In this document: positions 1-64,000 of the stretch, piece by piece
Layout of the letters: each line of letters opens with the position of its first letter
How positions within the stretch are numbered: the first letter of the stretch is position 1
NCBI GenBank assembly: GCA_001780035.1
Contig: MFEY01000005.1
Location: forward strand, 40,354 to 104,353
DNA: 64,000 bases
From: Candidatus Doudnabacteria bacterium RIFCSPHIGHO2_12_FULL_48_16
GTDB lineage: Bacteria > Patescibacteriota > Doudnabacteria > UBA920 > O2-02-FULL-48-8
Reading direction: 5' to 3'
The notes under the pieces: generated by a model
What the model saw: the letters and a program-made list of their open reading frames with translations, nothing else
Databases searched by the model: none
What the model was told of the DNA's origin: nothing
Translations under genes and position numbers: made by a program

Positions 1-384
1 CAGGCCTTAAATTCCAATTTTTCGATGCTGACCGCGCTGGTGCCAAATTTTGAAAATGAGTTTAGCTCATTTCAAGGTTTTGGCCGTATAATCCGCGATA
101 GCGATGGGCAGCTTTTAAAAATTCAAGAATTTGTCGATGCCAGCCCCAAGGAGCGAGACATCAGGGAGGTGAACCCTGGCATTTATCTCTTCAAAACTGA
201 TTGGCTTAGGCAGCACCTGCATCTGGTGCCGAAAAACAAACATGGCGAGCACTACCTGACAGATATGCTGGAACTGGCGATCAAGGAAGGCCAGGATATT
301 GCCACGGATACGGTGGATCCTCTGGAAGTTTACGGCATCAATACGCCTCAGCAGTTAAAGCAAGCAGAAGCGTTACTAAGATAG
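1..384 (+). CDS. sugar-1-phosphate nucleotidyltransferase, GlmU-like uridyltransferase domain, 5'-truncated
   Basis: The frame is open from position 1. The protein ends GEHYLTDMLELAI...VYGINTPQQL, which is typical of the GlmU N-terminal pyrophosphorylase domain. No LbH acetyltransferase domain follows. Confidence 0.6.
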   Translation, partial: QALNSNFSMLTALVPNFENEFSSFQGFGRIIRDSDGQLLKIQEFVDASPKERDIREVNPGIYLFKTDWLRQHLHLVPKNKHGEHYLTDMLELAIKEGQDIATDTVDPLEVYGINTPQQLKQAEALLR

Positions 385-408
385 CAAAATTGTCCAAAGG
401 AGGACGTT

Positions 409-714
409 ATGAAGTGGAGAGTTCATTGTTCGTTTCATTTTGTAGATCGTGCGGCCGATCTGCCGATCTACAACTATGACTTCGAAGAATCCGACCTGAA
501 AAAGGCGCATCGTCGGATCTTGACCTACGTTAAGACAAGAACGGCCAAGCTCGGTCGAGTCAGAGGAAAATGGTTTTGTCTGCTCGTGGCCATGCCATAC
601 TTGCCAAGTGGCAAAGTCCTTAACGGAGAGAAGATGGTCTGCTTGAAGCATGACTGCAGCGATCGGCGCATCATGAAGGCTACTGATCCTGACCAAGCCT
701 TTGTCTACGGTTAA
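409..714 (+). CDS. hypothetical protein
   Basis: 101-aa ORF with a strong AAGGAGG Shine-Dalgarno sequence 6 nt upstream at 397-403. I recognise no motif. Confidence 0.35.
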   Translation: MKWRVHCSFHFVDRAADLPIYNYDFEESDLKKAHRRILTYVKTRTAKLGRVRGKWFCLLVAMPYLPSGKVLNGEKMVCLKHDCSDRRIMKATDPDQAFVYG

Positions 715-813
715 GGTCCAAGAAAACCGATAACTCAATCGTTGAACCACAGTTTCAAACAAGGCAGAGCCCGCTCCGCCTTGTTCCCATTGAAGAGGGT
801 ATGAAATTTTGTT

Positions 814-1944
814 ATGCTATCAGCCATGAACACAGGTCCTAAAATCAAAAAAACCGTCATTGTCGGCATGTCGGGAGGAGTTGATTCCTCAGTTACCGCA
901 GTCTTGCTCAAACAGCAGGGCTTTGATGTGATTGGCGTGTTCATGAAAAATTGGAGCGAGGATTTTGGCGGTTACGGCTGCACCTGGGCCGAGGATGCGG
1001 AAGATGCCCGCAAGGTTGCCCAGGTTCTGAAAATTCCTTTTTATGTCTGGAATTTCGAGAAAGAATATCGGGCCAAGGTTGTGGACTATTTTTTGCGCGA
1101 ATACCGGGCCAACCGAACCCCCAATCCCGATGTGATGTGTAACAATGAGATTAAGTTCAAGTTTTTCTTGGATAAAGCCCTAAAGCTTGGCGCGGATTTC
1201 GTGGCGACCGGGCATTACGCGCGTATCACGAAACGCGTATCACGAAACGCGTATCACTTGCTCAAAGGCGTGGACCCGGCCAAGGACCAGAGTTATTTTT
1301 TGTATACCCTCAGGCAGAAACAGCTGGCAAAAATTTTATTTCCGATCGGGGGCTATAAAAAAAGCGAAATCCGCCGATTGGCCCGAAAATTCAAACTGCC
1401 AACTGCGGATAAAAAAGATTCCCAAGGCATTTGTTTTATCGGCAAAATCAATGTGGGTGAGTTTCTGCGCGCTCATATCCGGGCCAAGGCCGGCGATGTT
1501 GTGACCGCAACCGGCGAAAAAATCGGCCGCCACTCTGGATTGCCGTTTTACACGATCGGTCAGCGCGGCGGCATCGGAATCGGCGGGGGCGGCCCGTTTT
1601 ATGTCGTGGGCAAGGATCTCAAAAAGAATCAACTGGTCGTGACCAATAAGCCGGCGGATAAAAATTTATGGCGGCGGGAATTTTCGGTTTCAGACATCAG
1701 TTGGACCGGTCAGACCCCGAAATTGCCGCTGCGCGCCGGTGTCACGATCCGGTATCATCATCCGGAGCAGAAAGCCCTGATAGGGAGAATCCCGCCAAGA
1801 GGGCGGGCAGGCAAGAATCCCGCCAAAGGGGCGGCAAGAATCAAATTCGCAAAATCACAAAGGGCGATTACGCCTGGCCAAGCCGCGGTTTTTTATAAAA
1901 AAAATGAGTTACTCGGAGGGGGAATAATTGTTCATGTTTTTTAG
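814..1944 (+). CDS. mnmA: tRNA-specific 2-thiouridylase MnmA
   Basis: PP-loop motif GMSGGVDSSV and a C-terminal AITPGQAAVFY...LGGGII, both MnmA hallmarks. It carries internal tandem repeats, described in the findings. Confidence 0.9.
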   Translation: MLSAMNTGPKIKKTVIVGMSGGVDSSVTAVLLKQQGFDVIGVFMKNWSEDFGGYGCTWAEDAEDARKVAQVLKIPFYVWNFEKEYRAKVVDYFLREYRANRTPNPDVMCNNEIKFKFFLDKALKLGADFVATGHYARITKRVSRNAYHLLKGVDPAKDQSYFLYTLRQKQLAKILFPIGGYKKSEIRRLARKFKLPTADKKDSQGICFIGKINVGEFLRAHIRAKAGDVVTATGEKIGRHSGLPFYTIGQRGGIGIGGGGPFYVVGKDLKKNQLVVTNKPADKNLWRREFSVSDISWTGQTPKLPLRAGVTIRYHHPEQKALIGRIPPRGRAGKNPAKGAARIKFAKSQRAITPGQAAVFYKKNELLGGGIIVHVF

Positions 1945-1946
1945 AT

Positions 1947-1982
1947 GTAACAACCACCAACCTATCGCTTGGTGGTTGTTAC
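1947..1982 (+). terminator. intrinsic terminator hairpin after mnmA
   Basis: Perfect 14-bp stem gtaacaaccaccaa/ttggtggttgttac with an 8-nt loop, immediately after the stop codon. Confidence 0.55.
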
Positions 1983-2055
1983 AGAGAGAAAAAGTGAAAG
2001 GCCGGCGGATGGAATGTCCGTCGGCCGATCAATCGTTGGCGGGAGAAACCCGGAT

Positions 2056-2508
2056 CTAGCAGAGGATCATCCCCGACCATTCGGTGGATTGGACGACCAC
2101 TTGGTCCTGGTTCACGATCTCGGCCGCAATCTTGACCTTGCGTTTGCCGAGCCGTCGGTAGACCTTCTGCTCCTTGAGCATGAGACGCAGCGCAATGCTG
2201 TCCCCGGGGTAGACGGGAGCCAGGAAGTCACACAGCATCTGCGTGAAGAATGAGCCGTCGGTGAGGCCCAGCTCGTAAGCTATACCCATGAGCTGCGCAA
2301 TGCACAGGACGCCGGGCGCGACGCGGTTGCGAAAGTCTTGCGCGCGGGCGTACTCGTCGCTGGTGTGCATTCTGTTTCGATCGCCATGCTCGGCGACGAA
2401 ACGATCAATTTTGGCCTCGTCAATCGTGACAAAATGGCTTTCGATCACATCGCCGACCTCGTCGAGGCCGCTGACACGCTGAATCTCCGTGGTGCTCGGT
2501 GTCCGCAT
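2056..2508 (-). CDS. MaoC-like (R)-specific enoyl-CoA hydratase / hot-dog fold dehydratase
   Basis: MHTSDEYA resembles the MaoC IHTD motif, and the protein is hot-dog sized. Confidence 0.65.
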   Translation of the reverse strand: MRTPSTTEIQRVSGLDEVGDVIESHFVTIDEAKIDRFVAEHGDRNRMHTSDEYARAQDFRNRVAPGVLCIAQLMGIAYELGLTDGSFFTQMLCDFLAPVYPGDSIALRLMLKEQKVYRRLGKRKVKIAAEIVNQDQVVVQSTEWSGMILC

Positions 2509-2580
2509 AAAGCCCTCCTTAATAAGGCTGGCGAGATTGGTAAACGGAAAAACAAAAATCCAATGGCATAAGTATAAATT

Positions 2581-2610
2581 AAAAGCCCCTCTGGTTCAAG
2601 AGGGGCTTTT
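2581..2610 (-). terminator. intrinsic terminator downstream of hppA
   Basis: Perfect 12-bp stem aaaagcccctct/agaggggctttt with a 6-nt loop and a flanking T-run. Confidence 0.6.
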
Positions 2611-2623
2611 AATGTTGCGTTTG

Positions 2624-4621
2624 TTACACCAAGAAACTGACTATTAACAAGGCAACAATGTTGATAATCTTGATCATGGGGTTGATGGCCGGGCCGGCAG
2701 TGTCTTTGTATGGGTCGCCGACCGTATCGCCGGTTATCGCGGCCTGATGGGCTAAGGATTTTTTGCCGCCGTAATTGCCTTCTTCAATGAATTTTTTGGC
2801 ATTGTCCCAAGCGGCGCCGCCTGAAGTCATGGAGATGGCGACAAACAAACCGGTAATGATGGAACCGACCAAAACTCCGCCCAGAGCCTTAACGCCCAAG
2901 AAGGGAATGAAGCCGACGGCAATCGGGACCATAACCGGCAAGAGGGCCGGAATGATCATTTCTTTGATCGCGGCTTTGGTCACAATGTCGACGGCTCGGC
3001 CGTAATCCGGTTTGGCCGTGCCTTCCATGATTCCGGGAATTTCGCGAAACTGGCGGCGGACTTCTTCGACCACGGCATGGCCGGCGCGGCCCACGGCCTG
3101 CATGGCCATGGAGCCGAATAGGTAGGGGAGCAAAGCGCCAATCATTAATCCGGCCAAGACTTTGATATCTGAAAGGTCAAATGCCATTGGGTGCCCTAGG
3201 CCCTTGAGTTCTTCCGTATAAGAGGCAAACAAGACGACGGCGGCCAATCCAGCCGAAGCGATGGCATAACCCTTGGTTACGGCTTTGGTCGTATTGCCGA
3301 CTGCGTCGAGTGCATCGGTGTGCTCACGAACTTCTTGCGGCAGCCCGGACATTTCGGCAATGCCGCCGGCGTTGTCCGTAATCGGGCCGAACGCATCAAT
3401 GGCCACGATTATGCCGGCCATCGAAAGCATGGAGACCACGGCAATGGCCGAGCCGTAAAGGCCCATGTAGTGATAAGAAACCATAATGCCGCCGATGATA
3501 ACCAGAACCGGCAGGGCGGTGGATTGCATGGAGACAGCCAGCCCGGTGATGATGTTGGTGCCATGGCCGGTGGTTGAAGCCTCGGCGATTGATTGCACGG
3601 GCCGGTATTGTTTGGAAGTGTAGTATTCCGTGATCACCACCATGGCAGCGGTCACCACCAAGCCCACGAAGGAAGCGTAAAGCAAGCCGGTGCCGAAGAA
3701 GGGAATAAACAAGCTTTTGGTTACCCAGTAAAATCCAACCGCGGCCAGCAGGCCGGAAACGATCAGACCTTTATAGAGAGCGGCCATGATTCCCTTATTG
3801 ACCAAGCGGACGAAGAAGGTGCCGATGATCGAAGCGAAGATCGAAATGGCGCCCAAAGCGAGTGGGTAAAGAACGAAGGTCGTGTTGCCCTGGAATAAAA
3901 TATTGCCCAGGAGCATGGCGGCAATGGTCGTGACGGCATAAGTTTCAAACAGATCCGCCGCCATGCCGGCGCAGTCACCAACATTATCACCAACGTTATC
4001 GGCGATAACCGCTGGGTTTCTTGGATCATCCTCGGGAATGCCGGCTTCAATTTTGCCGACCAAATCTGCGCCGACATCGGCGCCCTTGGTAAAAATGCCG
4101 CCGCCGAGGCGAGCAAATACCGAAATCAAGCTGCCGCCGAAACCGAGGCCAATCAGCGCCTTGATGTCACCGGTAAAATGGTAAAAGAGTGAGACGGACA
4201 GTAGGCCCAAACCGACCACAAACATGCCAGTTACTGCACCGCCCCGAAAGGCCATGTCGAAAGCGGCGGTCAGGCCCTGTTTCGCGCCTTCAGCAGTGCG
4301 AACATTGGCCCGCACAGCCACAAACATTCCGATAAAGCCGGCTAAGGCCGAGGCCACGGCCCCGACAATAAACCCTTCGGCCGTATGGGCGCCGAGGAAT
4401 TTCCAGATGACAATGGCCAAAATTACAGCCACCACGCCCACGGTTTTGTATTGGCGGGCCAGATAGGCGGTAGCGCCTTCTTGGATGGCTTTGGCGATTT
4501 CCTGCATCTTTTCGTTGCCAGCCCCTTTCTGCATCACGAGCCAGGTTAGGATAAACCCATAAACAATCGCGGCCAATCCCGCGATTACGGCAAACCCGAT
4601 GATATTGGATTCGGATAACAT
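2624..4621 (-). CDS. hppA: membrane-bound H+/Na+-translocating pyrophosphatase
   Basis: 665 aa and polytopic. Motifs [26 protein letters not shown] and [13 protein letters not shown] are diagnostic of V-PPase. Confidence 0.95.
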
Positions 4622-4794
4622 AAGTTAAAAATTTCTAAATTCTAATGACTAATTGACCTGAGCATTATAGCCCAAAGTGTCGGCTTTTTCAAGCTTAGAT
4701 TGAGCCCTTGATTTTTTAGTAGATTCATATATAGTAACCCTAATTACGGTTGGGGATGGACTTATCGTAAACGTGCAAAGCAATAGGAGGCATC

Positions 4795-4977
4795 GTGAGA
4801 GCAAAGACTCATACGGAAGCAAGGCCGATCGAAGACACGAGCACCAACAAATCGGTCGAGGAACTTCTCGCCGAAGCCGTGCCGCCGACGAAGCACAGGA
4901 TCCCGTGGATCCTCATCACCTTCATCCTGATCGCCGCGGGCATCGCGCTCGGTATTTTCAAGGGTGTGCTCTCGTAG
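4795..4977 (+). CDS. small membrane protein
   Basis: 60 aa with a C-terminal TM helix. GGAGG lies 6 nt upstream of the ATG, and a terminator hairpin follows. Confidence 0.4.
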   Translation: MRAKTHTEARPIEDTSTNKSVEELLAEAVPPTKHRIPWILITFILIAAGIALGIFKGVLS

Positions 4978-5003
4978 CCGGCCGTGCGGCCGGCGCCCTT
5001 TAG

Positions 5004-5040
5004 AGGGTCGGGTGGACACATGTGCCGCCCGACCCTGTTT
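5004..5040 (+). terminator. intrinsic terminator
   Basis: agggtcgggtgg-acacatgtg-ccgcccgaccct hairpin followed by gttttgttt. Confidence 0.5.
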
Positions 5041-5067
5041 TGTTTATATGTTAAAATTAGTCCATAT

Positions 5068-5172
5068 ACCCCGTTAGAAGTAAAAAAATAGTAACTGCTC
5101 TCTCGGAGGTGAATAATTTTTTATATCTTAATTCGATTATATTTTAATGTCTTCAGAAACTTCTAACGGGGT
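5068..5172. repeat. inverted-repeat (MITE-like) element, copy A
   Basis: Perfect 14-bp TIRs: accccgttagaagt at 5068-5081 and acttctaacggggt at 5159-5172, around an AT-rich 77-bp core. The right TIR overlaps the 5' end of the GT2 gene. Confidence 0.7.
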
Positions 5173-5872
5173 GAAATACCAAAAAGTCAGCATTGTCATT
5201 CCCGTTTACAACGAACGAGCAACGATTGAGCAGGTCTTGGCTCAGGTTCGGGCGGCGTCGACTCTTGGTTTGGAAAAAGAAATCATTCTGGTGGATGATT
5301 GTTCCACCGACGGCACGAGAGAATTTTTGGCAACTTTAATCGATGAAAATTTTAAAGTTTTTTTGCAGGATAAGAACACGGGCAAGGGCGGGGCGCTCCA
5401 TTATGGATTTGAACAAGCCAGCGGGGATATCGTGATCATCCAGGATGCGGATTTGGAGTATGATCCGGCCGATATCCAGAAAATTTTAGAGCCGTTTATG
5501 AAAAATGGCGCCGAGGTCGTCTACGGATCCCGCTACCTTCAGCCGAGCGTCGGATTAAAATTTTGGCACAGTTTTTTTAATAAACTCTTTACTCAAGTTA
5601 GTAACCTTTTGATCGGCCAGAAAATTACCGACATTATGACTTGTTACAAAGCTTTTAGCCGTAAGGCGATTGGCAGTTTCGTCCAAAAGCTGCAATCGCA
5701 GCGATTTGGGTTTGAGCCGGAAGTGACGGCGCGGGTCAGCCAGGCCGGTTTTAGAATTGTCGAAGTTCCGGTCTCATACCGCCCGCGGTCGCACACCGAA
5801 GGTAAGCATATGAATTTAAAAGGCCAGCTAGAATCGCTGGCCGCCTTGATCAAATACAGTTTATTTGGTTAG
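5147..5872 (+). CDS. family 2 glycosyltransferase (Dpm1/polyprenol-phosphate mannose synthase-like)
   Basis: VSIVIPVYNE...DDCSTDGT...IQDADLEYDP is the GT2 DxD signature. The native start may be the GTG at 5171 (MKYQKVSIVIP), directly after the TIR. The listed ATG at 5147 lies inside the element. Confidence 0.85.
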   Translation: MSSETSNGVKYQKVSIVIPVYNERATIEQVLAQVRAASTLGLEKEIILVDDCSTDGTREFLATLIDENFKVFLQDKNTGKGGALHYGFEQASGDIVIIQDADLEYDPADIQKILEPFMKNGAEVVYGSRYLQPSVGLKFWHSFFNKLFTQVSNLLIGQKITDIMTCYKAFSRKAIGSFVQKLQSQRFGFEPEVTARVSQAGFRIVEVPVSYRPRSHTEGKHMNLKGQLESLAALIKYSLFG

Positions 5873-6639
5873 GAAATTTTACGATAGCGATAAACGGCCA
5901 GCGGCACAAACACAATCAGGAGCGCCGCGGCCCAAATTAGGGAATACCAGACATTGTCGCCCACCGGGGTGCCCAACGATAAAGCCCGGACAGTATTGGT
6001 CGTATAACTGATCGGATTGTGTTCGGCGAACCATTTGACTGGGCCGGATAAGGTATTGGTGGGCACGAAAATCGAACTGGCGAAAACGAGCGGGAAGACC
6101 CAAATAAATCCGGCGGTTTGGGCGATTTCGACGTTTTTGACAGCCAGTCCGATGGTCGCAGAAACCCAGGAAAAGGCAAAGCCGAACAAGAGCGTCAAAA
6201 GGATGGCCAGGAAATATTTGAAGAATCCATGCTCAATGCGAAATCCGATGGCGTAACCCACCAAAGTCATAACGATGATGACGAAAAAATTGCGAATCGT
6301 TTCAGAAATTGTTCGGCCGGCCAGGACCGCGGAGCGGGCCATAGGCAGGGAGCGGAACCGGTCAATCATGCCTTTGGACAAGTCATCAGCCAAGCCCACG
6401 CCAGTCATCATGGCGCCGAAGATCACGGTCTGCACGATAATTCCCGGAATCAAGTAATTGATGTATTTCGTATCCGTGTGAATCGCGCCGCCAAAGACGT
6501 AGGCAAAGAGTAGGACAAACATTACAGGTTGGATGAAAGAAAACACGATTAACTGCGGCATGCGGCGGTAGCGCAGGAGGTTGCGTTTGACCATAATCAA
6601 AATGTCAGTGAGAGTTCTATTCATTGGATTGGGTGCCAT
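5869..6639 (-). CDS. ABC-2 family transporter permease
   Basis: Six-TM ABC-2 type permease, overlapping the ATPase gene upstream. Confidence 0.8.
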   Translation of the reverse strand: MAPNPMNRTLTDILIMVKRNLLRYRRMPQLIVFSFIQPVMFVLLFAYVFGGAIHTDTKYINYLIPGIIVQTVIFGAMMTGVGLADDLSKGMIDRFRSLPMARSAVLAGRTISETIRNFFVIIVMTLVGYAIGFRIEHGFFKYFLAILLTLLFGFAFSWVSATIGLAVKNVEIAQTAGFIWVFPLVFASSIFVPTNTLSGPVKWFAEHNPISYTTNTVRALSLGTPVGDNVWYSLIWAAALLIVFVPLAVYRYRKIS

Positions 6640-7717
6640 GACCGGTTAATTTCATAAACACATCGTCGAGACTGGGCCTGCGCAGAATAATATCAGAGAG
6701 TTTCAGTTGCGCGCTATCGAGGCGGCGAACTACTTCCACCAGGATTGATGGGCCTTGGCTAGTGGGCATGATCACAATGCCATTACTAGAATTGGCCTGC
6801 GGCTCACCATCTCCGAATTCTTTTATCAGCTCCGCGGCTTGACTGACGTCGTCGTGATTGGTCATGTGCAACTCCAATACATCTCCGCCGACTTGTTTTT
6901 TGAGTTCATTGGCAGTGCCTTGAGCGATGATGTGTCCGTGATCAATGACGAAGATATGATTGGCAAGCTGATCGGCCTCTTCCATGTATTGGGTGGTCAG
7001 CAGCACCGTGGTGCCTTCCTCCACCAATTCCCGGATAACATTCCAGAGCGTAAAGCGGGAGCGGGGATCCAGGCCGGTGGTCGGTTCATCCAAGAATAAA
7101 ATTTTAGGGTGGTTAACCAGGCTTGCAGCCAAATCCAACCGGCGGCGCATCCCACCAGAATAAGTTTTGACCGGCCGGTCAGCGGCGTCTTCTAAATCAA
7201 ATTGTTTGAGCAATTCGGCGGCCCGCGCTTTGGCTGTGGCTGGATTCAGGTGATAAAGTTGGCCGACCATGTCCAAATTTTCCCGGCCGCTCAAGACTTC
7301 ATCCACGGCCGCGTATTGGCCGGCCAGACCGATAGCAGAGCGCAGTTTCTGGGGTTGCGTCACGACATTTAACCCATTGACCGTGGCTTCGCCGGAAGTG
7401 GGCAATAGCAGTGTGGCGAGAATTCGAACCAAGGTCGTTTTGCCAGCGCCATTGGGCCCGAGCAGGGCTGTGACAGCACCACGCTTAACTTCCAGACTGA
7501 TATTATCGAGTGCTTTGGTTTTGTCGTATTGCTTGCTGATACCGCGCACGGAAATAATTGCATCGGCTGATGCGCCAGCGGGGCGAGGCGGTTCCAAAAC
7601 AAATTCCAAGATTTCATGAGCTTGCCAGCCAGCATCGGTGAGAGCTTTCATGATCTGTTCATTCGTGAGCCCGTGGTGACGAGCTTCTTTGATATATTGT
7701 GTAACTTGATGAGACAT
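6617..7717 (-). CDS. ABC transporter ATP-binding protein with extra N-terminal ~45-aa helical module
   Basis: Walker A GPNGAGKTT, signature YSGGMRRRL and Walker B ILFLDEPTTGLD. The N-terminal QYIKEARHHGLTNEQIMKALTDAGWQAHEI module recurs in ORF 16214..16834. Confidence 0.85.
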   Translation of the reverse strand: MSHQVTQYIKEARHHGLTNEQIMKALTDAGWQAHEILEFVLEPPRPAGASADAIISVRGISKQYDKTKALDNISLEVKRGAVTALLGPNGAGKTTLVRILATLLLPTSGEATVNGLNVVTQPQKLRSAIGLAGQYAAVDEVLSGRENLDMVGQLYHLNPATAKARAAELLKQFDLEDAADRPVKTYSGGMRRRLDLAASLVNHPKILFLDEPTTGLDPRSRFTLWNVIRELVEEGTTVLLTTQYMEEADQLANHIFVIDHGHIIAQGTANELKKQVGGDVLELHMTNHDDVSQAAELIKEFGDGEPQANSSNGIVIMPTSQGPSILVEVVRRLDSAQLKLSDIILRRPSLDDVFMKLTGHGTQSNE

Positions 7718-7797
7718 AGGGTATAATTGTATCCGGTTAGCGAGAGATTCGCAAGATCTTTAAAAAGGTGACCAGATATGTTAAAATAAATTGCTTT

Positions 7798-7871
7798 TGG
7801 GGAGTAGCCAAGCGGTAAGGCAACGGACTCTGAATCCGTCATCGTAGGTTCGATCCCTACCTCCCCAGCCA
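7798..7871 (+). tRNA. tRNA-Gln (anticodon CUG)
   Basis: Hand-folded cloverleaf. Acceptor stem tggggag/ctcccca, anticodon stem acgga/tccgt with loop ctCTGaa, T-arm gtagg-ttcgatc-cctac, and an encoded CCA. Confidence 0.8.
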
Positions 7872-7945
7872 AATAATCTTTTTATTGTGGGCGACCGAGG
7901 ATCGTTAAGAGCAACTTATTTATTTGGATTAAATCAAAATATTAT

Positions 7946-8752
7946 ATGGACATCGCTTTCATTAGTAGGACCAGTGGAGAAAAAATAAGTGACGATTTAA
8001 ATGAACGCTTGGATGAAATTGAGAAAGTAACCGGTCATAAAATTGCGGTGTATATTTTGTCTGGGTTTGATTTTGATGATGAGATTAATAAATCAAAGAA
8101 ATTATCTATTGAGATAATTAAAGTAGACGATCCGATAAGTCCTGTATCAATAAATTCTGTGCTAGAGTATATGAATAAGACAAGGAATGATCCCGAGGCG
8201 TTGTTTATCTTTTCGCAAGAAACTGTATTTACTACAGAGAACATACAAGCGCTCATTACAGAACTGCAAAATAAAGAAACATTATTAGTCGCTGGATACA
8301 AATTTGAGATTGTTGAGGATCGTGGCAAAATCAATCAAAAATTGAACGATGAGCTTAAAAGCTATTATGCAAACGAAGATTTAATTGCATATCGTGTACC
8401 TTGGAACACATGTGCGATATGGAACTATGACTTGTTTAAACAATATATTGGTAAGTTTGATGAAATAACAATGGGGAGATATCCTTTCTTTCAATTTCCA
8501 GTCACTATAGATGGGGTCTCCAGTTTAACAGATCATAAGGGTATGGAGGACGGCTTGGCTATTGCAAAAGCTGCTTCACAATCGAGAAATATTCATTTTA
8601 AATTGCTCCCAACGGCATTGCCTTGGAAAGTAACTGAAGATAAAATAAATAACCATCGTAAAAAACTGGCCAGGAAAGATTATGTCATGAGGAACTTCAT
8701 GGCCATGAGAAATTATTCAATAGAGGCTTTAGAAGCCGCCGAAGTAAAATAG
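7946..8752 (+). CDS. hypothetical protein in an AT-rich islet next to tRNA-Gln
   Basis: 268-aa ORF that is visibly more AT-rich than its neighbours. No confident family assignment. Confidence 0.5.
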   Translation: MDIAFISRTSGEKISDDLNERLDEIEKVTGHKIAVYILSGFDFDDEINKSKKLSIEIIKVDDPISPVSINSVLEYMNKTRNDPEALFIFSQETVFTTENIQALITELQNKETLLVAGYKFEIVEDRGKINQKLNDELKSYYANEDLIAYRVPWNTCAIWNYDLFKQYIGKFDEITMGRYPFFQFPVTIDGVSSLTDHKGMEDGLAIAKAASQSRNIHFKLLPTALPWKVTEDKINNHRKKLARKDYVMRNFMAMRNYSIEALEAAEVK

Positions 8753-8762
8753 ATTGTAATAA

Positions 8763-9899
8763 ATGGATATAAACGAAGAATCATTACAGCTGCACGAAAA
8801 GCATCGCGGCAAGTTGGAAATCAAAAGCAAAATTCCGCTTGAGGACAAACATGACTTGGCTGTGGCTTATACGCCGGGCGTGGCCGCGGTGAGCCTCGCG
8901 ATTGGCAAAGACAAAAGTTTGGCCCGCGAATACACGATCAAGCACAACACAGTTGCGATAGTCTCGGACGGCTCCGCCATCCTGGGTCTCGGAAACTTGG
9001 GACCGGAAGCGGCATTGCCGGTCATGGAAGGCAAGGCGATTTTATTTAAGCAGTTCGGCAATATTGATGCTTTCCCCATTTGCCTTGATACGCAAGACAC
9101 CGAGGAGATTATAAAGACGGTCAAACACCTGGCACCGGTGTTTGGTGGCATCAATCTGGAAGATATTTCGGCGCCGCGCTGCTTTGAAATCGAGCGGCGG
9201 CTGCGTGCGGAATTGGACATTCCAGTTATGCATGATGACCAACACGGCACGGCTGTGGTGGTCCTGGCCGCGCTGATCAATTCACTCAAGCTTCGCGGCC
9301 TGACAAAAGAGCAAGTCAAAATTGTCATTAACGGCGCGGGCGCGGCCGGATTGGCCGTAACGCAATTATTGCTCGAATACGGATTTAAAAATATAGTAGT
9401 TGGTGATACCAAAGGCGCGATTTTTGAAGGCCGGGCTGGACTCAATGACGAGAAAGTTTTAATAGCCAAATCCACGAATCGGGAAAAAATAAAAGGGGAT
9501 CTGGCTCTGATAATTAAAGCCACGGACATTTTTGTCGGCCTGAGTAAACCGAATTTGCTGTTGCCGGAGATGATTCGGAGCATGAATGAAAAACCAATTA
9601 TCCTGGCTTTGGCCAATCCGGTGCCGGAGATCATGCCGGATCAGGCCCACTCTGCCGGCGCGTTCATTGTGGCCACCGGGCGGTCGGATTTCCCCAATCA
9701 GATCAACAATGTCCTGGCTTTTCCTGGGATTTTTCGCGGCGCTTTGGACAACGGAGTTGTCCAATTTTCCTCGACAATGTTCATCAACGCCGCCAATGCC
9801 CTGGCCGGTTTTGTGCAAAATCCCGCTCCGGATAAGATTTTGCCATCCGTATTTGATCCGGGCGTGGCCGCAGCCGTGGCTAAAGCCATTATTAAATAA
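8763..9899 (+). CDS. NAD(P)-dependent malic enzyme (short form)
   Basis: AYTPGVA...IVSDGSAILGLGNLGPEAALPVMEGKAILFK is the malic enzyme signature. Confidence 0.9.
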   Translation: MDINEESLQLHEKHRGKLEIKSKIPLEDKHDLAVAYTPGVAAVSLAIGKDKSLAREYTIKHNTVAIVSDGSAILGLGNLGPEAALPVMEGKAILFKQFGNIDAFPICLDTQDTEEIIKTVKHLAPVFGGINLEDISAPRCFEIERRLRAELDIPVMHDDQHGTAVVVLAALINSLKLRGLTKEQVKIVINGAGAAGLAVTQLLLEYGFKNIVVGDTKGAIFEGRAGLNDEKVLIAKSTNREKIKGDLALIIKATDIFVGLSKPNLLLPEMIRSMNEKPIILALANPVPEIMPDQAHSAGAFIVATGRSDFPNQINNVLAFPGIFRGALDNGVVQFSSTMFINAANALAGFVQNPAPDKILPSVFDPGVAAAVAKAIIK

Positions 9900-9904
9900 C
9901 AACC

Positions 9905-10531
9905 TTGGAAAAGAAAGTTCTGCTTAAAAAAATCGTCGGCGTGACTCTGATCATATTGGGGGCCATTTCGGTGTTGACGCCTTTTACGCCGTTTGGCTGG
10001 CTGATTTTTGTGGGGCTTGGTTTTTTGGGTGTTAGGATCGGCTTTTGGGCTCGAATTAAAAGTTATTTTAACCGATGGCGGACGAATGGCGGACGAATGG
10101 CGGACGAAATAATCATCAAGTTAAAGCCGGGCGACTCTTTGCATACCGTTCACAGCGCATTGATTCCAATCTTGACGCGAGCCAAAACTGGGACGAGACT
10201 GGGTTATTGCGCCGGCCTGGTCAGTTCGGAAGGGTCGGAGCATGTGACCAAAAATTTTGAGCGCCTGGTCAGATTTGCTCGCCATTTGGAGCAGTTGCAT
10301 GGCTTTGCCGTTTTTTCCAGCGGCGATATTTTTCGGCCCGAAGTGTTGGAAATCGTCAAACACTCGCCCGAACATGATTTTTATCAATTTTGGCGCAACG
10401 TCCTGAGCAGCGGTCTGGTTACCGATGTGTTCATGACCCCGAGGTGGGAGCGATCGAGAGGGGCAATGGACGAGCACGAAACAGCCAAGAAGCTCGGAAT
10501 AGCGATTTATTATTTGGATTTTGAAATCTAA
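9905..10531 (+). CDS. membrane-anchored DUF4406/nucleoside 2-deoxyribosyltransferase-like protein
   Basis: Two N-terminal TM helices and a C-terminal ...MTPRWERSRGAMDEHETAKKLGIAIYYLD. It contains a 3 x 11-bp tandem repeat. Confidence 0.45.
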   Translation: MEKKVLLKKIVGVTLIILGAISVLTPFTPFGWLIFVGLGFLGVRIGFWARIKSYFNRWRTNGGRMADEIIIKLKPGDSLHTVHSALIPILTRAKTGTRLGYCAGLVSSEGSEHVTKNFERLVRFARHLEQLHGFAVFSSGDIFRPEVLEIVKHSPEHDFYQFWRNVLSSGLVTDVFMTPRWERSRGAMDEHETAKKLGIAIYYLDFEI

Positions 10532-10535
10532 AACT

Positions 10536-10559
10536 AAAAATCCCGTTATCGGGATTTTT
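10536..10559 (+). terminator. intrinsic terminator; palindrome resembles abutted TIR cores
   Basis: aaaaatcccg-ttat-cgggattttt followed by a T-run. The stem carries the same tcccgtta/taacggga core as the repeat family. Confidence 0.5.
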
Positions 10560-10804
10560 AGTCAGTATGCGTGGTGTCCATGTTTGGCTTGTCGAACTTA
10601 TTTATATAGAAGGCATAACCGCCTTAAGGGTTGGACCGCAAATCATGGACTGGCGCATACGCGTTTCATCCTTTGTTGCATCCATTTCTCCTTTCCATAA
10701 GCATCGTAAAAAGTTATAATTATTTCGTCAACTTTGACATTTAAGCGCTCGTGTTTTGTAATCCAGAAATAGCTGCCGTTTAAAACTGAAAATTTACTGG
10801 TCTT

Positions 10805-10834
10805 TTGACAAGCCACTGCTTACAGGAGTAAAAT
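10805..10834 (+). promoter_or_regulatory. candidate sigma70-like promoter upstream of rarA
   Basis: TTGACA at 10805-10810, an 18-nt spacer, then TAAAAT at 10829-10834. Confidence 0.3.
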
Positions 10835-10889
10835 TAAAGATAGGGAATTTACCTGTGGACAGCGGCATTGGCGCCGCTTTATTTTTTTA

Positions 10890-12131
10890 ATGGAGAGGGG
10901 AGTTCTAAGCAAAAGAAACTCAAAGCAAATGGAACCGTTAGCATCAAAGATTCGACCCAAAAACCTGGAAGAATTTATCGGGCAAGCGCATTTGGTCGGC
11001 CTTGATAGGCCGTTAAGAATCGCCATCGAGAACAAGCATTTGTTTTCCTTCATTTTTTGGGGACCGCCGGGCGTGGGCAAGACGACCCTGGCCAAAATTT
11101 ATGCCAAAGCTCTGAATGCCGACCTGTTTGAATTGTCCGCAGTTTCATCTGGTAAAGATGATGTCCGGCAGATTGTGAACCCCGTTAGAAGTAAGACGCC
11201 TGGGACGTCTGCCGATATGTTTACATACCGGACTTCTAACGGGGTGAATGCCAACACGGCCAAACCGAAAGTCTTGTTTCTGGACGAAATCCATCGGTTC
11301 AACAAAGCCCAGCAGGATTACTTGCTGCCGTTTGTCGAAAAAGGAGAAATCACTCTGATCGGCGCAACTACGGAAAATCCCAGCTTCGAGATTATCCCGG
11401 CGTTGCTGTCTCGCTGCCGGGTGTTTGTCCTGCATGAATTTTCGGCCGAAGAAATGTCAAAAATCATTGACCGCACCGGAGTCAAGCTCGATAAAAAATC
11501 CAAAGAATGGCTGGTCAATATGGCCAACGGCGATGCGCGGCAGGCAATCACTATGTTGGAGAATACGGTTAATTTTTACGGCAAAGCTACAGTTGAGAAC
11601 CTGAAGAACACGCTGCAGAGCAAATTCCTGCGGTTCGATAAGAAGGGCGAAGAGCATCACAACACGATTAGCGCGTTTATCAAATCCATGCGGGCCAGCC
11701 AGCCGGATGCAGCGCTGTATTATTTGGCCCGGATGATTGAATCAGGCGAGGATCCGAAATTTATTGCCCGGCGCATGGTCGTGTTCGCATCCGAAGACAT
11801 TGGATTGGCGCAACCCACGGCTTTGGTCGTCGCCAATGATGTGTTCCGCGCCGTTGAAACTATAGGCTTGCCGGAGGCGGCGGTCAATCTGGCGCACGGC
11901 GTGGCGTATCTGGCTTTGGCCCCTAAGAATCGCGATTCTTACAATGCTTATTATGAAGCGCTCGATGACGTCAAAGAGCTGGGCAATCTGCCGATCCCGA
12001 TGATGATCCGCAATGCCCCGACCAAGCTTATGAAGGATTTGGGCTACCACCAAGGTTATGAATTGTATCCAAAGGAAGATCTTTTGCCGGAGCAGCTGAA
12101 AGGCAAAAAATATCTGAAGCGAAAAAAATGA
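10890..12131 (+). CDS. rarA: replication-associated recombination protein A (AAA+ ATPase)
   Basis: FWGPPGVGKTTLA, LFLDEIHRFNKAQQD and GATTENPSFE. It carries a 23-aa in-frame insertion, which is repeat copy B. Confidence 0.9.
   Translation: MERGVLSKRNSKQMEPLASKIRPKNLEEFIGQAHLVGLDRPLRIAIENKHLFSFIFWGPPGVGKTTLAKIYAKALNADLFELSAVSSGKDDVRQIVNPVRSKTPGTSADMFTYRTSNGVNANTAKPKVLFLDEIHRFNKAQQDYLLPFVEKGEITLIGATTENPSFEIIPALLSRCRVFVLHEFSAEEMSKIIDRTGVKLDKKSKEWLVNMANGDARQAITMLENTVNFYGKATVENLKNTLQSKFLRFDKKGEEHHNTISAFIKSMRASQPDAALYYLARMIESGEDPKFIARRMVVFASEDIGLAQPTALVVANDVFRAVETIGLPEAAVNLAHGVAYLALAPKNRDSYNAYYEALDDVKELGNLPIPMMIRNAPTKLMKDLGYHQGYELYPKEDLLPEQLKGKKYLKRKK
11179..11245. repeat. inverted-repeat (MITE-like) element, copy B, in-frame inside rarA
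   Basis: Perfect 14-bp TIRs: accccgttagaagt at 11179-11192 and acttctaacggggt at 11232-11245. The flanking dinucleotide GA is duplicated, so 67+2 = 69 bp adds 23 codons. Confidence 0.7.
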
Positions 12132-12152
12132 TTTCTATGGCTTTTTTTGATT

Positions 12153-12716
12153 TCAAGGGTTCATGAAAAAAATTACGAGGGCTGCAAAAACCGCGACCAG
12201 CCCGACATAAAACGTTTTCATCCTCATATACACGTTACGAAACATCTTTATGTAAAATATCAATAAACTTTCATGGATATAAGGGTTGCTGTCAGTGTTG
12301 GCCTCGAATAAGAAATATTGTTTTTTGCTAAACGGCCAAAGCCACATAATTCCAATTTCAATCGAATCCACGACCATGTGGCTGGTAAACGAGGCCAAAA
12401 ACACCAAGGCAAAATACTGCGCATAAAGAGAGTCGGAAAGAAAATATATACTGAGTCCGATCACCAATCCGAATATTGGCGTGTGGGTCAGAAAACGCCG
12501 GTGGCTGACATTGTTTCGTATCCGGACGGACCGGAGCATTATGAAGGAGATAATCATATCCCAATCCACCGCCACAGCCCAAAATAAACTCCATAGCAGT
12601 AATGAATTTACTTGATCCAAAGAAAGGGCCGGGTGCAAAATTTTAAGCAAAACAAAAGCAAATAAATAACCGGTGGCGGCATGATCGTAAGGCATCATAT
12701 AAGGAAAGAGTAGCAA
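12153..12716 (-). CDS. membrane-bound metal-dependent hydrolase (YdjM/DUF457-like)
   Basis: Polytopic membrane protein with a HRRFLTHTPIFG motif. Confidence 0.45.
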   Translation of the reverse strand: MLLFPYMMPYDHAATGYLFAFVLLKILHPALSLDQVNSLLLWSLFWAVAVDWDMIISFIMLRSVRIRNNVSHRRFLTHTPIFGLVIGLSIYFLSDSLYAQYFALVFLASFTSHMVVDSIEIGIMWLWPFSKKQYFLFEANTDSNPYIHESLLIFYIKMFRNVYMRMKTFYVGLVAVFAALVIFFMNP

Positions 12717-12748
12717 AAATAAAACCGCCCAGGTAGGGCGGCTTTGGT

Positions 12749-14125
12749 TTAGTAAGAGCTGCGGTCGTCGCGATAGCGGATGCGGTTCGCATCAAACCCT
12801 TGATCCTGCGGTCGGCTGGGATCGCGGCGGGGAAACTGGTCGCGCGATTTATAGCGGCCGGGTTTTCTAAACCCAGGGCGGGCAGGGCGATCAGAGGAGC
12901 GGTTGCCCTGTTCGCGCACATAATCATGACGCGGCTGGCCCGGGCGGCTGGGCATTGGACGGGCTTCGCGTCTGAATTCAGCTCGGCCCGTGGTGGGAAT
13001 CGATTGCAACCCTTCAGCTTGCTTGACCGGAAGGGTAATTCTGATTAGGCGTTCAATACTGCGAACATCGTAGCGCTGGTCCGGCGTGGCGAAGGAAATC
13101 GCTTTGCCAGCCAGGCCCGCCCGGCCAGTACGGCCGATGCGATGGACGTAATCTTCCGGGTTTTCCGGCAGATCGTAGTTGATCACGAGCTCAATGCCGC
13201 TAACGTCGATGCCGCGGGCCGCAATATCGGTGGCGATCAACACGCGGTAACGGCCGATTTTGAACCCTTCCAGAGCTTCTTTGCGCTGGCCCAGGGAGCG
13301 GTTGGAATGGATTTCAGAAGAGGTGTGGCCCATATTGCGGACGGCATGGGCGATTTTTTTGGCGCCAAATTTCGTCCGGGTAAAAACCAGGATGCTGCCT
13401 TTATGTTCGGTTAAAATCTTGGTCAGCAGAGAAACTTTCTGGTCGCGGGCGACGAAGAAAACTTCCTGGGCCACGTCGCGCGCGGCGGTGCCGGATGGCG
13501 CCACTTCGATTCGGATCGGGATGGTCATGTATGAGGTGGCGATCTGAACGATGGAGTTCGGCATGGTGGCCGAGAACAGCATGGTCTGTCTGGCTTTGGG
13601 CACTTTGGCCAGGATGCGGCGGATCTGGGGCTCAAAGCCCATGTCGAGCATGCGGTCGGCTTCGTCCAAAACCAAAATCGTGACCGAAGACAGATCGATT
13701 GTTTTTTGTTCCAGATGATCGTTGATGCGACCGGGGGTGCCGATGATAATATGTGGATTTTGGCGCAGGCTGCGGATCTGTCTGTTGATTGGTTCGCCGC
13801 CGATTAAGACGGAAGTTTTGAGTCCGACTTGGCGGCCGATTTTTTGCAGAGCCTCGTCGACTTGCAACGCAAGTTCGCGGGTCGGTAAAATGATCAGGCC
13901 GCGGCCTTTGTTTTGAGCCAGGCGCTGAATCATCGGAATGCCAAAAGCCATGGTCTTGCCAGTTCCGGTTTGCGCAATGCCCATGACATCTTTGCCTTCA
14001 ATCGCAATCGGAATCGATTGGAACTGAATCGGGGTCGGTATAGTGAACCTAAGTTGTTGGAGGATTTCAAACAGCTTGGGAGCTATTCCTAACCCTTCGA
14101 AAGAAGTGTTGGTCGGATTGACCAT
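12749..14125 (-). CDS. DEAD-box ATP-dependent RNA helicase
   Basis: AQTGTGKT, DEAD (LVLDEADRMLDMGF), SAT and HRIGRTGRAG, with an R/D-rich C-terminal tail. Confidence 0.9.
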   Translation of the reverse strand: MVNPTNTSFEGLGIAPKLFEILQQLRFTIPTPIQFQSIPIAIEGKDVMGIAQTGTGKTMAFGIPMIQRLAQNKGRGLIILPTRELALQVDEALQKIGRQVGLKTSVLIGGEPINRQIRSLRQNPHIIIGTPGRINDHLEQKTIDLSSVTILVLDEADRMLDMGFEPQIRRILAKVPKARQTMLFSATMPNSIVQIATSYMTIPIRIEVAPSGTAARDVAQEVFFVARDQKVSLLTKILTEHKGSILVFTRTKFGAKKIAHAVRNMGHTSSEIHSNRSLGQRKEALEGFKIGRYRVLIATDIAARGIDVSGIELVINYDLPENPEDYVHRIGRTGRAGLAGKAISFATPDQRYDVRSIERLIRITLPVKQAEGLQSIPTTGRAEFRREARPMPSRPGQPRHDYVREQGNRSSDRPARPGFRKPGRYKSRDQFPRRDPSRPQDQGFDANRIRYRDDRSSY

Positions 14126-14251
14126 AAAAAATGAGTTTCTTCCGCCGTCGCTAAAGCTATGGCGGATCCGCCGAAGCTTTACGCGTAGGCGGAGACCCGA
14201 ACGTCCAAGGGCCAGAAATACAGCGCAATTTGGTATCGAGTCGATTATTTA

Positions 14252-14347
14252 TCCCGTTTAGAAATTTTTCTAAAAAGGGGATTGATTAAGATTAACCGTT
14301 GTCGTAATTAGCGATAATTGTATGCTAATCACTTATTTCTAACGGGA
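14252..14347. repeat. inverted-repeat element, copy C
   Basis: tcccgtttagaaat at 14252-14265 pairs with atttctaacggga at 14335-14347. The element sits in the divergent intergenic region between the helicase and the GT-C gene. Confidence 0.6.
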
Positions 14348-14444
14348 TTTAACTAACAACTAATTATACTCCTTTTTGGCGATTTTGTCAACCCTCACAA
14401 CAAATCCTCGCTAAAAGCGATAAATTGGTGCTAAAATATTAATC

Positions 14445-16178
14445 ATGAACAAACATTCAAAGCTGATTGTCGTGACCATGTTTATAATGATTTTCGCCAC
14501 GTGGTTTTCGCACAATGTCAAATCAGATTTGCCGTTGATCTTCCAAAAAGACCTGCGCGCGCATGATGAATCCTCCAATTCGACCGTCGCGGCCAATATC
14601 ACCCGGCAATTTTTCCCACCCATGATCCGGGTCAACCCGCTGGATGATAAACAGGGGAACTGGATGGAGGGCCCGTTTTGGCAACATATCCCCCCGCTGT
14701 TTGCTTACGTGCCTTATGCGTTTTTCGAGCTCGACGGACATGTCAGCATAGAAGTTAAGCGGCTCTCTTATGCCTTTGTGACGCTGTTGACCGGGATCTT
14801 GTTCATTGCGATTGTCTTTTGGTTTTCCAGGAATTTACTCGCGGCGTTCGCCGCGCTCTTGGCCAGCTTATTTTGGATCAATACGCCGTTTACCCACGAG
14901 TTGATAACCGGTTATGCGTTCGGCGTCTCGGATATTGTTCTGGCGTTTACGGCCGTTTTGGCCTTTGGCGGGATTTTATTTTATCTTGAAAAAGACCGAG
15001 CAGAGCGTTTAAATTATTCCTGGAAGCGCTTAGCTGTCATCGCTTTGCTCGTGGCCCTGCCGGTCATGGCCAAAAATCTGCTCGGCGCGCTGCCGGCGGC
15101 TGGATTTGTGCTCCTTTTGTTTTGGGACCAGAAAAAATTCAATCGGAACTTTTGGACCTCTCTCTCTTGGCTGGCCGGCTGGCTGATTGCGTATTATTCG
15201 CCCCTGCTGATTGCCTCGCCAGGCACGTTCAAAAATGAAATCCTGGTATCTTTTTTTCATGCCGTCAACTACGAAGGGTGGGGGCGGCCCTGGCATTTTT
15301 ATATTACGGACTATTTGCCGCACCGGTATTTGTTCGGTTGGACGGTTTGGTATTGGCTGGGAATAATTGGCGCTCTGCTGACTCTTGGTATTCGAATTAC
15401 GAATTACGAATTACGAATTACGGTTGAAGCAAAAATGCTGGGGCTCTGCTTGGGCTGGTTTGCGGCCAACCTCTTGGCGATATCTCTAATCATCTCTAAA
15501 ATTCCGAATTTCATTTATCAGAGTTATTTGTTCAGTCTGTTTGCCATCTTTTTAAGCCTGTTTTGGTGGTTCGACAAGTGGCGAATTGAGCAGCTGGACC
15601 AAAAGTATCTGAAGTGGGGGCTTGGCATAGCGCTCGTGATCGCCTTGTTGGTTACCGGGCGCAGCGTTTGGCGGTTTGAGGTTTTGTTCGAGGCGCATCG
15701 GGCGGCGGCGTATAATTACAATTCGGAGCGTGAAAAATTCTATCAGGTGGGGGAGTGGCTGCAGAATTTCGGCCTTGGCCCATCCGATCTCGTAATTGCG
15801 CGCGTCTCGGACAATGATTGTTGGCTGCGCTACGATGTTTTGTTTTTGACCGGTGCGGAAGCCAAAACGCTGACGGAACTCTCTTTCCATCTGCCAGCCG
15901 GGGAACTGGTAAGGCAAAAGTACGGTCGGATCTTTTTTATCGTCAACAAAGCCGAAAGTGTGCCGGCCGGGATTGCCGCCTACCAGCGGGTGGAACTGGA
16001 CAATTATTCGGTCGTCGCGTTTGATCTGAAAAATTTAGACAACGAGGCAACACAGCGGATAATCGCCGCGTTTGCGCGTTCTCATGAAAAGGACATTGCG
16101 CAGGATGTGGCGCGGATCAAGGCTGACAAAACCTCCTGCCAGTGGCTGGTGCCGGACGAAATTTTAAACGCCGACTAA
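14445..16178 (+). CDS. GT-C fold membrane glycosyltransferase-like protein (ArnT/PMT-like)
   Basis: 577 aa, with a polytopic N-terminal half and a soluble C-terminal domain. It carries an internal 4 x 7-bp repeat. Confidence 0.45.
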   Translation: MNKHSKLIVVTMFIMIFATWFSHNVKSDLPLIFQKDLRAHDESSNSTVAANITRQFFPPMIRVNPLDDKQGNWMEGPFWQHIPPLFAYVPYAFFELDGHVSIEVKRLSYAFVTLLTGILFIAIVFWFSRNLLAAFAALLASLFWINTPFTHELITGYAFGVSDIVLAFTAVLAFGGILFYLEKDRAERLNYSWKRLAVIALLVALPVMAKNLLGALPAAGFVLLLFWDQKKFNRNFWTSLSWLAGWLIAYYSPLLIASPGTFKNEILVSFFHAVNYEGWGRPWHFYITDYLPHRYLFGWTVWYWLGIIGALLTLGIRITNYELRITVEAKMLGLCLGWFAANLLAISLIISKIPNFIYQSYLFSLFAIFLSLFWWFDKWRIEQLDQKYLKWGLGIALVIALLVTGRSVWRFEVLFEAHRAAAYNYNSEREKFYQVGEWLQNFGLGPSDLVIARVSDNDCWLRYDVLFLTGAEAKTLTELSFHLPAGELVRQKYGRIFFIVNKAESVPAGIAAYQRVELDNYSVVAFDLKNLDNEATQRIIAAFARSHEKDIAQDVARIKADKTSCQWLVPDEILNAD

Positions 16179-16213
16179 TTGCCTAAAAAAAGCCCAAGCT
16201 ATATAATATATAC

Positions 16214-16834
16214 ATGCTCGAACAAAGTTTGATCAATTACATCAAAAGCGCTCTGGCTGAAGGCCGCAATGGCTCAGAAATCCGCCAAGCGCTGCTTGGT
16301 CATGGCTGGCAGGCCGGAGATGTCGATCAGGCCCTTTCCTTGCTCGTTTCCCACGGGCAATCCAGCGCGCCGAGCGCGCCGGCACCGGCTCTAGCGCCCG
16401 TAACTTTCGGTGAAATCAGTTCAGCCATTCCGATTGCCCGGACTAATTTTATCTCCCCTTACAGCTATCTGTTGGAGCTGGTTTTGTTTTTTGCCCTCCT
16501 GATTTTGGGCAACAAGGCCATCAGCGACATTCATACGCATTTCCCCACCGATATTAACGGCCGCTTGATTTTTGACGCCCTGGTAGTAATTCCGTTTTTG
16601 TTGGCGGCGACGACTCTGCATATGTCGTTTCTGCACAGCAAAGAGCGGTTCCGGGTCCTCTCCGAGCCTTATTATTTGGTCGCCGGTTGGTTGATTGTTC
16701 GGCTGCTGTGGAACGCGAGCAAATACATTCTCGACAAGAACGCGGTTTACGGCGTCTATATTGTCCTGCTGCTCGTGGTCGCGGTTCTGACCGGAATCGT
16801 CTTTTTTATCCAGAAATATATTAAGAAAGATTAA
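16214..16834 (+). CDS. membrane protein with N-terminal module shared with ABC ATPase
   Basis: N-terminal NYIKSALAEGRNGSEIRQALLGHGWQAGDV, then a P/A-rich linker and four TM helices. Confidence 0.5.
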   Translation: MLEQSLINYIKSALAEGRNGSEIRQALLGHGWQAGDVDQALSLLVSHGQSSAPSAPAPALAPVTFGEISSAIPIARTNFISPYSYLLELVLFFALLILGNKAISDIHTHFPTDINGRLIFDALVVIPFLLAATTLHMSFLHSKERFRVLSEPYYLVAGWLIVRLLWNASKYILDKNAVYGVYIVLLLVVAVLTGIVFFIQKYIKKD

Positions 16835-16838
16835 ACCC

Positions 16839-17288
16839 ATGGATGATTTGACCAAACAAGACTCACTTTGGCATTACAAGATGACTCCGGGCACCGGATT
16901 TGTGATCACCCTTCTGGTTTTGGCCTTGGTTGCTTTGGGTGAGCGGGTGCTTTATGATCTTGGCCGCCTTTATGCGCCATTGCCGCTTGATTATTTCCAA
17001 AATTTAAGCGTAATCGTGGTTCATTCGTTTTTCATCATTCCGCTGCTGATCGTTTCGATCATCGTTAACGCTCTGGTCGGCCACAAGAAAGAAAAATACG
17101 CGATCGTCCTGATCCCGTATTTCGTGCTGAGCATTGTGTTGGCCCTGCAGTTGATCTTGCAGATCGCGATTTATTTTGGTTTCCACCATACCAGTTTTCA
17201 GTTTTATGTCGTGATGACCGTTCTGGTTGCCGTTTGCACGATCGCCATCTTTTACATTCAGGACAAATATAACCCCAAGAAAACTTAA
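16839..17288 (+). CDS. hypothetical membrane protein
   Basis: 149 aa with four predicted TM helices. Confidence 0.4.
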   Translation: MDDLTKQDSLWHYKMTPGTGFVITLLVLALVALGERVLYDLGRLYAPLPLDYFQNLSVIVVHSFFIIPLLIVSIIVNALVGHKKEKYAIVLIPYFVLSIVLALQLILQIAIYFGFHHTSFQFYVVMTVLVAVCTIAIFYIQDKYNPKKT

Positions 17289-18922
17289 AGTCGGCGTTCC
17301 ACCTGATCGATCAATTGTTTGATCGAATCATCATTCGGATAAAGTTCTTCCAAAAGCCTGAGGTATTCGAGGGCTTTTTTGCTGTCATGGTCGTCGAGAT
17401 AGATTTGAATCAGGGCGTTGTAAGAGTAAGTGAACTTCGGGTCCTTTTCGATCGCCAACTTAAAATTTTCGATCGCGAGATCTTTGCGATCAAGGGCTTT
17501 GTAAGCATTGCCTAAATTGTGGTAGGCGACTTGAATGTCAGAATTAAGCGCAATGGCCCGTTGGTAGGTTTCGATTGCTTTTTCGTGCTGGTTGTCATCG
17601 TCATAGGCCATGCCGAGGTTATTGATTACGCGGTAACTGGTTGGCGCATAGCGCAGGGTCTGGTTATAAAAAATGATCGGATCACGCCATTCGGCGTTGC
17701 GGGAGATGGTTGTTTTGGCCAAAAAGACCAGGTAAATGAGCAATAATATTGAGATGGCTTGGGCGACCCTCACCCGCCCCTTCGGGGCACCCTCTCCCGT
17801 AAAGGGAGAGGGAAGAATAGAAAAAAAACTGATCCAGAAGCCGGCCATGGGCAGATATAACCAGTGTTCATAGAGCAGGCCGTTGATCGGCACCAAAATG
17901 TTGGAAACAGGCGCCAAACAAATCAGAAACCAGAGGCAGCCGAATGAAACCGCTGGCCGCTTTTTGAATTGCCAGAAGGCGGCCGCGATCAAAATTACGA
18001 ACAGCGCGAAACCGGCGATGACCTGAGAATTCCGGAGGCTTTGGGCGATTTCAATTGAGCGCTCCATGTGCAGATCATGCGGATAAATCAAAAGACCGAG
18101 GTAGACCCATAGGCTTTTGAAAAAAGTCAAAATGCGGACATAGACATGGCTGGTGAATAAATTTTGCTCGTTGTAAAGGTTAAAAGTGTTTTGGAAATTT
18201 AAAACCGTGGCGCGAAGGAGGATGTAGAATCCGGCAATGACAACGCTGGGCCACAGATTGTAAAAGAAATTACGTAACCTCGAATTAAATTCGGGATTGC
18301 GAAAAAACAGCTCAATTAACAGAATCAATCCTGGATAGACGATCGCGGTTTCCTTCGACATCAAAGCCAGCGGGAAAAAGGCGATTGACCACCAGAAAGA
18401 AGAGCGAACTTTATACTGTCGCCAAAACAAATAATTATTCAAGCCCAGCAACATGAATAAAACCGAGAGGGAATCACCCAAGCTGTTGACGTAAGTGACC
18501 GCCTCGGTTTGCAGCGGATGGATCAGAAATACCAGAGCAGTTAAAAAAGCCAGCGAATCTTTTTTGAATAATGCCCGCAGCAGATAGAACAGCAGAATGC
18601 TATCCGCGATATGAATAAATAAGTTAACGAGGTGATAACCATAGACCTGGCTGCCCCAGAGATGGTATTCGACAGAAAACACTATCAATAGAACCGGCCG
18701 CCAATAGTTACTGACGATATTGGCGCCGGCAACGACATTTTGTGAAAAATATTCCGGCAAATGCGACCAGTTGTGGACAAACTGGTTGTTTAGAATAAAA
18801 TCATTGTCATCCCAAAACATCTGGTTGGGGATTGTGTTGGCGAACAGAATCAAGCCGAACAGGGTCAAAACTGCGGGAATGAACCAAGATTTTTGTTTCA
18901 GAGTGAGCCAAATGTTCCCCAT
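17285..18922 (-). CDS. TMTC-like protein O-mannosyltransferase family membrane protein with C-terminal TPR repeats
   Basis: HPLQTEAV-type motif in the TM region and C-terminal TPR units (AYHNLGNAYKAL...). It contains a GC-rich double-hairpin insertion. Confidence 0.65.
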   Translation of the reverse strand: MGNIWLTLKQKSWFIPAVLTLFGLILFANTIPNQMFWDDNDFILNNQFVHNWSHLPEYFSQNVVAGANIVSNYWRPVLLIVFSVEYHLWGSQVYGYHLVNLFIHIADSILLFYLLRALFKKDSLAFLTALVFLIHPLQTEAVTYVNSLGDSLSVLFMLLGLNNYLFWRQYKVRSSFWWSIAFFPLALMSKETAIVYPGLILLIELFFRNPEFNSRLRNFFYNLWPSVVIAGFYILLRATVLNFQNTFNLYNEQNLFTSHVYVRILTFFKSLWVYLGLLIYPHDLHMERSIEIAQSLRNSQVIAGFALFVILIAAAFWQFKKRPAVSFGCLWFLICLAPVSNILVPINGLLYEHWLYLPMAGFWISFFSILPSPFTGEGAPKGRVRVAQAISILLLIYLVFLAKTTISRNAEWRDPIIFYNQTLRYAPTSYRVINNLGMAYDDDNQHEKAIETYQRAIALNSDIQVAYHNLGNAYKALDRKDLAIENFKLAIEKDPKFTYSYNALIQIYLDDHDSKKALEYLRLLEELYPNDDSIKQLIDQVERRL

Positions 18923-18949
18923 GGACGTATTGTAGCATTTGATTGTTGT

Positions 18950-19460
18950 TGACAGACAATAGCTGGTGATTTAAGATGTTTTTAACCACATTGCGTTCCG
19001 AACGCGATGTGGCGGTAGTAGGCAGGATGCCGTAGAGCTGCAAAGAGATGGGGAGACAAGCTAAGTCCCCGTTTCTGTCAGGCGACAGCAGTTCGATCGG
19101 CATTAAAGGAGGTCACCGGGTGCAAATCTGTGTGTTCACCCTCGATTTCGTGAGCACCGTCACCAAGCGGAGTCAGGACGAGTGCACGACGAGGGAAAGG
19201 GCATCGATGGGTCGCGACCCGGACATCGACCGCGGCCAGCGAGGCCCGCCGTAGCGTAATCGGGCGCAATCCTGAACCAGAGGCGATAGAGCCGAGCTTC
19301 TGCTTCCAAAGCAAAGAAGCGACAACGTAACGGCTCAGAATGTGATCCCCGCTCTTCGGAGCGATGGAACGCATGTGTCTCTGACGACTCGCGACAGCCA
19401 ATAGGCAACAATCGGGCGCTGACTGCAATGTTGGCGCCCGTCTTCTTTTGCCCGGATAAT
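18950..19460. other. GC-rich, ORF-poor ~0.5-kb segment (possible structured RNA or foreign remnant)
   Basis: Visibly higher GC than its surroundings, with only short overlapping ORFs on both strands. No rRNA, tmRNA or RNase P motifs found by eye. Confidence 0.3.
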
Positions 19461-19499
19461 TATATTTTGCTATATTTTAAGCACAATTAACAAAAATTT

Positions 19500-20267
19500 A
19501 TGGATACAAACTTTCAAACCAACAACAGACCCGTGTTAAAAGCAATCGTAATTTTAATCGCCGTATTTTTGGCCTTAGCGGTTGTGGAGAAAGCCATAAC
19601 CCTGGCCAAGACCATTTCACCTTCCAAGCCGGACAATACGATCTCGATGACGGCCGAGGGCAAGGTCACGGGCAAACCTGACTTAGCTACGGTCAGTCTG
19701 GGCGTGCTGACACAGGCGGATACAGCCAAGGGCGCGTCGGATGAGAATAATAAAAGTATCAACAAAATCGCCGAGGCAGTGAAAAAATTGGGCATTGCCA
19801 ACGAGGACATTGTGACGTCCAACCTTAACGTTTATCCGAATTACACTTATACCAACGGCAAAAATGAGATTAACGGATATCAGGCCAACCAAAATTTGAC
19901 TATAAAAATTCACGGTGTGGACAAATCTACGGACACTCTGAACAAAGTTTTGGATGCGGCGGTATCATCGGGCAGTAACCAGATCCAGGGAGTGGGTTTG
20001 AGCTTTGATGACCCGGATAACTTAAAGCAGGAAGCCCGCAAGCAGGCAATTGATAAGGCTAAGCAAAAGGCCAAAGAACTGGCGGATCAGGCCGGCCTCC
20101 GGCTTGGCCGCATCGTCAGTATCTCAGAAAGCTCTGGTTATGATACACCCATTCCATATATGATGGACAGCAAAGCGGGCATGGGCGGCGGCGGCAGCGC
20201 TCCGGCTGTTGAAACTGGCAGCCAGGACATCACCGCGTCTATTACGGTGGTATTCGAGGTGAAATAA
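19500..20267 (+). CDS. SIMPL (DUF541) domain periplasmic protein
   Basis: Signal anchor plus a SIMPL-like body (DLATVSLGV...NGY...NLTIKIHGVDKS). Confidence 0.8.
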   Translation: MDTNFQTNNRPVLKAIVILIAVFLALAVVEKAITLAKTISPSKPDNTISMTAEGKVTGKPDLATVSLGVLTQADTAKGASDENNKSINKIAEAVKKLGIANEDIVTSNLNVYPNYTYTNGKNEINGYQANQNLTIKIHGVDKSTDTLNKVLDAAVSSGSNQIQGVGLSFDDPDNLKQEARKQAIDKAKQKAKELADQAGLRLGRIVSISESSGYDTPIPYMMDSKAGMGGGGSAPAVETGSQDITASITVVFEVK

Positions 20268-20271
20268 ATTT

Positions 20272-20424
20272 ATGAACAAGCATTACGTCTGTCCGGTGTG
20301 TGGCGGTGTTTCGTCCACGCCGAAAAATTGTGGCACCGAAGGCTGTCATGCTCATGGTCAGCCATTGGTCGAATGTCATTGCACCGATGGCCAACACGCC
20401 GGAGTAGTTAAATCGAATGGATAA
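20272..20424 (+). CDS. small zinc-ribbon protein (not in ORF track)
   Basis: 50 aa, MNKHYVCPVCGG...CGTEGCHAHG...CHC, with two CxxC-like pairs. Its stop overlaps the ATG of the next gene. Confidence 0.35.
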   Translation: MNKHYVCPVCGGVSSTPKNCGTEGCHAHGQPLVECHCTDGQHAGVVKSNG

Positions 20425-20980
20425 TATTGAAATTGAAGTTAAATTTCTAGAGATCGACAAACCTAAACTAATTGAAAAATTAGTCTCTTTGGGCGCAAAA
20501 GATTTAGGCGAAGAAAAGATTACAGAAAAAATTTTTCATGACCCAGAAGGCAAATGGTATGCGGAACGAAAATTCGGTCGTATTCGAACCACCAGTAAGG
20601 GCGTCACGTTTACTTATAAGCACGTGAAAGAGCGGACCGCTACGGGGACAACTGAAATTGAATTTAAAATTACTGAGCCGGACAAGGTCAAAGCTTTTTT
20701 GGAAGCGATGGGGCTGGTTATGGATCGCGAGCAAGAAAAGATCCGCCATAAATTTACGTTGGCTGATGTAATTGTCGATATCGACACTTGGCCTCGAGTG
20801 CCAACTTATGTGGAACTTGAAGGGCTGAGCGAGGAGGCAATTAAATCAGCTGCGGCTAACTTGGGCTTTGATTGGGGCAAAGCAGTATTTGGCACGGCAG
20901 ATACGGTTATCCGGGAAGTTTATAAAATCGATTTAAAGGCAATTAGGCACTTCACGTTTGACTTTGGGAATAAATCATAA
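20417..20980 (+). CDS. CYTH-domain protein (triphosphate tunnel metalloenzyme)
   Basis: N-terminal EIEVKFLE, the EXEXK hallmark of CYTH. Confidence 0.75.
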   Translation: MDNIEIEVKFLEIDKPKLIEKLVSLGAKDLGEEKITEKIFHDPEGKWYAERKFGRIRTTSKGVTFTYKHVKERTATGTTEIEFKITEPDKVKAFLEAMGLVMDREQEKIRHKFTLADVIVDIDTWPRVPTYVELEGLSEEAIKSAAANLGFDWGKAVFGTADTVIREVYKIDLKAIRHFTFDFGNKS

Positions 20981-20987
20981 GAAAAAA

Positions 20988-21014
20988 ACAGCGGCTGCAG
21001 ATGCCGCTGTTTTT
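20988..21014 (+). terminator. intrinsic terminator
   Basis: acagcggc-tgcagat-gccgctgt followed by tttt. Confidence 0.6.
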
Positions 21015-21030
21015 GTGCTAGAATTCAGAT

Positions 21031-21303
21031 ATGAAGCACGTCAATCTAAAAATTGTCGGATTTGTGCAAGGAGTGAATTTTCGCAACGAAGCCAAAATTA
21101 TGGCGGATAGGCTGGGCGTGTGTGGTTTTGCCCAAAATGGCCCGGACGATTCAGTGCTGATTGAAGCGGAAGGGGACGAGGCCCGGTTGCAAGAGTTTAT
21201 CAAATGGTGCGGGAACGGCCCGTTTGGCGGCGAAGTCGATGATGTGCAAATTGAAGAATCAGCGCCAAAAGGTTATCATAACTTTGAGATTAGATATCAT
21301 TAA
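21031..21303 (+). CDS. acylphosphatase
   Basis: VGFVQGVNFR motif in a 90-aa protein. Confidence 0.9.
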   Translation: MKHVNLKIVGFVQGVNFRNEAKIMADRLGVCGFAQNGPDDSVLIEAEGDEARLQEFIKWCGNGPFGGEVDDVQIEESAPKGYHNFEIRYH

Positions 21304-21314
21304 TTTTTTACATT

Positions 21315-21752
21315 ATGAAAATCAGCAGCCCGGCTTTTGAAAACAGCTCCATGACGCCGAAAAAATATACGTGCTCGGCCGAAAATGTAAACCCGCCGCT
21401 GCGATTCGCGGATATTCCGGCTGGCGCCAAAAGCCTGGCTTTGATTATGGATGATCCGGACGCGCCAGCCGGAACTTATACACATTGGGTGGTCTGGAAT
21501 ATTCCGCCGAAAACTGTGGCAATTGACGAAAATAGCATGCCGCCCGGAACAGTGGGCAAAAACAGCGCTGGTACCACAACCTATATCGGCCCGTGTCCGC
21601 CTAGCGGCACGCATCGATATTTTTTTAAATTATACGCGCTTGATCTGGTTTTGTCTGAGGACGGAATTGAAACTAGGGCTGATCTGGAACAAGCAATGCA
21701 GAATCATATTTTGGCTGAGGATCAATTAAGGGGGTTATTTAAAAAATCATGA
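21315..21752 (+). CDS. YbhB/YbcL-family PEBP (Raf kinase inhibitor-like) protein
   Basis: DPDAPAG...HWVVWNIP...GPCPP..GTHRYFFKLYALD. Confidence 0.85.
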   Translation: MKISSPAFENSSMTPKKYTCSAENVNPPLRFADIPAGAKSLALIMDDPDAPAGTYTHWVVWNIPPKTVAIDENSMPPGTVGKNSAGTTTYIGPCPPSGTHRYFFKLYALDLVLSEDGIETRADLEQAMQNHILAEDQLRGLFKKS

Positions 21753-22078
21753 AACTGGCGCAGAAACGTTGTATCCCGTGCGAAGGCGGCATTCCGCCGT
21801 TTGGTAAAAAGCAAATCGCCAAATATTTGCCGCAATTGCCCAAAGGCTGGTCGGTGATTGATGATAAAAAGCTCCGAAAGCGGTTTCAGTTCAAAAATTT
21901 CGTGGACACCATGGGTTTTGTAAATAAAATTGCCCTGATCGCCCAGGCGGAAGATCACCACCCAGATATGCAGATCTCTTACAGTAAAGTTGCGGTGGAA
22001 CTTTGGACGCATGCCAACGATGGACTCACTGAGAATGATTTTATTTTGGCCGCGAAAATTGACCAACTGAACGTTTGA
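21749..22078 (+). CDS. pterin-4a-carbinolamine dehydratase
   Basis: EDHHPDM...Y.KV.VELWTH motif in a 109-aa protein. Confidence 0.8.
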   Translation: MKLAQKRCIPCEGGIPPFGKKQIAKYLPQLPKGWSVIDDKKLRKRFQFKNFVDTMGFVNKIALIAQAEDHHPDMQISYSKVAVELWTHANDGLTENDFILAAKIDQLNV

Positions 22079-22079
22079 T

Positions 22080-22727
22080 ATGAAAATCACGAAATATGGC
22101 CATTGTTGTTTATTGATAGAAGAGAGCGGGGTTAGAATCTTGACCGATCCCGGAGCTTTTAGCATTGAGAGCGGCCAAAAGGATGTCAAAAATGTCGACA
22201 TTGTCTTAATTACGCATGAACACCAGGATCACTTGCACATCGATTCGGTCAAGGCCCTGCTTACTAACAATCCGGGAGTTAAAATTTTTACCAATGAGTC
22301 TGTCGGCAAGCTGCTGGCGAAAGAATCATTACCCTATGAACTTCTCGCTCACGGCCAGTCCTATAATTTTAAGGGAGTGAATATTGAAGGGCATGGGGAT
22401 AAGCATGCGGTGATCTATCAAGATTATGGCCAAGTGGAAAACACGGGTTTTTTGGTGGCCGATAAATTGTTCTATCCGGGAGACGCCTTTTATAATCCGC
22501 AAAAACCCGTGGAAATTTTGGCTCTGCCGATTGCCGGGCCTTGGCTTAAGGCTCAAGATGCGATTGATTATGCCAAAGCCGTCAAACCAAAAAAAGCATT
22601 TCCAGTCCACGATGCGATTGTCAATATCCCGATCAGCGGTTTTTTGTATAATTTATACGGCATGTTTTTAAAAGCGGACGGGATAGAGTTCATTGACACT
22701 ACAAAAAATAATATTATTGAAATCTAA
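22080..22727 (+). CDS. MBL-fold metallo-hydrolase
   Basis: VLITHEHQDHL motif. Confidence 0.8.
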   Translation: MKITKYGHCCLLIEESGVRILTDPGAFSIESGQKDVKNVDIVLITHEHQDHLHIDSVKALLTNNPGVKIFTNESVGKLLAKESLPYELLAHGQSYNFKGVNIEGHGDKHAVIYQDYGQVENTGFLVADKLFYPGDAFYNPQKPVEILALPIAGPWLKAQDAIDYAKAVKPKKAFPVHDAIVNIPISGFLYNLYGMFLKADGIEFIDTTKNNIIEI

Positions 22728-23920
22728 TGAAAATATTTCTTAAAAATCTGGTCGTAGTGGCTGCGGGCGTCGCCATTTTATACGGCATTTATTTTTATCA
22801 GGTTAACTTGCGGGGTGAGGTTCCAGCTGCTCCGAAAACATCAGATAATGGCGGGAACATAAATAAGCCGGGCGAAAACCTGACCAAGATGCCTCTTAAG
22901 GTTCCGGATAATTTTAAAATCGAAATCTTTGCCGATAAATTGCCCGGCGCCCGGGTCATGGCTTTCGATGGATTTGGCAATTTATGGGTCTCTCGAACCT
23001 CGGCCGGGGTGGTTACCATGTTGGAAATAAAGAGTGGCAAAGTCGTTTCGCAAAACGACGTGCTGCGCAAACTGAATAATCCGCACGGTTTGGCGTTTGA
23101 TCCTCAAAATTCCGGCGCGCTGTATTTCGCCCAGGAGGGAAAAATTACCCGAATTGCGACTTATTCCGATGACAAAGGCACGAAAATTGCCGACCTGCCC
23201 GCAGGTGGCGGGCATTTTACTAGAACGCTGAAGTTTGGCCCGGACGGGAGGCTGTATGTTTCCATTGGCTCTTCCTGCAACGTTTGTGAAGAGAAAGATG
23301 ACCGCCGGGCCGCGATTTATTCCATGAAGCCCGATGGCAGTGATTTTAAGCAATTCGCCAGTGGCCTGCGCAACACCGTTTTCTTTGATTGGAGTTATGT
23401 CGATGGCCGGATGTGGGGCACGGATATGGGCCGGGACAATCTGGGGGATAACACCCCGCCCGACGAGATCAACATTCTGGAAGAAGGCAAAAATTACGGC
23501 TGGCCGATTTGTTATGCGCAAAATGTTCACGATACCGCTTTTGATAAAAAGGTTTATATCCAAGACCCGTGTAACGGCAAAACCCCGCCCGCAATTGAGT
23601 TGCAGGCTCACTCTGCCCCGCTGGGATTGGGATTTGTTCCGGAGGAAGGCTGGCCGGAGGAGTATTGGTATGATTTGATTGTGGCTTTCCACGGATCTTG
23701 GAACCGGAGCGAACCTACCGGTTACAAACTGATGAGGGTCAAGCTCGACGCCAAAGCTAATTTTGAAGGTCTGGAAGATTTTATTTCCGGTTGGTTTTCC
23801 CAAGGCACGGCCTTGGGCCGTCCTGTGGATGTTTTGATTCAGCCGGGCGGCGTCATGTATGTCTCCGATGACAAGGCTGGCGTGATTTATAAAATTAATT
23901 ATCAAGGCCGTGGAAATTAA
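22727..23920 (+). CDS. PQQ-dependent soluble sugar (aldose/sorbosone) dehydrogenase-like beta-propeller
   Basis: NPHGLAFDP, GRLYVSIGSSCNVCEE and GKNYGWP, plus an N-terminal TM anchor. Confidence 0.8.
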   Translation: MKIFLKNLVVVAAGVAILYGIYFYQVNLRGEVPAAPKTSDNGGNINKPGENLTKMPLKVPDNFKIEIFADKLPGARVMAFDGFGNLWVSRTSAGVVTMLEIKSGKVVSQNDVLRKLNNPHGLAFDPQNSGALYFAQEGKITRIATYSDDKGTKIADLPAGGGHFTRTLKFGPDGRLYVSIGSSCNVCEEKDDRRAAIYSMKPDGSDFKQFASGLRNTVFFDWSYVDGRMWGTDMGRDNLGDNTPPDEINILEEGKNYGWPICYAQNVHDTAFDKKVYIQDPCNGKTPPAIELQAHSAPLGLGFVPEEGWPEEYWYDLIVAFHGSWNRSEPTGYKLMRVKLDAKANFEGLEDFISGWFSQGTALGRPVDVLIQPGGVMYVSDDKAGVIYKINYQGRGN

Positions 23921-24620
23921 AAATAAGGTGTTCATTGTGACCGGGGCGGCAAGGATTGGCTTGGATGTGGCTCAGGGCCTTTTGAAGAATGAAGCGAAAC
24001 TGGCAGTGACTTATATGACAAGCGAGCCGGATCTGGGGCAGGAAATTTTGTATATCAAGGCGGATTTAACTGCGGAAGCGGACGTTAAAAATGTCATTGC
24101 GGAAACCCTAAAAAAATACGGCCATGTTGACGGCCTGATTCATATGGCGGCCAATTATATAAGGACTACTTGGGCCGAACTCAACGATGAAACATGGAAT
24201 AAGTCGATGCGGCCGATTGCCAGAAGCGCATTTTTGATGTCAAAGGCCGTCGGGGATCAACTCTTGAAAAATCCGGGAGATATAAAGGGCAAAATAATTT
24301 TATTCTCGGATTGGTCGGTACAATCGCAGCCCTACAAAGATTATTTGCCCTACAATGTGGCCAAAAGCGCTGTGGAGGGCTTGACTAAATCGCTGGCCAA
24401 GGAGCTGGCGCCCGGGGTCATGGTCAACTGCATCGCGCCCGGGCCAATATTAAAACCGGCGGATTTGCCGGATGTGGAAAATGCGGAAGCACTGCGCAAT
24501 ACTCCTCTTGGGCGCTGGGGCGGAGCCTATGAAATTACCAAAGCCGTATTGTTCTTGATTGATTCGGATTTTGTGACCGGCCAAGTGCTGGCGGTCGACG
24601 GCGGCCGTTCCCTGGCATGA
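23910..24620 (+). CDS. SDR family oxidoreductase
   Basis: Rossmann motif TGAARIG in a 236-aa protein. Confidence 0.8.
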   Translation: MEIKNKVFIVTGAARIGLDVAQGLLKNEAKLAVTYMTSEPDLGQEILYIKADLTAEADVKNVIAETLKKYGHVDGLIHMAANYIRTTWAELNDETWNKSMRPIARSAFLMSKAVGDQLLKNPGDIKGKIILFSDWSVQSQPYKDYLPYNVAKSAVEGLTKSLAKELAPGVMVNCIAPGPILKPADLPDVENAEALRNTPLGRWGGAYEITKAVLFLIDSDFVTGQVLAVDGGRSLA

Positions 24621-24668
24621 GAATTACCTCTGTTTTGTGCGATCGTCAAAAATAGAGGTAAAATAAAA

Positions 24669-25655
24669 TCAGAGAAACAGCTTGTTATTCAAGCTTTGCA
24701 GGCCGTTAAGGTAATCCTTACCGGTCATTTCGTTTTTGCCTTCCGGTTTGACTTTTTTGAGCAGTAACGAGTTATCGACGCATTTAACGGCCAACCCTTC
24801 GCCGGTGCCGTAAAGTTTGCCGGGCAGTTCGATTTTGTGATCGCTGATAATTTCAACTTCCAGGATTTTTACAAGTTTGCCGCCCAAGGTCGTCCAGGTT
24901 CCGGGCTCCGGGTTGTAGGCGCGGATCTTGCGGTCAATTTCTGCGGCGGATCGGGCCCAATCGATTTTCCCGTCGTCCCGAGTGAGCATTTTGGTGTAGC
25001 TGGCTTCTAGGTGATTTTGAGGTTGACGGGACAGCCGGCCGGCGACTAAATTAGTCAGCGCTTCGCTGACTAATTCGGCTGACAAGAGTGAGAGCGAATG
25101 ATAAAGCTCCGGCAAGGTTTCTCGACCGGTCAGGGCCATAGTTCGGATAGCCAAAATATCGCCATGATCCATTTTTTCATCCATCTGGATCAGAGTTATC
25201 CCGGCGCTTTTGTCGCCATTGAGAATAGTCGCCTGGATCGGCGTCGCGCCCCGGTATTTGGGCAGCACGGAGCCGTGAATATTGATCGAGCCAAATTTGG
25301 GCAGATCAAGAATTGCCTGGGGGAGAATCTGACCGTAAGCCGCAACCAATAAAAGATCAGGACTTAAATTAGAAATTATAGATTTTAAATTATAAATTTT
25401 TTCAGGCTGCTCAACCGGTATGCCGTTCTTTAGGGCCCAAACTTTAATCGGCGGGGGAGTAAGTCTCCTGTCCCGGCCGGCGGGCTTGTCCGGCTGGGTA
25501 ATGATTAAAACAATTTCAAAAGGAGTTTTTCCGCCGGAGGCGCCCGCCTGCCCGGCCGGCAGGGATCCGCCTTTGGCGGAGAGTTTTTCCAGGGTCGGGA
25601 TGCCGAATTCAGTTGTGCCGGCGAATATGATTTTTAGCATGTTACATCTTCTCAT
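24669..25655 (-). CDS. fmt: methionyl-tRNA formyltransferase
   Basis: IVLIITQPDKPAGR...SINIHGSVLPKYRGATPIQ. It carries a roughly 17-aa P/A/G-rich insertion from a GC-rich hairpin pair. Confidence 0.9.
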   Translation of the reverse strand: MRRCNMLKIIFAGTTEFGIPTLEKLSAKGGSLPAGQAGASGGKTPFEIVLIITQPDKPAGRDRRLTPPPIKVWALKNGIPVEQPEKIYNLKSIISNLSPDLLLVAAYGQILPQAILDLPKFGSINIHGSVLPKYRGATPIQATILNGDKSAGITLIQMDEKMDHGDILAIRTMALTGRETLPELYHSLSLLSAELVSEALTNLVAGRLSRQPQNHLEASYTKMLTRDDGKIDWARSAAEIDRKIRAYNPEPGTWTTLGGKLVKILEVEIISDHKIELPGKLYGTGEGLAVKCVDNSLLLKKVKPEGKNEMTGKDYLNGLQSLNNKLFL

Positions 25656-26118
25656 CCGGTTTGCCGGACGTTTTTCTGATAATCTTGCTCGTAAATAAAA
25701 TTCCGTCCAGATGATCGACTTCGTGCTGGATCACTCGGGAGAGCATGCCGTCGGCATCGAATTTATGTTTTTTACCGTCGAGATTTTGCGCCTCGACCGT
25801 GATCTCAACCGGGCGTTTCACAATTCCGAAGATTCCGGGGATCGACAGGCAGCCTTCCTCCAGCTCCACTTTTTTCCAGGATTTTGTGACAATTTTTGGG
25901 TTGACCAGGGCAAAGGGCGGCAGGCCGAGGTGTTCGAGGTTGATAATGCAAAATCGGATGGATTTGCCGATCTGCGGGGCGGCCAGGCCGATGCCGTTGA
26001 CCACGCGGGAGGTTTTGATCATTTCATCGGCGAGTTTAACCAGCTCGTCATCGATCTTTTTAACGAGAGTGGTTTTCTTATTTAGGATCGGATTTGGGGC
26101 TTGGACTATTTTCAGCAT
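25642..26118 (-). CDS. def: peptide deformylase
   Basis: GIGLAAPQIG, EGCLSIPG and QHEVDHLDG. Confidence 0.9.
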   Translation of the reverse strand: MLKIVQAPNPILNKKTTLVKKIDDELVKLADEMIKTSRVVNGIGLAAPQIGKSIRFCIINLEHLGLPPFALVNPKIVTKSWKKVELEEGCLSIPGIFGIVKRPVEITVEAQNLDGKKHKFDADGMLSRVIQHEVDHLDGILFTSKIIRKTSGKPDEKM

Positions 26119-26386
26119 CTTTGTTGAGACCCTGACTTTCGTCAGGATTGCGGTTCTTTTTTAATAAATATGCGAATAAAGCGCCTGGTTTCCTGGTCGT
26201 TTTACTCTCTAGCACCTCACCGGCAATGCGCCGCAGAAAACCGTGATCGTGCGTCAACGCCAGTTTCAGATAAAATCCGAAATGACGCTTGTCTGAAAAT
26301 TTATTCGAAAGCTCGTCTGCCAAAGCGTGGGCAGGGGAGTGGATGTGTTGCTCCGCATGTTTTTTGAACTGACGCTTTATATCCAT
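26078..26386 (-). CDS. hypothetical protein (doubtful)
   Basis: 102 aa with no recognisable motif. Its 3' end overlaps the def start by about 40 nt and contains a hairpin, so it may be spurious. Confidence 0.25.
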   Translation of the reverse strand: MDIKRQFKKHAEQHIHSPAHALADELSNKFSDKRHFGFYLKLALTHDHGFLRRIAGEVLESKTTRKPGALFAYLLKKNRNPDESQGLNKDAENSPSPKSDPK

Positions 26387-26422
26387 AGTAAATTTCTCAG
26401 AAAGCTATGCTATAATTCTACC

Positions 26423-27217
26423 ATGAAAAGCAGTATTGCGGGAGTTCTGGTGGATAATATAACCAAGCACGAGGCGATTGAAGCAATCGATAATTTTGTA
26501 AAATCCGGACAACCGCACAGCGTTGTGACTCCATACTCAGAGCTGATTGTTTGGGCGCTAGATAATTCCAGCTATAGAAATATTCTTAATAATGCGGATT
26601 TGTCCCTGCCCGATGGCGTCGGCATACTTTGGGCGGCTAAATATCTGTCCTCTCCGAAAGTCGGCTTATGGCGCTCGCTCTTGTCCATTATTTTTGACCG
26701 GCCATATATCCGTTCGGTCATTCAGGAACAAATCAGCGGCAGCCGGTTTATTTATGACATCGCAGAATTGGCCGAAGAAAAAAACTACTCGCTAAGCCTG
26801 GTCGGCGGCTCTGGTAACGTGGCGGCGCAGTCAGCTTATGAACTCAAAAAACTTTTTTCTAACCTGAATATCAAACTGGCGCTGTCTGGTCGGCCGTTTG
26901 ACGCCAAGATCGTCGAAGAGATTAGCCGGAGCAATTCTGATATACTGTTGATAGCTTACTCGCCGCCCAAGCAGGAAATCTGGCTGAGCCAAAACCTGCC
27001 CGATCTGAATGTTCGGGTAGCCATGGGAGTGGGTGGCAGCTTTGACTATATCGCCAAAAAACACCCAGTTGCACCTTCCTGGGCCAAATCCTGGGGCTTG
27101 GAATGGTTTTGGCGGCTGATCACTCAGCCCTGGCGCCTTAAGCGCATTTGGAACGCCGTCCCGATGTTTATTTGGAAAATTTATAAGTATAAAAAATATG
27201 CCCGAAGTTCGAACTAG
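26423..27217 (+). CDS. WecB/TagA/CpsF-family glycosyltransferase
   Basis: DGVGILWAAKYL...LVGG...QEIWL...MGVGGSFDYIAKK...WFWRL. I used the start at MKSSIAGV rather than the track's 26327, which overlaps the upstream gene. Confidence 0.8.
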   Translation: MKSSIAGVLVDNITKHEAIEAIDNFVKSGQPHSVVTPYSELIVWALDNSSYRNILNNADLSLPDGVGILWAAKYLSSPKVGLWRSLLSIIFDRPYIRSVIQEQISGSRFIYDIAELAEEKNYSLSLVGGSGNVAAQSAYELKKLFSNLNIKLALSGRPFDAKIVEEISRSNSDILLIAYSPPKQEIWLSQNLPDLNVRVAMGVGGSFDYIAKKHPVAPSWAKSWGLEWFWRLITQPWRLKRIWNAVPMFIWKIYKYKKYARSSN

Positions 27218-28730
27218 ATTTGCGCCGAGTCCGACAGGTTTTTTGCATATTGGTGGCATCCGCACCGCGCTTTACGAATTTCTTTGGGCGCGCAAAAATA
27301 ATGGCAAGTATCTCCTGCGCATCGAGGACACAGATCGCCAGCGGCTCGTGCCCGGATCGCTGGAGAATATTGTGCAAAGTTTGGAGACTCTGAGAATCGT
27401 CAGCGATGAGGGGCCGTATTGGGACAAGGGCCTCAAATTTCGCGGTGAGTTCGGGCCCTACATCCAATCCGAGCGGCTGCCAATTTATCAAAAATATGCC
27501 CAAGAGTTGATTGAAAAAAAAGCGGCTTACTATTGTTTCTGCTCGAGCGAGCGGCTGGATAAACTGCGTGAAGAACAGCAGGCCCAGAAACTGCCGCCGA
27601 AATACGACAAACTCTGTCTGAAATTGTCATCAGAAGAGGTTAGCAGTAAGCTAGCCGCGAAGGAAGCGCATGTCATCCGCCTGAACGTGCCGAGTGATCG
27701 GATAATTAAATTTCATGATCATATACACGGCGATATTGAGATTCCGAGCAAGGATGTAGATGACCAGGTGCTACTCAAGTCGGACGGATTTCCCACGTAT
27801 CACTTGGCGGTTGTCGTGGACGATTATTCGATGAAAATTTCCCACGTGATCCGAGCGGATGAGTGGATTGCTTCCACCCCCAAGCACATTCTCTTGTATG
27901 AAGCTTTTGGCTGGCCACTGCCAGTGTTTGTGCACTTGCCGGCGATCTTGTCCCAAGCGACCGGGAAGAAACTTTCGAAACGCGAGGGAGATGTCTCGGT
28001 TAAGGATTTTTTAGACAAAGGTTATCTGCCTGAAGCGTTGATAAATTTTTTGGCCCTGCTTGGCTGGAATCCGAAAACGGAGCAGGAGATTTTCAATATG
28101 CGTGAATTGGTCGCAGAATTTTCCCTTGATAAGCTCAATAAATCCGGTGCTGTGTTTGATTTGGACAAATTGGACTGGTTTAACAGCATGTATATCCGAG
28201 CTCTTAAAATTGAGGACTTGTTTGCCAGACTGGTTCCATATTTGGTCAAGGCCGGAATTCAAACCGAAAAATATCCGAAAGAGTTTCTAGAAAAGATTTT
28301 ACTGCTCGAACAAAGCCGGCTTAAAAAACTCTCCGAGATAGGGGAGAGGGTCAAATACTTTTTCGAGGAGCCGCAATACGAGCCCGGACTTTTGTGCCCG
28401 CCTGCGCGCAAGGCTTCGGCGGGTCCGCCTCCGGCGGAGAAAAAATCAGAAAAAGAGACAATTCTCAAAAATTTGAATTCACTGCAGATTTTTCTGCAAA
28501 CATTGTCCGCCGAGAAGTTTGCGCAAAAAGACATTGAAGCAGAGATCAAAAATTTTATTGAGAGCAACCAATTAAAAACCGGAGAAGTGCTCTGGCCGTT
28601 GCGCGTGGCTCTGTGTGGCCTGGAAGCCTCGCCTGGGCCGTTTGAAATCATTGACGCGTTCGCCAGTCTGCCCGATGGCAAAGAACAGGTGCTTAAGCGC
28701 ATCAGCCGGGCGTCGGAAATGCTGTTTTAA
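27198..28730 (+). CDS. gltX: glutamate--tRNA ligase
   Basis: HIGH motif (PSPTGFLHIGG) and KLSKR (KMSKS). The C-terminal region carries a P/A-rich insertion from GC-rich hairpins. Confidence 0.9.
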   Translation: MPEVRTRFAPSPTGFLHIGGIRTALYEFLWARKNNGKYLLRIEDTDRQRLVPGSLENIVQSLETLRIVSDEGPYWDKGLKFRGEFGPYIQSERLPIYQKYAQELIEKKAAYYCFCSSERLDKLREEQQAQKLPPKYDKLCLKLSSEEVSSKLAAKEAHVIRLNVPSDRIIKFHDHIHGDIEIPSKDVDDQVLLKSDGFPTYHLAVVVDDYSMKISHVIRADEWIASTPKHILLYEAFGWPLPVFVHLPAILSQATGKKLSKREGDVSVKDFLDKGYLPEALINFLALLGWNPKTEQEIFNMRELVAEFSLDKLNKSGAVFDLDKLDWFNSMYIRALKIEDLFARLVPYLVKAGIQTEKYPKEFLEKILLLEQSRLKKLSEIGERVKYFFEEPQYEPGLLCPPARKASAGPPPAEKKSEKETILKNLNSLQIFLQTLSAEKFAQKDIEAEIKNFIESNQLKTGEVLWPLRVALCGLEASPGPFEIIDAFASLPDGKEQVLKRISRASEMLF

Positions 28731-28794
28731 ATCTCTGTCTGCTGAGCCCTAGGCAGGTGGACAAAATCTCCAATCCGTGGTAAAATAATGGTAG

Positions 28795-30102
28795 ATGTTA
28801 TCCTCACGGAAACAAAAACCAAATAACAAACTATACCGCCTGTTTTCCGCCTTCCTGATTGCCGGCGTTTTCTTGGTTATGGGCGCCCGACCCTCCATTT
28901 TGGCTCAAACCGCCACTGATTTGCAGCAGCAAAAAGCCGCCAAGCAGGCGCAACTGAATGCCATTGAAGCCAAAATTGCCGATTACCAGCGACAAATCAA
29001 AGAAACCCAGGGTCAGCTGAACAATTTGGCCAACCAAATAAAAATTTTGAACCTGCAAATTGCCCAGACCGAAGCCCAGATCGAAGCCACCGAAGGCAAA
29101 ATCGACGCCGCGAATTTGGAAATTGCGGATGTCACAAACAAAATCATCCAGACGGAAAAGAATATCAATAAGCAAAAGGCAATTCTGAAATCTTTGATTT
29201 TGGAAATTAACGATCTGGATCAGCGTAGCCCGCTCGAGATCGCGCTTGAGAACGATAATTTTTCCGAATTTTTGGACCAAGTCCAATATACTACCAGTAT
29301 CCAAGAGCAAAGCCAGGAGGCTTTGACCAAAATCAAGGAATTGAAAGTTGATTTGGATGAGCGCCAGGCTGATCTGAAAGTTGAAAAAGCCAAATTGGAT
29401 ACGCTCCTGAGCCAGCTGGACCTAACCAAGGTTAGCTTGGGCGGCGAGCAGAAAGGCAAACAACAGCTCTTAGATCAAACCCGGGGTCAGGAACGGGTTT
29501 ACCAGCGCCTGCTGACCGACTCAGAAGCACAGGAAAAAGCTTTAAACGATGAAATCAATAATCTTGATGCCCTGATTGCGGCGAAGTTGGGCAATAAAAA
29601 ACTAAAGGCGATTCACGGTCTGCTTGGCTGGCCGATGGATGGAATCATGACCCAAGGGTATGGCAACACAGGCTTTACCGCGCTAGGCTATAGTTTTCAT
29701 AACGGCATCGACGTGGCCGCGGCCGCCAACACGCCGATCTATGCGGCCGGCGATGGCACAGTGGCAGCCAGCGGCACGGGCGGCGGCGCTTATGGCAACT
29801 GGGTCGCCATTCGCCACGATACGGGGAAATTTCTCGCGCATCCGATTGTGACGCTCTACGGCCATATGTCGTCATTTGTCGTCCACAATGGCCAGGTGCT
29901 CAAGCAAGGCGATTTGGTCGGATTTGAAGGCAACACCGGCAATACAACCCGGCTGCTTTATGGCCCGCACCGGGGGTATCATATTCACTTTACTGTGTTT
30001 GATGCGGAAGGATTCGGCGTCGCCAACGGTGCATACCCAAATATTTATGGCCCATACAAGGTTCCATACGGCGCGCCATACAATCCTCTCGATTTCCTGT
30101 AA
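28795..30102 (+). CDS. M23 family metallopeptidase with N-terminal coiled coil (EnvC-like)
   Basis: Q/L/K-rich coiled coil, then YGHMSSF...GNTGNTT...HIHF, the M23 signature. Confidence 0.85.
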   Translation: MLSSRKQKPNNKLYRLFSAFLIAGVFLVMGARPSILAQTATDLQQQKAAKQAQLNAIEAKIADYQRQIKETQGQLNNLANQIKILNLQIAQTEAQIEATEGKIDAANLEIADVTNKIIQTEKNINKQKAILKSLILEINDLDQRSPLEIALENDNFSEFLDQVQYTTSIQEQSQEALTKIKELKVDLDERQADLKVEKAKLDTLLSQLDLTKVSLGGEQKGKQQLLDQTRGQERVYQRLLTDSEAQEKALNDEINNLDALIAAKLGNKKLKAIHGLLGWPMDGIMTQGYGNTGFTALGYSFHNGIDVAAAANTPIYAAGDGTVAASGTGGGAYGNWVAIRHDTGKFLAHPIVTLYGHMSSFVVHNGQVLKQGDLVGFEGNTGNTTRLLYGPHRGYHIHFTVFDAEGFGVANGAYPNIYGPYKVPYGAPYNPLDFL

Positions 30103-30126
30103 AAGAGGGGAGTAGCTTAATTTGTC

Positions 30127-30154
30127 AAACACCCCAGACCCGTCTGGGGTGTTT
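30127..30154 (+). terminator. intrinsic terminator (member of repeated terminator family)
   Basis: aaacaccccagac-ccg-tctggggtgttt followed by aaatttg. Both flanks match the terminator at 36128. Confidence 0.6.
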
Positions 30155-30330
30155 AAATTTGTTCAAAATCCCGCGCCATTTTGCTACATTTAAAAGTAAT
30201 TGCTTAATTTGAAATGTCCGCAGCAATGGCGCGAATGTTATACGGCGTATTTAACCAGTGATAAATATTATACGTCGTAGAAGATACAATGTGCGACGTG
30301 CTGTTTGTTTCTGAATGGGGCTCCCCTGGG

Positions 30331-31080
30331 CTACTTCTCAACCACAATCATGGCCTTGGGCCGGCCTGTTTGGTCTTCGTGATACCCCGTCTTGTAATCG
30401 ACAAGGGCATTAAAGAAAATATTGTAGCTATATCTGTAGCCTTTGCCATTGCGTGTGCCAGGATCATTGGTTATGACTTGTTTCTTCGCCTCATCGTATC
30501 CTATAACCACGAGCATATGCGTCAGTGGCCCGGCACCGGTGAAATTAGGGTTATTGAGCTTCTGGCCATTGGCCGGAGTAATGACTAACTTCCCTGCCGC
30601 CAGTTCTTTTTTGATGTCTTCTATAGTGATCCCTGACTTTACAGTATGGTTATCGTAGTGATAATAATCCGTCATGAGCTTGGCCGTATCGGCTGCGCCC
30701 AGGTCCAGGTAGTTACCATAAGTTTCTTTTTCAAACTCAGACATGGCAATAATGGTTTTTTCCGCTTCAGAAGCTGAGATGGAAGTTTTCCCTTGGGTCC
30801 AGGCGTAGGCCATGATCAACGAAGCCTCTTCGCAACCATCCTGTTGGCGCGGATCAGACCAGTTGGCCGTCGGCGCTTGGGCAGTAAAAGGCACGGTCAA
30901 GAGGACATAACCCGGCAAGGCGCTCGCCTGCCCGGCCGGAGTTGACGGGCTTTGGCTAGCGGGACTCGTTTCGTTCTTGGGTTGATCCTTGGGCTGATCA
31001 TTTGGTTTGGGTTTGAATATCAAAACCGCTGCCAAAGCCAGAGCGACCATGATCAAAATTGTTAAATTGATTTTTTTCAT
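30331..31080 (-). CDS. secreted C39-like (BtrH/YvpB-type) cysteine peptidase domain protein
   Basis: Signal peptide, a Cys in QQDGCEEAS and a His in THMLVVIGYD. Confidence 0.55.
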   Translation of the reverse strand: MKKINLTILIMVALALAAVLIFKPKPNDQPKDQPKNETSPASQSPSTPAGQASALPGYVLLTVPFTAQAPTANWSDPRQQDGCEEASLIMAYAWTQGKTSISASEAEKTIIAMSEFEKETYGNYLDLGAADTAKLMTDYYHYDNHTVKSGITIEDIKKELAAGKLVITPANGQKLNNPNFTGAGPLTHMLVVIGYDEAKKQVITNDPGTRNGKGYRYSYNIFFNALVDYKTGYHEDQTGRPKAMIVVEK

Positions 31081-31176
31081 CCCGTTATGATTAGTTAAAT
31101 TTAATTAACATTTTATGGCGCTGCATTGATTATAATTTATTAGTATATTGCCCGCTATGTCAAATGTCTAACGGGA
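31080..31176. repeat. inverted-repeat element, copy D
   Basis: tcccgttatga at 31080-31090 pairs with gtctaacggga at 31166-31176. It fills the intergenic gap exactly, and the left TIR abuts the ATG of the C39 peptidase gene. Confidence 0.55.
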
Positions 31177-31177
31177 T

Positions 31178-32335
31178 TCATCTGCGCAACTGCTTAATTA
31201 TTTTAGTTAATATATTCACGGCGGATTTAATTTCCGACGGCTTGGTATTCTGCCCGAGCGTCAATCTGATTGTGGCGGCATCGGCTTGGCCGATTTTGCC
31301 CAGCGCCTCGATGACATGGGACGGCACGGATGAGCCGGAGACGCAGGCCGAACCGGTAGAGGCGGCAATGCCAGCTAGATCCAAAGCGGTCATCAGGGCA
31401 TCCTGGTCGACTCCATAAACAGTCAGGCTGGCATTGTTGGCGGCCCGCTCCTCCCCTGTCGGGCCATTTAATTCAACGTTTTTGATTCTTAGAGCGTTAT
31501 CAATCAGCAAATCGCGCAGCGTGGAAATTTTTCGCGCTTGATCCTGCCGATTTTCCAATGGGCCCAACAGCTCGATGGCTTTGGCAAAGCCCATAATTCC
31601 AGCGGTATTTTGGGTCCCGGGGCGTTTGCCGTATTCCTGTGAGCCGCCAAACGTCAGATTTGCCAGTTTAAGGCCGGATTTGATGTAGAGGGCTCCTATT
31701 CCCTTCGGGCCATAAATTTTGTGCGCGGACAGTGTTAAAAGGTCGCAGCCGAGTTTTTCCACGTTGCAATTGTAAAACTGGGCGGCCTGGACCGCGTCGA
31801 CGTGGAAGATAGGTTTGAGGCCCTTGATTGATTGGCCGATTTCTCGGATCGGCAAAATGGTACCGATTTCGTTGGAAACAAAAATCACGCTCACAAGCTC
31901 GGTATTTTTTTTCACGGCTTTTAAAATTTGATCCGGCCTAATTTTGCCGTTTTTGTCCGGCTTGACGAAGGTGGCCTCAATCACTCCCCTCTTTTCGAGT
32001 TCCTTAACCGTATTGTAAACGGATTGGTGTTCAAGTTGCGTGGTCACGACGTGCGGTTTGGATTTATTTTTTTGAACCGCATAATTGATAACGCCTTGAG
32101 TGGCCAGGTTGTTGGCTTCGGTTGCCCCGGAGGTGAAAACAATTTCCTGCGGTTTGGCGTTTAGAAATTTGCCAACTGCAGCGCGCGCAAAGTCAATTTT
32201 AGCTCGCGCATTCTGACCTTCCCGGTGGGAGGAACTCGGATTGCCAAAGTGCTGCAATTCAAAATCCCGCATGTGTTGGGCAACGTGCGGGTTGACCGGG
32301 GTTGTGGCAGCATGGTCCAAATAGATTCGTCTCAT
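31178..32335 (-). CDS. cysteine desulfurase (NifS/IscS family)
   Basis: MRRIYLDHAATTP N-terminus and the PLP-lysine context SAHKIYGPKGIGALY. The track start at 32428 is probably an over-extension. Confidence 0.9.
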   Translation of the reverse strand: MRRIYLDHAATTPVNPHVAQHMRDFELQHFGNPSSSHREGQNARAKIDFARAAVGKFLNAKPQEIVFTSGATEANNLATQGVINYAVQKNKSKPHVVTTQLEHQSVYNTVKELEKRGVIEATFVKPDKNGKIRPDQILKAVKKNTELVSVIFVSNEIGTILPIREIGQSIKGLKPIFHVDAVQAAQFYNCNVEKLGCDLLTLSAHKIYGPKGIGALYIKSGLKLANLTFGGSQEYGKRPGTQNTAGIMGFAKAIELLGPLENRQDQARKISTLRDLLIDNALRIKNVELNGPTGEERAANNASLTVYGVDQDALMTALDLAGIAASTGSACVSGSSVPSHVIEALGKIGQADAATIRLTLGQNTKPSEIKSAVNILTKIIKQLRR

Positions 32336-32351
32336 CAGAGGTATTTTAGCA

Positions 32352-32813
32352 TTGACCGTGAATAAAGAAAATGCTATGATTTTTTGTTCCCCAAACGGAG
32401 GAACAAGGCGCCAGGGAGAGCGCCACACAATGCTGAGAATAATGGTAATCCGTCCGGTGCATCAGCCGATTACGGCGGACGCGGTCCCCTGTGGCTGCGG
32501 TGGGAGCCGGAGCCACGGCTACGTCCGGATGCGGCAGGAAGATCGGAAATTCGGACCCTTCTACTCCGTCGAGGCCGGATCGGACCTGGTGGAAGCGCTG
32601 GCCGAGGGAGCGGTGATCAACGCGGAAACCGACGCCTACATTCGCCGGCAGCTGGAGGTGTTCCACATGCCGGATCTGCGGATCGACAGCGACGAGCGGG
32701 CCAAGAAACAGGTAGCGCTCCAGGTGCAGATAGCCGAGGGGCTTGCCCTGATGCGGAGGATCGCGGCCGGGTTCGATCGCAGTGGCAGTTGGTCTGGCTC
32801 GGGACGCTTCTAG
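32352..32813 (+). CDS. hypothetical protein in GC-rich patch (doubtful)
   Basis: 153-aa ORF in a visibly GC-rich 0.5-kb patch, with ORFs on both strands. No family recognised. Confidence 0.25.
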   Translation: MTVNKENAMIFCSPNGGTRRQGERHTMLRIMVIRPVHQPITADAVPCGCGGSRSHGYVRMRQEDRKFGPFYSVEAGSDLVEALAEGAVINAETDAYIRRQLEVFHMPDLRIDSDERAKKQVALQVQIAEGLALMRRIAAGFDRSGSWSGSGRF

Positions 32814-32873
32814 CGCTCTCGTAGACGTGAACACAGGATGGGTCCGCTGGGCTCATCCTGTTCATTATTTATA

Positions 32874-33230
32874 TTATCTTAAAGCTTTTCTGAAACCCGC
32901 AGCCTGGGCGGCGGACTCGGTTGCAAAGCAGGTCAGTGCGTTAAGCTTATCATATCCGGATTGTCCGGGCACATGGTAAATTCGCGAGCTCGGCGTGCCT
33001 TTGATTTTGCATTCCGCGCTGTTGGTTTCTGATTGTAAACCTGACACGGTTGGAGTATAATTACTCTCAGCAGATACGTTTTGCTCCAGCCTGATTTCCG
33101 GGCCTTTTTCTTGAACGGTTGCCAGCTGACCGAGAGCAAAGCCAATCGAGGCAACCAGGAGATAGCCGATCGCGAGGACAATTGCCTGCTGACGGGTTTT
33201 GATAAACAGTTTTATTTTTTCCATATGCAA
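32874..33230 (-). CDS. membrane-anchored protein with Ada-type metal-binding-like domain
   Basis: An N-terminal TM helix and C-terminal C..IYHVPG..Y....CF.TE.AA.AAGFR, which resembles the Ada N-terminal Zn-binding motif. Confidence 0.4.
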   Translation of the reverse strand: MHMEKIKLFIKTRQQAIVLAIGYLLVASIGFALGQLATVQEKGPEIRLEQNVSAESNYTPTVSGLQSETNSAECKIKGTPSSRIYHVPGQSGYDKLNALTCFATESAAQAAGFRKALR

Positions 33231-33261
33231 TATGCGTTTATCCTAGGGAGGGTTTATACTT

Positions 33262-34583
33262 TGTCCTTGGCCGAAATTCTCAAGGTCTTGCAGGCTTTGG
33301 GCGTGGGGCACAAAATTCTGGCTTGCTCCCCCGAGGTCGTGGTCATCGAAACCGACAAAGCCTTAAAACCCGAAGAACTGCAGCCGCGCCTGGGCGGTGT
33401 TATCAAAATTATACGACTTTTTGACACTTTTCAAAAGAAGGGCAAGGAATTCCCTTCCCAGGTTCTGGGCAGTTACTTCACCTTTAAGCGCATCAAGGAA
33501 TATTTTCACGAATATTCCGGCAAGAAGCAGTTCGGCGTTTCAATTTACAGTTTGGATCCGACAGTTCGATTTCGCGAAGAAGCCCAGCGCGTGGCTTTCC
33601 TGATCAAAAAAGTTTTACAGGACGAAACCCAAAGCGTTCGGGCCGTCCTGCCGCAGTTTCCCTCCCAGGCGCTGACCTCGGTGCAGGTCAACGAAAATCA
33701 TATTTTGGAAAAAGGCGCTGAGGTAGTAGTCATTAGTGGCAACCAAAGATTATTTATCGGCAAGACCATCACTGTGCAAAATTATGAGGACTACGGGCGC
33801 CGGGATTATCAGCGGCCAGCTCGTGATGAAAAAGTCGGTATGATTCCACCCAAGGTCGCGCAGACCATGATTAATTTCGCCCAGCCGCTCAAGCCTCTCG
33901 ATTATATCCTTGATCCGTTCTGCGGCTGCGGCACGGTGTTGCAGGAAGCTATCTATATGGGCTATCGCGCTATCGGCGCGGATCTGGAGCAGAAAATGGT
34001 GGAAAATAGCGAGAAGAACCTTGAGTGGTTCCGAAACCGCTACCACGTTTCGCCGGGCCGCTACAAGTTGTTTAAATCAAATGCGGCGGAAATTTCGATT
34101 ATCCTCCCCAATTATCAGGTTGCGGCCGTGGTCACCGAAGGCACCCTGGGCCCGATCTATAGCAAGTTACCAAAAAAGCCGGAGATGACGGAAAATTTTA
34201 AAACCTTAAGCAAGCTCTATGATCAGGTTTTCAAGGAATTTAAAAAATTCCTGACCGAGGGGGCGCGGGTTGTGATCTGCCTGCCGGCCTATAAAGTCAG
34301 CGCTACAGACTACGCCTTTCTGCCCGATCTTGACTTTGCGACCCAAAACGGGTATACTGTCTTGGATCCCCTGCCCGATTTTTTGGTCAAAAAATACCGC
34401 TTCCTCAAAGTCACGGAACGCAAATCCTGCGTCTATGACCGGCGAGATCAGATCGTGGCGCGCGAGATTGTTATATTTCAATATGGAACTAACGATTCGA
34501 ATCAAGTATTAACCGAAGATCGTAATAGCAACCCCGCGGGTGAAGACGAGAATTCGGAACTAACCGAAAACAATGGCGCATAA
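33262..34583 (+). CDS. class I SAM-dependent methyltransferase (UPF0020/putative RNA methylase-like)
   Basis: [13 protein letters not shown] is SAM-binding motif I. The probable start is TTG 33262 with a GGGAGGG SD 10 nt upstream. An in-frame ATG at 33225 is the alternative. Confidence 0.55.
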
Positions 34584-34863
34584 GAAAGCCGGCGGCTCCA
34601 CAGCTTTAGGCCGCGACTCACAATCCAAGCGATTAGGCATCAAGAAATTTGGCGGCCAGACCGCCGAGATTGGCAATATCATAGTCCGCCAGCGCGGGAC
34701 CAAGTGGCACCCGGGCAAGAATGTCCGCATCGGCGGCGATGATTCCATCTATGCCGTGGCAGTCGGAATCGTTAAATTCACTTCCAAGAAAGTCCGCGGG
34801 TTTGATGGTAATCTGCATTTACGTAGGTTCGTCCACGTCCTGCCCGCAGAAGCCAAGAAATAA
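34573..34863 (+). CDS. rpmA: 50S ribosomal protein L27
   Basis: [28 protein letters not shown]...[10 protein letters not shown]. Confidence 0.9.
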
Positions 34864-34880
34864 TTATATAGTTCGAAGAC

Positions 34881-34903
34881 AACCCCGCCTCTGGCGGGGT
34901 TTT
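34881..34903 (+). terminator. intrinsic terminator after rpmA
   Basis: aaccccgcc-tctg-gcggggtt followed by ttg. Confidence 0.6.
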
Positions 34904-34965
34904 GAGTTGCTTAAATTTTATCCCGGTGCTTTAATAACCTTAGGTATTAATTTAGAGCAAGTTAT

Positions 34966-36108
34966 ATGAAAAAATTTAAAGTATTCGGTCTTGCAGCGGT
35001 CGTGTTGGCATTGGCCGCTTCTCCGGTTCTGGCCGCGGAGTTTATTGCGCCGGAAAGCAAAACAGATGCCAATATCTCGACTCTGCAGCAGGACGTGCAT
35101 AAAAATCTTTATATTGCGGGCGCCGCGGTGACGATCAACGGCAAAATCCAGGGCGACCTGGCTGCGGCTGGCGGCGTCGTGACTGTGAACGGTGATGTCG
35201 AAAAAGGCCTATTGCTCGCCGGCGGCAATCTGAATCTCAACGCTGCTGTGGGTGAAAATGCCCGCATCGCCGGCGGCAATGTTTCCATCAATGCTCCGGT
35301 CGGCGGCGATTTGCTGGTCGGCGGCGGGAACATTACAATTGCCCAAAAAGCCAAAGTGGGTGGCGATCTTGTTATCGGCGGGGGCAATGTCTTGCTGGAC
35401 GCGGATGTGGCCGGCAATGTGAAAATCGGCGGGGGCAATGTTACAATCAATGGCAAAGTCAGCGGCAACGTCGAGGTTATGGCCAATCAAAATCTAACGT
35501 TCGGCCCGGCCAGTCAGGTTCTGGGGAAAGTTAGCTTCAAGGGTCCGCAGGAAGCGGTAGTCAAACCAGGCGCGAAGGTGGGCGTGATTACTTACACTCA
35601 TATCAACAAGCGAGTGGCCCACCGGAGCGGCATAATCGGATTGTTGATCATTGGCAGCTTGTTTAAACTGATTATGCTGCTGGTTGCGGCCGTAGTTTTG
35701 GCCTGGCTCTTGCCCAGTAAGATTTCAGCCGTTGTCGCCGAAGCCAAAGCCAAGCCCTGGCACAGCCTAGGATTCGGGGTCTTGGTGGTAATTCTCTCCC
35801 CCATCTTGGGAGTGATTCTGATGGCAACGGTTCTGGGGATTTATCTGGGAATGATTGTGTTTATGATCTTTGGCCTGCTTATGATTATTTCGGCCATTCT
35901 CTCTCTGTTCTATGTCGGTAACCAGGTTTGGAGCTGGTATCACCGCGATGCAATCGCCAATCGCTGGCGCGATCTAGGGCTTGGCGCGCTGATCACGCTG
36001 ATTCTCGGGTTTATCCCGATCGTGGGCTGGGTAATCCTCCTGGTCATCTGGCTCATTACGCTGGGGGCGCTTAAAAGATACACTTATCAGGAAGCCTTCG
36101 GTAAATAA
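34966..36108 (+). CDS. secreted/membrane protein with beta-helical GGN repeats (bactofilin/DUF4097-like) and C-terminal TM domain
   Basis: Signal peptide, a repeated xGGNVxIN/VGGDLxV pattern, and four C-terminal TM helices. Confidence 0.5.
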   Translation: MKKFKVFGLAAVVLALAASPVLAAEFIAPESKTDANISTLQQDVHKNLYIAGAAVTINGKIQGDLAAAGGVVTVNGDVEKGLLLAGGNLNLNAAVGENARIAGGNVSINAPVGGDLLVGGGNITIAQKAKVGGDLVIGGGNVLLDADVAGNVKIGGGNVTINGKVSGNVEVMANQNLTFGPASQVLGKVSFKGPQEAVVKPGAKVGVITYTHINKRVAHRSGIIGLLIIGSLFKLIMLLVAAVVLAWLLPSKISAVVAEAKAKPWHSLGFGVLVVILSPILGVILMATVLGIYLGMIVFMIFGLLMIISAILSLFYVGNQVWSWYHRDAIANRWRDLGLGALITLILGFIPIVGWVILLVIWLITLGALKRYTYQEAFGK

Positions 36109-36127
36109 GGCAAAAACTAAACACCCC

Positions 36128-36161
36128 GTCTCTCGCGAGAGGCGGGGTGTTTAAATTTGAT
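36128..36161. terminator. bidirectional intrinsic terminator (convergent genes)
   Basis: aaacaccccgtctctcgcgagaggcggggtgttt hairpin with a self-complementary ctcgcgag core. It abuts the pyrG stop codon. Confidence 0.6.
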
Positions 36162-37793
36162 CTATTTTTTAATGCTGGCTTTTATAAATTCACAGAATAA
36201 TGGGCCAGGGTTTAAGGGCCTTGATTTAAATTCCGGGTGGAATTGCACGCCCAGGAAGAACGGATGATCGGCCAACTCGACGATTTCCACCAGGTGGCCA
36301 TCGGGTGTGGTGCCGGAAAAGATCATGCCGGCGGCTTCAAACTGCTTGCGGTATTTGTTATTAAATTCATAGCGATGGCGGTGGCGCTCGGAAATCTTGC
36401 GCGCGCCATAGGCTTTTTCTGCGATTGAACCGGGCTTGAGGACACAGTCCCAGGCACCGAGGCGCATGGTGCCGCCGTATTCTTTTTTCAAAAGCTTCTT
36501 TTCCTGATCCGGCATGATATGAATCACCGGATGAGGAGTTTCGTCATCAACCTCCACGGTGTGGGCGTTTTTGAGCTTCAGCACATTGCGCGCGAACTCG
36601 ATGGTCGCCATCTGCATGCCATAGCACAGTCCCAGATAAGGAATCTTGTTCTCACGGGCGTAAGTGATGGCCTGAATCATGCCTTCCACTCCTCGCTTGC
36701 CGAAGCCGGGCGTAATCACAATCCCATGCATATCGTCGAGGTGCTTTTCGGCGCCGTCCTTCTCGATTTTTTCGGAGTCGATCCAGTGCAGCACCGGTTT
36801 GGCCTTGTTATGCCAGCTGCCGTGCTTGAGAGCTTCAATAATCGAAACATAAACATCGGCGAGGTTGTAATTGCCGGTGCCGAAGTATTTGCCAACCACG
36901 CCGATATGAACTTCTTTTTTGACCGTTTTCATGGTCCGGACCAGATTTTTCCATGGCTGCAGGTCTTTGCGGCCGGGCGGCAGCTTGAGTTTTTCCAGGA
37001 TTTTCTCGCCAAAGCTCTGGTTCTGCAATCCCAGGGGCACTTCGTAAATTGAGGGTAGATCCGGGTTGGAAATCACGTCTTCTTTGCGGACGTTGCAAAA
37101 CAGAGCGATGCGCTCCTTGCGCTTGTCGTCTACGGCGTGTTCGGCGCGTGCCACCACAAAATCCGGCTCAATCCCCAGCGAGTTGAGCAGCCGCACCGAC
37201 TGCTGCACGGGTTTGGATTTCATTTCCCCGAGATTGCTAGGGATCGGCAGATAGGCGACGTGAACCTGGATGACATCGCCGGGCGCACGAAGTTTCATGA
37301 GCCGGGAAGCTTCGAAGAAAATGCCGTTTTGATATTCGCCCACGGTGCCACCCAGTTCAATGATAACCACGTCGGCATCCTTGCCCGCGAGTTTAAACCG
37401 CCGGATAATTTCATCGGTAATGTGCGGAATGGCTTCTACGTCCTCGCCGTTATATTCAAAAGCCCGTTCCTTGCGTAAAACTTCGGAATAAACCTGGCCG
37501 GTGGTAATATAGTTTACCCGGCTCAGATCCCGGCCCAGAAACCGCTCGTAGTGGCCGAGGTCTTGGTCGGTTTCGACCCCATCATTGGTCACGAAAACCT
37601 CACCGTGCTCCTGGGGCCGGATAGTGCCAGCGTCCAAGTTGAGATACATATCCACCTTGACCGGCGAAACTTTATAGCCTTTGCTTTTTAAAATGGCGGC
37701 AATTGATGCCGCTGTAATGCCCTTGCCGAGACCCGAAATGACTCCCCCGGAAACAAAGATATATTTGGTGCTGCGTTTGAGTTTGGCGCTCAT
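36162..37793 (-). CDS. pyrG: CTP synthase
   Basis: YIFVSGGVISGLGKGITAASIA N-terminus and a C-terminal GATase domain (GLCYGMQ). Confidence 0.95.
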   Translation of the reverse strand: MSAKLKRSTKYIFVSGGVISGLGKGITAASIAAILKSKGYKVSPVKVDMYLNLDAGTIRPQEHGEVFVTNDGVETDQDLGHYERFLGRDLSRVNYITTGQVYSEVLRKERAFEYNGEDVEAIPHITDEIIRRFKLAGKDADVVIIELGGTVGEYQNGIFFEASRLMKLRAPGDVIQVHVAYLPIPSNLGEMKSKPVQQSVRLLNSLGIEPDFVVARAEHAVDDKRKERIALFCNVRKEDVISNPDLPSIYEVPLGLQNQSFGEKILEKLKLPPGRKDLQPWKNLVRTMKTVKKEVHIGVVGKYFGTGNYNLADVYVSIIEALKHGSWHNKAKPVLHWIDSEKIEKDGAEKHLDDMHGIVITPGFGKRGVEGMIQAITYARENKIPYLGLCYGMQMATIEFARNVLKLKNAHTVEVDDETPHPVIHIMPDQEKKLLKKEYGGTMRLGAWDCVLKPGSIAEKAYGARKISERHRHRYEFNNKYRKQFEAAGMIFSGTTPDGHLVEIVELADHPFFLGVQFHPEFKSRPLNPGPLFCEFIKASIKK

Positions 37794-38233
37794 AGTGCTG
37801 TTATCTTCAACCTAATTTTAAAATTAATTGTTTCGTTCAATTTTATTAAAACTTCGTGCAATCCCAGATGCTTGATCGGTTTTTCGATCACAATCTTATT
37901 CGCGTCCAGGCTGTCCGGGAATTTTTGATTTATCGCGCTGGCGATTTCATCTTCGTGGACGGCCGCAAATAAACTGTTGCTGGAGGCCCGCGCCTTAATT
38001 TCAAATTCCTGATGGCTGAGTTTGTTTTTGAGCTGTTGCTGGAATTCCTGGATCCGGGTAACTTTGGCTTGTTTTTCTTTCTCTTCCTTCTGGACTTTGG
38101 TCAAGACTTCTGTCGTGGCCGGCAGGGCCAGATGCCGAGGAATGAGGAAGTTTCTCGCATGGCCATCGGAGACATCCTTGACGTCGCCCGTTCGGCCCAG
38201 CCCTTTGACATCCTTAGTCAGAAGTATTTTCAT
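37790..38233 (-). CDS. rplI: 50S ribosomal protein L9
   Basis: MKILLTKDVKGLGRTGDVKDVSDGHARNFLIP. Confidence 0.85.
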   Translation of the reverse strand: MKILLTKDVKGLGRTGDVKDVSDGHARNFLIPRHLALPATTEVLTKVQKEEKEKQAKVTRIQEFQQQLKNKLSHQEFEIKARASSNSLFAAVHEDEIASAINQKFPDSLDANKIVIEKPIKHLGLHEVLIKLNETINFKIRLKITAL

Positions 38234-38243
38234 ACTACAATCA

Positions 38244-39161
38244 TTATACCTTCAAGTAGCGGCGCATGGCAATACTGGAAGCAATGGCCGAAAGGACAAT
38301 GCTGGCGGCGAGATTCACCAGCAGGATGCGCCAGAACAGAGCGCTGATCAGGCTGGAGCCCAGAACCTGAATTGAAAGGAATTGCTCAATCCGGCCGGAC
38401 AGCAGAATCAGCAGAATCAGGATAATGAGCGAAGTTAGAACCGTGGCGATCAGGGAATAAAGAATGCCCTCGATCATAAACGGCCAGCGGATATACCAGT
38501 TGGTGGCGCCGACGAGGCGCATGATCTCCACTTCCTCCCGGCGGTTGTAGATCGTGAGGCGGATGGTATTGAAAGTTACCATAACAGTTACGACCATAAA
38601 GATGGCGGCCAGGAGGATGCCGAACCTGGTAATGAACTGGATGATCCGATAAAGCTTGTTGATGACCGTCTGGTTGTCGCGGACATTTTGAAAGTAAGGC
38701 GCGTAGCGCTGGCCCTTGAGGGTGTCGTAAATTCGGGAATAATCGGTCAGATCGTAAGCCTTCACCGCAATGGAACCGGTTAAGGGGTTTTCAGCGTCGG
38801 TAAATTCATTTAAGCTCTCAATCCAGTTGGGTTCGTTTTGGTGGATCAGCTTAAACTGCGCGATCGCTTCTTCTTTGGTCGTGTAATTGACTTCCCTCAC
38901 GCCCTCTAGGCCTTTTATTTCCGTAATGACGTTCTGGACTTCCTTATCCGTGGTTTGCTGGTTGAAATACGCGGTCACCACGCCAATCTTATCTGTGGAA
39001 TTTTGGATGGCGACCGAGGTTAAAGCATAAAGGACAATTATTATGGAAATAATAAACAAGGTAATGGCGACCATGGAAGTGGCCGCGATTGAAATCCAAA
39101 TGTTCCGCAGAAAATTTGTTAAACCCGATTTAATCAAGCGTTTCGTCTCCAAGGTTGTCAT
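38244..39161 (-). CDS. ftsX: cell division ABC transporter permease FtsX
   Basis: FtsX topology and the FtsX C-terminal motif region, directly downstream of ftsE. Confidence 0.85.
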   Translation of the reverse strand: MTTLETKRLIKSGLTNFLRNIWISIAATSMVAITLFIISIIIVLYALTSVAIQNSTDKIGVVTAYFNQQTTDKEVQNVITEIKGLEGVREVNYTTKEEAIAQFKLIHQNEPNWIESLNEFTDAENPLTGSIAVKAYDLTDYSRIYDTLKGQRYAPYFQNVRDNQTVINKLYRIIQFITRFGILLAAIFMVVTVMVTFNTIRLTIYNRREEVEIMRLVGATNWYIRWPFMIEGILYSLIATVLTSLIILILLILLSGRIEQFLSIQVLGSSLISALFWRILLVNLAASIVLSAIASSIAMRRYLKV

Positions 39162-39162
39162 A

Positions 39163-39258
39163 TCCCGTTAGAAAATTGATAATAATATGATATTTTTTTC
39201 GATGCTTATATTATAAATTTAATGCTGTTAATTTAACTTTGAGCTATTTCTAACGGGA
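39163..39258. repeat. inverted-repeat element, copy E, exactly filling ftsE-ftsX gap
   Basis: tcccgttagaaaat at 39163-39176 pairs with atttctaacggga at 39246-39258. One end abuts the ftsE stop and the other abuts the ftsX ATG. Confidence 0.6.
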
Positions 39259-39936
39259 TCATAGGACGTATTTGCCTTTCTCCTGGTCGTAAATGATTTC
39301 ACCTTTTTCAATGGTGATCACGCGTTTTTTGACGCTGTTGACCAGCTCCTTGGCGTGCGTAGCCAGAATGACCGTGGTTCCCGTTTTATTGATCTTCATC
39401 AGCAGCTGTAAAATTTCCCAGGCATTAATCGAATCCAAGTTTCCCGTCGGCTCGTCAGCCAAAAGCAGCACCGGCTTGTGCACCATGGCGCGCGCAATTG
39501 CTACGCGTTGTTTTTCGCCGCCGGACATTTGGTGTGGGAAAGCATGAGCCTTTTCCTGCAAGCCGACCAGTTCCAGAACCCGCGGCACTTCTTTTTTGAT
39601 CATGGCCGCCGGTTCCCCGGAAACTTCCAGGGCAAAAGCGACGTTTTCGAGAGCAGTACGGTTGGGTAGAAGCTTGATGTCTTGGAACACCACGCCGATT
39701 TTGCGGCGCAGATATGGAATGTCCCGGGCTTTGATTTGGGCCACGTCAATGTCATCGATCAGGATCCGGCCGCTGTCCGGCTTTTCTTCCCCGATAATCA
39801 GGGAGATGAGCGTGGACTTGCCGGCGCCGGATTGCCCGATCAACGATAAAAAATCCCCTTTGTGGATGTCGATGCTGATATTTTTCAGCGCAATGATTTG
39901 GGGATATGTTTTTGTTACTTTATCGAAACGAATCAT
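39259..39936 (-). CDS. ftsE: cell division ATP-binding protein FtsE
   Basis: GQSGAGKSTL, MSGGEKQRVAIARAM and LLADEPTGNLD. Confidence 0.9.
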   Translation of the reverse strand: MIRFDKVTKTYPQIIALKNISIDIHKGDFLSLIGQSGAGKSTLISLIIGEEKPDSGRILIDDIDVAQIKARDIPYLRRKIGVVFQDIKLLPNRTALENVAFALEVSGEPAAMIKKEVPRVLELVGLQEKAHAFPHQMSGGEKQRVAIARAMVHKPVLLLADEPTGNLDSINAWEILQLLMKINKTGTTVILATHAKELVNSVKKRVITIEKGEIIYDQEKGKYVL

Positions 39937-39964
39937 ATAAATTATTATAGCAAAGATTTTACGT

Positions 39965-40750
39965 TTACCCTAGCAATTGTTTGACTAAGGCGATCATTTC
40001 ATCGCGTTCTTGTTTTAAAACCTCGGGCCGGGTCTCCAACAGGCCGTTTGATTCCCCAGCCGGTGGCATTATTTCGTAAACTCGGTCGGAAAACAGGGCC
40101 GGCGCCAGATACTGGCTGTTATTATTGTAAATTACCAGGATATCAGTGGCTTTCGTCTTTAGAATTTGATCCAATTGCCATTGATAATCAGCGACACTCC
40201 ACATTAGCGGATCTTTGTATTGACTGTGGCCAAGTTTCGTGCTGCCTGGGTGCAGAAACGGCGCGGAAATCGCGGCTTTCATTAAATTAAAAAAATTCTG
40301 CGAGCCGACCTTGTGAACCTCCAGATATTCAATCTTGTTTTCCCCAAGGTTTTTAACGATAACAAATAATTTGGTTTTGCTCGCCAGGACTTTGTCCACC
40401 GGCAAAGGCTTCTTGTTTTTGAAAACATCTATCAAGTAATCAATATCCATTAAATTCCACGGATGGGAGGCGTTAATAAATTTTCGGCCGGCCAGCTCTT
40501 CATAATAAATTGACGGGCCCTTGTCCGGATCGTCGGCCAGAAAATAGCAGGCATTGGGAAATCCTGCGGACATTGAGTAGATTTCATCGAATGCATGCGT
40601 CAGGCCCAGCTGCTGCAATCCGATCAAGGCTCCGGAGCCGCGCATTCCGCTCATCACGCCGCCGAATACGAGTAGGACGATCCGCCGGCCGTCTTTAAGC
40701 GGCACTTTTTTGTTTCTTCTGGCATTAATATGTTCAAGCGCAGGGTGCAT
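39965..40750 (-). CDS. patatin-like phospholipase
   Basis: Gly-rich loop GGVMSGMRGSG and the GxSxG nucleophile elbow YSMSAG. Confidence 0.65.
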   Translation of the reverse strand: MHPALEHINARRNKKVPLKDGRRIVLLVFGGVMSGMRGSGALIGLQQLGLTHAFDEIYSMSAGFPNACYFLADDPDKGPSIYYEELAGRKFINASHPWNLMDIDYLIDVFKNKKPLPVDKVLASKTKLFVIVKNLGENKIEYLEVHKVGSQNFFNLMKAAISAPFLHPGSTKLGHSQYKDPLMWSVADYQWQLDQILKTKATDILVIYNNNSQYLAPALFSDRVYEIMPPAGESNGLLETRPEVLKQERDEMIALVKQLLG

Positions 40751-41840
40751 TTATTTATTTTTTTCCAGATATTTTTTAATGAATTCTTCGAGGTTGCCTT
40801 CCAGAACATGTTCGGCATCCGAAGTTTCGTAACCCGTCCGATGGTCTTTGACCAATTTGTAAGGATGCAGGACATAGGATCGGATTTGATTTCCCCATTC
40901 GGCGCTGTGAAACTCGCCGCGGATTTGCAGGCGTTCCTGCTCCTTTTTTTGTTCGTCCAGCGCGGCCAGTTTGGCGGATAAAATTTTTAAGGCCTGTTCT
41001 TTGTTCTGCGACTGGCTGCGCTCATTTTGAATCGTGACGGTGATTCCGCTCGGCCGATGCACGGCGCGGATAGCTGAATAGGTCGTATTTACCGATTGAC
41101 CGCCATGGCCGCGTGAGGTTTTGGCTTCAAGTTCGATTTCGCCCATATCCAGTTTATATTCCGATTGCTCGGTCACGGGTAAAACTTCGACCAGGGCAAA
41201 CGAAGTTTCGCGGGTATGCGCCGGATTATACGCCGACAATCTGACCAGGCGATGCACGCCGGCCTCGGATTTGAAATAGCCGTAAGCATGGGGGCCGGAA
41301 ATTTCAAGCACCACGCTTTTGATGCCGGCTTCCCCACCGCGGCTTTCATCGATCATCGTCACTTTGAATTTTTTGGCTTCGGCAAAGCGGGAATACATCC
41401 GCAGCAGCATCTGCGCCCAATCTTGGGCATCCACCCCACCCGCCCCGGCGTGGATGGACAAAATCGCGTCGTGATCATCGTATTTGCCCGAAAGGAAGGT
41501 GTTGAGGCCAAACTGGCCGTATTGGGCCGTTAAAAGCTCAAATTTGACCTTTAGCTCGGCTTCCAGGGCCTTGTCGCTGTCTTTGGTCGCCAGGGCGGTT
41601 AGCTCCTCCAATTCATGCAAATCAGCTTCAAATTTAAACCAGCTTTCAATCTCACTTTTTAGGTGGGCATGCGTCTTGGATTTTTCACGCGCCGAATTTT
41701 GGTCAGACCAAAATTCGGGCTGGGCCATGGCGTCTTCGAACTCTAGCAGTTTTTGTTTCTTTTGGGGCAGGTCAAAGATGCTCCTTCAGATCTTTGGCCT
41801 GATCTTTTAGCGTTTTAATTTTTCGCAGCAGTTCGTCCAT
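40751..41840 (-). CDS. prfB: peptide chain release factor 2, with programmed +1 frameshift at 41774
   Basis: ORF0 encodes MDELLRKIKTLKDQAKDLKEHL then stops. The +1 frame continues DLPQKKQKLLEFEDAMAQPEFW and reaches the GGQ motif. The CTT TGA C shift site has AAGGAG 3 nt upstream. Confidence 0.85.
41771..41786 (-). promoter_or_regulatory. RF2 autoregulatory +1 frameshift site (internal SD + CUU UGA C)
   Basis: On the minus strand the sequence reads gAAGGAGcatCTTTGAC. Confidence 0.8.
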
Positions 41841-42513
41841 GATCTTGAATGATATTTTTTAATTTTTTGAGGTGATGAATCAAGTGATCGGGTTTTGTCG
41901 CCTTGAGCCGCCGGGTGCTGGAATTGCCACCCGACAGAGCTACGGTGACGTATCCGAATTTTTTTCCGATCTCAATTTCTTCGGTAGTGTCGCCGACGAC
42001 CAGGACCTCGTTTGGCTTCAGTCTATTTTTTATCACGTATTCCTCGAGCTGGCTTTCTTTGCCTCGCTTGTGCATCAACGAAGTGTCCTCCACGGTGGTA
42101 AAGCCCAAAATATCTTTAAAGGAATCAATTTCCAGGCGCTTTAGTTGCTTTCGGATATGAGATTCCATATGGTTGCTAAAAATAACCTTGTTGATTTTTT
42201 GAGTTTCCAGCCAATCCAAAATTTCGCGGGATCCGGCCCTGGTTCGACATAAACCTTCCCGGGGTTCGTAATAAGTGAAATATGTTTTACGGATTGTTAG
42301 AACATTTCGCTCGAAGTCTTTTAGTTTCATCCCCATCGCCAGCCAATACAATTTAAATGGAACAACCATCTTGTGCTGCAGCTCTTTTAGATTTGTCGGC
42401 TTTAAACGAAACTTGACCAAGGTATGCGACATGGCTCTTACCACCAGATTAGTATCGGCAAAGATAGTGCCGTTCCAATCAAAAGCCACTAGCTTAATTT
42501 TATCCTTTGTCAT
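41815..42513 (-). CDS. HAD-family hydrolase/phosphatase
   Basis: VAFDWNGTIFADT is HAD motif I, and VVGDT..E is motif IV. Confidence 0.7.
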   Translation of the reverse strand: MTKDKIKLVAFDWNGTIFADTNLVVRAMSHTLVKFRLKPTNLKELQHKMVVPFKLYWLAMGMKLKDFERNVLTIRKTYFTYYEPREGLCRTRAGSREILDWLETQKINKVIFSNHMESHIRKQLKRLEIDSFKDILGFTTVEDTSLMHKRGKESQLEEYVIKNRLKPNEVLVVGDTTEEIEIGKKFGYVTVALSGGNSSTRRLKATKPDHLIHHLKKLKNIIQDHGRTAAKN

Positions 42514-44230
42514 ATTTTTTATCCAGTTCCGCCTCCTTGACCCGCTGTTTGGCTTCGCTGTCAGCGCGGGACCAGTAATAGTTTTCGTAATCGACGAATT
42601 TCATCATGTCCGCTCGCCATTGGCTGCGCTTGGCAATCAGTTTATGCATTTCCTGGGCCGCCAGCCGGTATTGCGGATGCCCTTGCGGCGTCGAGCGCAG
42701 CTCCAGCATATGCATAGCTTCCCGGTCGTTAAAGGCAATCGACCAGCGGATGTAATGGCCATGCAGCGTTGCATATTGGGCGGCCAGTGGCGCCGTCTTG
42801 AGCATGGCATCGAACAGCTTATCGGATTTTTCAATGCAGATTTTGATTTTGTCTTCCACTCCGGCCTGGATAATTTCCTGCGGCATCTGAAAGCCGATTT
42901 TCGTGGTAAACATCTGGCGCTGCTGCGTGTTCATGCGATGCCGCTGCAAATCCTTATAAGTGCCAAAGTTAATTACTGTATCAAAGCTATGCGGATAACC
43001 TGTTTCAAGGCCCCGGCCGGGCCGCTGGCGGCGATTTTCGCGCTCTCCGACGTAGACCCGGACAATTTCCTTGCGGTCATTCTCGCTCATGTTTTCAATT
43101 TTGCGGCGTATTTTTCGCAGGGGCATATTGGAATAAGGAAAAACCATGGCGGCGAGCTGGTCAACGTCCGCAGTTTCTTGTAACAGGGCGGTGATTGCCG
43201 CGGCATTGACCGCCTTGTTCTTGAGCTTTATGGCCAGGTATTCTTCTCCGCGATCCTGCAGGTCATAATGCGGCAGAGTTGGCGGCACTTCAGGTGTGTC
43301 TAACCAAAAATGCTTTTTAGCCAGACTCGCTATTTCTTTTTCGGTTTCATGCCAGTATTTGTCTGCTTTGGCCCGGCGCACGTATTGCGGAATAGTTTGC
43401 GCCAAGGCTTTGGCGGTCTGGTTCGCAATGCTGTTGAATTCCGGCAGCTTATGCGTCAGCAAATTCGAGATCAAGGTTTGATAGAAGCGGCCATTGCCAA
43501 ACATGCCGACATTCGTCAGAGTGCCGATCGGCAGCAGGCAGCGTAGGGTATCACAAGCTTTGGACCGCAAATCAAAGTTGTAGGTGGTTTTAAAAGCCTT
43601 CTGTTGCTTCTCATCAGTTATGTCGGCAAATTTTTCTTTGGCGCCGTCACCGTTGATATCGTATTCGGCTTCGCCGATCGGCTTGAGTTTTTCGTAGTAA
43701 GCCTTGAGCGGCTCGACCAGGTCGGCATATGTCTGGAAGATAAAATCCATCGTTTTCGCATATTGCGGTCCGAACGGTGCGCCTAAAACATCCTCGCCGC
43801 GATAATACAGCCAGTTGCCTTTGTCGTCCTTCTGGTCATAAAACACGTAGCGCGTGGATTGCTCGATTGGTGAACCGCCAATGCGGTGATCCTCGATTTC
43901 CTTGGCCGCGATCATCGTCACCTTTTCAAACGAAACATGACCCCCCTCCAATTCCCCCACGCTGTCGTCGCCATAAGCGACCAATACCCGGGCAATCAAT
44001 TCATCCGCATGTTTCGGGTCAATCTGACCTTCTTTGATAAATTCTTTGAGCAAAGTTTCGCGAAATCCGCCCTTGGCGCGCGAGTAGCGGGCATAAGCGG
44101 CGCCGACGATGCCGCTTAAGTTTCTGATGGCAAAGACATTGTCCTCGGTCGAGGTGACATAGGGTTCCAGGAGTTTTTTTTCGTCGTCAGTGAACATATA
44201 AATGCGTATTAGAACCTTAACTTTTTCCAA
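42500..44230 (-). CDS. thyX: FAD-dependent thymidylate synthase ThyX, long (~570 aa) form
   Basis: RHRMNTQQRQ is the ThyX RHR motif, with ELRSTPQGHPQYR alongside. The extra N-terminal half contains a degenerate YARYSRA. The start may be the M at 44197. Confidence 0.6.
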   Translation of the reverse strand: MEKVKVLIRIYMFTDDEKKLLEPYVTSTEDNVFAIRNLSGIVGAAYARYSRAKGGFRETLLKEFIKEGQIDPKHADELIARVLVAYGDDSVGELEGGHVSFEKVTMIAAKEIEDHRIGGSPIEQSTRYVFYDQKDDKGNWLYYRGEDVLGAPFGPQYAKTMDFIFQTYADLVEPLKAYYEKLKPIGEAEYDINGDGAKEKFADITDEKQQKAFKTTYNFDLRSKACDTLRCLLPIGTLTNVGMFGNGRFYQTLISNLLTHKLPEFNSIANQTAKALAQTIPQYVRRAKADKYWHETEKEIASLAKKHFWLDTPEVPPTLPHYDLQDRGEEYLAIKLKNKAVNAAAITALLQETADVDQLAAMVFPYSNMPLRKIRRKIENMSENDRKEIVRVYVGERENRRQRPGRGLETGYPHSFDTVINFGTYKDLQRHRMNTQQRQMFTTKIGFQMPQEIIQAGVEDKIKICIEKSDKLFDAMLKTAPLAAQYATLHGHYIRWSIAFNDREAMHMLELRSTPQGHPQYRLAAQEMHKLIAKRSQWRADMMKFVDYENYYWSRADSEAKQRVKEAELDKKYDKG

Positions 44231-44883
44231 ATTAACTCATGCACTTGCTCCGGCGTGAATAAAATTCCTTTTTGGAAGCACTCCACCAAGGGATAGCCGA
44301 ATTTTTTTGAAATTTCCAGGTAAGTGCGCTCCGCCGCCAGCAAGTGTTTCAAATCCTTTTCGTGCAGATCGCGCTTTTTGCTGCCAATATAGAACCGTGG
44401 TCCCTTTTTATCCACCAGCTTTTGGGCAATTTTTGCCGGCATATGCAAGATGACATTTAAATCAGGTTTGGGGATGCCAAAAAATTTATATTCGAGCTCA
44501 AACAGCCATTTGAAATACTCGCTGCGTTTGGCTTTGCCGGCGATCTTTCCGCCCTGGTGCGCCATGTTCGCGGTAACGTAGCGATTGGAGATAATGATAT
44601 GGCCTCTATTCAGGTGGTCTTTGATTCGCGTGGCCGCGGCAAACCGGTCGACAGCAAAAAATATCGATGGAATTTTTGGGCCAAGCTCCTGAGCCGTGCC
44701 ATACAAGCCGTTCAGATAATCCTCGATCGGCCCGGCCGACTTCTTGCCGTATTGCGGGAAATCTTCCACATGGACCTTTTTGCCCATTTTTTCCAATCGC
44801 TGAAACAGCATCCTAGTTTGAGTGGCTTTGCCCGAACCGTCCGTGCCATCGATGACAATAAATTTGCCGCGCCTCTTAGCCAT
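44209..44883 (-). CDS. tmk: dTMP kinase
   Basis: GKFIVIDGTDGSGKATQ P-loop. The start was trimmed to MAKRRGKF because the track's 44952 overlaps dut by 77 nt. Confidence 0.85.
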   Translation of the reverse strand: MAKRRGKFIVIDGTDGSGKATQTRMLFQRLEKMGKKVHVEDFPQYGKKSAGPIEDYLNGLYGTAQELGPKIPSIFFAVDRFAAATRIKDHLNRGHIIISNRYVTANMAHQGGKIAGKAKRSEYFKWLFELEYKFFGIPKPDLNVILHMPAKIAQKLVDKKGPRFYIGSKKRDLHEKDLKHLLAAERTYLEISKKFGYPLVECFQKGILFTPEQVHELIWKKLRF

Positions 44884-45316
44884 TGAGCCCTCCGGTTGAG
44901 CCGAAGCCGCCGCGCGACTGCTCTCTGATCTGATCGACCTCTTCCCATTCAATGTGATCTACGGCCAGGAACATGCCTTGGGCCAAGCGCTCACCTTTTT
45001 TGATCATCACCGGCTGCTCGGTAAAGTTAAACAGCTGTAGTCGGACTTCATCCGTCGGACCGGAAAAATCACGATCCACAATTCCAATCGCTTGTGGCAC
45101 AGACAAGCCTTTTTTCACCGGGGTGCTGGAGCGCGAGGCAATGAGCAAAAAATGCCCATGGGGGGCCTCGATAATCAACCCGGTTTTAATCAGTTTGATT
45201 TCCTTGGGGCTAATTGTTGCGTCCTCATTGGCCGCAATGTCAAAAGCCGCGGATTCCGCGGTTTGGTATTGGGGCAGTTCCACTGAGGGGTCGAGGCGTT
45301 TGATCTTTACTTTCAT
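44876..45316 (-). CDS. dut: dUTP diphosphatase
   Basis: GIVDRDFSGPTDEV is dUTPase motif 3, and the C-terminus is RGGFGSTG. Confidence 0.85.
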   Translation of the reverse strand: MKVKIKRLDPSVELPQYQTAESAAFDIAANEDATISPKEIKLIKTGLIIEAPHGHFLLIASRSSTPVKKGLSVPQAIGIVDRDFSGPTDEVRLQLFNFTEQPVMIKKGERLAQGMFLAVDHIEWEEVDQIREQSRGGFGSTGGLNG

Positions 45317-45334
45317 GTCGATACTAATTGATAA

Positions 45335-46027
45335 TTAAGATTTAAGACCTACGATTAATCCGCGATCAAACTCGAGTTGCAGACAAGCCGCTTTAAAGCC
45401 CGATTCGCGCAGCCAAGCCAGCTGATCCTCTACTAAGTCGGGAAAATCTTCCTTAATGCTCATTCGCTTCTTATATTCAGCAAACGGCTCCTTCCAATCC
45501 GTCCAAGTTGCCGATTTAGTTTGCGATCTCCACTGGCTTTCATAAGCTGAAGCCAAACTATCCGATTCTATTTTAAAGCGATCCACCAACACATACATCC
45601 CCCCGGAAACTAAATTTTTATATATAAATTTGAATATCTCCTGCTTGTGGATTGACGGGATTTCATGGAGAGCGAAGGAAGTTATTGCGAACTGATATTG
45701 GCCTTGAGGTAATTTTAAATTCTTGATTTCATTTAGATCATGCTGAATTGTAATCATATTGCGCCCCTTTAGTCTGTCTTCCGCCTTCGCAATCATGGCC
45801 TCGGATGAATCGACGCCCACAATCTGAGCTGCAGGGATTTTGTTGAAAATCATTTCCTCAACCAGTCCAGTGCCGAAACCTAAATCTAGAATCATCCCAT
45901 CGTTGCTATAAGAGTCTGTAATAATAGTTAGAAGCAAATCCAGTAACCTAGCTCTCGAAGGGTTGTTAACGGCGGCATCCGCATCCCATCCCATCGCAAA
46001 TTTTGGATCGTGCCAATTATCCTTCAT
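45335..46027 (-). CDS. class I SAM-dependent methyltransferase
   Basis: ILDLGFGTGLV motif I. It sits between dcd and dut. Confidence 0.7.
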   Translation of the reverse strand: MKDNWHDPKFAMGWDADAAVNNPSRARLLDLLLTIITDSYSNDGMILDLGFGTGLVEEMIFNKIPAAQIVGVDSSEAMIAKAEDRLKGRNMITIQHDLNEIKNLKLPQGQYQFAITSFALHEIPSIHKQEIFKFIYKNLVSGGMYVLVDRFKIESDSLASAYESQWRSQTKSATWTDWKEPFAEYKKRMSIKEDFPDLVEDQLAWLRESGFKAACLQLEFDRGLIVGLKS

Positions 46028-46617
46028 TGTTTAAATTTAATCCAGCCGTTGTTCTTCAGGAAATTTTTATAATACTGCGAGGCCTGGGGCTTGGTGGCGC
46101 CGAAATATTTGCTGCCGAGTTTTTTGTTGCCATAGGCCGAGTCAGCTGGGCTGGAAAGGGGTGTAAAAGAAATTTGAGCGATGGGCATTTTGTAGTAGAG
46201 TTTAATCGGCAAAATAGAAATGTTGTGCAGCTCCAAAGTCATTTTGAGTTTGTTGCCGGGATCCAGATAACCGGCGGTAGCATGGATAATCAGGCCGATC
46301 CGTCCCAGCGAACTCTTCCCTTCCAGCCGCCCGACCATATCATCGGAGACTCCCACGGTTTCATATGTCATACCGAGGGCAAATTCACCCGGGTGCAGGA
46401 TAAATTGGCGCTTCTCGCTGATTGAAACCCGTTCCATCATATCATCGAGCGGCAGTTTGGGATCGATGCAAGTATGGTTATCGGTGCGAAAAAACATAAA
46501 ATCCTTGCCAAGGTGCAAGTCTATTGAGGCGGGCTGAATGGAGTTTGGAAACAATGGATCGACACTGATCCGGCCCGTTTTAAGATATTTTTTGATGTCT
46601 TTGTCGGATAAAATCAT
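46024..46617 (-). CDS. dcd: dCTP deaminase
   Basis: MILSDKDIKKYL...ASIDLHLG... is the Dcd family pattern. Confidence 0.8.
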   Translation of the reverse strand: MILSDKDIKKYLKTGRISVDPLFPNSIQPASIDLHLGKDFMFFRTDNHTCIDPKLPLDDMMERVSISEKRQFILHPGEFALGMTYETVGVSDDMVGRLEGKSSLGRIGLIIHATAGYLDPGNKLKMTLELHNISILPIKLYYKMPIAQISFTPLSSPADSAYGNKKLGSKYFGATKPQASQYYKNFLKNNGWIKFKQ

Positions 46618-46673
46618 ATAAAGTAAAACAAAAGACCTGCTCGTATTATAGCAGATCTTTTTACTTTTGACTT

Positions 46674-47387
46674 TTAAATTTTGACCTTGATACCGGGGCC
46701 CATGGTCGCATTGACTGAAATGGACTGGATATATTCTCTTTTTAGGCCCGCCGGTTTGGCAGTTTCCACCGCATCCATAAAAGTCTTAAAGTTGGCCAGG
46801 ATTTGATCATCCGGAAAACTGGACTTGCCGAGAATCATATGGATGTTACCGGATTCATCATTTTTGAATTCAGCCTTGCCAGTCGCAAATTCCTTGACGG
46901 TCTTGCCGATATCGGCCGAAACGGTGCCAGATTTGGGATTCGGCATCAAGCCCTTGGGTCCCAAAATTTTGGCCACAGATGCCAGTTTGGCCATCATGGA
47001 CGGTTCGGCAATGGCGATGTCGAAATCCAGCTTTTCGGTTTCCTTGATTTTTTTTATCAAGTCCTCGCCGCCAACCACCACCGCACCCGCATCCAGAGCT
47101 TCTTTTTCTTTGCCACTTGATACAAAAGCGGCAATGCGCTTGGTTTTACCCGTGCCATGGGGCAGGGTGACGGTCGCGCGCAGGGCCTGATCGCTTTTTT
47201 TTGGATCGATGCCGAGGCGGATGTGAACTTCAATGTTGCCTACGAATTTAGTGGTCGCGGTTTTTTTGGCCAAAGCAATCGCTTCGGCAGCCGGATAAGT
47301 CTTATTCTGGTCGACTTCTTTCAGTGCGGCGTTAAATCTTTTACCCATGTTTCTCCTTTGTGGTACAAACGCCTTTCGGGCTCCCAC
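46674..47387 (-). CDS. rplA: 50S ribosomal protein L1
   Basis: MGKRFNAALKEVD...KFVGNIEVHIRLGIDPKKSDQ. Confidence 0.9.
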   Translation of the reverse strand: MGARKAFVPQRRNMGKRFNAALKEVDQNKTYPAAEAIALAKKTATTKFVGNIEVHIRLGIDPKKSDQALRATVTLPHGTGKTKRIAAFVSSGKEKEALDAGAVVVGGEDLIKKIKETEKLDFDIAIAEPSMMAKLASVAKILGPKGLMPNPKSGTVSADIGKTVKEFATGKAEFKNDESGNIHMILGKSSFPDDQILANFKTFMDAVETAKPAGLKREYIQSISVNATMGPGIKVKI

Positions 47388-47420
47388 GAGTTAATTTATA
47401 ATCTCTAATTTATAATTTTT

Positions 47421-47756
47421 CTAAACCTGGTTTTCTTTTCGTATAACCACCCAATGATAGAGGTAGAGAGGCAAACCAACAATGATTTGAGCCAAGGCGG
47501 TTGAAGCCTGGCGCTGCTTATCCGAGGTTCGCTGTTCTTGACACCGCTTCTGCTGATCTTCGCTAGAGAGTGTCACGCCGCTCTTGTCCACCGACATAGG
47601 TTGAATGTCATAGTAGCAGGGATAATCCGATTTGGTAAACACATAGGTCTTCAAACCCAGATCGATTAAACTGACCGCACCCATAATGAGCAGGACCAGG
47701 CCGATAATCGCAAACAGATAGAGATAAACTTTTCGAAGTGTTAGATTGAGTGCCAT
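47421..47756 (-). CDS. hypothetical membrane protein inserted between rplK and rplA
   Basis: 111 aa with two TM helices. Confidence 0.4.
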   Translation of the reverse strand: MALNLTLRKVYLYLFAIIGLVLLIMGAVSLIDLGLKTYVFTKSDYPCYYDIQPMSVDKSGVTLSSEDQQKRCQEQRTSDKQRQASTALAQIIVGLPLYLYHWVVIRKENQV

Positions 47757-47760
47757 ATGA

Positions 47761-47820
47761 TATAGTGTTGAGCGTGGAGCGTTCAGCGTGTAGAGCTACA
47801 CGCTCTACGCTGTCCACTAT
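47761..47820. other. long imperfect palindrome/hairpin downstream of rplK
   Basis: Outer stem tatagtg/cactata, inner stem agcgtggagcg/cgctctacgct, and a related third unit agcgtgtagagc. Confidence 0.4.
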
Positions 47821-47823
47821 ACG

Positions 47824-48246
47824 CTATTTAATTTCCACGCCCATGGACCGGGCCGTGCCGGCGACTATTTTTTCAGCGGCTTCAATGTTGTTGGCATTTA
47901 GGTCCGGCATTTTCTTTTCTGCGATTTCGCGCAGTTGGGCTTTGCTGATTTTGCCGACTTTGTTCATGAGCGGATTGCCGCTGCCTTTCTCAATACCGGC
48001 CGCTTTCTGGATCAAAACCGCCGCGGGCGGGGTTTTGAGAATAAAAGTATAAGTGCGGTCCTCAAACACCGTAATTTCCGCCGGAATGGTCAGGTCGCCC
48101 ATCTGGGAGGTGCGCTCGTTAAACTCCTTGATAAACTGGCCGATGTTGATCCCGTGGGGCCCAAGGGCCGTCCCTGTTTGCTGAGATGGCGCGGCTTTCC
48201 CGGCCGGGAGCTGAATTTTTAAAACAATTTTTACCTTTTTAGCCAT
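47824..48246 (-). CDS. rplK: 50S ribosomal protein L11
   Basis: [18 protein letters not shown]...GPALGP.GINI. Confidence 0.9.
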
Positions 48247-48259
48247 AAATTTGGATTAA

Positions 48260-49015
48260 TTATTTCTTTTCGCTTGCCAAAAAATTCTTGATGTCCTGGA
48301 CGGTGCTCATGAATTGAGCGGGGAAAATAATAGTGGAATTTTTTTCCATCGCGATTTCCGCCATGGTCTGCAGGTTTCGCAACTGCAAGGCAATCGGATG
48401 TGCGGCCATGACATCGGCTGTTTGGGCCAGTTTTTCCGAGGCTGCCAATTCCCCTTCCGCGGCAATGATTTTGGCGCGCTTTTCACGTTCCGCTTCGGCC
48501 TGTTTGGCCATGGCGCGCTGCATGTTCTCCGGCAGCTCAATGTCTTTGATTTCAACTACGCTGACGACAACGCCCCAGGGCTCGGTATGAGCGTCCAGAA
48601 CTGTCCGGATCTGATTATTGATCGTTTCCCGCTCCGATAGAATTTCATCAAGCTGGAATTGGCCCACGATATTGCGGACCGTAGTCTGAGCAATCTGATT
48701 GATCGCGCTCATGACGTCTTCAATGGAGACAATGCTTTTAATCGGATCTGCGATCCGGTAGTAAGCGACCACCGAGACATCCACCGAAACGTTGTCCTTG
48801 GTGATGATTTTTTGCGGTTGCACCGGCAGCGTCACAGTGCGCAGGTCAATCTTGCGGACAATGTCAATATAAGGGATGACCCAATTCAGGCCCGGCTGCT
48901 TGGTGCCGATGATCCGGCCCAGGCGGAAAACCACGCCGATCTGATACTGCTGGACAATCCGGAAACCCGGAAGGATCAGAAAGACAATTATAAACGCAAG
49001 GACGTAAAATAACAT
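48260..49015 (-). CDS. SPFH/band-7 (stomatin/prohibitin-like) membrane protein
   Basis: An N-terminal TM helix and an SPFH body (VDLRTVTL...TKDNVSVDVSVVAYYRI). Confidence 0.85.
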   Translation of the reverse strand: MLFYVLAFIIVFLILPGFRIVQQYQIGVVFRLGRIIGTKQPGLNWVIPYIDIVRKIDLRTVTLPVQPQKIITKDNVSVDVSVVAYYRIADPIKSIVSIEDVMSAINQIAQTTVRNIVGQFQLDEILSERETINNQIRTVLDAHTEPWGVVVSVVEIKDIELPENMQRAMAKQAEAEREKRAKIIAAEGELAASEKLAQTADVMAAHPIALQLRNLQTMAEIAMEKNSTIIFPAQFMSTVQDIKNFLASEKK

Positions 49016-49020
49016 AAAAT

Positions 49021-49566
49021 TTAAATTTTCTTAATTTGTAAAAAGTCGAGCTCAATCGGCGTTTCCCGGCCAAAGATCGACACCAGGACCTTAATTTTGC
49101 CTTTTTCGTCATCGACTTCCGAGATTTTGCCTTCGTAATCTTTAAACGGACCGTCCATGATCCGGACCAGATCGCCGACCCGGACGTCGATTTTGTATTT
49201 GGGCTCTTCCATGCCCGTGCGCTTCTGTAGAATGGAAATTTCTGCATCGCCGATCGGCGTTGGGATGGTCCCCGATCCCACAAATCCGGTAACGTTGGGC
49301 GTATTTCTGACCACATACCAGGAATCATCCGTCACAATCATTTCGACTAAGACGTAGCCAGGGAAGATTTTTTCTTCCACAGTCGTGCGCTTACCGTCGC
49401 GAATTTTGATCTTCTTTTCCTTGGGCACGAGGACGTTAAAAATCTTGTCCTCCATACCCATGGATTCGATACGCTGCTTCAAATTGAACGCGACGCTGTC
49501 CTCATAACCGGAATAGGTGTGAAGGACATACCAATGTTTTTCACCCGTGACTTGTTGACGTGCCAT
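49021..49566 (-). CDS. nusG: transcription termination/antitermination factor NusG
   Basis: NGN domain, and a KOW motif [18 protein letters not shown]. Confidence 0.9.
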
Positions 49567-49567
49567 A

Positions 49568-49942
49568 TTATCTTAAATTACGAACAAATAAGAGCCAACC
49601 AATTAATGAACCAACGCCATCGTTAAAGAGATCACCGATCGTATCCCGTAATGTGAACCCCGTGGAAGGAAAAATGTGTCCCCGGACCAACAAAAATTCC
49701 AATGCTTCCCAGCTGGATCCGATAAACATTACAAACCCGGCGGTAAAAATTAAATTGAACCATACGGGATTACGTTCAGTTTTAGCCTTGCCAATCATCC
49801 AAGCGGCAAACATTGCCCAACCAATTCCGCCAGCAATGTGAAATGGTATATCCAGCCATTCAGGTTGCGGTGCCAGGAATCCAACTATCTCGGCTATAAC
49901 TAAAACCATTATTATGCTGAAAACCGCGGTTCGCAGTTTCAT
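49568..49942 (-). CDS. hypothetical membrane protein
   Basis: The start is trimmed to [11 protein letters not shown], because the track's extension overlaps secE. Four TM helices. Confidence 0.35.
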
Positions 49943-50127
49943 TACCGGCTCAGGAAATACTCGACCAGTTTGGTCAGGCCGTAGTCGACCGCGCCCAAGA
50001 AAGCTGCCACCGCCAGACAAAGGGCAATTACACCGAGTGTAATTCGGATTGCTTCGCGGCGGGTAGGCCAAACAACCTTGGTTAGTTCAGCCTTCGCTTC
50101 TTTCAAAAATTGGATCGGATTTGACAT
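49942..50127 (-). CDS. secE: preprotein translocase subunit SecE
   Basis: 61 aa with a single C-terminal TM helix. It sits directly upstream of nusG in the conserved secE-nusG-rplK-rplA arrangement. Confidence 0.7.
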   Translation of the reverse strand: MSNPIQFLKEAKAELTKVVWPTRREAIRITLGVIALCLAVAAFLGAVDYGLTKLVEYFLSR

Positions 50128-50245
50128 AGTGATTGAAAGTGACTTTAGGCTTTTTTAAAAGGCCTTTCGGGCCCTTATTGATAATATTATACATAAGACG
50201 GGTCAGCGGGTCAAGAGATAATATAAACCAGAACAAAGAGTTATG

Positions 50246-50325
50246 AGTCTTTGCGAGCGAGCGAAGAAATCTCTATAACCAGATTGCTTCGTCGTCCCGA
50301 TAAGTCGGGACTCCTCGCAAAGACT
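50246..50325 (-). other. multi-hairpin structured element abutting gyrB stop (complex terminator or small RNA)
   Basis: A 12-bp outer stem agtctttgcgag/ctcgcaaagact encloses two hairpins, gtcccga-taa-gtcggga and cgaagaaatct...agattgcttcg. Confidence 0.4.
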
Positions 50326-52386
<2,061 letters not shown>

Positions 52387-52434
52387 TTATACCAGTTTTT
52401 TGACTCAAAATAAAGACTCAAAAATGGATATTTA

Positions 52435-53565
52435 TTATCTAATTTCAGCTTGAAATTGATGTTCTGTTTCGTCAATAAGCCTATTCTGTAGTGGTTGAAT
52501 TTCATTATCCGTTAAAGTTCGATCATTGCTCCTATAAACTACTCGATATGTATAACTTACGTTATCAGCGCCGATTCTGTCAGGATTCTCATATTTATCG
52601 AGTAGCGCGACTTCTTCAACAAGATCGCCTCCGATGTCGCGTATAAGATCAAAGTAATTATTTGGAACAAAATTCGTATTCTTTTTGACAATGAAAGAAA
52701 TGTCTCGAGTGATCGGCGGGAACTTGCTGACCTCGACAAATTTTTGGCCAAGTTTGAGTTGTTTGGTCACGCGCGGATCAGTAGACCACAAAAGCCGGAT
52801 ATCTGGCAAACGCATGTTGCCAATCGCCAGACGCTCCAAACCAAAACCAAAAGCCCAACCGTGATAGCCTGTTAACCCGAAATTCTGTAGAACACTTTTT
52901 CGAACCATACCTGAACCTACCAGTTCAACCCATTTGCCATTCATTTCCATTTCCATTTCGAAACTGGGATCAGTGTAGGGAAAATTATGGTCATAAAACC
53001 GATGGTTAATTCCCAAACTTTCAGCGACCTCCGAAAGTGTTCTTTTCAAGTCGTCCGGAATAATATTTTTGCCTTCATCAGGTCCTATATACCATGCCCC
53101 GAACTGGTGGAATACATTCATGTGTGTACGATCGATCTCATCTTTACGGTAAACCTTACCGTAACAAATCGCGCCCAAGGTTTCTTTATTGACAATCCTT
53201 TTTTTGATTTCAGGGTCGTTTAAATAATAATACCAAAAAACCGTGTCATGAGATCTTAAAATATGTCCATCGTCTACATAATAAGTATCTGACCTACTAC
53301 GAGCTGGATGGCCGGGTGGCATATTGAATAGATCGAAGAAAATATCTATGGGTATAATTTCCGGAATTTCTATGACATCAAAGCCGACCAAGCTTTTGAC
53401 TTTGCTGGCCCTATCGACGATTTCCTTCAGCGGACTGCCAACGGTTCGCGACAAATCGGGCATATTTAAAAGCCTCAATATCCGTGCCGCGTCAGCGCCA
53501 CCGCGTTGTTGTAATTGTTGTTTTAGTTTATTTTCTTGAGATTTATCAATAATAATCTCGCTCAT
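52435..53565 (-). CDS. pheS: phenylalanine--tRNA ligase alpha subunit
   Basis: Class II aaRS motifs (FRPSYFPFTDPSFEME...GWAFGFGLERLAI). Confidence 0.9.
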   Translation of the reverse strand: MSEIIIDKSQENKLKQQLQQRGGADAARILRLLNMPDLSRTVGSPLKEIVDRASKVKSLVGFDVIEIPEIIPIDIFFDLFNMPPGHPARSRSDTYYVDDGHILRSHDTVFWYYYLNDPEIKKRIVNKETLGAICYGKVYRKDEIDRTHMNVFHQFGAWYIGPDEGKNIIPDDLKRTLSEVAESLGINHRFYDHNFPYTDPSFEMEMEMNGKWVELVGSGMVRKSVLQNFGLTGYHGWAFGFGLERLAIGNMRLPDIRLLWSTDPRVTKQLKLGQKFVEVSKFPPITRDISFIVKKNTNFVPNNYFDLIRDIGGDLVEEVALLDKYENPDRIGADNVSYTYRVVYRSNDRTLTDNEIQPLQNRLIDETEHQFQAEIR

Positions 53566-53566
53566 A

Positions 53567-53989
53567 TCAGTTCATGCTGGAATTAAAAGTTTGGCCGAGC
53601 AATTCTTCGCTATTTTTCAGAACAATGATCCCGCTGCCGGCGTCTGAGAGGCCGAGCTCCTTGCCCGAGCAGATCATGCCTTGCGATTCGACGCCCCGGA
53701 TTTTGGCTTTGCCGAGCACAAACGGTTGACCCGCCGGGTCATGATTGTCATGCGGGATAGTGGCACCGGGCAGAGCCAGCGGCACGACCGCACCCTCTTC
53801 GAAATTCCACGCTCCACAAACAACTGGTTCAATCGTGCGTTGCCCGTCTGACAAAGAGATCACCCGTAGCCGGTCCGCGTTGGGATGTTTTTCCACTTTT
53901 AAAACTTTTGATACGACAATGCCCGAAAAAACTGCCAGCGGCGCTGGAGTTTTTTTTGACGCGAACAGATTCCAAAGTTTACTTAACAA
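53567..53989 (-). CDS. stand-alone tRNA-binding (EMAP/CsaA/PheT-B1-like) domain protein
   Basis: VVSKVLKVEKHPNADRLRV...VCGAWNF is the OB-fold tRNA-binding domain. It sits directly upstream of pheS. Confidence 0.7.
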   Translation of the reverse strand: MLSKLWNLFASKKTPAPLAVFSGIVVSKVLKVEKHPNADRLRVISLSDGQRTIEPVVCGAWNFEEGAVVPLALPGATIPHDNHDPAGQPFVLGKAKIRGVESQGMICSGKELGLSDAGSGIIVLKNSEELLGQTFNSSMN

Positions 53990-55031
53990 TGACAGTTCCT
54001 TTGATAGTTGGGTTCAGATGGTCGTGATATCCGAATGTCCCGGTTTTGGTAAATGTAAAGCTGTAAGTTTGATTGCCCGACAGATCCGGTGACTCGAAGC
54101 CGGCCAAACCAGTATGGGTTGGGTGCGGATCCGATGCGACATGGTGATTCTTGCCGTCTTTGTTGAGCCAAACAACTGAATCACCTGCGCTCATCGTAAC
54201 GGTCGCCGGGTTAAATTTATCGTTTTCAATTGTCACGGTCACGGATTTCTTGGTTGACTGGCCGCCGGTGGGATTGGTGGGCGCGGGAGGGGTAACGGTT
54301 TTAAGCGACGTGATGGATGGTTCATGCAGCGGATTGGCAGCGGTATCGGCTTTGATTTGCTGGGTGCGGGAGTCGGTAAACTTTTTGCCCGGGGTCAGAG
54401 GGTCATAGCCATTTCGTATTTGATACGAATCGGTCCAGTCGTTCTGCTGGACAATCTCGCGCCGGTCCGTATATTTGAGAGTCGGTTCGGTCTTATAAAC
54501 ATGCAATTCATCCCCGTCTGCCAGGCCGTCCTTGTCCGAATCGGAATCTATCGGCGAGGTGCCGGTTTTGAATTCATCATAATTGCTCAGACCGTCGTTG
54601 TCGGGATCGGCATTGTCGCCGCAAATACTCTGATCGTCGCAGGCTTCTTTGTTAAAATATTGGGTCAGCCAAACCTTAGGCAGCCGGGTTGCAACCGCTT
54701 GCGGCTGATCACCGGGTTTATTGTCAGTTTTTTTCGCCCCCAAGAAATAATACAAACCAAAGCCAATTAAGCCTATGACTATGATTATTCCGCCAATCAG
54801 CAAAATATTGCGGTGCGAGTTCGGATCTGATTCGGGAAGGGGCGGCATGGAGTTCAGGCCCATATCGCCAATCGGGGCCTTAGGCGGCATACCGGATGGA
54901 GACCGTGGCGGAGGCGGCGGCATCGGTGACGAGAAGTTTGTATTTTTTTCCGGGTGGTTTAAATCCTGCGGCATGACTTGAAAGGTCAGGTCCGGCGAGG
55001 TTGCGGGGGCGTTGGGCGCATGGGGCTCCAT
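53979..55031 (-). CDS. membrane-anchored cupredoxin-domain protein with TSP3-like Ca-binding repeats
   Basis: Pro-rich N-terminus, a TM helix, DxDxDGxxDxxE repeats, and a C-terminal cupredoxin with an H...C...H...M-like pattern (HHVASDPHPTHTG...GYHDHLNPTIKGTV). Confidence 0.55.
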   Translation of the reverse strand: MEPHAPNAPATSPDLTFQVMPQDLNHPEKNTNFSSPMPPPPPRSPSGMPPKAPIGDMGLNSMPPLPESDPNSHRNILLIGGIIIVIGLIGFGLYYFLGAKKTDNKPGDQPQAVATRLPKVWLTQYFNKEACDDQSICGDNADPDNDGLSNYDEFKTGTSPIDSDSDKDGLADGDELHVYKTEPTLKYTDRREIVQQNDWTDSYQIRNGYDPLTPGKKFTDSRTQQIKADTAANPLHEPSITSLKTVTPPAPTNPTGGQSTKKSVTVTIENDKFNPATVTMSAGDSVVWLNKDGKNHHVASDPHPTHTGLAGFESPDLSGNQTYSFTFTKTGTFGYHDHLNPTIKGTVIVK

Positions 55032-55036
55032 AAAAT

Positions 55037-55411
55037 TTAACCGTTCTTAGTTATAAGATAAGATTCCAAAAATACGAAAACGAGAATCAGAAACGAGGTA
55101 TTGATCCAGGAAAACAGGCCGTGACTGGACAAAAGCAGGGAAAAAATTACGATCAGGCTGAGCCACAGGCTTTGGCGCAAGGCGGTGGCGAAATACAAAT
55201 GCTGGAATTCGCGCTGGCCCAGCAGGCGTCGGATGTAAAAATTAACCAGCGTCAGAGTGCTGAGGCAAAAACAGGCCAGAACCAGGTAAAACAGCAGAAT
55301 CGTCCAGGCCCCGGGCACACGAAGGAGCATCAAAGTCATCAGGCTCGCCAGAGAAATCAGCGCGATGACCAGGAGCGCTCGCTGAGTTGGGTTGAATTTA
55401 TTATACCACAT
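55037..55411 (-). CDS. hypothetical membrane protein
   Basis: Start trimmed to MWYNKFNP. Four TM helices. Confidence 0.4.
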   Translation of the reverse strand: MWYNKFNPTQRALLVIALISLASLMTLMLLRVPGAWTILLFYLVLACFCLSTLTLVNFYIRRLLGQREFQHLYFATALRQSLWLSLIVIFSLLLSSHGLFSWINTSFLILVFVFLESYLITKNG

Positions 55412-58370
55412 ATTGGCGGTATCGACACTCTTTGGCGTGCTGAGTCCGGCGGTCGGCTTCCAGGAAATTTCCAGTCTGCGTAGTTTCAATAATTTCCGCA
55501 ATTGTTTTGAGCAGCCGGGTTTTAATTTCGCCGATTTCCGTGGCCGTGCCCAAAAATTCACCGGAATCATCCAGACTTTCCAGGAACCAGTAACTGAGGC
55601 TTTGGATTTTTTCTTTGAACTCCTCTTGTGCCGCCCACTGATAAATTAGCAATTGCTGCTTGTCGACCGACGAAAGTTTACCGCGCGCAGCGCCGGTTTT
55701 ATAGTCAATAATGCTGATAGAGCCGTCCGGATTCAGATCGCCCCGGTCGATTTTGCCGACAAACTTAAATTTATCGAGCCGGAGCTTGAAGGGCTTTTCC
55801 AAAAACTTCGGCAACTTCGGGTCATCGGAAAATTTCCTGAAAAAGTTATCCAAATATCTGATTCCGCGCTTGCGATATTCTTCCTTATTGATCTTGTCAG
55901 GAAACCAGTCATCGACCCAAGATTCGGCGTAATATTTTTCCAGCAATTCTTTTTTAGGTAATTCAACCTGGCCGGTTTTTTTTGACCCAAACAGATCCGG
56001 TTGCACTAGTGTGTTAATCTGAACCAGGTGTTTGAGATATTTTTCCAAGGTTTTGTGAATCGTAATGCCGAAAGACAATTGCGCTTCGCCCGGCAGTGGC
56101 AGATGATAAACGTATTTGAATTGATACTCGAGCGGGCAGTGGAGAAAACACGAAATCTGGGAGAAAGAAAACGTGTCGGGAATGATCAGTTTGGTTTTGA
56201 GGCCCAGGAGCGGCGGTTGCTTGGTAAAAAACACTTCACCGGCGGGCGGCGCCTTCTTGATTTTTTCCTCGAGGCCCAGCTCGACCAGAAATCGGGACGG
56301 TTTTTTGTTGGTCGTGCCGCCGTAATCATCAGCCCAAGTCAGAAACAAAAACCGCTTGGCGCGCGTAGCCGCCACATAAAACAGACGGCGTTCCTCCATC
56401 AAATGCGCATCCCCTTCCGGCAAAATTTCCTTGACCAACGGCGGCGGAATCTCGATTTGTTCGGATCGGGCGCGCGACGGGAACCGCTGATCCACCATAT
56501 TGACCACAAAGACGCAGCCAAACTCCAATCCCTTGGAAGAGTGCACGGTCATGATCCGGACCGCTTCCGGCCCGGCATCCGGGTTAAATGCCAGCTCGCC
56601 CTGGTCGCCCGCTTCCATTTCCAGACGGATCTGGGCCATAAACCCTTTGAGCGATCGGTCGGTATTCTCTTCCTCATATTTTTGCGCTTTGCGGTAAAAT
56701 TGCTCCAAGAGCGAGCGGTTCTCTACGTTCGCGGCAGAGTCGGCGATTAAATTTTTAGTCCATTCCAGATCATGGAGGACATTCACCAGCAGTTCAGCCA
56801 CAGGCAGGTCGCGGCTCGCAGCCGCATGCTTGGCCAGGAGCCGAAGCAGATCCTGCGCCTTGAGGTTGTGGCTGTCCTTGACCGCTTCATACAAGGAAAC
56901 CGCCTTGCGCCTGGCAGTTTGCGATAAGAAAATCAGTTCCTCGTCCGGAATTTTAAATTTTGGCAAATTGAACACGCGAAACAGATTTTCACTTTCATGA
57001 TAATTATCCAGGAGCCGCAGGTAAGCCAGAATGTCTAAAATCAGGGGTTTTTTGTAAAGGCCACGGTTGGCTACAAACATATATGGCAGGCCCCGCCGCG
57101 ACAATTCGGCAATAAAGGCCTCGGCCGAATCATTGGCCCGCACCAGAATGGCAAAATCATTAAAATTTAATTGCTCACTTTGGGCCAACTCAATGATTTT
57201 ATCCGCGACCTGGCGGGCTTCCTCGTAAACACTGCCGGCATGCAGAACCTCGATCTTGCCGGACAGGCTGGTGCCGGCAGTCAGTTTTTTGGAAATTTTA
57301 AGCTTAGCTTCCAGACGCTCGGGATTGTTCTGTTGGATAAAACCGTAAGCCAAATCCAAAATCTTTTGGGTTGAGCGGTAATTCTCGGTCAGCGTCACTT
57401 CCTTGGTCCTAGGGAAATCTTCCTGGAATTTTAAAATATTGGAAATGGAAGCTCCGCGGAATTTATAAATCGACTGGTCATCGTCACCGACCACGGTAAT
57501 GTTGTTTTCCGGCAAAGCCAGTATTTTGACCAGATGATATTGGGCCAGGTCCGTGTCCTGAAATTCATCGACCAAAATATATTTAAATTTTTTCTGATAG
57601 AGTTCGAGGATCTTGGGCCTGGTGCGAAAAAGCTTCAGGGCATAGTTAATCAGATCCCCAAAATCCAGATGGCCCTCATCCAGCAGGAGTTTTTGATATT
57701 TATGATAAGCATTCGCCACTTCCAAAATCCTGGCCACTTCAGCTGCGTCAATCTGCAATCCTGAACTTGCTTCAGGATCTGTCTTTTTCTTCCGGGCTTT
57801 CTTTTTAATTTCAGCGCTATCTGAATTTAACCGCAGCCCTTCCGCGTATTTTAAATAATCATCCGGCCTGATTTCCTCACCCTTGGCCTTGTTAAAGTGC
57901 CGGAGCAGGGCGTGAATGAATTTATTGGGATTGCCCACGGGCTTATAATAATCCAAATCAAAATCATACAGGTGTTTTTTGATCAGCATCCAAGCTTGGG
58001 TGTCGGTGATTACCTTGAAATCGCCCGGCAGCCCGATATCGAGGGCGTGTTGGGACAAAATTTTCTGGGCAAAGGCGTGAAAAGTGGAAATTTGAATATC
58101 GGAATAGCCAAGTGGCATCAGCATGTCGACCCGCTCTTCCATTTCGTTGGCTGCTTTTTCGGTAAAGGTTAGGGCCAAAATTTCTTCGGGCTTGGCCAAG
58201 CCCTGCTCGATCAGCCAGACAATGCGCCTAGTTAGAACCGTAGTTTTGCCCGTGCCGGCCCCGGCTATGATCAAAAGCGGACCTTGGCCAAACGTCACGG
58301 CTTTACTTTGGTCTTTATTTAAGCCATTTAAAGTTTTGGAATCAGTTTGTGTTTTAGTTGCGGCCTTCAT
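55401..58370 (-). CDS. UvrD/PcrA-type ATP-dependent DNA helicase with C-terminal PD-(D/E)xK nuclease domain
   Basis: AGAGTGKTTVL is the Walker A motif, with UvrD motifs throughout. The C-terminal ...IDRGDLNPDGSISIIDYKTG... is a RecB-like nuclease fold. Confidence 0.9.
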   Translation of the reverse strand: MKAATKTQTDSKTLNGLNKDQSKAVTFGQGPLLIIAGAGTGKTTVLTRRIVWLIEQGLAKPEEILALTFTEKAANEMEERVDMLMPLGYSDIQISTFHAFAQKILSQHALDIGLPGDFKVITDTQAWMLIKKHLYDFDLDYYKPVGNPNKFIHALLRHFNKAKGEEIRPDDYLKYAEGLRLNSDSAEIKKKARKKKTDPEASSGLQIDAAEVARILEVANAYHKYQKLLLDEGHLDFGDLINYALKLFRTRPKILELYQKKFKYILVDEFQDTDLAQYHLVKILALPENNITVVGDDDQSIYKFRGASISNILKFQEDFPRTKEVTLTENYRSTQKILDLAYGFIQQNNPERLEAKLKISKKLTAGTSLSGKIEVLHAGSVYEEARQVADKIIELAQSEQLNFNDFAILVRANDSAEAFIAELSRRGLPYMFVANRGLYKKPLILDILAYLRLLDNYHESENLFRVFNLPKFKIPDEELIFLSQTARRKAVSLYEAVKDSHNLKAQDLLRLLAKHAAASRDLPVAELLVNVLHDLEWTKNLIADSAANVENRSLLEQFYRKAQKYEEENTDRSLKGFMAQIRLEMEAGDQGELAFNPDAGPEAVRIMTVHSSKGLEFGCVFVVNMVDQRFPSRARSEQIEIPPPLVKEILPEGDAHLMEERRLFYVAATRAKRFLFLTWADDYGGTTNKKPSRFLVELGLEEKIKKAPPAGEVFFTKQPPLLGLKTKLIIPDTFSFSQISCFLHCPLEYQFKYVYHLPLPGEAQLSFGITIHKTLEKYLKHLVQINTLVQPDLFGSKKTGQVELPKKELLEKYYAESWVDDWFPDKINKEEYRKRGIRYLDNFFRKFSDDPKLPKFLEKPFKLRLDKFKFVGKIDRGDLNPDGSISIIDYKTGAARGKLSSVDKQQLLIYQWAAQEEFKEKIQSLSYWFLESLDDSGEFLGTATEIGEIKTRLLKTIAEIIETTQTGNFLEADRRTQHAKECRYRQYVV

Positions 58371-58379
58371 GTGTTTATT

Positions 58380-59060
58380 ATAACATTTTTGGTAAATAAA
58401 AAGAGGCCCCAGAATGGCCTAAAAACGACGACGGGGAAGGATGAGTTAGCTTCTTCCTTCCCCGAGACAAAGACGAGTTCTCCTCCCAATAAATTTGGTG
58501 GCTGGGTTATGGCACAGGTCCAGCCGATCGTTCGTTAAGTATGCGAGGACCGTGCGTCGCCGCCCACTCAACTTCCAATCACCCCTGCTTTTTCGGCAGA
58601 CACACCCTCAAGTAGGAAAGAAGGTTTGGGCCACAGTCGCCAGACTGTGACGGTCGTCATACCATCGCCTCAACTCCGGCCCAGGAAGATTGGCCGGCAA
58701 GACGCGGAATAGGACTCCGCGCGGCATGGTTTGCTTCTTCAGTCGATCCTATGTCTGCGGAATTACCGCGGGATGCTAACCTCCGAGTGGAGGAAGCTCA
58801 CTGGGCCTTACCGCCACCGCTGAAGGATTGTCAGATTATCGACCTGTCTAGTTCAGGCTCTGACATATTTGGCGCTATCGCACCACACGCCTCTTTTCGG
58901 CCCTCAACTCCAGGAATCGATATCCGGAAGCGAATAGGCTCTGGATCAAGAAGTAACCTTGCGCAGGTAACTATTATAATTTCTTACGGTTGTGTCGTCA
59001 AATAAAAAGGCTAGGGATTCCAGTGGAACCCCTAGCCCGAATAGAGTCTGACCGCAATGT
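58380..59060. other. GC-rich ~0.65-kb ORF-poor segment between uvrD-like gene and purH-like gene
   Basis: Visibly high GC with no convincing ORF. I could not classify it as tmRNA or RNase P by motif. Confidence 0.3.
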
Positions 59061-59066
59061 CGCGAG

Positions 59067-60779
59067 TCAGTGCTTGCAGAACATCCGGAACATCTCGTCC
59101 GGACCCATGACCACGTTGACGCGGCGCTTCCGGCCCCGGCACAGCGTGCGGAAGGCCTTGTCGTTGAGCGAACCCGACGTAGCGAAGATCGCGCCCACAC
59201 CGGCCCTGATGAGCTTTCTGGGTCCATCGTTGAACGGGAAGAAGCTGTCGCTGACTGCGACGGAGCCCCTGATGTTGTGTCCGCAGCGGCGCGCACCATT
59301 CACCGCATGCTCGCAGGCCACGACCCGGGAGTTCTGGCACAAGCCCAGTCCCAGCATCATGCCGTTCTTGGTGATCACGATTGTGTTGCTATTGGCCGCG
59401 CCGCAGATGGCGAGGCCAAGCAGCATGTCCATGCGCTGCCGCTTGGTCAGCCGGCCAAGCTTCGTCAGATGTGGGTCGTTCAGGTTGAAAACCTGATCGC
59501 CCGGCCCTTGCCGAAGGAATTCGTCCGCCTCCAACTGCCGGAAGCGCTTGGCCACGCTCAGCTCGGTTGTGCCATAGCTGAAGCTGGAACTCACCATCAT
59601 CCGGCACCGGTTGTTGACCCGGCGGAGCTGTGCGACCGCACAATCGGTGACTGTCGGCGCCCACACCGCGTCAATCGGTCGCTTCTGCTTGCCCGTGAGG
59701 TAGGTGCGCAGCAGCGCGGCGGCCTCGTCATCGATGACGAAGTTGGTCATGACCGTGCCGCCGAACAAGGCGCCCGGATTGCCGGCGACCATGTTCCGAA
59801 TGGCGCGAAGCATGCCCGCGCCAGTATCGAAGTCAGCGATGCCCACACCGCACGGATTGCCGTGTTTGAGTCCGACGGCAATCGCGGGAATCGACAGCCC
59901 GTTCTTGCGGTAGAAGTTCTCGATGCGGGCAATCAGTCGACGACCGCCGTCAGCGTCCGTATAGTTGATGTATCCGGGTTCGCTTCCTTCCTTGCGCCGG
60001 AACGTGGACAGTGCTCCCTTGGCTGCGCGATCCTTGGAACCGAACCGGCGCATCAAGTCAGCGCCGCCCATCCAGCGATTCTCCGCGTAGCCCAACTTCT
60101 GGGCGCGCTCGAGGACAAGCACCGAATAGTCGCCGCCGCTTAAACGTTCGACCAGCGGGGCATAGTAGGCCAGGTTGTTGGCCAGGGCTTTGGCGATGCT
60201 GCGAGTAACAAACTCTTCTTCATTCGGGCGGCCAGCACGGAGCCAGTTAATGGTTTCCTGCCGGTCCTCCGGGGTGGAAACCACGATGCGTCCGCCCTTG
60301 CTGGCGGCCGTAGCCTGTGTCGGCCCGCCGACATCTATCGCTTCGATGATCGAGGCGATAGTGGCGTCAGGCCGTTCGAGCTCGGCATGCAGGGCGTAGT
60401 AATCAACGCACACGAGAGAGATTCTCACCATCCCCAGCGCTTCCAGCTGGTCAGCCATTGCCGTGGTGGCAAGAAGGACGCCGTGGATCTCAGCATGCTG
60501 GCCGGCAATCTGGCTGGCCCAATGGATGTTCTGTTCGGGAATGCGCTCCTGTTCGGGCTTCGCATTGTTGGCTGCCGTCAGCCGGCGAATCAGCGACGTC
60601 TGACGGAACTCCTCGACGCTGGTGACTGCGATGTCATGCTCCTTGAGGTAGCGGTAGGTCCCGCCGGATGAGATGATGCTAAAACCCAGTTCGACGAGGT
60701 TTCTGGCAAACTGATCAATCCCGTCTTTCACGCTGACGGAAATCAACGCATACAGCAAACTTGAAGTCATGTCTGTCAC
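59067..60779 (-). CDS. PurH-like bifunctional AICAR transformylase/IMP cyclohydrolase homolog (divergent, high GC)
   Basis: ALISVSVKDGI...SSGGT is the MGS-like IMPCHase N-terminus. GLKHGNPCGVGIA, LFGGTVMTNF, LGLGLCQNSRV and SDSFFPFNDG match AICARFT motifs. GC is much higher than the rest of the window. Confidence 0.55.
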   Translation of the reverse strand: MTDMTSSLLYALISVSVKDGIDQFARNLVELGFSIISSGGTYRYLKEHDIAVTSVEEFRQTSLIRRLTAANNAKPEQERIPEQNIHWASQIAGQHAEIHGVLLATTAMADQLEALGMVRISLVCVDYYALHAELERPDATIASIIEAIDVGGPTQATAASKGGRIVVSTPEDRQETINWLRAGRPNEEEFVTRSIAKALANNLAYYAPLVERLSGGDYSVLVLERAQKLGYAENRWMGGADLMRRFGSKDRAAKGALSTFRRKEGSEPGYINYTDADGGRRLIARIENFYRKNGLSIPAIAVGLKHGNPCGVGIADFDTGAGMLRAIRNMVAGNPGALFGGTVMTNFVIDDEAAALLRTYLTGKQKRPIDAVWAPTVTDCAVAQLRRVNNRCRMMVSSSFSYGTTELSVAKRFRQLEADEFLRQGPGDQVFNLNDPHLTKLGRLTKRQRMDMLLGLAICGAANSNTIVITKNGMMLGLGLCQNSRVVACEHAVNGARRCGHNIRGSVAVSDSFFPFNDGPRKLIRAGVGAIFATSGSLNDKAFRTLCRGRKRRVNVVMGPDEMFRMFCKH

Positions 60780-60939
60780 TCCCCCTTGAAAATCTAAAAG
60801 CTAAGCCTACTTAGCTTAGCCCCTATTAGCAACATACTAGGCGATTATCGATATATTGGCAAATAAAAACGAGGGTAACTCTAGGCAAGCGTCTGCGTGA
60901 AGCAGAACTTATCTAAAGTTACCCAAGCGGGCGGCGCCG

Positions 60940-61233
60940 CTAGTCGAGGTCGATGAATCCGAGCGGTTCGGCTGGCGTCGTGAGCGCCGACGGCTCGCCG
61001 TGAATGGCGACTTCGCTCGAGATGTCCGCGGCTGTGAGCGCTTGGGAACGAGCCCCGAATTCACCCACGTCGGCGCCGATTGTGGTCGATCCCCAGCCCT
61101 CCACCCGACGATCGTCCGTCGGATAGCTTATTGTGGTTGAGTCAAAACCAAATGGCCTCAATGTGTCCCCCTTAGTGAAATGTTTGCCCGAGCTTATTTT
61201 GTATATCCTGCCACGGAGACGACTCTCTGTCAA
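60940..61233 (-). CDS. hypothetical protein (GC-rich island)
   Basis: 97-aa ORF with no motif recognised. Its start overlaps a terminator-like hairpin. Confidence 0.25.
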   Translation of the reverse strand: MTESRLRGRIYKISSGKHFTKGDTLRPFGFDSTTISYPTDDRRVEGWGSTTIGADVGEFGARSQALTAADISSEVAIHGEPSALTTPAEPLGFIDLD

Positions 61234-61257
61234 CCCCGCCGCTCGCGAGAGGCAGGG

Positions 61258-61653
61258 TCAATATTCCAGTTTGACTGCCCGGTGGGCCGCCTTGTAGATT
61301 TGATCCAGGTAGTAATCCTGGTCAACAGGGTGATTTACCGGCCGGCCTTTGCGGTCAGTGGTGGCGTCGCGCAGCCAGATGACAGTTTGGCCGCCAATGA
61401 CGATAAACTCCAGGGATTCTCCCAGGTCCCGGATGCTGACAGTAATCGTCTCGGTGAGCGAGCGGCCCTGAGCCACCCGCCGGTAGCGCAGAATCGAGAC
61501 GTCGTTGGTAAACACCGAGTCCGTGGATTCTGTTGCCCGCTGCGGCTCCAGGGCGCTGCCCCAGCAAATCGCTGTCAGCGCGCGCTCGCGCGTACAGCCC
61601 CGGTAAAACAACGAACGCAACAAGCGAACCAAAGAAAGCATAAGCCTCTCCAA
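61258..61653 (-). CDS. hypothetical protein (GC-rich island), possible secreted
   Basis: 131-aa ORF with a hydrophobic N-terminus. A hairpin at 61227-61261 follows its stop. Confidence 0.3.
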   Translation of the reverse strand: MERLMLSLVRLLRSLFYRGCTRERALTAICWGSALEPQRATESTDSVFTNDVSILRYRRVAQGRSLTETITVSIRDLGESLEFIVIGGQTVIWLRDATTDRKGRPVNHPVDQDYYLDQIYKAAHRAVKLEY

Positions 61654-61723
61654 AATATAGCACCCAACACTAAAACCGAATGAATCGGTTTTAAGGTTCG
61701 GTGCTTATTTTGATAGGAATTAT

Positions 61724-61799
61724 GGTGCGCCTGGTGCGAATCGAACGCACGGCCTTTCCCTTCGGAGGGGAACGCTCTATCCACTGAGCTACAAGCGCC
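61724..61799 (-). tRNA. tRNA-Arg (anticodon CCG)
   Basis: Hand-folded. Acceptor gcgcttg/caggcgc (one G-U), D-arm gctc-agtggata-gagc, anticodon stem ttccc/gggaa with loop ctCCGaa, T-arm gtgcg-ttcgatt-cgcac, and an encoded CCA. Confidence 0.8.
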
Positions 61800-62674
61800 T
61801 ATATTAAAAATAAAACCAAGGAACCAAGGATAAAAATTGTTCCACTCCACATCCGCACAGTTATTTGTTCTTTATATTTTATACGGCTTAAGAAATACGC
61901 AGCTGGGATCGTCAATGTCCCCAGCATGGCGAACGTGGTCACGGGTAGCTGGTATATTAACCAGGAGAGTAAAAGTGCGGAAGTCGCCATACCAATCACC
62001 ATGGCGAGCCCGGTGTAGGTGCGGAAGCAACGGAATAGCTCTACGACCGGGTTTCGGTGTAAGGGCCAGATACTAATAATTATCCATATTAAGCTCCATC
62101 CGATCAAGTCCCCAATCAACCGGCCGGAAAGAAAAGTAAAATAATTAGGCGTATGAAAAGTAGCGAGCTTGTAGAACACAGTGGCTAAACCTGAAAAGAT
62201 TATCGAAGCGATCATAAATAATACTCCCCGGTCCCAAACTAAGTCTACGCGCGATAGTTTCTGCGGCCATACAAAGAACCCCACCCCTACAATAGCCAGT
62301 CCGAGTGCAGCCATTTGCATCGGCAGCAAGCGCTCACCGATCACGAAGATAGCTCCCAGACTGCTAGTCACAAACCCAAGCTTGCCGAGGATTTGAGCGG
62401 CAAAAAACTTACTTTCCACCAGACCCCAAATATTCAGCGTCAGTGCGGCTGCCGCCATAACTACCATGGCAAACCAGAATACATAAAAATACGGATCAGG
62501 GGGCGGTACAAAGAGTCCAGCGGCCAGTAAAACCGCAATTACGATCGGATGACCCGCGAGCGTAGGCGCATGGATAATCGTCAGTGAAGAAATTCCATCT
62601 TGGAAAAGTTTTTTTTTCAGCGTATCCCAATATGGCAGCATTAAATTGTAAATGATCGTAAGAAGAATCAACAT
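61799..62674 (-). CDS. polytopic membrane protein
   Basis: 291 aa with eight or more TM helices. Family not recognised. Confidence 0.5.
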   Translation of the reverse strand: MLILLTIIYNLMLPYWDTLKKKLFQDGISSLTIIHAPTLAGHPIVIAVLLAAGLFVPPPDPYFYVFWFAMVVMAAAALTLNIWGLVESKFFAAQILGKLGFVTSSLGAIFVIGERLLPMQMAALGLAIVGVGFFVWPQKLSRVDLVWDRGVLFMIASIIFSGLATVFYKLATFHTPNYFTFLSGRLIGDLIGWSLIWIIISIWPLHRNPVVELFRCFRTYTGLAMVIGMATSALLLSWLIYQLPVTTFAMLGTLTIPAAYFLSRIKYKEQITVRMWSGTIFILGSLVLFLI

Positions 62675-62678
62675 TGAA

Positions 62679-63193
62679 TTAGCGTCGAGAATTCCCTTTC
62701 CGGATCGGCATCATGTATTTCCGGGGATCAGTGTCTAGGTCAAGGTAAGAATCAACCAGTTCGCGCATTTTAGAAGATGTTGATTTGCCAAAAGAAACTA
62801 ATTCTACTCGGACACCTAAAACTTGTAAGTATTCTAGAAGAGGGATATAGTCGCCGTCCCCAGAGGCTAAAACTACCACATCGAGTTTCGGGATGAGCTA
62901 AACAATATCCATAACGATTCCGACATCCCAGTCCCCTTTTTAGCACCCCCGTAAAACGTCTGGAGTTCCTTGAGCTTTACTTCAAAGCCCGCTTTGCGCA
63001 AGGCGTCGAAGAAAGTTCCTTCTTCGGGCATATCGGCTTTGATGCCGTAAGCTATCGCTCGCACCATAGGGCGGTCGCCCACGGCGTCCTTCAAGACATT
63101 GTTAAAATTTACGCGGGAATTGTAAACATTTCTCGCCGTATAATAAAGATTCTGCACATCTACGAATAACCCAACTCTCTGCTCTGCTTTCAT
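62679..63193 (-). pseudogene. NYN/LabA-like domain gene disrupted by frameshift plus in-frame stop
   Basis: The upstream ORF has LFVDVQNLYY...RAIAYG. The downstream ORF has VVVLASGDGDYIPL..LGVRVELVSF. The connecting frame GDWDVGIVMDIV* is broken at a C4T5 homopolymer run and a TAG. Confidence 0.6.
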
Positions 63194-63289
63194 GTGTTTT
63201 CCTTTGTCATTCCGGACGCGATCCGGAATCTAAACAATAATTAATATTTAAAGATAAACTGGATCCTGAAACAAGTTCAGGATGACAGC

Positions 63290-64000
63290 CTAAAGAAGTT
63301 TATCCAGCGGCGGCTCAGGTAACTTCTCAGCTTCGACATCCAATTGCAAATTCGAGGCGTTCACGATCTGGCCGCGCAATTTAACGTAACCGTCAATCAC
63401 TGTCGCCATACTGTTATTCGTATTCTTGACGTGATTGGCCATGGTATCTAAACCCTTGCCGAACTTATCACTCTCTTGCTTGATGCCATTAATCATAGCC
63501 AGAACTTGCTGGGCCGCTTTGTTGATCTGTTGGCCGCGGAGAGAAACCAAAAACGTTTGCAGGGTCAGATATAAAGTATTCGGCCCAACCATGACAACTT
63601 TTTTATCTCGCGCATAGCTGCAGGTCGGTAAATCTTCCGCGACTTCCAGATATATTCCTTCGCTTGGGATAAACATCAAGGCAAAATCATAAGTGCCTTC
63701 CTGCGGCAAGATATATTTCTTATGGATTTCATCCACGCGCTTTTTGACGTCTTTTAGAAAAAGTTTTTTTTGCTCTTCAATTGATTCGTCAGTTTTCGCT
63801 TCCTTATATAGTCGGTAATTCTCCATGCTGAATTTGCTGTCGATCGGTAGGAGTAATTCCCCGACTTTGACAGCGGCATCGACCACTTCGCCGTTTTTGA
63901 ACCGATACTGAAATTTGGTAAACTCCTTGGGAAAAACCTGATTGAGCATATTCTCCAGCACTTCCTCGCCAAAGTTCCCGCGCATTTTGGGTGACGCCAA
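63290..64000 (-). CDS. rmuC: DNA recombination protein RmuC, C-terminal part (gene continues beyond window)
   Basis: ...KFSMENYRLY...YDFALMFIPSEGIY... is RmuC family. The ORF is open to the window edge. Confidence 0.75.
   Translation of the reverse strand: MASPKMRGNFGEEVLENMLNQVFPKEFTKFQYRFKNGEVVDAAVKVGELLLPIDSKFSMENYRLYKEAKTDESIEEQKKLFLKDVKKRVDEIHKKYILPQEGTYDFALMFIPSEGIYLEVAEDLPTCSYARDKKVVMVGPNTLYLTLQTFLVSLRGQQINKAAQQVLAMINGIKQESDKFGKGLDTMANHVKNTNNSMATVIDGYVKLRGQIVNASNLQLDVEAEKLPEPPLDKLL

Follow-up and report, generated by a model that had tools for sequence, protein, structure and literature searches.

Rickettsia palindromic elements (RPEs), as the review PMC10969869 describes them (after Ogata et al. 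2000), measure about 100-150 bp, fall into a few sequence families and are confined to Rickettsia. They are palindromic selfish DNA lying in frame within protein genes, at surface sites compatible with the fold, and present or absent among close relatives. REPs lie outside genes, bear a GTAG or CGTC tag, reach high copy number and occur alongside a RAYT gene (PMC3733652, PMC8266576, PMC5581495); together with REPINs they are GC-rich imperfect palindromes of 20-40 nt, often in inverted pairs, which form hairpins as single strands and leave no target-site duplication. IS200/IS605 elements have subterminal hairpins at both ends, move through single-stranded intermediates and enter a short specific target without duplicating it; known members range from hundreds of bp to kb and are cleaved outside the hairpins (PMC6006769). 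MITEs, including the Correia and ERIC types, are small non-autonomous repeats of 50-500 bp with terminal inverted repeats, target-site duplications and possible in-frame fusions (PMC10969869). Finally, organellar hairpin elements such as the mobile GC clusters of yeast mitochondria (PMC4478555), as well as the coding palindromes of Nematomorpha mitochondria (PMC6649704), are short GC-rich palindromic clusters that spread in AT-richer genomes and can be in frame within protein genes, both arms being translated; mobility there is tied to recombination and double-strand breaks.

The insert analysed here lies in the mnmA gene of a Candidatus Doudnabacteria genome, within a stretch of 64,000 nucleotides (the window). 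An earlier note on the same DNA had likened it to the in-frame behaviour of RPEs. The comparison is apt as an analogy, for this and for the other inserts in bacteria of the Candidate Phyla Radiation (CPR) described below, which like RPEs are palindromic, in frame and compatible with the protein fold, but it does not extend to family membership: the mnmA insert region spans 57 nt, for a net gain of 30 nt, and has only about one fifth the length of an RPE. As with RPEs, the site is permissive and in frame, MnmA being intact with ten more residues in a loop of low pLDDT that joins two beta strands. A multi-copy family in the genome, another RPE trait, exists for the fmt, gltX and upstream modules and not, in the sequence searched, for the mnmA unit. 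The CPR units further differ from RPEs in being 15-42 nt long (21 plus 16 in mnmA), GC-rich in a mid-GC genome and hosted by another phylum, and in that the mnmA unit is found at a single locus whereas the canonical CPR module re-inserts at the same codon boundary.

With hairpins of 17 nt and 15 nt in units of 21-28 nt, the mnmA insert has the size of REP palindromes. In contrast to REPs, the CPR modules sit inside ORFs, and a Pfam scan of 25 window proteins revealed neither a RAYT nor any other transposase. Membership in the REPs was rejected, the mnmA insert being intragenic and the interval 1783-1845 containing no GTAG, CTAC, CGTC or GACG. Relative to IS200/IS605, an element made of two abutting hairpins in 30 nt is far below any described size, and no linked transposase is present here. 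The organellar elements differ in host and sequence. The insert was also excluded as a MITE, being too short and lacking terminal inverted repeats and a target-site duplication. A diversity-generating retroelement, an intein and translational bypass were discarded for a segment that is in frame, free of stop codons and without a template repeat, and a DNA uptake sequence for a density far too low.

The mnmA gene and its insert

The mnmA gene (814-1944, forward strand), coding for tRNA 2-thiouridine(34) synthase, is an intact ORF of 376 aa, identified from the ORF list, Pfam and orthologs named MnmA. The protein matches PF03054, PF20259 and PF20258, and neither the catalytic residues Cys109 and Cys207 nor the PP-loop vary in the ortholog alignment. 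The Pfam match to the C-terminal domain takes up 85 residues for 76 profile positions. Within it, Tandem Repeats Finder and the ortholog alignments delimited an in-frame insert region at 1786-1842 of the forward strand (codons R325-I343), at the place given by the earlier note. The region is a tandem repeat of period 28 with 2.2 copies and 85% matches, made up of a unit of 28 nt (1786-1813), a unit of 23 nt (1814-1836) and a partial AGAATC. The note had reported two CCCGCC/GGCGGG hairpins. The first proved exact, with a 6-bp stem (CCCGCC-AAGAG-GGCGGG, 1791-1807, within the 21-nt module 1792-1812, CCGCCAAGAGGGCGGGCAGGC); the second has a stem of only 5 bp (CCGCC-AAAGG-GGCGG, 1820-1834, within the 16-nt module 1820-1835). 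The heptamer AAGAATC occupies the centre (1813-1819), as seen in the sequence and the DNA alignment, and further copies lie at 1786-1791 (AGAATC) and 1836-1842, all on the forward strand.

Searching the window for CCCGCC-N3-7-GGCGGG pairs gave two matches against 0.04 expected; the shorter CCGCC-N3-8-GGCGG gave eight against 0.9. The insert folds with -13.9 kcal/mol as DNA (z = -3.5) and -22.7 kcal/mol as RNA (z = -2.0). Sliding a 45-nt MFE scan along the entire window proved too permissive to be of use. GC content is indeed raised, to 63% in 1786-1842 and 70% in the insert core against 50% in the gene, but to place it far above the gene average was an overstatement: 7.9% of all 57-nt windows are equally GC-rich, and the GC peak of mnmA lies elsewhere, near 1540.

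The closest uninserted orthologs, 77-78% identical, lack the segment, as do nearly all of the 38 aligned. Relative to the closest orthologs the gene has gained 30 nt, or ten residues, in frame, where the note had counted about 10-12; PPRGRAGKNPAKGA stands in place of KNQE, with LIGRI before and ARIKF after, and the added residues are P, R, G, K and A. A segment of the same length in distant relatives, with ordinary composition and no palindromes, would have refuted the idea of an insert; since nearly every ortholog is without the segment, that outcome did not materialize. In the closest uninserted orthologs, such as that of locus L002, the DNA alignment places a heptamer tract, (AAGAATC)x4, at the insert site. 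Judged from the aligned sequences, the heptamer copies in the insert are remnants of this tract. The net gain of exactly 30 nt is composed of 21 plus 16 nt minus one heptamer, and both flanks, GAATC and AAGAAT, pre-existed as heptamer tract. The GAATC flanks were considered as a target-site duplication and dismissed, being already there in the uninserted ortholog.

In the AlphaFold model the insert is a loop between strands 319-325 and 341-350 of the C-terminal beta-barrel, with pLDDT below 50 at residues 329-337. MnmA with this longer disordered loop most likely stays functional, its activity being inferred. All near-identical assemblies have the insert, which is 100% identical across independent assemblies of the Doudnabacteria species. 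A different GC-rich insert occupies the same MnmA loop in another lineage (L003), and hairpin-type inserts were also found at other MnmA loops in relatives. The unit itself has no second copy in the sequence searched. As a 24-mer with up to 3 mismatches it had no further copy in the whole window, and none turned up when about 18 kb of additional flanks were included (about 82 kb of genome covered in all). The best off-site blastn-short match in about 1 Mb of loci measured 14 nt (E = 0.16), and the exact degenerate pattern AAGAATCCCGCCAARRGGGCGG had 0 matches in GTDB genomes and 0 in JGI metagenomes.

Hairpin inserts in the window and in CPR bacteria

Structurally similar inserts had been proposed for fmt, gltX and a TMTC-like gene, and the first two stand. 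The fmt insert (25530-25580, reverse strand) is a canonical double hairpin, TCCGCC-AAA-GGCGGA plus TCCGCC-TCC-GGCGGA, reading SAKGGS..ASGG and split by a nested 21-nt hairpin, CTGCCGGCCGGGCAGGCGGGC (25542-25562). The fmt gene of locus L006 has an uninterrupted 30-nt module, TCCGCCAAAGGCGGATCCGCCTCCGGCGGA, and the Buchananbacteria orthologs have no module. A second copy of the nested hairpin module (21/22 nt) lies at 30918-30939 on the reverse strand, where it forms part of the linker of a secreted C39-like peptidase and is read in the same frame (PAGQA). The gltX insert (28397-28438, forward strand) is 42 nt long, CCCGCC-N15-GGCGGG plus TCCGCC-TCC-GGCGGA, sits inside a Trp codon, reads PPARKASAGPPPAE and is missing in 9/9 orthologs compared; TCCGCCTCCGGCGGA is common to it and the fmt insert. 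A double hairpin with no assigned strand, TCCGCC-N14-GGCGGA plus TCCGCC-N15-GGCGGA (14141-14193), lies 16-68 nt upstream of the start codon of a DEAD-box helicase, is 88% identical to the gltX module over 32 nt and has an RNA fold z of -5.2. The TMTC-like gene does contain three GC-rich hairpins (17761-17820, reverse strand; z = -4.3) with unlike stems (GCCCC-ttc-GGGGC; CCCTCTCCC-gtaaa-GGGAGAGGG), reading PSPFTGEGAPKGRVRV, but the segment shows no length difference from the only ortholog compared, which is 46% identical. Of the four, fmt and gltX share TCCGCC/GGCGGA with each other and with the helicase upstream element, and mnmA and the TMTC-like gene differ; the four are not one sequence family.

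An unbiased survey of indels of at least 4 aa against syntenic relatives found six with GC of at least 0.64 and MFE of -16 kcal/mol or lower, namely those of mnmA in the window, in L004 and in L005, together with gltX, fmt and the helicase tail; the remaining indels listed were mostly of ordinary GC and folding. Hairpin inserts form a distinct class of indel. CCGCC/GGCGG stems are also present in ordinary terminators, at 12725, 34885 and 48018. An Rfam search of the window returned two tRNAs only.

Both the fmt and the gltX insert are members of a widespread family whose consensus is a 30-nt palindrome, TCCGCC-NNN-GGCGGA-TCCGCC-NNN-GGCGGA, with the first hairpin sometimes CCCGCC/GGCGGG. A metagenome scan for the canonical palindrome returned at least 120 stretches. 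Among the matches listed, 59/80 fetched loci had the canonical form, 40 of those 59 within ORFs of at least 450 nt, and the reading frames SAxGG, PPxAD and RRxRI were used 28 : 8 : 4; the usual translation is SAxGGSAxGG, inside unrelated housekeeping genes. In the same listed matches the two loops are of 3 nt (NNA, TNN), the hairpins abut at the junction GGCGGR|TCCGCC, and the flanks are TTT^AAA, that is, T-rich^A-rich junctions. Host proteins include TrmD, RecG, GyrB, UvrC, GatB, DnaJ, MnmA and others; the MnmA module, from another lineage, lies at a different site from the insert studied here and has a compensatory CCAGCC/GGCTGG stem. The canonical module includes a BamHI site and resembles a synthetic Gly-Ser linker.

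In trmD, 30 nt lie between TTG and AAA (TTTTG^AAAGCC) without duplication or deletion relative to a 95%-identical empty allele; this matches the insertion mode of IS200/IS605. The module occurs at one codon boundary in 10/120 TrmD homologs from scattered lineages, and parsimony on a neighbour-joining tree requires at least 8 changes in presence or absence, the root state being empty. Insertion of the canonical module is clean and site-specific, and its distribution is patchy. Since just 2 canonical modules occur in the viral collection, phages are no obvious reservoir. Literature searches on palindromes in CPR/Patescibacteria, on in-frame insertion and on the motif found nothing relevant, the motif matches being cloning primers and synthetic linkers. 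Apparently, a 30-nt palindrome inserted in frame in many CPR housekeeping genes has not been described.

The mnmA hairpins share with this family the CCGCC/GGCGG core and, in hairpin 1, the variant stem CCCGCC/GGCGGG (hairpin 2 is merely CCGCC/GGCGG). ATC precedes both on the 5' side, as it does many family members among the matches listed. Unlike canonical modules they have loops of 5 nt (AAGAG, AAAGG) and a 13-nt spacer in place of 3-nt loops and abutting hairpins, their target is GAATC^AAGAAT as against TTT^AAA, and the translation is unlike that of the canonical module. We infer that the mnmA insert is most likely a non-canonical relative of the family.

Origin of the mnmA insert

Our preferred reading, to which we would give a probability of about 0.6, is that short GC-rich palindromic DNA was inserted in frame into mnmA recently, at the level of the species, and was then duplicated locally, as one instance of a wider CPR process. 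In this process small palindromic modules would enter coding sequences in Doudnabacteria and other CPR bacteria, and selection would retain those in frame. At mnmA a stem-loop module of about 21 nt, with the core CCGCC...GGCGG and ATC before it, would have entered the (AAGAATC)n tract, which is predicted to encode a beta-hairpin turn of the C-terminal barrel. The module would next have been duplicated locally, either through slippage between the neighbouring heptamers or because the repeated target was hit a second time. The copies of one unit do lie head to tail, as in a simple tandem duplication, which accounts for the second hairpin and not for the origin of the first. The insert survives because the net change is 30 nt, because GC-only stems encode no stop codons and because the added residues merely extend a disordered loop at the surface. 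That a gain took place, and not a precise loss elsewhere, is inferred by parsimony only. Inferred too are the derivation of the mnmA unit from the family and the agent that moves the modules, which may be a hairpin-recognising single-strand enzyme (HUH/Y1, IS200/IS605- or RAYT-like) or gene conversion.

A purely local origin seems to us unlikely. Slippage or template switching in the (AAGAATC)n tract would have made, and then duplicated, a GC-rich quasi-palindrome, whose likeness to TCCGCC/GGCGGA would be coincidental, only GC-only short stems being stable. In the uninserted ortholog the heptamer tract lies exactly at the site, heptamer copies border the tandem repeat of the insert, and the unit has no other copy in any of the sequence sets searched; in addition, the terminators mentioned above use the same stems, which may simply be common here. 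However, heptamer slippage cannot account for 21 nt of GC-rich sequence that is new, further hairpin-type inserts are present in other MnmA loops of relatives and elsewhere among the genes of this genome, the L003 lineage has its own GC-rich insert at the same loop, and the genome holds a demonstrably mobile family with an equal stem core.

Retention for a function is improbable. The insert might provide a basic loop that aids tRNA binding by the MnmA barrel, or, about 100 nt ahead of the stop codon, an mRNA structure at which ribosomes pause or which makes the transcript more stable. Residues 327-340 do include 3 Arg and 2 Lys, every sampled assembly of the species has the insert in fixed, identical form, folding of the hairpins is better than that of shuffled sequence, and one family member has a compensatory stem change. 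Yet the insert was not found outside the species, the loop is predicted to be disordered, the z-score of the RNA fold is weak, and a lone sequence variant permits no covariation test; that similar inserts occur in proteins unrelated to MnmA and also in untranslated sequence points to a process at the DNA level. An assembly or sequencing artefact, such as a chimeric or adapter-derived palindrome, can practically be dismissed: although library artefacts can yield palindromes and the canonical module has its BamHI site and linker-like look, several MAGs and assemblies of independent origin (NCBI, ENA, JGI, Logan) agree on an identical gene, the reading frame is intact, and the family, which turns up across many studies, shows compensatory changes, a defined target and loops that vary.

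Significance of the hairpin inserts

Beyond the preferred reading of insertion followed by duplication, we suggest, tentatively and at somewhat less than even odds, that CPR bacteria have a mobile DNA system not yet described, which left its traces in the hairpins of mnmA and the modules of fmt and gltX. Its element would be the 30-nt two-hairpin palindrome, inserted without target duplication at T-rich^A-rich sites, homing repeatedly to the same codon boundary (at least 8 times in TrmD) and selected mostly for the SAxGGSAxGG frame; such a system would imply an uncharacterised hairpin-specific single-strand integrase or conversion. To our knowledge, the palindrome would be the smallest bacterial mobile element.

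The inserts account for many of the P/G/S/A/R-rich "loops" of CPR proteins; alignments, the placing of domain boundaries and predicted structures can all be led astray by them, and they are usable as strain-level presence/absence markers. If the family is truly mobile, palindromic selfish DNA in protein genes, so far a curiosity of Rickettsia and organelles, would be common in the Candidate Phyla Radiation. It would also be miniaturised to an extreme, to 15-nt hairpins in 30-nt elements, and its duplication-free insertion at the same site would offer a testable handle on a possibly new mechanism of single-strand integration.

The hairpin insert of mnmA

The mnmA gene (814-1944, + strand) is an intact ORF for a 376-aa MnmA; it matches Pfam PF03054, PF20259 and PF20258, and its orthologs are annotated as MnmA. 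Within it, Tandem Repeats Finder delimited a 28-nt repeat at 1786-1842 (2.2 copies, 85% matches), which direct reading resolved into AGAATC, CCGCCAAGAGGGCGGGCAGGC, AAGAATC, CCGCCAAAGGGGCGGC and AAGAATC. The tandem double hairpin reported from sequence alone in the earlier note is real, although its CCCGCC/GGCGGG stem applies only to the first hairpin (CCCGCC-AAGAG-GGCGGG, 1791-1807, 6 bp); the second (CCGCC-AAAGG-GGCGG, 1820-1834) has a 5-bp CCGCC/GGCGG stem. CCCGCC-N3-7-GGCGGG occurs twice in 64 kb (0.04 expected) and CCGCC-N3-8-GGCGG eight times (0.9 expected). Folded as DNA, the segment forms both hairpins (-13.9 kcal/mol, z = -3.5). Its GC content (63%, core 70%) exceeds that of the gene (50%) but is not extreme, where the earlier note had put it far above the gene average: 7.9% of all 57-nt windows are as GC-rich, and the GC peak of mnmA lies elsewhere in the gene. 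A perfect 14-nt tandem repeat (CGCGTATCACGAAA x2.7) at 1220-1257 encodes ARITKRVSRNAYH; the protein is as long as its orthologs here, hence a non-multiple-of-three repeat spans a segment of normal length.

Among 38 Patescibacteria orthologs of MnmA that were aligned, most of them Doudnabacteria-like, the nearest relatives of the window protein, P0002 (78% identical) and P0003 (77%), have about 4 residues where it reads PPRGRAGKNPAKGA. The ortholog comparison named beforehand thus found these relatives without the insert and shorter by 10 aa, and upheld the in-frame extra residues in the C-terminal domain. At the insert site the P0002 gene (locus L002) reads AGAATCAAGAATCAAGAAGCAAGAATC, four heptamer copies, so that the net gain of 30 nt amounts to a 21-nt and a 16-nt module minus one heptamer. 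A purely local origin of the insert, by slippage or template switching, has this heptamer tract to draw on and must be weighed against the resemblance to a wider module family described below; we regard it as unlikely, though not negligible. Heptamer tandem repeats are frequent: window arrays lie at 15393-15422, 25365-25398, 46657-46685 and 47392-47418, including (CGAATTA)x4.3, read as RITNYELRIT, and (TAAATTA)x4.9 in fmt, and mnmA orthologs carry (AAGAATC)x4 (L002:~1300-1330) and (ATTACGA)x3 followed by (AATCCGC)x3 (L004:~10460-10510). Both arrays in the orthologs, and at least the first two in the window, are in ORFs; the heptamer AATCCGC is similar to the hairpin module's 5' arm.

An AlphaFold2 model (mean pLDDT 80.8) puts residues 326-340 in the C-terminal barrel as the link from strand 319-325 to strand 341-350, and pLDDT drops under 50 at 329-337; the alignment shows the catalytic residues to be kept. 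As RNA the segment folds at -22.7 kcal/mol (z = -2.0). That the insert was selected for a protein or RNA function seems to us improbable. Each of the six members of the 90% cluster has the insert, four of them being NCBI records under the name Candidatus Doudnabacteria bacterium, and in two independent MAGs (L186, L187) mnmA matches at 100% identity; because the insert is common to these, an assembly artefact is ruled out for practical purposes. What is established for the mnmA segment is that hairpin DNA was inserted in frame into a disordered loop, and that this insertion is young and fixed.

In the loop that holds the mnmA insert, the 67% identical ortholog P0054 carries another GC-rich insert, 39 nt long and different in sequence (SAPGGTEVQLPSGQ, L003:~3690-3740), likewise flanked by GAATC; closer orthologs are empty there, and insertions may recur at this loop. 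Relatives also carry hairpin inserts in other MnmA loops: in L004, 28 aa are spanned by four hairpins in tandem (102-nt stretch, -55.6 kcal/mol, z = -4.4), and in L005, 13 aa by one.

The mnmA unit is not detectably a dispersed repeat. No second copy at 3 or fewer mismatches was found in the window; roughly 1 Mb of fetched loci gave no short match of significance, and some 18 kb of extra flanking sequence from the genome gave nothing; the pattern AAGAATCCCGCCAARRGGGCGG had 0 matches in genome and metagenome collections.

Palindromic modules elsewhere in the genome

Similar inserts had also been proposed for fmt, gltX and a TMTC-like gene, and the first two hold. In gltX, a 42-nt module (28397-28438; CCCGCC-N15-GGCGGG-TCCGCC-TCC-GGCGGA) lies within a Trp codon and adds 13 aa (CPPARKASAGPPPAE vs IW) absent in 9/9 orthologs compared. 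The fmt gene of a Doudnabacteria relative (L006) carries a perfect TCCGCC-AAA-GGCGGA-TCCGCC-TCC-GGCGGA, translated SAKGGSASGG, that more distant orthologs lack; in the window (25530-25580) an extra 21-nt hairpin (CTGCCGGCCGGGCAGGCGGGC) is nested in the second arm of the double hairpin. The nested 22-mer recurs at 30918-30939 (95% identity) in a different gene and the same frame. A related double hairpin, 16-68 nt upstream of the start codon of a DEAD-box helicase, shares a 32-nt stretch with the gltX module at 88% identity. The TMTC-like gene does have three strong hairpins with unrelated stems (z = -4.3), but insertion has not been shown. A survey of all indels of at least 4 aa between window genes and syntenic relatives gave six of hairpin type (GC at least 0.64, MFE at most -16 kcal/mol), the rest of those listed being mostly ordinary in GC and folding. 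Palindromic modules of one family thus occur in this genome both within genes and upstream of them.

Terminator-like hairpins with the CCGCC/GGCGG stem of the coding inserts lie at 12725-12741, 34883-34899 and 48018-48030 (e.g. aaCCCCGCCtctGGCGGGGtttt), and genome-wide this stem is more frequent than expected, with 13 hairpins (loops of 3-22 nt) where Markov simulations give about 3. A 26-nt palindrome, ACCCCGyCkCTCGCGAGAGGCrGGGT, occurs in two near-identical copies, one between convergent genes (36123-36148), where it resembles a bidirectional terminator, and one within a 167-aa ORF without Pfam match (61233-61258). The block 58000-62000 (GC 0.56 vs about 0.48), where a PurH-like gene (AICARFT/IMPCHase) adjoins a tRNA (61726-61798), may be foreign in origin. 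A 576-aa ORF (42500-44230), roughly double the normal length of ThyX, contains two Thy1 (ThyX) stretches and may have arisen by duplication or fusion of a thymidylate synthase.

A 30-nt module in CPR genes

Scanning metagenomes for CCGCC-N3-16-GGCGGR-TCCGCC-N3-16-GGCGGA returned at least 120 stretches, of which 80 loci were fetched (L061-L140). The canonical 30-mer with two 3-nt loops, TCCGCC-NNN-GGCGGA-TCCGCC-NNN-GGCGGA, was present in 59 of these 80, mostly on low-GC groundwater or sediment contigs, with 40 modules in stop-to-stop ORFs of at least 450 nt. The modules lie in frame in many housekeeping genes that are unrelated to one another, on CPR-type contigs; as we read the flanking translation, the host genes include DnaE, UvrC, RseP, RecG, CCA-adding enzyme, FtsK, RluD, Pgi, GatB, GyrB, OTCase, DnaJ and TrmD. 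Among the fetched loci the frames SAxGGSAxGG (28), PPxADPPxAE (8) and RRxRIRRxR (4) depart from equal use (chi-square about 25, our own arithmetic). On its left the module is flanked by T (-3 to -1) and on its right by A (+1 to +3), giving TTT^AAA; its loops are NNA and TNN. Among 60 loci fetched before the metagenome scan, TCCGCC...GGCGGA hairpins occurred in CPR loci only; a viral collection held only two canonical copies. Literature searches found no published account of the motif or of in-frame palindromes in CPR bacteria.

In trmD the module is exactly 30 nt, between TTG and AAA (L136:1757-2524 vs L183, L184). Empty alleles, with proteins 95% and 85% identical, read GTTTTG^AAAGCCGAAGA, revealing neither target duplication nor deletion. 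Eleven of 120 TrmD homologs (P0126-P0245) carry the module, 10 at one codon boundary; carriers are scattered on a neighbour-joining tree, and Fitch parsimony requires at least 8 changes from an empty root, a count that is approximate as the tree rests on a short protein. This family, to which the fmt and gltX modules belong, inserts cleanly and site-specifically and is patchy among close relatives. MnmA of another CPR lineage (L190:1086-2255) has a canonical module at TTT^AAT, whose second hairpin, CCAGCC-TCC-GGCTGG, is altered in both arms with pairing kept (compensatory). Other in-frame palindrome peptides of CPR genes (L066:1019-2155, L090, L072:1620-3311) suggest several distinct coding-palindrome families; among them are IASSPEATEIISHPLSLRAESEAISK in an RseP-like protease, PSPQSSPTRGEEE...SPLGRGE in a protein resembling FemAB, and a CCA-adding enzyme's QPPPTVGGGARRG.

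Origin and affinities of the modules

We infer that the mnmA unit is related to the canonical family without conforming to its form. Common to both are the CCGCC/GGCGG core, the variant stem CCCGCC/GGCGGG (in the first mnmA hairpin), a 5' ATC and a net gain of 30 nt, reached in mnmA as 21 + 16 nt minus one heptamer; the unit differs in its 5-nt loops, 13-nt spacer and target, and it may have arrived in the heptamer tract and then been duplicated by slippage. Since stems made only of G and C contain no stop codon and 15- or 30-nt modules keep the frame, hairpin DNA is tolerated in genes, with a frame bias to a flexible Ser/Ala/Gly peptide. The lack of target duplication, paired hairpins and short specific target resemble HUH/Y1 single-strand transposition, as in IS200/IS605 and RAYT-REP (PMC6006769, PMC8266576); no enzyme was identified. 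The CPR modules may instead be moved by gene conversion, a mechanism put forward for GC clusters of mitochondria (PMC4478555).

Membership in REP elements was rejected, the insert being neither extragenic nor marked by a GTAG/CGTC tag (PMC3733652), as was membership in MITEs, whose terminal inverted repeats and target-site duplication are missing. The likeness to Rickettsia palindromic elements drawn in the earlier note is borne out in behaviour (PMC10969869), whereas membership fails on length and host and, for the mnmA unit, also on copy number. We class the finding with palindromic selfish DNA within coding sequence, a known kind in new form; as an element, the canonical CPR module of 30 nt may be unusual in its small size and site specificity.

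What the first reader, a model, noticed from the sequence alone, without database searches (positions are those of the whole stretch)
5068..39258. Family of five short elements bounded by conserved 13-14-bp inverted repeats (ACCCCGTTAGAAGT ... ACTTCTAACGGGGT) - candidate undescribed MITE-like or portable start-site cassette
Five loci carry the same terminal inverted repeat around AT-rich cores that are not conserved between copies. The copies are at 5068-5172, 11179-11245, 14252-14347, 31080-31176 and 39163-39258. Copies A and B have perfect 14/14 TIRs that are identical to each other. In four of the five copies the TAACGGG end is followed within 0-3 nt by a start codon. These are GTG 5171 of the GT2 gene, ATG of the C39 peptidase, ATG of ftsX, and an in-frame GTG in rarA. 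That suggests the element delivers or targets translation starts, and possibly promoters, since -10-like TATAAT boxes lie inside the cores. No transposase is present in the window. I know of no described family with this TIR.
Basis: seen in the sequence. Interest (0 to 1): 0.9.

Follow-up and report, generated by a model that had tools for sequence, protein, structure and literature searches.

The report
Tiny mobile DNA hairpins in bacteria
The five loci are copies of a very small mobile DNA element in which only the 13-base inverted ends are conserved; it has spread through many uncultured bacterial phyla, often lands exactly on gene start codons, and rebuilds the start codon when it does.

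Summary
All five inverted pairs are at the stated coordinates, the cores are unrelated, and there are no further copies in the window.

The MITE-like reading holds, with corrected anatomy. The element is Y-CCCGTTAGAA-R-N ... N-Y-TTCTAACGGG-R, a 13-bp stem whose variable positions covary. It is flanked by a 4-bp (once 5-bp) target-site duplication with consensus T-N-N-A.

- **Empty sites:** three were found in related Doudnabacteria: rarA without the 23 codons, ftsE/ftsX with an intact ATGA overlap, and the helicase 5' region without element C.
- **Spread:** the same ends occur in more than 119 genome loci, in Patescibacteria, Planctomycetota, Omnitrophota, Desulfobacterota, Nitrospirota and others, and in phage contigs.
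- **Size range:** the core can be 2 to about 140 nt. Forms of 24-33 bp also carry duplications, and one tiny hairpin sits at four loci with four different duplications.
- **Start codons:** 17% of element ends abut a start codon, against about 1% for random matching sites. The terminal R plus the duplicated TG makes ATG or GTG.
- **Coding insertions:** most candidate intragenic copies are in-frame; seven, including rarA, read straight through.

No transposase was found. The mechanism (staggered cut, ends acting as a paired stem) is inferred. I file it as a new variant of a known kind.

The parts
5069..5171 (.). Element A: C-CCCGTTAGAA-GT ... AC-TTCTAACGGG-G, 103 bp, AT-rich core.
   Evidence: It lies between the H+-PPase and GT2 genes. 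The called GT2 start, ATG 5147, is inside the core. The alternative start GTG 5171-5173 is the terminal G plus TG of the flank.
5065..5068 (.). Left flank of A (TATA). It does not match the right flank.
   Evidence: A is the only one of the five copies without a duplication.
5172..5175 (.). Right flank of A (TGAA).
11180..11244 (.). Element B: 65 bp, perfect 13-bp ends, inserted in-frame in rarA (ORF 10890-12131, +).
   Evidence: With one TGAA copy it adds 69 nt, which is 23 codons. These codons are absent from all 10 aligned homologues and from the rarA DNA of L140 and L139. The core start GTAAGACG is shared with a 33-bp hairpin subfamily.
11176..11179 (.). Left target-site duplication of B (TGAA).
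11245..11248 (.). Right target-site duplication of B (TGAA).
   Evidence: L140 has a single TGAA at this position.
14252..14347 (.). Element C: 96 bp, with a 1-nt insertion in the left arm (CCCGTTTAGAA). It lies in the 5' region of the DEAD-box helicase gene (12749-14125, -).
   Evidence: It is absent from the orthologous intergenic region of L139.
14248..14251 (.). Left target-site duplication of C (TTTA).
14348..14351 (.). Right target-site duplication of C (TTTA).
   Evidence: L139 reads GTTATTTA|GTTAAC with one TTTA.
31080..31176 (.). Element D: 97 bp with decayed arms (CCCGTTATGA / GTCTAACGGG). It fills the whole gap between the class-V aminotransferase gene (31178-32428, -) and the C39-like peptidase gene (30331-31080, -).
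   Evidence: Removing the element and one TTCA restores an ATGA stop/start overlap, as read from the sequence.
31076..31079 (.). Left target-site duplication of D (TTCA, which is TGAA on the gene strand).
31177..31180 (.). Right target-site duplication of D (TTCA). It contains the TGA stop of the aminotransferase gene.
39163..39258 (.). Element E: 96 bp, between ftsE (39259-39936, -) and ftsX (38244-39161, -).
   Evidence: Three related genomes have ftsE and ftsX overlapping by ATGA with no element.
39158..39162 (.). Left target-site duplication of E (TCATA, 5 bp). It carries the ftsX ATG on the minus strand.
39259..39263 (.). Right target-site duplication of E (TCATA, 5 bp). It carries the ftsE TGA stop on the minus strand.

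Best explanation
The five loci are insertions of a non-autonomous mobile element, a 'hairpin MITE'. Its only conserved part is a 13-bp terminal inverted repeat, Y-CCCGTTAGAA-R-N. The loop or core between the arms can be almost anything from 2 to about 140 nt.

Shown here:
- The element enters DNA at R|TNNA|Y sites and duplicates the 4 bp TNNA (5 bp in element E).
- The window's copies landed in a permissive loop of RarA (in-frame), in the ATGA stop/start overlaps of two operons, in a 5' untranslated region, and at the GT2 start.
- The element ends in R (A or G). The duplicated target often begins with TG. An insertion into an RTGNA start codon therefore leaves a new ATG or GTG abutting the element. 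This explains the start-codon association.

Inferred:
- The fixed 4-bp duplication implies a staggered cut of the target by a transposase-like enzyme supplied in trans. That enzyme was not found.
- Covariation between the two arms at their variable positions, together with 24-33-bp copies that still carry duplications, suggests the two arms act as one paired stem (hairpin or cruciform) rather than as two distant ends.
- In transcripts the stem would bring the duplicated stop and start sequences together. This may be why insertions at operon junctions and start codons are tolerated.
For: Target-site duplication:
- The central NN is identical on both sides in 84 of 126 non-redundant elements, against about 8 expected.
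- 50 of 122 tiny forms have a perfect 4-bp duplication, against about 0.5 expected.
- In the window, B has TGAA, C has TTTA, D has TTCA and E has TCATA.

Empty sites:
- All 10 aligned RarA homologues lack exactly the 23 residues.
- L140 has a single TGAA at the B site.
- L139 lacks C precisely, with one TTTA.
- L149, L150 and L151 have ftsE/ftsX overlapping as ATGA.

Mobility within the family:
- Nested copies occur, and a tandem pair shares three TTCA copies in L016.
- The same 33-bp hairpin sits at four loci with different duplications.
- Subfamilies with conserved cores occur at unrelated loci.

Spread: more than 119 genome loci across at least 8 phyla, more than 120 metagenome loci, and phage contigs.

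Stem: the pair types are CG61/UA35 at position 0, AU66/GC32 at position 11, and UA55/CG15/AU11/GC11 at position 12. No shuffle out of 500 reached the observed covariation score.

Start codons:
- 40 of 230 element ends abut RTG followed by at least 80 open codons. The figure for random RTNNAY sites is 1.1% under the strict definition.
- The old start codon is kept upstream in 31 of 47 cases.
- 11 of 42 start-abutting copies lie at operon junctions.

Coding insertions: 11 of 17 candidate intragenic copies add a whole number of codons.
Against: - No transposase or any recurrent neighbouring protein was found in about 2 Mb around copies, nor in the parts of the window whose genes were annotated (about 22-40 kb only partly checked).
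- No arm pair 0.4-5 kb apart encloses a transposase.
- Element A has no duplication.
- The five window copies share no core, which is unusual for one MITE family in one genome.
- B appears fixed in the species: no insertion-free allele is present in the same protein cluster. Current activity in this genome is therefore not shown.
- An identical 10-bp arm in many phyla is unusual for insertion-sequence ends.
- A double-stranded 26-bp element is hard to fit into a conventional cut-and-paste complex.
Confidence: 0.78

Rival explanations
1. The hairpins are excision footprints. A larger cut-and-paste transposon with these ends inserted at each site and later left. It left behind its terminal 13 bp on each side, some filler DNA, and the target duplication. 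On this view the hairpins themselves do not move.
For: Only the termini are conserved and core length is arbitrary. The duplication is retained. No autonomous partner was seen next to any copy.
Against: - The same tiny hairpin, including its loop, occurs at four loci with four different duplications.
- Subfamilies of 92-140 bp with conserved cores occur at many unrelated loci.
- Hairpins are nested inside other copies.
- No full-length parent was seen in about 2 Mb.
- From general knowledge: most bacteria lack the end-joining repair that such footprints require.
Confidence: 0.07
2. The elements move as single-stranded DNA hairpins, using an enzyme unlike classical DDE transposases. Candidates are an HUH-type or another structure-specific nuclease/ligase acting at the base of the stem. 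This would be a new transposition mechanism. It is a rival only for the enzymatic step.
For: The arms covary at their free positions. Copies of 24-33 bp with duplications are too short for two double-stranded ends to be brought together by looping. A loop is flipped at one orthologous locus: L167 has ATTTAT where L268 and L265 have ATAAAT. No transposase bounded by these repeats was found.
Against: From general knowledge: known single-strand transposons (IS200/IS605) and REP elements make no target duplication and use a fixed target word. Here the duplicated 4-mers vary from copy to copy, which points to a staggered cut of double-stranded target DNA. No HUH gene was seen, although none was specifically searched for genome-wide.
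Confidence: 0.15
3. The pairs are invertons. On this view the inverted repeats are sites for an invertase that flips the AT-rich, promoter-bearing core to switch the neighbouring genes on and off.
For: Short inverted repeats flank AT-rich cores next to gene starts. D has sigma70-like matches facing the downstream gene. One tiny loop differs by inversion between two contigs.
Against: - Target duplications and precise empty sites show that the elements are insertions.
- One copy sits in-frame inside a coding sequence.
- Cores of 2-10 nt cannot hold a promoter.
- A, B and C have the same orientation in an independent assembly.
- No invertase is in the annotated parts of the window.
- Only 1-2 of the 5 cores have a suitably oriented promoter-like match.
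Confidence: 0.04
4. The pairs are a vertically inherited regulatory RNA structure, such as an intercistronic stabiliser, leader or terminator, and are not mobile DNA.
For: The stems fold stably, with z-scores of -3.3 to -5.0 for four of the five and -1.85 for D. Many copies lie at operon junctions. Some short versions look like terminators with flanking A and T runs: L129, L131 and L134.
Against: - The elements are absent from orthologous sites in close relatives.
- The flanking duplications have variable sequence.
- Copies sit next to unrelated genes in many phyla.
- There is no Rfam match.
- A regulatory role acquired after insertion is not excluded.
Confidence: 0.03

Closest known systems
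Correia elements (NEMIS) of Neisseria
   Same: Both are small non-autonomous elements bounded by inverted repeats, with a short fixed target duplication. Both usually lie next to genes or between cistrons. Correia transcripts fold into a hairpin through the repeats, and Correia elements can carry promoters (PMC10969869).
   Different: From general knowledge: Correia elements have 26-bp repeats, a conserved core of about 100-155 bp, a TA duplication, and are confined to Neisseria. Here only 13 bp are conserved, the core is free, the duplication is TNNA, and the hosts span many phyla.
Rickettsia palindromic elements (RPEs)
   Same: Both are palindromic repeats inserted in-frame into housekeeping protein genes and translated as extra surface segments (PMC10969869). 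The rarA copy here behaves the same way.
   Different: From general knowledge: RPE families have conserved sequences of about 100-150 bp and no clear terminal-repeat-plus-duplication signature. Here most copies are intergenic, the ends and the duplication are sharply defined, and the cores differ.
REP / BIME / REPIN elements with RAYT transposases
   Same: Both are short hairpin-forming repeats that accumulate between genes of operons. In both, the hairpin itself appears to be the recognised unit, and the loop or spacer is less conserved than the stem.
   Different: From general knowledge: REPs carry a conserved GTAG-type head, differ between species, make no target duplication, and are linked to a single-copy RAYT gene flanked by REPs. 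Here a variable 4-bp duplication is present and no RAYT-like gene was seen.
MITEs of the IS1380 / piggyBac type
   Same: These share a 4-5-bp duplication with T...A at its ends (TTAA for piggyBac), element ends starting with CC(C), and terminal repeats of 13-14 bp. This is a resemblance recalled from memory, offered as a lead only.
   Different: No IS1380-like or piggyBac-like transposase was found or could be linked. The central NN of the target is free here. The cores are unrelated, and very short copies exist.
Ciliate internal eliminated sequences (IES)
   Same: As an analogy for what is conserved: both are short, AT-rich inserts with unrelated interiors. Both are defined only by a short terminal inverted consensus and a flanking direct repeat, and both occur in genes and between them.
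   Different: From general knowledge: IES are removed from the somatic genome, so they need not keep reading frames. Here most candidate intragenic copies keep the frame, and seven including rarA read straight through, so they are translated and not removed. The hosts are bacteria.

Membership tests
MITE (non-autonomous terminal-inverted-repeat transposon) | Small size with no coding capacity of its own | tested here: met
   Copies are 24-166 bp. The window copies are 65-103 bp.
MITE (non-autonomous terminal-inverted-repeat transposon) | Terminal inverted repeats | tested here: met
   The repeats are 13 bp. Ten positions are fixed by the search pattern (and identical in window copies A, B and E), and three covary.
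MITE (non-autonomous terminal-inverted-repeat transposon) | Target-site duplication of fixed length | tested here: met
   The duplication is 4 bp, TNNA. The central NN is identical in 84 of 126 elements, and 50 of 122 tiny forms have a perfect duplication. Four of the five window copies have one.
MITE (non-autonomous terminal-inverted-repeat transposon) | Presence/absence at orthologous sites, with exact boundaries | tested here: met
   Shown for B, C and E.
MITE (non-autonomous terminal-inverted-repeat transposon) | Copies of a family share internal sequence | tested here: not met
   The five window cores are unrelated. Only 28 of 148 elements have a related core. Some lineages do have subfamilies with conserved cores.
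MITE (non-autonomous terminal-inverted-repeat transposon) | A cognate autonomous element with the same ends and a transposase | tested here: inconclusive
   None was found in about 2 Mb of flanking DNA or in the annotated parts of the window. Whole genomes could not be scanned.
Inverton (invertible promoter switch) | Both orientations of the segment present in a population | tested here: inconclusive
   A, B and C have the same orientation in an independent assembly, L141. No read data were available. One tiny loop is flipped between contigs.
Inverton (invertible promoter switch) | An invertase gene nearby, and a promoter inside the segment | tested here: not met
   No recombinase is in the annotated parts of the window. 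Promoter-like matches facing the downstream gene occur in D only. Cores of 2-10 nt exist.
REP / REPIN with RAYT | No target duplication; a conserved head tetranucleotide; a RAYT gene flanked by repeats | tested here: not met
   A variable 4-bp duplication is present. No recurrent neighbouring gene was found.
Integron attC site | RYYYAAC ... GTTRRRY in that order, at the 3' end of cassettes arranged in an array with an IntI integrase | tested here: not met
   The arms contain GTTAGAA ... TTCTAAC, which is the opposite order (read from the sequence). The copies are dispersed among housekeeping genes and there is no array.
IS200/IS605-derived palindromic elements (PATE) | Insertion 3' of one fixed tetra- or pentanucleotide, no duplication, and different left and right hairpins | tested here: not met
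   The flanking 4-mers vary and are duplicated. A single hairpin is formed by both ends.
IS1380 / piggyBac-type element | A transposase of that family acting on these ends | not testable with these tools
   Only the duplication length and the CC(C) ends resemble this family, and that resemblance is from memory. No candidate gene was available to test.

The most novel reading that the evidence does not exclude
These may be a new class of mobile DNA: a sequence-specific hairpin as short as 24-33 nt. It would be recognised and moved as a paired stem, in hairpin or cruciform form, by an enzyme family not yet linked to transposition. It is shared across at least eight bacterial phyla and their phages. 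Its transcript stem would hold the duplicated stop and start sequences together, so that insertions into start codons and ATGA operon junctions have little effect on translation.
Probability: 0.2. Interest if true: 0.85.

Novelty: new variant of a known kind. Interest (0 to 1): 0.66.

Why it matters
Patescibacteria (CPR) genomes are small and are thought to carry few mobile elements. Here a Doudnabacteria genome carries one copy per 13 kb, inside essential operons and inside a conserved protein.

- **Minimal requirements for mobility:** the family shows how little sequence a mobile element needs, 13 bp repeated in inverse. Insertions in operon junctions and start codons persist in these genomes, although gene expression was not measured.
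- **Annotation:** the elements shift called start codons. The called GT2 start lies inside element A. They also add peptide segments, as in RarA.
- **Markers and transfer:** the elements provide presence/absence markers for strain tracking in groundwater metagenomes. They are also a trace of DNA exchange between very distant phyla and phages.
- **Open question:** finding the enzyme could reveal a new hairpin-guided integration reaction.

Tried and rejected
- **Known RNA family:** Rfam gave nothing at gathering thresholds on the window, and nothing at E<=1 on element E or on a conserved-core copy.
- **Literature:** string searches for the arm sequences returned only unrelated primer hits. Topic searches found no description.
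- **A linked gene:** all-against-all clustering of ORFs around 119 genome loci and about 140 metagenome and viral loci found only housekeeping families.
- **Autonomous copies:** arm pairs 0.4-5 kb apart with matching duplications enclosed pyruvate kinase, dcw-cluster genes or a second small element, never a transposase.
- **L008:** the 686-aa ORF between 325-bp inverted repeats is an Ig-like (Big_5) protein.
- **Phage contig:** the viral contig with at least four copies is a Mu-like phage. Its MuA-type transposase makes 5-bp duplications on different ends, so it is a carrier and not the mobilising enzyme.
- **Intron or eliminated-sequence reading:** rejected because most candidate intragenic copies keep the reading frame (11 of 17) and seven, including rarA, are open straight through.
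- **Leader-peptide coupling:** the idea was that the old start codon reads through to the right arm. This happens in only about 11 of 31 cases, which is not convincing.
- **Cores captured from the host genome:** the cores have no other match in the window or in any fetched locus.
- **Insertion-free rarA allele:** none is present in the same species cluster.

Full report
**Observation.** The 14-mer ACCCCGTTAGAAGT and its reverse complement are at the stated positions. There are four perfect copies (elements A and B) and two copies with 2 mismatches. That makes 6 matches against 0.23 expected from shuffles. The 7-mer TAACGGG occurs ten times in 64 kb, and nine of these lie in the five inverted pairs. 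A degenerate search for arm pairs finds these five and no others. The cores do not align with each other. They match nothing else in the window or in any fetched locus. All five regions fold through the terminal stem; the fold is clearly more stable than shuffled sequence for four (z -3.3 to -5.0) and marginal for D (z -1.85).

**Source and gene context.**
- The RarA protein is 100% identical to a protein of Candidatus Doudnabacteria bacterium RIFCSPLOWO2_02_FULL_49_13, a member of the Patescibacteria/CPR.
- About 46 kb of the window was annotated (roughly 1-22150 and 40300-62300), plus the genes flanking D and E. These are ordinary housekeeping genes, and no transposase or recombinase is among them. 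The remaining genes at about 22-40 kb were not annotated.
- A lies upstream of a GT2 glycosyltransferase gene.
- B lies inside rarA.
- C lies between a DEAD-box helicase gene and a divergent gene.
- D exactly fills the 97-bp gap between a class-V aminotransferase gene and a C39-like peptidase gene.
- E exactly fills the 97-bp gap between ftsE and ftsX.

**Refined anatomy.** I scanned one genome per species with the pattern CCCGTTAGAAR-N55-85-YTTCTAACGGG. From these I extracted 126 non-redundant elements, which define the structure.
- The base outside each arm is Y on the left and R on the right. The two are complementary in 114 of 126 elements.
- The two positions inside the 10-mer are also complementary between arms (91% and 86%) although they vary between elements. 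Beyond that, complementarity falls to background.
- A formal pair count was run on 105 elements, one per locus, with the related-core clusters reduced to one member each. It gives CG 61 / UA 35 at the outer pair, AU 66 / GC 32 at position 11, and UA 55 / CG 15 / AU 11 / GC 11 at position 12. No shuffle out of 500 reached the observed covariation score.
- The repeat is therefore 13 bp: Y-CCCGTTAGAA-R-N.
- Outside it lies a direct repeat of 4 bp with consensus T-N-N-A. The central NN is identical on the two sides in 84 of 126 elements, against about 8 expected.
- There is a weaker preference for R before the duplication and Y after it.
- In the window, B has TGAA, C has TTTA, D has TTCA and E has the 5-bp TCATA. 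A has none: TATA on the left and TGAA on the right.

**Evidence that these are insertions.**
- *RarA protein.* All ten aligned RarA homologues (77-90% identical over aligned positions) lack exactly the 23 residues NPVRSKTPGTSADMFTYRTSNGV. They read ...I-V-N-A-N-T... across the site.
- *rarA DNA.* The closest homologue has a single GTGAATGCC where the window has GTGAA[C CCCG...CGGG G TGAA]TGCC. The element (65 nt) plus one duplication (4 nt) is 69 nt, which is 23 codons.
- *Element C.* The orthologous helicase 5' region in a related genome reads GTTATTTA|GTTAAC. The window has GATTATTTA[T CCCG...CGGG A TTTA]ACTAAC.
- *Element E.* Three related Doudnabacteria contigs have ftsE and ftsX overlapping by ATGA (...GTCCTATGAC...). 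The window has ...GTCCTATGA[T CCCG...CGGG A TATGA]CAACC.
- *Nested copies.* L055, L104, L115 and L071 hold one element inside another, each with its own duplication.
- *Tandem copies.* L016 holds two elements in tandem separated by a shared TTCA, with three TTCA copies in all. This is what two hits on one target would produce.

**Size range and the tiny forms.** Additional pairs in the fetched loci, and scans of viral contigs over five gap ranges, show cores from 2 to about 145 nt.
- Among 122 distinct tiny elements of 24-33 bp, 50 have a perfect 4-bp duplication, against about 0.5 expected. The main lengths are 27 and 31 bp.
- One 33-bp hairpin, CCCGTTAGAAGT-AAGACGTC-..., occurs at four loci with four different duplications: TAAG, TGTG, TCAA and CGTG (read as CACG in the orientation aligned). 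The tiny hairpin is therefore copied together with its loop and is not random filler.
- Window element B starts its core with the same GTAAGACG, so it looks like an expanded member of that subfamily.
- Some lineages have conventional subfamilies with conserved cores rich in G+C hairpins. One is a 92-bp family at unrelated loci in deltaproteobacterial MAGs. A related family of about 140 bp occurs in sediment metagenomes and contains further nested hairpins with variant arms, CCCGTTTAGAG and CCCGTAAGAG.
- Overall this is a superfamily defined by its ends.

**Distribution.** Hosts named in the records include:
- many Patescibacteria lineages;
- Planctomycetota (Pirellulales, Phycisphaerae, an anammox genome);
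- Omnitrophota;
- Desulfobacterota/Thermodesulfobacteriota, including one complete chromosome;
- Nitrospirota;
- KSB1;
- uncultured Gammaproteobacteria;
- one Clostridia MAG.

Nearly all are uncultured organisms, many of them from groundwater or sediment. Phage contigs carry copies too. One 30-kb Mu-like phage carries at least four.

**Relation to genes.**
- *Start codons.* 40 of 230 element ends (17%, roughly one element in three) directly abut an ATG or GTG followed by at least 80 open codons. For random RTNNAY sites in the same loci the figure is 4.8%, or 1.1% when a real gene start is required. The reason can be read from the sequence. The element ends in R, and the commonest duplications are TGAA and its complement TTCA. 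An insertion into A|TGAA| at a Met-Asn or Met-Lys start therefore gives ...ATGAA-Y[element]R-TGAA.... The R-TG makes a new start codon and the old ATG is left upstream. The old start codon is still present in 31 of 47 such cases.
- *Elements ending in G.* These turn an ATG start into GTG, as at the GT2 gene. There the gene caller instead chose ATG 5147, inside the element.
- *Operon junctions.* 11 of 42 start-abutting copies sit at operon junctions. The upstream stop is either the TGA of the duplicated ATGA or the TAG inside the left arm. D and E in the window, and a variant copy in L039, are of this kind.
- *Coding insertions.* Of 17 copies whose removal gives a long reading frame across the junction, 11 add a whole number of codons. 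Seven, including rarA, are open straight through. This argues against removal at the RNA or DNA level.
- *Promoters.* Support for promoters is weak. Only D has sigma70-like matches (10 of 12) facing the downstream gene. The perfect consensus promoter at 14363-14391 (minus strand) lies outside C and would read through it.

**Mechanism: shown and inferred.**
- *Shown:* insertion with a fixed short duplication at a loosely palindromic target; spread to unrelated loci and hosts; tolerance at start codons, operon junctions and one protein loop.
- *Inferred, the enzyme:* a 4-bp duplication of variable sequence implies a 4-bp staggered cut of double-stranded target DNA and fill-in. This is the hallmark of DDE-type transposases. 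The enzyme must act in trans, because no copy encodes anything.
- *Inferred, the paired stem:* two facts suggest the arms work as one paired stem. The arms covary at positions that are free to vary. Elements of 24-33 bp, too short to loop, still carry duplications. In a hairpin or cruciform the two element tips lie side by side whatever the loop length. That would also explain why the core is unconstrained.
- *Inferred, tolerance in transcripts:* in RNA the same stem would place the upstream copy of the duplication (old start, or stop of the upstream gene) next to the downstream copy (new start). This may preserve translational coupling. From general knowledge, phage T4 genes 38 and 25 have a hairpin that bridges the ribosome-binding site and the start codon, and caulimovirus ribosomes shunt across a stem. 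This idea was not tested here.

**Rivals.** Each rival's evidence is set out in full in the rival-explanations section; the verdicts are:
- *Excision footprints* of a larger transposon fit the picture of conserved ends only. Identical tiny hairpins at different sites, conserved-core families and the missing parent argue against it.
- *A single-strand hairpin mechanism* with an unconventional enzyme remains open for the enzymatic step. Known single-strand transposons make no duplication.
- *Invertons and inherited regulatory hairpins* are contradicted by the empty sites, the duplications and the coding-region copy.
- *Chance* is excluded by the shuffles.
- *Assembly artefact* is excluded by the many independent assemblies.

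**Comparison with known elements.** The element works like a MITE. It passes the tests for size, inverted ends, duplication, multiple loci and empty sites. It fails the usual expectation of a shared core, and a matching autonomous element was not found.
- Its gene-proximal habit resembles Correia elements.
- Its in-frame rarA copy resembles Rickettsia palindromic elements (PMC10969869).
- Its behaviour as a hairpin unit resembles REP/REPIN elements, but those make no duplication.
- The duplication length and the CC(C) ends recall IS1380 and piggyBac. That is a lead from memory only.
- It is not an attC site, because the core motifs are in the opposite order.
- It is not an IS200/IS605 derivative.

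**Novelty and limits.** No Rfam family matches, and no paper containing either arm sequence is relevant. I rate it a new variant of a known kind.
- What is unusual: only 13 bp are conserved; identical arms recur across phyla; functional-looking copies are as short as 24-33 bp; and the element end rebuilds a start codon.
- What is missing: the enzyme; any evidence of current activity in this genome (B is fixed); and any expression data.
Family size and arm diversity are therefore underestimated, and the sampled copies are biased towards intact arms.

Noticed in passing
window 10532-10563: A terminator-like palindrome, GACTAAAAATCCCGATAACGGGATTTTTAGTT, lies after the ORF at 9905-10531. Its inner stem, ATCCCG...CGGGAT, has the same six outer bases as the element ends of C, D and E. 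It could be coincidence or a heavily reduced copy.
   Followed up: partly
window 14363-14391 (minus strand): A perfect sigma70 consensus (TTGACA-17-TATAAT, 12 of 12) lies just outside element C and points towards the DEAD-box helicase gene. Element C therefore sits in that gene's 5' untranslated region.
   Followed up: partly
window 5147-5173: The public gene call for the GT2 gene starts at ATG 5147, inside element A. The first 8 residues (MSSETSNG) of the annotated protein are therefore element-encoded. GTG 5171 gives the usual short GT2 N-terminus.
   Followed up: partly
window 5003-5040: A strong G+C-rich hairpin (gagggtcgggtgg...ccgcccgaccctg) followed by a T run lies about 30 nt upstream of element A, in the 525-bp gap between the H+-PPase and GT2 genes. 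It is terminator-like, with no annotated gene in front of it.
   Followed up: no
P0056 (RarA homologue), alignment A2 columns 114-130: Another Doudnabacteria RarA has a different extra segment of about 24 residues a few residues downstream of the B insertion point, in the same region before the Walker B strand. It has no arm-derived residues. This region of RarA tolerates insertions.
   Followed up: no
L008 2046-2369 and 4832-5155: Inverted repeats of about 325 bp flank a 686-aa Ig-like (Big_5) protein gene in MAG DX4.bin27. Each repeat contains an embedded 92-bp element copy. This could be an invertible or duplicated regulatory region.
   Followed up: partly
L126, L127, L130 (IMGVR_UViG_3300038429_000794): A 30-kb Mu-like phage contig (MuA-type transposase, MuB-like ATPase, capsid, Mu F) carries at least four elements. 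It is a possible vehicle for transfer between hosts.
   Followed up: partly
L167 5216-5241 versus L268 756-781 and L265 224-249: At the same locus in different metagenome contigs, a 26-bp element has the loop ATTTAT in one contig and ATAAAT in the other two. The central part is flipped between them.
   Followed up: no
L156, L165, L218, L243, L260: Tiny hairpin copies recur within or near the murD-ftsW-murG part of the cell-division (dcw) gene cluster in five different metagenome contigs. I did not work out whether these are orthologous or independent insertions.
   Followed up: no
L085-type loci: L251, L259, L263; L239, L252, L271: Variant hairpins with different arms are nested inside the 140-bp elements. 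One type is CCCGTTTAGAG...CTCTAACGGG, with a TTCG duplication. The other is CCCGTAAGAG...CTCTTACGGG. The superfamily has several arm types that my exact-match scans could not sample.
   Followed up: no
window 7798-7868 (+) and 61726-61798 (-): Two tRNA genes are the only Rfam matches in the window. Neither is near an element.
   Followed up: no

Follow-up and report, generated by a model that had tools for sequence, protein, structure and literature searches.

The window (the whole 64,000-nt stretch of DNA analysed here, from Candidatus Doudnabacteria bacterium RIFCSPHIGHO2_12_FULL_48_16) contains a gene for a GT2 glycosyltransferase whose open reading frame is placed in public records at 5147–5872 on the plus strand (241 amino acids). 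The 5' end of this frame lies within a 103-nt inverted-repeat element, copy A (5069–5171, plus strand), whose arms, ACCCCGTTAGAAGT at 5068–5081 and ACTTCTAACGGGGT at 5159–5172, form a perfect inverted repeat of 14 nt with 100% complementarity. The element is of the C...G type: C5069 is followed by the core CCCGTTAGAA (5070–5079), and at the other end TTCTAACGGG (5161–5170) is followed by G5171. The annotated ATG (5147–5149) falls between the two arms, and the first eight codons read from it, MSSETSNG, are copy A sequence; the translation from this ATG is MSSETSNGVKYQKVSIVIPVYNE. Directly 3' of TTCTAACGGG lies a candidate GTG start on the plus strand (5171–5173), in which G5171 is the terminal purine of the element and TG belongs to a copy of the target site. 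The right copy of this 4-bp target site, TGAA, was assigned to 5172–5175 (plus strand) from the family-wide statistics of target-site duplications (TSDs) and from the sequence itself. The product read from the GTG, MKYQKVSIVIPVYNE, is 233 residues long and fits the N-termini of orthologues, M-x-(x)-Y-K/Q-K-V-S-I. The original prediction, namely that the 5' end of the GT2 gene derives from the right terminal inverted repeat (TIR) of an element enclosing the annotated ATG, and that an alternative GTG follows immediately after TAACGGG, was borne out in both parts.

The expected left TSD copy of copy A (5065–5068) reads TATA and is degenerate relative to TGAA; its history is not unambiguous, a 2-nt deletion and substitutions both being compatible with the flank. 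Copy A is atypical among the copies of the window in having the right TSD copy only. Its predicted RNA fold has an energy of -28.6 kcal/mol (z = -3.85). No Shine–Dalgarno sequence was found at a usable distance before either ATG 5147 or GTG 5171; a GGAGG at 5105–5109 lies 37 nt upstream of ATG 5147. This ATG, which was chosen by gene callers, is in frame with GT2, with zero stops before GTG 5171. A further frame, opening at the predicted transcription start at 5064 (AUA UAC CCC GUU...), runs for 27 codons before it meets TAA (5145–5147), which overlaps ATG 5147 as UAAUG; this frame contains no AUG today. Six assemblies of this species, at least 99.9% identical, carry the same alleles in the same orientation. 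A metagenome scan for the copy A junction gave 0 matches, and a 233-residue GT2 protein with a GTG start was looked up in the records, with none on file.

Empty sites at GT2 and the choice of start codon

Five orthologous GT2 loci (L007, L008, L139, L140 and L141; 73–81% protein identity) lack the element. At all five, a terminator-like hairpin with a T-run is followed by a -10-like hexamer (TAAAAT or TAGAAT), exactly 6 nt and an ATG, which falls where the left edge of copy A lies in the window. By-eye alignment of the five upstream regions placed an extended -10-like promoter element, TGTTAAAAT, at 5049–5057 on the plus strand of the window, an element that a consensus promoter scan did not call. 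The hexamer and the 6 nt are both still present in the window (TGTTAAAAT TAGTCC), where ATATA, the element and TGAAATACCAAAAAGTC come next. This retained hexamer with its 6 nt, together with the layout of the empty sites, places the putative ancestral GT2 start codon at the left edge of the element. Judging by promoter geometry alone, the ancestral transcript probably had no leader, and transcription is predicted to start near 5064.

The 120 closest GT2 homologues are mostly 231–235 amino acids long and begin with the N-terminal pattern given above; they start 2–6 residues before VSI(V/I)IP or have unrelated extensions, and the SSETSNG extension was carried by 0 of the 120. By this comparison, the 8-residue extension predicted from ATG 5147 is element sequence and not ancestral. 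The comparison with element-free orthologues envisaged in the original prediction thus came out in its favour, five loci being empty and the longer N-terminus being present in none of the 120 homologues. Its two alternatives, that the element inserted precisely at the start codon or that it donated the start, proved compatible with one another: the five empty sites put the ancestral ATG at the left edge, and across the family (see below) the TG of the TSD and the terminal purine yield a new ATG or GTG, so that both hold.

Because of its fit to the orthologous N-termini and the family-wide junction rule, GTG 5171 is favoured as the probable start of the present GT2 gene. Translation from ATG 5147, with the element exapted as an N-terminal extension of eight residues, is a weaker candidate that we hold to be possible but doubtful. 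Such initiation could depend on a weak leaderless promoter inside the element (GATTAT, 6 nt, ATG), although the promoter scan calls no internal promoter, or on termination–reinitiation via UAAUG, the TAA of the 27-codon frame being positioned to couple translation to ATG 5147 and not to GTG 5171; this upstream frame, however, begins with AUA rather than AUG. ATG initiates more strongly than GTG, the frame from ATG 5147 is stop-free up to the conserved N-terminus, and this start is the public annotation in several records. Set against these points are the lack of the extension in every one of the 120 homologues, the conservation of a purine + TG junction in 62 other gene-start elements among the matches listed, and the many gene-start elements in which the upstream in-frame stretch is closed after a few codons. 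Use of both codons, or of another one, appears quite improbable.

Copies in the window and a family bounded by 13-nt ends

With up to one mismatch allowed, the window contains 7 occurrences of the 11-mer CTTCTAACGGG, where 0.65 would be expected, and 0 of 100 shuffles reached 7. A looser repeat search added one more pair, giving five paired copies (A–E) whose interiors are mutually unrelated. The TSDs are 4 nt long for copies B, C and E and 5 nt for copy D; copy A has the right copy only. Copy B (11180–11244, plus strand; 65 nt, C...G type) lies in a RarA/MgsA-like gene between TGAA at 11176–11179 and TGAA at 11245–11248. Together with one TSD it amounts to 69 nt, or 23 codons in frame, and the RarA open reading frame is continuous; two RarA orthologues lack exactly these 23 residues. 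In the E. coli MgsA structure 3PVS the corresponding site follows the helix that comes after Walker A and precedes the Walker B strand. Copy B, with a fold z of -6.4, is thus an in-frame 23-residue insertion in the predicted RarA protein. Copy C (14252–14347, no strand assigned; 96 nt, T...A type) has a 1-nt insertion in its left arm and TTTA at 14248–14251 and 14348–14351; it is intergenic, between divergent genes.

The two remaining copies are both of the T...A type and on the minus strand. Copy E (31080–31176; 97 nt, TSD TTCA/TGAA), whose arms are slightly degenerate, lies between the stop codon of a cysteine desulfurase-like gene (TGA, 31178–31180) and the ATG of a peptidase_C39-like gene (31078–31080). 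Its junction reads ...TCATAACGGG/ATG with a spacer of 0, the A of the ATG being the terminal base of the element. Copy D (39163–39258; 96 nt) separates the stop codon of ftsE from the ATG of ftsX. A direct repeat of 5 nt, TCATA (TATGA on the gene strand), stands on either side of copy D (39158–39162 and 39259–39263), whose junction at ftsX reads ...TTCTAACGGGAT/ATG, with a 2-nt spacer after TAACGGGAT. The arrangement of TAACGGG followed by a start had been expected at both copies, and it is found there, without a spacer at E and with the 2-nt spacer at D. In the relative L136 the iscS-like/C39-like junction is an uninterrupted overlap, tcATGAaaa, and in L136 and L137 ftsE and ftsX overlap as cctATGAcc, with the element absent. 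When copy D or E is removed along with one of its flanking repeats, the ATGA overlaps of the relatives are restored; by this reconstruction, the two copies split stop/start overlaps that are intact in relatives. No element copies were found in about 80 kb of sequence from relatives. TATAAT-like hexamers are present on the gene strand within copies D and E.

To define the family, 185,579 species genomes were scanned for CCCGTTAGAA-N55-85-TTCTAACGGG, which gave at least 119 loci, where chance alone would account for about 17. Hosts among the listed matches include many Patescibacteria classes, Omnitrophota, Planctomycetota (one anammox genome included), Deltaproteobacteria, Thermodesulfovibrionia and KSB1, and the element is also present on eight viral contigs. 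The family statistics refer to about 148 elements among the matches listed. In this set the TIR is exactly 13 nt long, Y-CCCGTTAGAA-R-N, with arms 87–100% complementary over positions 1–13; the variable positions 1, 12 and 13 are complementary in 92%, 92% and 87% of copies, respectively, and complementarity is at chance level from position 14. Interiors have no detectable relative for 124 of 158 copies, and core lengths peak at 76, 92 and 100–104 nt (both among the matches listed). The copies measure 65–103 nt in the window and 75–131 nt elsewhere, with mini-forms of 27–60 nt, and have no coding capacity of their own.

With the outer Y/R pair counted as element, an exact 4-nt TSD was present in 83 of 146 copies among the matches listed, and three of four positions matched in 15 more. 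The TSD consensus in the same set is T-N-N-A, TGAA (27), TAAA (22) and TCCA (9) being the commonest and TTAA not the commonest. A purine precedes the TSD at -1 in 72 of 90 elements away from gene starts, again among the matches listed, and the target is therefore given as R/TNNA/Y, a motif re-formed at both junctions. A 6-bp TSD, with RTNNAY duplicated, was ruled out: flanks of the C...G type read ATGAA-C on the left and G-TGAA-N on the right, so the outer bases belong to the element. Tandem and nested insertions also occur. In size, TIRs, TSD and empty sites (those for A, B, D and E), the last a sign of past mobility, the family is MITE-like, and full-length homology between copies, which is a MITE criterion, is absent. 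A literature search on the repeat sequence and on MITEs in Patescibacteria returned nothing relevant, and Rfam 15 gave no match at the window elements or in 18 loci.

The same pairs might instead be host regulatory sites (invertons, operator pairs or an RNA stem for processing or stability) that were never mobile. Highly conserved repeats around variable interiors, the location at gene boundaries, the strong predicted hairpins and the TATAAT-like hexamers of copies D and E are all in keeping with such a role. As an account of origin it already fails, given the precise empty sites in relatives, the 4-bp target duplications, the nested and tandem insertions and the position of copy B within a coding region, and we consider it very improbable overall. 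An inverton was ruled out by the empty sites, the TSDs, the single orientation in all six assemblies and the presence of zero recombinase genes in about 70 kb around the copies. Selection on the stem at the RNA level was also dropped: stem mismatches on the sense strand are without G–U bias (3 GU, 6 AC and 9 other), and the Rfam search was negative.

For a mobilizing enzyme, the genes of the window were searched for a transposase or recombinase and the fetched loci for a TIR pair 0.3–3 kb apart enclosing a transposase, with none found in either case. No transposase of the piggyBac or IS1380 type was detected in 1.1 Mb of element-bearing loci, which represent a small share of each genome. An IS1380-like enzyme was set aside for the fetched loci, where tblastn with the ISEcp1 transposase against this 1.1 Mb gave a single, spurious match, antisense to a P-type ATPase gene. 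The sole Y1 transposase gene seen is in the relative L137, which has no element copies. REP/REPIN elements mobilized by RAYT were excluded on the grounds that the arms are not self-palindromic, that a TSD is present and that the Y1 gene occurs where copies are absent.

Element junctions at start and stop codons

Among the matches listed, the terminal purine + TG opens a reading frame of at least 60 codons in 64 of 148 elements (43%), against a per-position background of 1% for such starts (p about 1e-85). The starts at the right junction comprise 42 ATG and 20–23 GTG codons in this set, three of these cases being in-frame read-throughs like copy B. For elements of the C...G type at gene starts, 13–14 of 20 among the matches listed keep an ATG in the left flank and have GTG at the right junction; five loci (L020, L039, L076, L096 and L119) read ATGAA/C...G/TGAA. 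At these junctions a GTG start has taken the place of an ATG start, just as is proposed for GT2. Many of the targeted genes have TATAAT 6–9 nt 5' of the old ATG. On the other side of the element, the left TSD copy holds the stop codon of the upstream gene in 25 further elements among the matches listed. RTG is thus regenerated at the right junction and TGA retained at the left, and since the one rebuilds a start and the other keeps a stop, gene boundaries are sites at which neither gene is destroyed.

Such an association could arise without mechanistic meaning, through an RTGAAY-like target preference that happens to resemble ATG-AAx combined with purifying selection against gene disruption. 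The R/TNNA/Y consensus also holds away from gene starts and, among the matches listed, about 37 of 137 elements lie between genes without touching an ORF boundary and a few are intragenic in frame, as this explanation would have it. The copies with an exact TGAA TSD were compared with generous expectations. Among the matches listed, 22 of 27 such copies are at gene starts, whereas gene starts would be expected to account for no more than 18% of non-disruptive TGAA sites (p = 1.5e-12) and no more than 31% of RTGAAY sites (p = 1e-7). An insertion that separates the start from its promoter or ribosome-binding site should, if anything, do more harm than one elsewhere in the spacer. We regard a coincidental link as conceivable, though unlikely.

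An equally tentative view is that of a cross-phylum class of elements that actively targets translation starts and stop/start junctions. In that case, the cue could be DNA that is melted or bent at leaderless promoters or in initiation regions, the ends may have become "gene-boundary safe" through evolution, and mobilization would fall to a transposase, possibly piggyBac-like, that needs the 13-bp hairpin-forming ends alone. The right repeat carries TAA in a second frame and, for duplications that begin with TGA, a TGA in the third; under active targeting, these stops in the other frames would deliver ribosomes from a retained upstream ATG to the new start. A family-wide coupling to an upstream open reading frame was dropped: the frame of the retained left ATG is stop-free across the interior in 46% of cases versus 22–36% in controls (p = 0.03 and 0.25), a difference too weak to sustain it. 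An element-borne promoter or Shine–Dalgarno sequence was likewise dropped, neither orientation contrast being convincing (-10-like hexamers in 33 elements forward versus 25 reverse; Shine–Dalgarno-like motifs in 8 versus 3).

Proposed insertion at GT2 and comparison with known systems

Taking these results together, we consider it likely that a mobile hairpin element inserted where the GT2 gene starts and that its own last base now supplies the G of a rebuilt GTG start codon. In the proposed sequence of events, a short, non-coding, hairpin-forming DNA element integrates at R/TNNA/Y and duplicates the central 4 bp. At GT2, which would ancestrally have been leaderless (-10 hexamer, 6 nt, ATG), the target would have been the TGAA in the start region, ATG AAA.... 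The right TGAA would then abut the terminal G to give GTG AAA TAC... and a product beginning MKYQKVSI, and the promoter-proximal TGAA copy would since have decayed to TATA. The present mRNA most likely has its 5' end about 4 nt before the element, with the 103-nt hairpin as its leader, and is most likely translated from GTG 5171; initiation at the alternative ATG 5147 would add eight harmless residues. Recurrence in the family would follow from the same geometry, a TG-initial TSD beside the terminal purine regenerating the ATG or GTG of the downstream gene and the left TSD copy preserving the TGA stop of the upstream gene. For the chemistry we infer a cut-and-paste transposase of the DDE type making 4-nt staggered cuts. 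The covarying end positions and the dispensable interior suggest that the two ends must pair for mobility.

Bacterial MITEs such as the Correia elements of Neisseria, ERIC, RUP, Nezha and Chunjie are likewise short, non-coding and dispersed, with TIRs, TSDs and stable hairpins, and are found near or inside transcription units. The Correia element has TA as its TSD. In the present family, by contrast with these MITEs, the 13-bp ends alone are conserved and interiors are non-homologous even within one genome; the same ends recur across many phyla, and 43% of elements among the matches listed lie exactly on a start codon regenerated by the junction. The TSD also differs, being 4 bp (TNNA) here and 9 bp in Chunjie, an element described as inserted in an operon without disrupting it (PMC3184786).

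The ends offer a second comparison. A 4-bp T..A duplication is known from piggyBac as well, and the ends of the family, (Y)CCCGTTAGAA(R)(N), partly resemble those of piggyBac and of ISEcp1. PiggyBac duplicates a 4-bp TTAA target and has 13-bp terminal repeats beginning with CCC (CCCTAGAAAGATA), and the TSD of IS1380 is 4–5 bp. For ISEcp1, a member of the IS1380 family, the end was checked in sequence and is CCTAGATTCTACG. IS1380 has been treated as a prokaryotic relative of piggyBac (PMC10140906). Unlike piggyBac, the family has TNNA rather than TTAA as its TSD and an extra Y/R pair outside the CCC. The resemblance is a lead towards kinship with piggyBac/IS1380, the match being short and partial and such as could be due to chance.

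Copy B in RarA behaves like the Rickettsia palindromic elements (RPEs), which are palindromic and mobile, insert in frame in genes and end up in the translated host protein (PMC10969869). RPEs are about 100–150 bp long, occur in Rickettsia alone and have a conserved sequence and peptide per family, whereas in the present family in-frame intragenic copies are a minority and the ends alone are conserved. The mycobacterial MIRUs lie between operon genes, and their start and stop codons overlap those of their neighbours. Neisseria REP2 and the Borrelia upstream repeats lie directly 5' of genes and supply promoter, ribosome-binding site and ATG (PMC3184786). MIRUs, REP2 and the Borrelia repeats are not bounded by TIRs with TSDs, are specific to lineages and contribute an entire initiation region; in the present family, one terminal base completes the codon. 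Parts of the behaviour of the family thus have precedent, in-frame insertion in the RPEs and operon-compatible or start-donating repeats in Chunjie, MIRUs and REP2. A cross-phylum family defined by these 13-bp ends is apparently undescribed, no description having been found in the literature, and the same search yielded no account of a transposon with a junction that systematically restores a start codon.

For annotation, the consequence is that in any genome carrying the element a start can be called within it, as here (241 versus 233 amino acids), and among uncultivated bacteria hundreds of N-termini may be off by a few residues. The family also provides dozens of natural constructs in which a stable hairpin with a 13-bp stem is set directly against a start codon, often in ancestrally leaderless genes, and these would form a test bed for initiation. 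Through the in-frame insertion in RarA and the split ATGA overlaps, proteins and operons appear to have been reshaped rather than killed, and junctions that regenerate start and stop codons suggest how selfish DNA may persist in compact genomes with almost no intergenic space.

Start signals and open frames at copies A and B

In the region 4795-5045 of the window, upstream of the glycosyltransferase gene GT2, an ORF of 60 aa whose product is predicted to associate with membranes carries a good GGAGG Shine-Dalgarno sequence and has counterparts in two relatives (loci L007 and L008). Between this ORF and the GT2 promoter, and close to the latter, lie a terminator-like hairpin (5005-5035) and a T-run. 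The organism therefore has both Shine-Dalgarno-led and apparently leaderless starts. Copy A of the element, at the start of GT2, is crossed from the predicted transcription start by a 27-codon open frame (window 5064-5149; AUA UAC CCC GUU...), the stop codon of which (TAA, 5145-5147) overlaps the annotated GT2 ATG at 5147 as UAAUG. The arrangement may be either a remnant or a functional device for coupling.

Copy B (11180-11244) lies within the gene for a RarA/MgsA-like AAA+ ATPase (10929..12131), where it forms an in-frame, stop-free insertion of 23 codons; the site falls after the helix that follows Walker A and ahead of the Walker B strand. The right repeat of copy B reads T-S-N-G-V, in the same frame as in the annotated GT2 extension.

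Two further features of the window were observed. Four direct repeats of ~35 nt each, spaced by 51-57 nt (35248-35441), lie within ORF 34966..36108, assigned to Pfam DUF8173 in the gene table, and indicate a repetitive segment in the encoded protein. On the minus strand at ~42.5-47.5 kb, a methyltransferase gene is flanked by two genes of the dCTP-deaminase/dUTPase family; this region holds a 565-aa Thy1 (ThyX-type) gene, whereas ThyA and DHFR are found there in relatives' loci L136 and L137.

Internal half-sites and composite insertions

Among the element-bearing loci from other genomes (L009-L127), many elements contain a third, internal half-site of the ACGGG type, ~21-33 nt from one end (e.g. 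L036:3823-3895, L055:6015-6090 and L119:1171-1246); 32 such half-sites were observed, against 8 expected. Pairing of the internal half-site with the near arm could form an alternative small hairpin. In the interiors of the start-associated elements in these loci, purines account for 55% of coding-strand bases (standard error 1%), and therefore either orientation or post-insertion evolution is not strand-neutral.

Elements were also found inside or adjoining other elements, as nested and tandem copies (L027:7674-7895, L081:434-642, L032:1139-1321, L071:2335-2437 and L096:894-1053), consistent with the R|TNNA|Y target being recreated at each junction. Locus L019 (2167-5033) contains a 2.7-kb segment that codes for a secreted protein of 686 aa and has a copy of one 92-nt element on either side; the two copies are in inverted orientation, as are the sequences flanking them. 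The same unit recurs on other contigs of its MAG (L016 and L060) and could represent a segment that is composite or invertible.

Elements in viral contigs

The element is present in eight viral contigs from IMG/VR (L128-L135), five of which share one interior. Phages are a possible vehicle for its spread between phyla.

Follow-up and report, generated by a model that had tools for sequence, protein, structure and literature searches.

The DNA analysed here, a 64-kb stretch of a Doudnabacteria genome that we refer to in its entirety as the window, carries a rarA/mgsA-like gene into which a short palindromic element, E2, has been inserted without loss of the reading frame (Table 1). The public annotation starts this gene at 10929, which gives a protein of 400 aa. 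Its product has the Pfam domains RuvB_N, AAA, AAA_assoc_2 and MgsA_C and matches the E. coli MgsA structure 3PVS with an E-value of 1.8e-87; the insert has no counterpart in that structure. An earlier note on this DNA had placed the element between the Walker A and Walker B motifs of RarA, and the motif positions confirm it, since E2 comes after GPPGVGKT and before VLFLDEIH. Despite the insert, the catalytic motifs are all intact and the ORF is full length. The same note took rarA to be essential, for which there is no support; as is generally known, rarA/mgsA knock-outs are viable in both E. coli and B. subtilis. The rarA-insert sequence recurs in identical form on an independent JGI contig (L001), and the protein cluster occurs on 19 contigs.

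Table 1. Coordinates of the host gene, of E2 and its parts, and of the other family copies in the window.
Feature	Position	Strand	Remarks
rarA/mgsA-like AAA+ ATPase ORF hosting the insertion	10890..12131	+	413 aa from first ATG
E2, 65-bp non-autonomous element	11180..11244	.	13-bp perfect TIRs CCCCGTTAGAAGT/ACTTCTAACGGGG
Left TSD copy TGAA	11176..11179	.	single GTGAAT in orthologue
Right TSD copy TGAA	11245..11248	.	single GTGAAT in orthologue
E2 internal hairpin 1, AGACGCC-TGG-GACGTCT	11194..11210	.	constant hairpin of E2 subfamily
E2 internal hairpin 2, CCGATATG-TTTA-CATACCGG, one A.C mismatch	11212..11231	.	
E1, 103-bp copy, ends identical	5069..5171	.	start of GT2-like gene
E3, 96-bp copy (TCCCGTTTAGAAAT...ATTTCTAACGGGA)	14252..14347	.	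between divergent genes
E4, 96-bp copy	39163..39258	.	5-bp duplication TCATA, 39158-62 and 39259-63

The ends of E2 are exact inverted repeats: ACCCCGTTAGAAGT occupies 11179-11192 and its reverse complement 11232-11245. These had been read in the earlier note as the 14-bp TIRs of a 67-bp element with a GA dinucleotide duplicated at both flanks. The exactness of the ends (13/13 bp, or 14/14 with the target's T..A counted in) and the repeated GA both stand, but the family-wide data presented below assign the 14th A/T 'pair' to the target, so that the element measures 65 bp, its TIRs 13 bp, and the duplication is TGAA, 4 bp and not 2; at this particular site the flanking repeat extends to GTGAA. 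The net insertion of 69 bp, or 23 stop-free codons, is as the note described it. In the rarA frame the element is translated as NPVRSKTPGTSADMFTYRTSNG(V), and the insertion as a whole reads NPVRSKTPGTSADMFTYRTSNGV.

Comparison with orthologues, which the note had proposed as a check, yielded both the indel and the empty site. The 23 residues are absent from 23/23 aligned RarA orthologues, one of which has 90% identity outside the gap; these proteins read ...DDVR(Q/K)I followed directly by VNANT..., and in the DNA of the closest a single GTGAAT takes the place of the GTGAAC-[element]-GTGAAT of the window. Relatives that share the 23 residues without the TIRs, which would have refuted an insertion, were not encountered among the 23 orthologues. 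No empty-site allele of the host species was found in the JGI metagenomes, so recent mobility at this locus lacks direct evidence. E2 meets four MITE criteria (short, TIRs, duplication with an empty site, dispersed copies), including that of size, with 65 bp and no transposase ORF, its long frames being only read-through from the host gene. For a fifth, an autonomous element that shares the ends and encodes a transposase, only the GIY-YIG elements described below come into question, as putative counterparts. On the basis of its sequence, we conclude that the rarA insert is an in-frame insertion of mobile palindromic DNA, predicted to add a 23-residue loop to the protein.

E2 is accompanied in the window by three other copies of the same family, E1, E3 and E4, and the 14-mer ACCCCGTTAGAAGT occurs there 6 times with up to 2 mismatches versus an expectation of 0.23. 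E1 supplies the GT2-like gene with its called ATG (5147) and with the residues MSSETSNG, and lacks an intact duplication (TATA versus TGAA). E3 is flanked by TTTA duplications (14248-51 and 14348-51). E4 interrupts the TATGA in which the ftsE-like and ftsX-like genes overlap by their stop and start codons, in such a way that each of them keeps its codon.

Beyond the window, the ends YCCCGTTAGAAR recur in at least 120 GTDB species genomes, and at no fewer loci, from the CPR, Planctomycetota, Omnitrophota and Desulfobacterota; in metagenomes the E2 subfamily has 81 loci, and the family is also present on 11 viral contigs. The copies range from ~51 to 120 bp, have the end motif YCCCGTTAGAA and share only their ends, the interiors of the subfamilies being unrelated. 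A perfect 4-bp duplication flanks 75/131 of them, the Y/R base outside CCCG..CGGG is complementary in 123/131, and the target consensus is R-TNNA-Y, with duplications that are usually T-N-N-A. About a quarter of the copies lie exactly on start codons, with the ATG duplicated. The family ends differ from any repeat that our literature search turned up: a search with the end sequence, as DNA or RNA, gave only unrelated primers, and searches for MITEs in CPR or Planctomycetes, or for GIY-YIG proteins with inverted repeats or transposons, brought up no description of the family. Searches with blastn against plasmids and phages gave only chance matches, and Rfam, with the gathering threshold on the window and an E-value threshold on the element, returned only two tRNAs and chance miRNA-like matches. 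The family is large, spread across several phyla and, apparently, undescribed.

Selection for in-frame carriage had been suggested in the earlier note from a single copy, with only one of the three frames through the element open. That argument fails. Each strand of the element has two open frames out of three, the second plus-strand frame being closed only by the TGA within the flanking TGAA, and a single open 23-codon frame is no evidence on its own because it has a chance probability of ~0.32. The idea itself is nevertheless upheld by the family statistics: among the mid-ORF copies 19/21 lack stops and have a length divisible by 3, the background for such lengths being 35% (P ~2e-7), and in the E2 subfamily, where 47 of the 59 distinct copies are multiples of 3, all of those read through by an ORF (22/22) comply. 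Most mid-ORF read-through peptides have the form xPVR…SNGx, that of the E2 subfamily being PVRSKTPxASAD..RTSNG. Copies occur in ORFs in both orientations, and in either one the family ends are stop-free in two of the three frames, encoding PVR…SNG or PLE…LLTG. A family-wide in-frame filter on intragenic copies is thus established.

E2 can be folded into a stem with two hairpins, with z = -5.6 for one strand and -9.9 for the other. The sequence of hairpin 2 differs between copies and its pairing is kept, with 6 of the 8 pairs changed on both sides. G.T wobbles are equally frequent on the two strands (7 versus 8), and because of this symmetry the constraint is placed at the level of DNA; a strand-specific RNA structure is rejected. 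Perfect but variable hairpins could also be the product of quasi-palindrome template-switch correction instead of selection.

A second, larger type of element has the same ends. These full-length elements of 275-297 bp are each filled by one ORF of 86-91 aa that encodes a GIY-YIG protein (PF01541, E ~4e-15); the closest solved structure is UPF0213 BH0048 (1ZG2, E 3e-8). The layout of the unit is a 13-bp inverted repeat, a leader of 16-38 nt, an 86-aa ORF and a stop supplied by TGAN. The protein is a minimal domain of the Slx1/UPF0213 branch without an accessory domain, and Y3, Y5, Y16, R26, H30 and E62, among them the catalytic Y, Y, R, H and E, are invariant across 40 sequences. Gene and family ends are physically fused, as the inverted repeat supplies the codons of the C-terminus (…LLTG) and the stop codon lies in the duplication. 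The exact …LTG terminus is present in 91/120 of the closest homologues, and the homologues, 3827 in number, come from the same phyla as the family. Perfect duplications are seen at L217 (TGAT), L230 (TGAA), L209a (TGAG) and L143 (TGAA), intact duplications being confined to 4-5 of the 12 GIY-YIG elements. The 64-kb window itself has no GIY-YIG element (a statement that does not extend to the rest of the genome), no GIY-YIG relatives were confirmed in IMG/VR, and the ends are all that the MITEs have in common with the GIY-YIG elements, the interiors being dissimilar in sequence.

No other enzyme that could move the family came to light. The 64-kb window and ~1.5 Mb of flanks around more than 200 copies (whole genomes were not covered) yielded neither a DDE transposase nor an element longer than ~300 bp with family ends, and Pfam searches of 30 large ORFs of the window gave no transposase. 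Across all the fetched loci, end pairs 130-6000 bp apart and unpaired ends were only neighbouring small copies, and an all-against-all clustering of the ORFs of the loci produced no transposase-like cluster. Two candidates for autonomous elements, L019 and L182, were rejected, as they contain ordinary genes.

How does this family compare with systems already described? The Rickettsia palindromic elements, small repeats of palindromic sequence, often lie in frame in protein-coding genes and give them a family-specific peptide (PMC10969869). The parallel with them that was drawn in the earlier note is apt for behaviour, because here too the intragenic copies are in frame and stop-free, with a characteristic peptide in unrelated proteins. 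It does not make the two the same family: the Rickettsia elements are ~100-150 bp long, against ~51-120 bp here, with no sequence relationship seen, and belong to one genus rather than several phyla, whereas the present family has sharp 13-bp inverted ends, 4-bp duplications and full-length GIY-YIG members, and often targets start codons. We treat it as analogous to the Rickettsia elements and not as a member of them. The bacterial MITEs (Correia/CREE, ERIC, Coxiella QMITE, Anabaena) are likewise short, multi-copy and stem-loop forming, with TIRs, duplications and occasional in-frame intragenic copies; they are, however, tied to DDE insertion sequences or to one lineage, while the search for a DDE partner of the present family came up empty, its sole coding partner is the GIY-YIG gene and its subfamilies share nothing other than their ends.

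In integron attC sites the R'' core (RYYYAAC) is at the 5' end and the R' core (GTTRRRY) at the 3' end, and the cassettes form arrays. Such an origin was rejected, the core order being reversed here (GTTAGAA 5', TTCTAAC 3') and the copies being solitary, with duplications, and located in genes or at start codons. REP/REPIN sequences, which are mobilised by RAYT (HUH) transposases, are, as here, non-autonomous repeats that form hairpins and keep their structure as the sequence changes. To our knowledge REPs are extragenic and make no target duplication, and they too were rejected, on account of the YCCCGTTAGAA ends, the 4-bp duplications and the many intragenic copies; the tags of REPs are GTAG or CGTC (PMC3733652). 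Concerning the coding partner, the full-length elements resemble free-standing GIY-YIG homing endonuclease genes such as the seg genes of phage T4 in that they occupy the space between host genes and point the same way as the gene downstream. Homing endonucleases have DNA-binding domains and one cognate site, and are not known to have inverted ends or target duplications. Slx1-like UPF0213/YhbQ proteins have the same minimal GIY-YIG domain and are not described as repeat-bounded genes; the prokaryotic Slx1-like proteins have been described as vertically inherited repair proteins (PMC1564403).

Considering all of this, we are fairly confident that E2 is a MITE-like element that inserted into the TGAA of rarA, is translated as a loop, persists under purifying selection and belongs to a GIY-YIG-linked family. 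E2 would have integrated via a 4-bp staggered cut, thereby duplicating TGAA. Transcription and translation of the insertion most likely give a loop of 23 residues (…IV-NPVRSKTPGTSADMFTYRTSNGV-NANT…) that has the helix after the Walker A strand on one side and the Walker B strand on the other and leaves the catalytic motifs intact. An AF2 model is consistent with a surface loop without demonstrating one: the insert is coil with pLDDT <50, flanked by helix 76-83 and strand 114-119, in a model that is weak overall (mean pLDDT 62, shallow alignment). The copy would survive because of purifying selection, under which intragenic copies persist only if they are multiples of 3 and stop-free. In the absence of expression or proteomic data, the translation of the insert and the retained function of RarA are inferences, as is the mobilisation of the family by the GIY-YIG protein. 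Of the enzymes that might move full-length and miniature copies alike, we regard this nuclease as the best candidate, although its activity has not been shown and we know of no GIY-YIG enzyme that transposes with 4-bp duplications. A specific form of this idea, offered only tentatively, is that the ~280-bp units are autonomous transposons whose only enzyme is a structure-specific GIY-YIG nuclease acting on an extruded hairpin or cruciform, the rarA insert and thousands of coding-compatible miniatures in the CPR, Planctomycetota and Omnitrophota being their non-autonomous offspring.

The main competitor of the GIY-YIG nuclease is a conventional DDE transposase, for instance one related to IS1380/piggyBac, that has escaped sampling, with the GIY-YIG ORF as cargo, a homing gene or an addiction gene; this is possible, if rather doubtful. 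Duplications of 4 bp (once 5 bp), a palindromic R-TNNA-Y target and short perfect TIRs are classic DDE signatures, and the interiors of the MITEs bear no relation to the GIY-YIG elements. The piggyBac end CCCTAGAAAGATA also resembles CCCGTTAGAAAT, an unverified likeness that may be due to chance. IS1380, the prokaryotic outgroup of piggyBac, makes 4-5-bp repeats, and piggyBac itself has TTAA targets and CCC ends (PMC3281130, PMC10813416). The present duplications are similarly T-N-N-A (4 bp, or 5 bp for E4), next to CCC-starting YCCCG termini, but TTAA occurs 0 times, the elements are 10-30 times smaller and no association with an IS1380/piggyBac or other DDD/DDE transposase was detected in the window or the ~1.5-Mb flanks (again, not whole genomes). 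An IS982 derivation does not fit either, since the consensus of that family is 5'-AC(N)6T(N)5TT-3' (PMC7335449) and ACCCCGTTAGAAGT has A instead of T at position 9. Together with the lack, in the window and ~1.5 Mb around >200 copies, of any element above ~300 bp and of a transposase-like ORF cluster, what counts against such a transposase is that a repeat-encoded C-terminus with its stop in the duplication, in 91/120 homologues, would be unusual for cargo.

The other rivals concern the rarA insertion itself. It could have inactivated a non-essential RarA, with the open frame coincidental, or the event very recent, and the gene on its way to becoming a pseudogene. The dispensability of rarA in model bacteria, the sizeable chance of an open frame and the position within the AAA+ core would all allow this; it is improbable nonetheless, given a full-length ORF with intact AAA+ motifs and 90% identity to the closest orthologue outside the insert, a frame kept although one hairpin is already mismatched, a family-wide filter implying that host genes with copies remain under selection, and a RarA loop that accepts other insertions in other lineages. 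Still less probable is that the hairpin operates in RNA, as a cis-regulatory or processing element or a mini-intron, so that the 23 residues never appear in RarA. The strong fold, the covariation in the hairpin and the many copies adjoining start codons, where the stem would occlude the AUG, are in keeping with such a role. An excised RNA, however, has no need of a length divisible by 3 or of a frame without stops, to which 19/21 mid-ORF and 22/22 read-through subfamily copies adhere; moreover the wobble is symmetric, copies lie in ORFs in both orientations, no Rfam family matches, and target duplications with an empty site indicate insertion of DNA. Finally, the view that the 23 residues are an ancestral loop, one specific to the lineage or an error of assembly can hardly be entertained any longer. 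Its sole support is that neighbouring positions of the RarA loop differ in length between aligned orthologues, and it is already refuted by the orthologue alignment and the empty site, besides which the perfect inverted ends, the target duplication, the homologous copies at unrelated sites in hundreds of genomes and the identical independent assembly all speak against it.

With respect to its wider meaning, the GIY-YIG gene fused to the family ends is a testable candidate for a transposition chemistry unlike that of the known insertion-sequence families, and a very compact one if it works; should the autonomous reading be true, the ~280-bp units would represent an insertion-sequence class with a mechanism not seen before, and no smaller autonomous insertion sequence would be known. 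That distant phyla have identical 12-13-bp ends and whole subfamilies in common is a mark of horizontal exchange between groundwater bacteria. In-frame palindromic mobile DNA in protein genes has mostly been regarded as a peculiarity of Rickettsia. Here it is common in the CPR and several other uncultivated phyla, and is therefore a route by which small genomes in general acquire new protein loops, N-terminal extensions and altered start regions. Consequences for annotation follow: called starts, N-termini and 'lineage-specific inserts' may be derived from such elements, as for example the N-terminus of the glycosyltransferase in the window.

That the copy within rarA (E2) arose by insertion of mobile DNA is virtually certain. 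The product of the host ORF matches E. coli MgsA (PDB 3PVS; E = 1.8e-87); it is 100% identical to a record of Candidatus Doudnabacteria bacterium RIFCSPLOWO2_02_FULL_49_13 and found on 19 contigs, and the same insert-bearing DNA is present in an independent JGI contig (L001). Read in frame, the inserted stretch gives NPVRSKTPGTSADMFTYRTSNGV, 23 residues that are absent from all 23 aligned RarA orthologues, the nearest of which is 90% identical outside the gap; at the insertion point the orthologues have …DDVR(Q/K)I directly followed by VNANT…. At the nucleotide level, GTGAAC-CCCG…CGGG-GTGAAT in the window corresponds to just one GTGAAT in the closest orthologue (L002), so 69 bp have been gained with duplication of TGAA (at most GTGAA). 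With this empty site and the 23-aa indel both confirmed, the earlier note was essentially right in seeing a mobile inverted-repeat element carried in frame, in the manner of Rickettsia palindromic elements; it had also called rarA essential, which the gene is not known to be in model bacteria.

The orthologue alignment shows no change in Walker A, Walker B, sensor 1 or the arginine finger. We think it probable that RarA still functions and includes the translated insert. The insert has no counterpart in the alignment with the E. coli MgsA structure, which places it after the helix succeeding the Walker A strand and before the Walker B strand. In an AlphaFold model it is coil, predicted with low confidence and flanked by helix 76-83 and strand 114-119, but the model as a whole is of poor quality (mean pLDDT 62), so the loop position proposed in the earlier note can only be said to be consistent with the model. 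From the topology of the P-loop fold we infer that a loop entering the Walker B strand would lie on the face opposite the nucleotide site. Other palindromic inserts occupy this inter-Walker loop in RarA orthologues from different lineages (L215, ~750-850, P0060; L216, ~828-870, P0085), for example TCCTCCTTTCTTAAAGGAGG…CTCCCTTTAGAAAAGGGAGA, and ATTCCCGCCTTCGCGGGAAT; the loop seems to be a place where insertions are repeatedly tolerated.

Coordinates of the rarA insertion, the other window copies and the GIY-YIG elements
Feature	Location	Strand	Remarks
rarA host ORF	10890-12131	+	RarA/MgsA-type AAA+ ATPase
Inverted-repeat sequence at left of E2, ACCCCGTTAGAAGT	11179-11192		Exact reverse complement at 11232-11245
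E1	5069-5171		Supplies called ATG and first residues of glycosyltransferase ORF 5147-5872
E3	14252-14347		TTTA duplications on both flanks
E4	39163-39258		TCATA (5-bp) duplications; whole 39158-39263
GIY-YIG element	L094 6920-7198		
GIY-YIG element	L146 714-991		
GIY-YIG element	L173 1720-1994		
GIY-YIG element	L209 2173-2467		
GIY-YIG element	L209 2498-2792		
GIY-YIG element	L217 1466-1758		
GIY-YIG element	L230 ~1184-1458		
GIY-YIG element	L143 ~1655-1935		

Three further copies lie in the window. E1 has no intact duplication and contributes the called start of a GT2-like glycosyltransferase together with its eight N-terminal residues (MSSETSNG); the original start of that gene was likely the GTG at 5171 (MKYQKVSIVIPVYNE). 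E4 is inserted precisely at the stop/start overlap (TATGA) of ftsE-like and ftsX-like genes, which are now 97 nt apart, its 5-bp duplication restoring a stop or start codon to each. Elsewhere in the window, a ThyX-like ORF (42500-44230, minus strand) of 576 aa has two separate Thy1 matches and is much longer than ThyX proteins generally, which have roughly 220-300 aa; at 33081-36108 a 380-aa ORF without a Pfam match comes after a DNA-methylase-like ORF (UPF0020/N6_N4_Mtase), and the two may be a restriction-modification pair.

When one genome of each GTDB species was scanned for CCCGTTAGAA-(31-91 nt)-TTCTAACGGG, at least 120 loci were found; by our own estimate, chance could produce about 30 such end pairs in 6e11 bases. 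The hosts among the matches listed include many CPR lineages, Planctomycetota (Pirellulales, Phycisphaerae), Omnitrophota, Desulfobacterota and a few others. Among these same matches, features beyond the search pattern recur: a complementary Y/R base just outside it in 123/131 copies, and a perfect 4-bp direct repeat in 75/131, mainly TAAA, TGAA, TCAA, TGAG or TCCA and never TTAA. With R to the left of the duplication and Y to the right, the target is R-TNNA-Y. The target duplication is 4 bp, not the 2-bp GA of the earlier note, since cases such as TGAG/TGAG do not fit 2 bp plus a longer repeat. A left flank C(T/C)TG(Y) without a right-hand duplicate recurs, unexplained, in miniature and GIY-YIG copies alike (L228, L235, L173, L033, L059, L104, L105, L121), and CAAG/CTTG is a true duplication elsewhere (L160, L173). 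Some copies are nested, abutting or in tandem (L062 4621-4788; L187 ~4100-4140; L034 7674-7895; L209 2173-2792); in L062 a larger AGAG-type element, positioned on a start codon, contains an E2-type copy. Element interiors are unrelated from subfamily to subfamily. Miniature copies occur on 11 predicted viral contigs of IMG/VR (L123-L133), which are thus possible vehicles for spread between phyla, and none were found in cultured plasmids or phages.

Each copy was deleted in silico and the long ORF thereby restored was identified. Among the 21 copies at least 30 codons inside an ORF of at least 150 codons, 19 are multiples of three, as against 35% of all other copies (binomial P ~2e-7); the two exceptions are the ftsE/ftsX junction (E4) and a viral contig (L123). 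The filled sequences of read-through copies are stop-free, a majority reading xPVR(S/N)…SNG(V/I)x and a minority PLE…LLTG, because the ends are open in two of three frames in either orientation, the third having TAG or TAA. The E2 element likewise has two open frames on each strand, not one of three as had been reported, so that selection for in-frame carriage is weakly argued from this single copy; it is the family statistics that carry the case. A second class is found at start codons: 33/138 copies lie within three codons of one, typically as ATGA(A/G)Y-[element]-ATGA(A/G)…, so that the ATG is duplicated. These copies are of any length, mostly of the AT-rich ~100-bp type (examples with ATGA A/G Y targets are L007 3113-3176, L022, L046, L070, L076, L099 and L114). 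Only 7 copies are at stop codons, though TGAA and TAAA occur there too; whether the bias reflects target preference or tolerance via translational coupling is unresolved.

Searching metagenomes for the architecture of E2 gave 81 loci with 59 distinct copies, each built from a 12-nt end, the constant hairpin AAGACGCC-NNN-GGCGTCT, a single G, a second hairpin CCG…CGG that varies in sequence and length while keeping its pairing, and the other end. Lengths are multiples of three in 47 of the 59 (mode 69) and in 22/22 copies read through inside ORFs, 19 of which have AAGACGCC first on the coding strand and encode PVRSKTPxASAD…RTSNG, as in rarA. Pairing holds in 97.9% of cells across 18 copies of equal length, and 6/8 pairs of hairpin 2 are altered on both sides, with shuffles and slid registers nowhere near. 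Both E2 strands fold much better than shuffled sequences, and Rfam holds nothing resembling the element. G.T wobbles occur equally often on both strands (7 vs 8), which places the constraint, or a process of mutational correction, on the DNA palindrome rather than on one RNA strand.

In anatomy the rarA element is a MITE and in behavior its family repeats the Rickettsia palindromic element phenomenon, with a likeness to the occasional in-frame insertions of ERIC, QMITE and Anabaena MITEs (PMC10969869). REP/REPIN sequences are excluded, as the family makes duplications and has different ends; an attC site is excluded because the core order here is reversed, and derivation from IS982 by the misfit of the end consensus. 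As to what moves these copies, neither a transposase enclosed by paired ends nor a transposase-like ORF cluster or Pfam match was found in the window or ~1.5 Mb of flanks. IS1380/piggyBac-like chemistry remains possible, given the duplication size and the CCC ends, but it has no supporting protein.

A protein-coding gene is enclosed by the family's ends in elements of 275-297 bp (L094, L146, L173, L187, L209, L217, L227, L228, L230, L233, L235), with two copies in tandem in L209; L143 has one with diverged ends. Each has one ORF of 86-91 aa with a GIY-YIG domain (PF01541, E ~4e-15), Slx1/UPF0213-like, that starts at an ATG 16-38 nt inward of one end; its last residues (…R/S-L-L/S-T-G) are encoded by the opposite end, and in most elements the TGA within the flanking TGAN serves as its stop. 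Perfect 4-bp duplications are present at four of the elements (TGAT, TGAA, TGAG, TGAA). They occupy gene junctions, such as that between trpE and trpG or ahead of an RNase E/G gene, in the orientation of the downstream gene, and some have a nuclease stop codon that overlaps the ATG of the host gene. The protein family has 3827 matches at E ≤ 1e-10, nearly all of 86 aa and from the phyla in which the miniature copies occur; among the closest 120 of these, 91 end exactly in LTG and some start MNPVR or MRPVR, the left end in frame. Tyr3, Tyr5, Tyr16, Arg26, His30 and Glu62 are invariant, and the nearest solved structure is UPF0213 BH0048 (1ZG2), of the bacterial Slx1-like branch. A 2006 superfamily survey presents the members of this branch as predicted repair proteins made of a minimal stand-alone domain, with no mention of flanking repeats in the passages searched (PMC1564403).

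Eukaryotic Slx1 and ANKLE1 are reported to cleave branched and cruciform DNA, which makes it reasonable to propose, as a hypothetical mechanism, that an enzyme of this type would act on the extruded stem-plus-hairpins. The interiors of the miniature copies have no resemblance to the GIY-YIG elements, and no GIY-YIG relatives were confirmed in IMG/VR. That the nuclease is the mobilising enzyme is a possibility that we rate as less likely than not. It is likely that the rarA and GIY-YIG elements belong to the same superfamily. A limited literature search found no papers on these ends, this element family or inverted-repeat-bounded GIY-YIG genes. The rarA element is a member of a widespread, apparently undescribed superfamily, of which a ~280-bp element encoding only a GIY-YIG nuclease is an unusual candidate parent.
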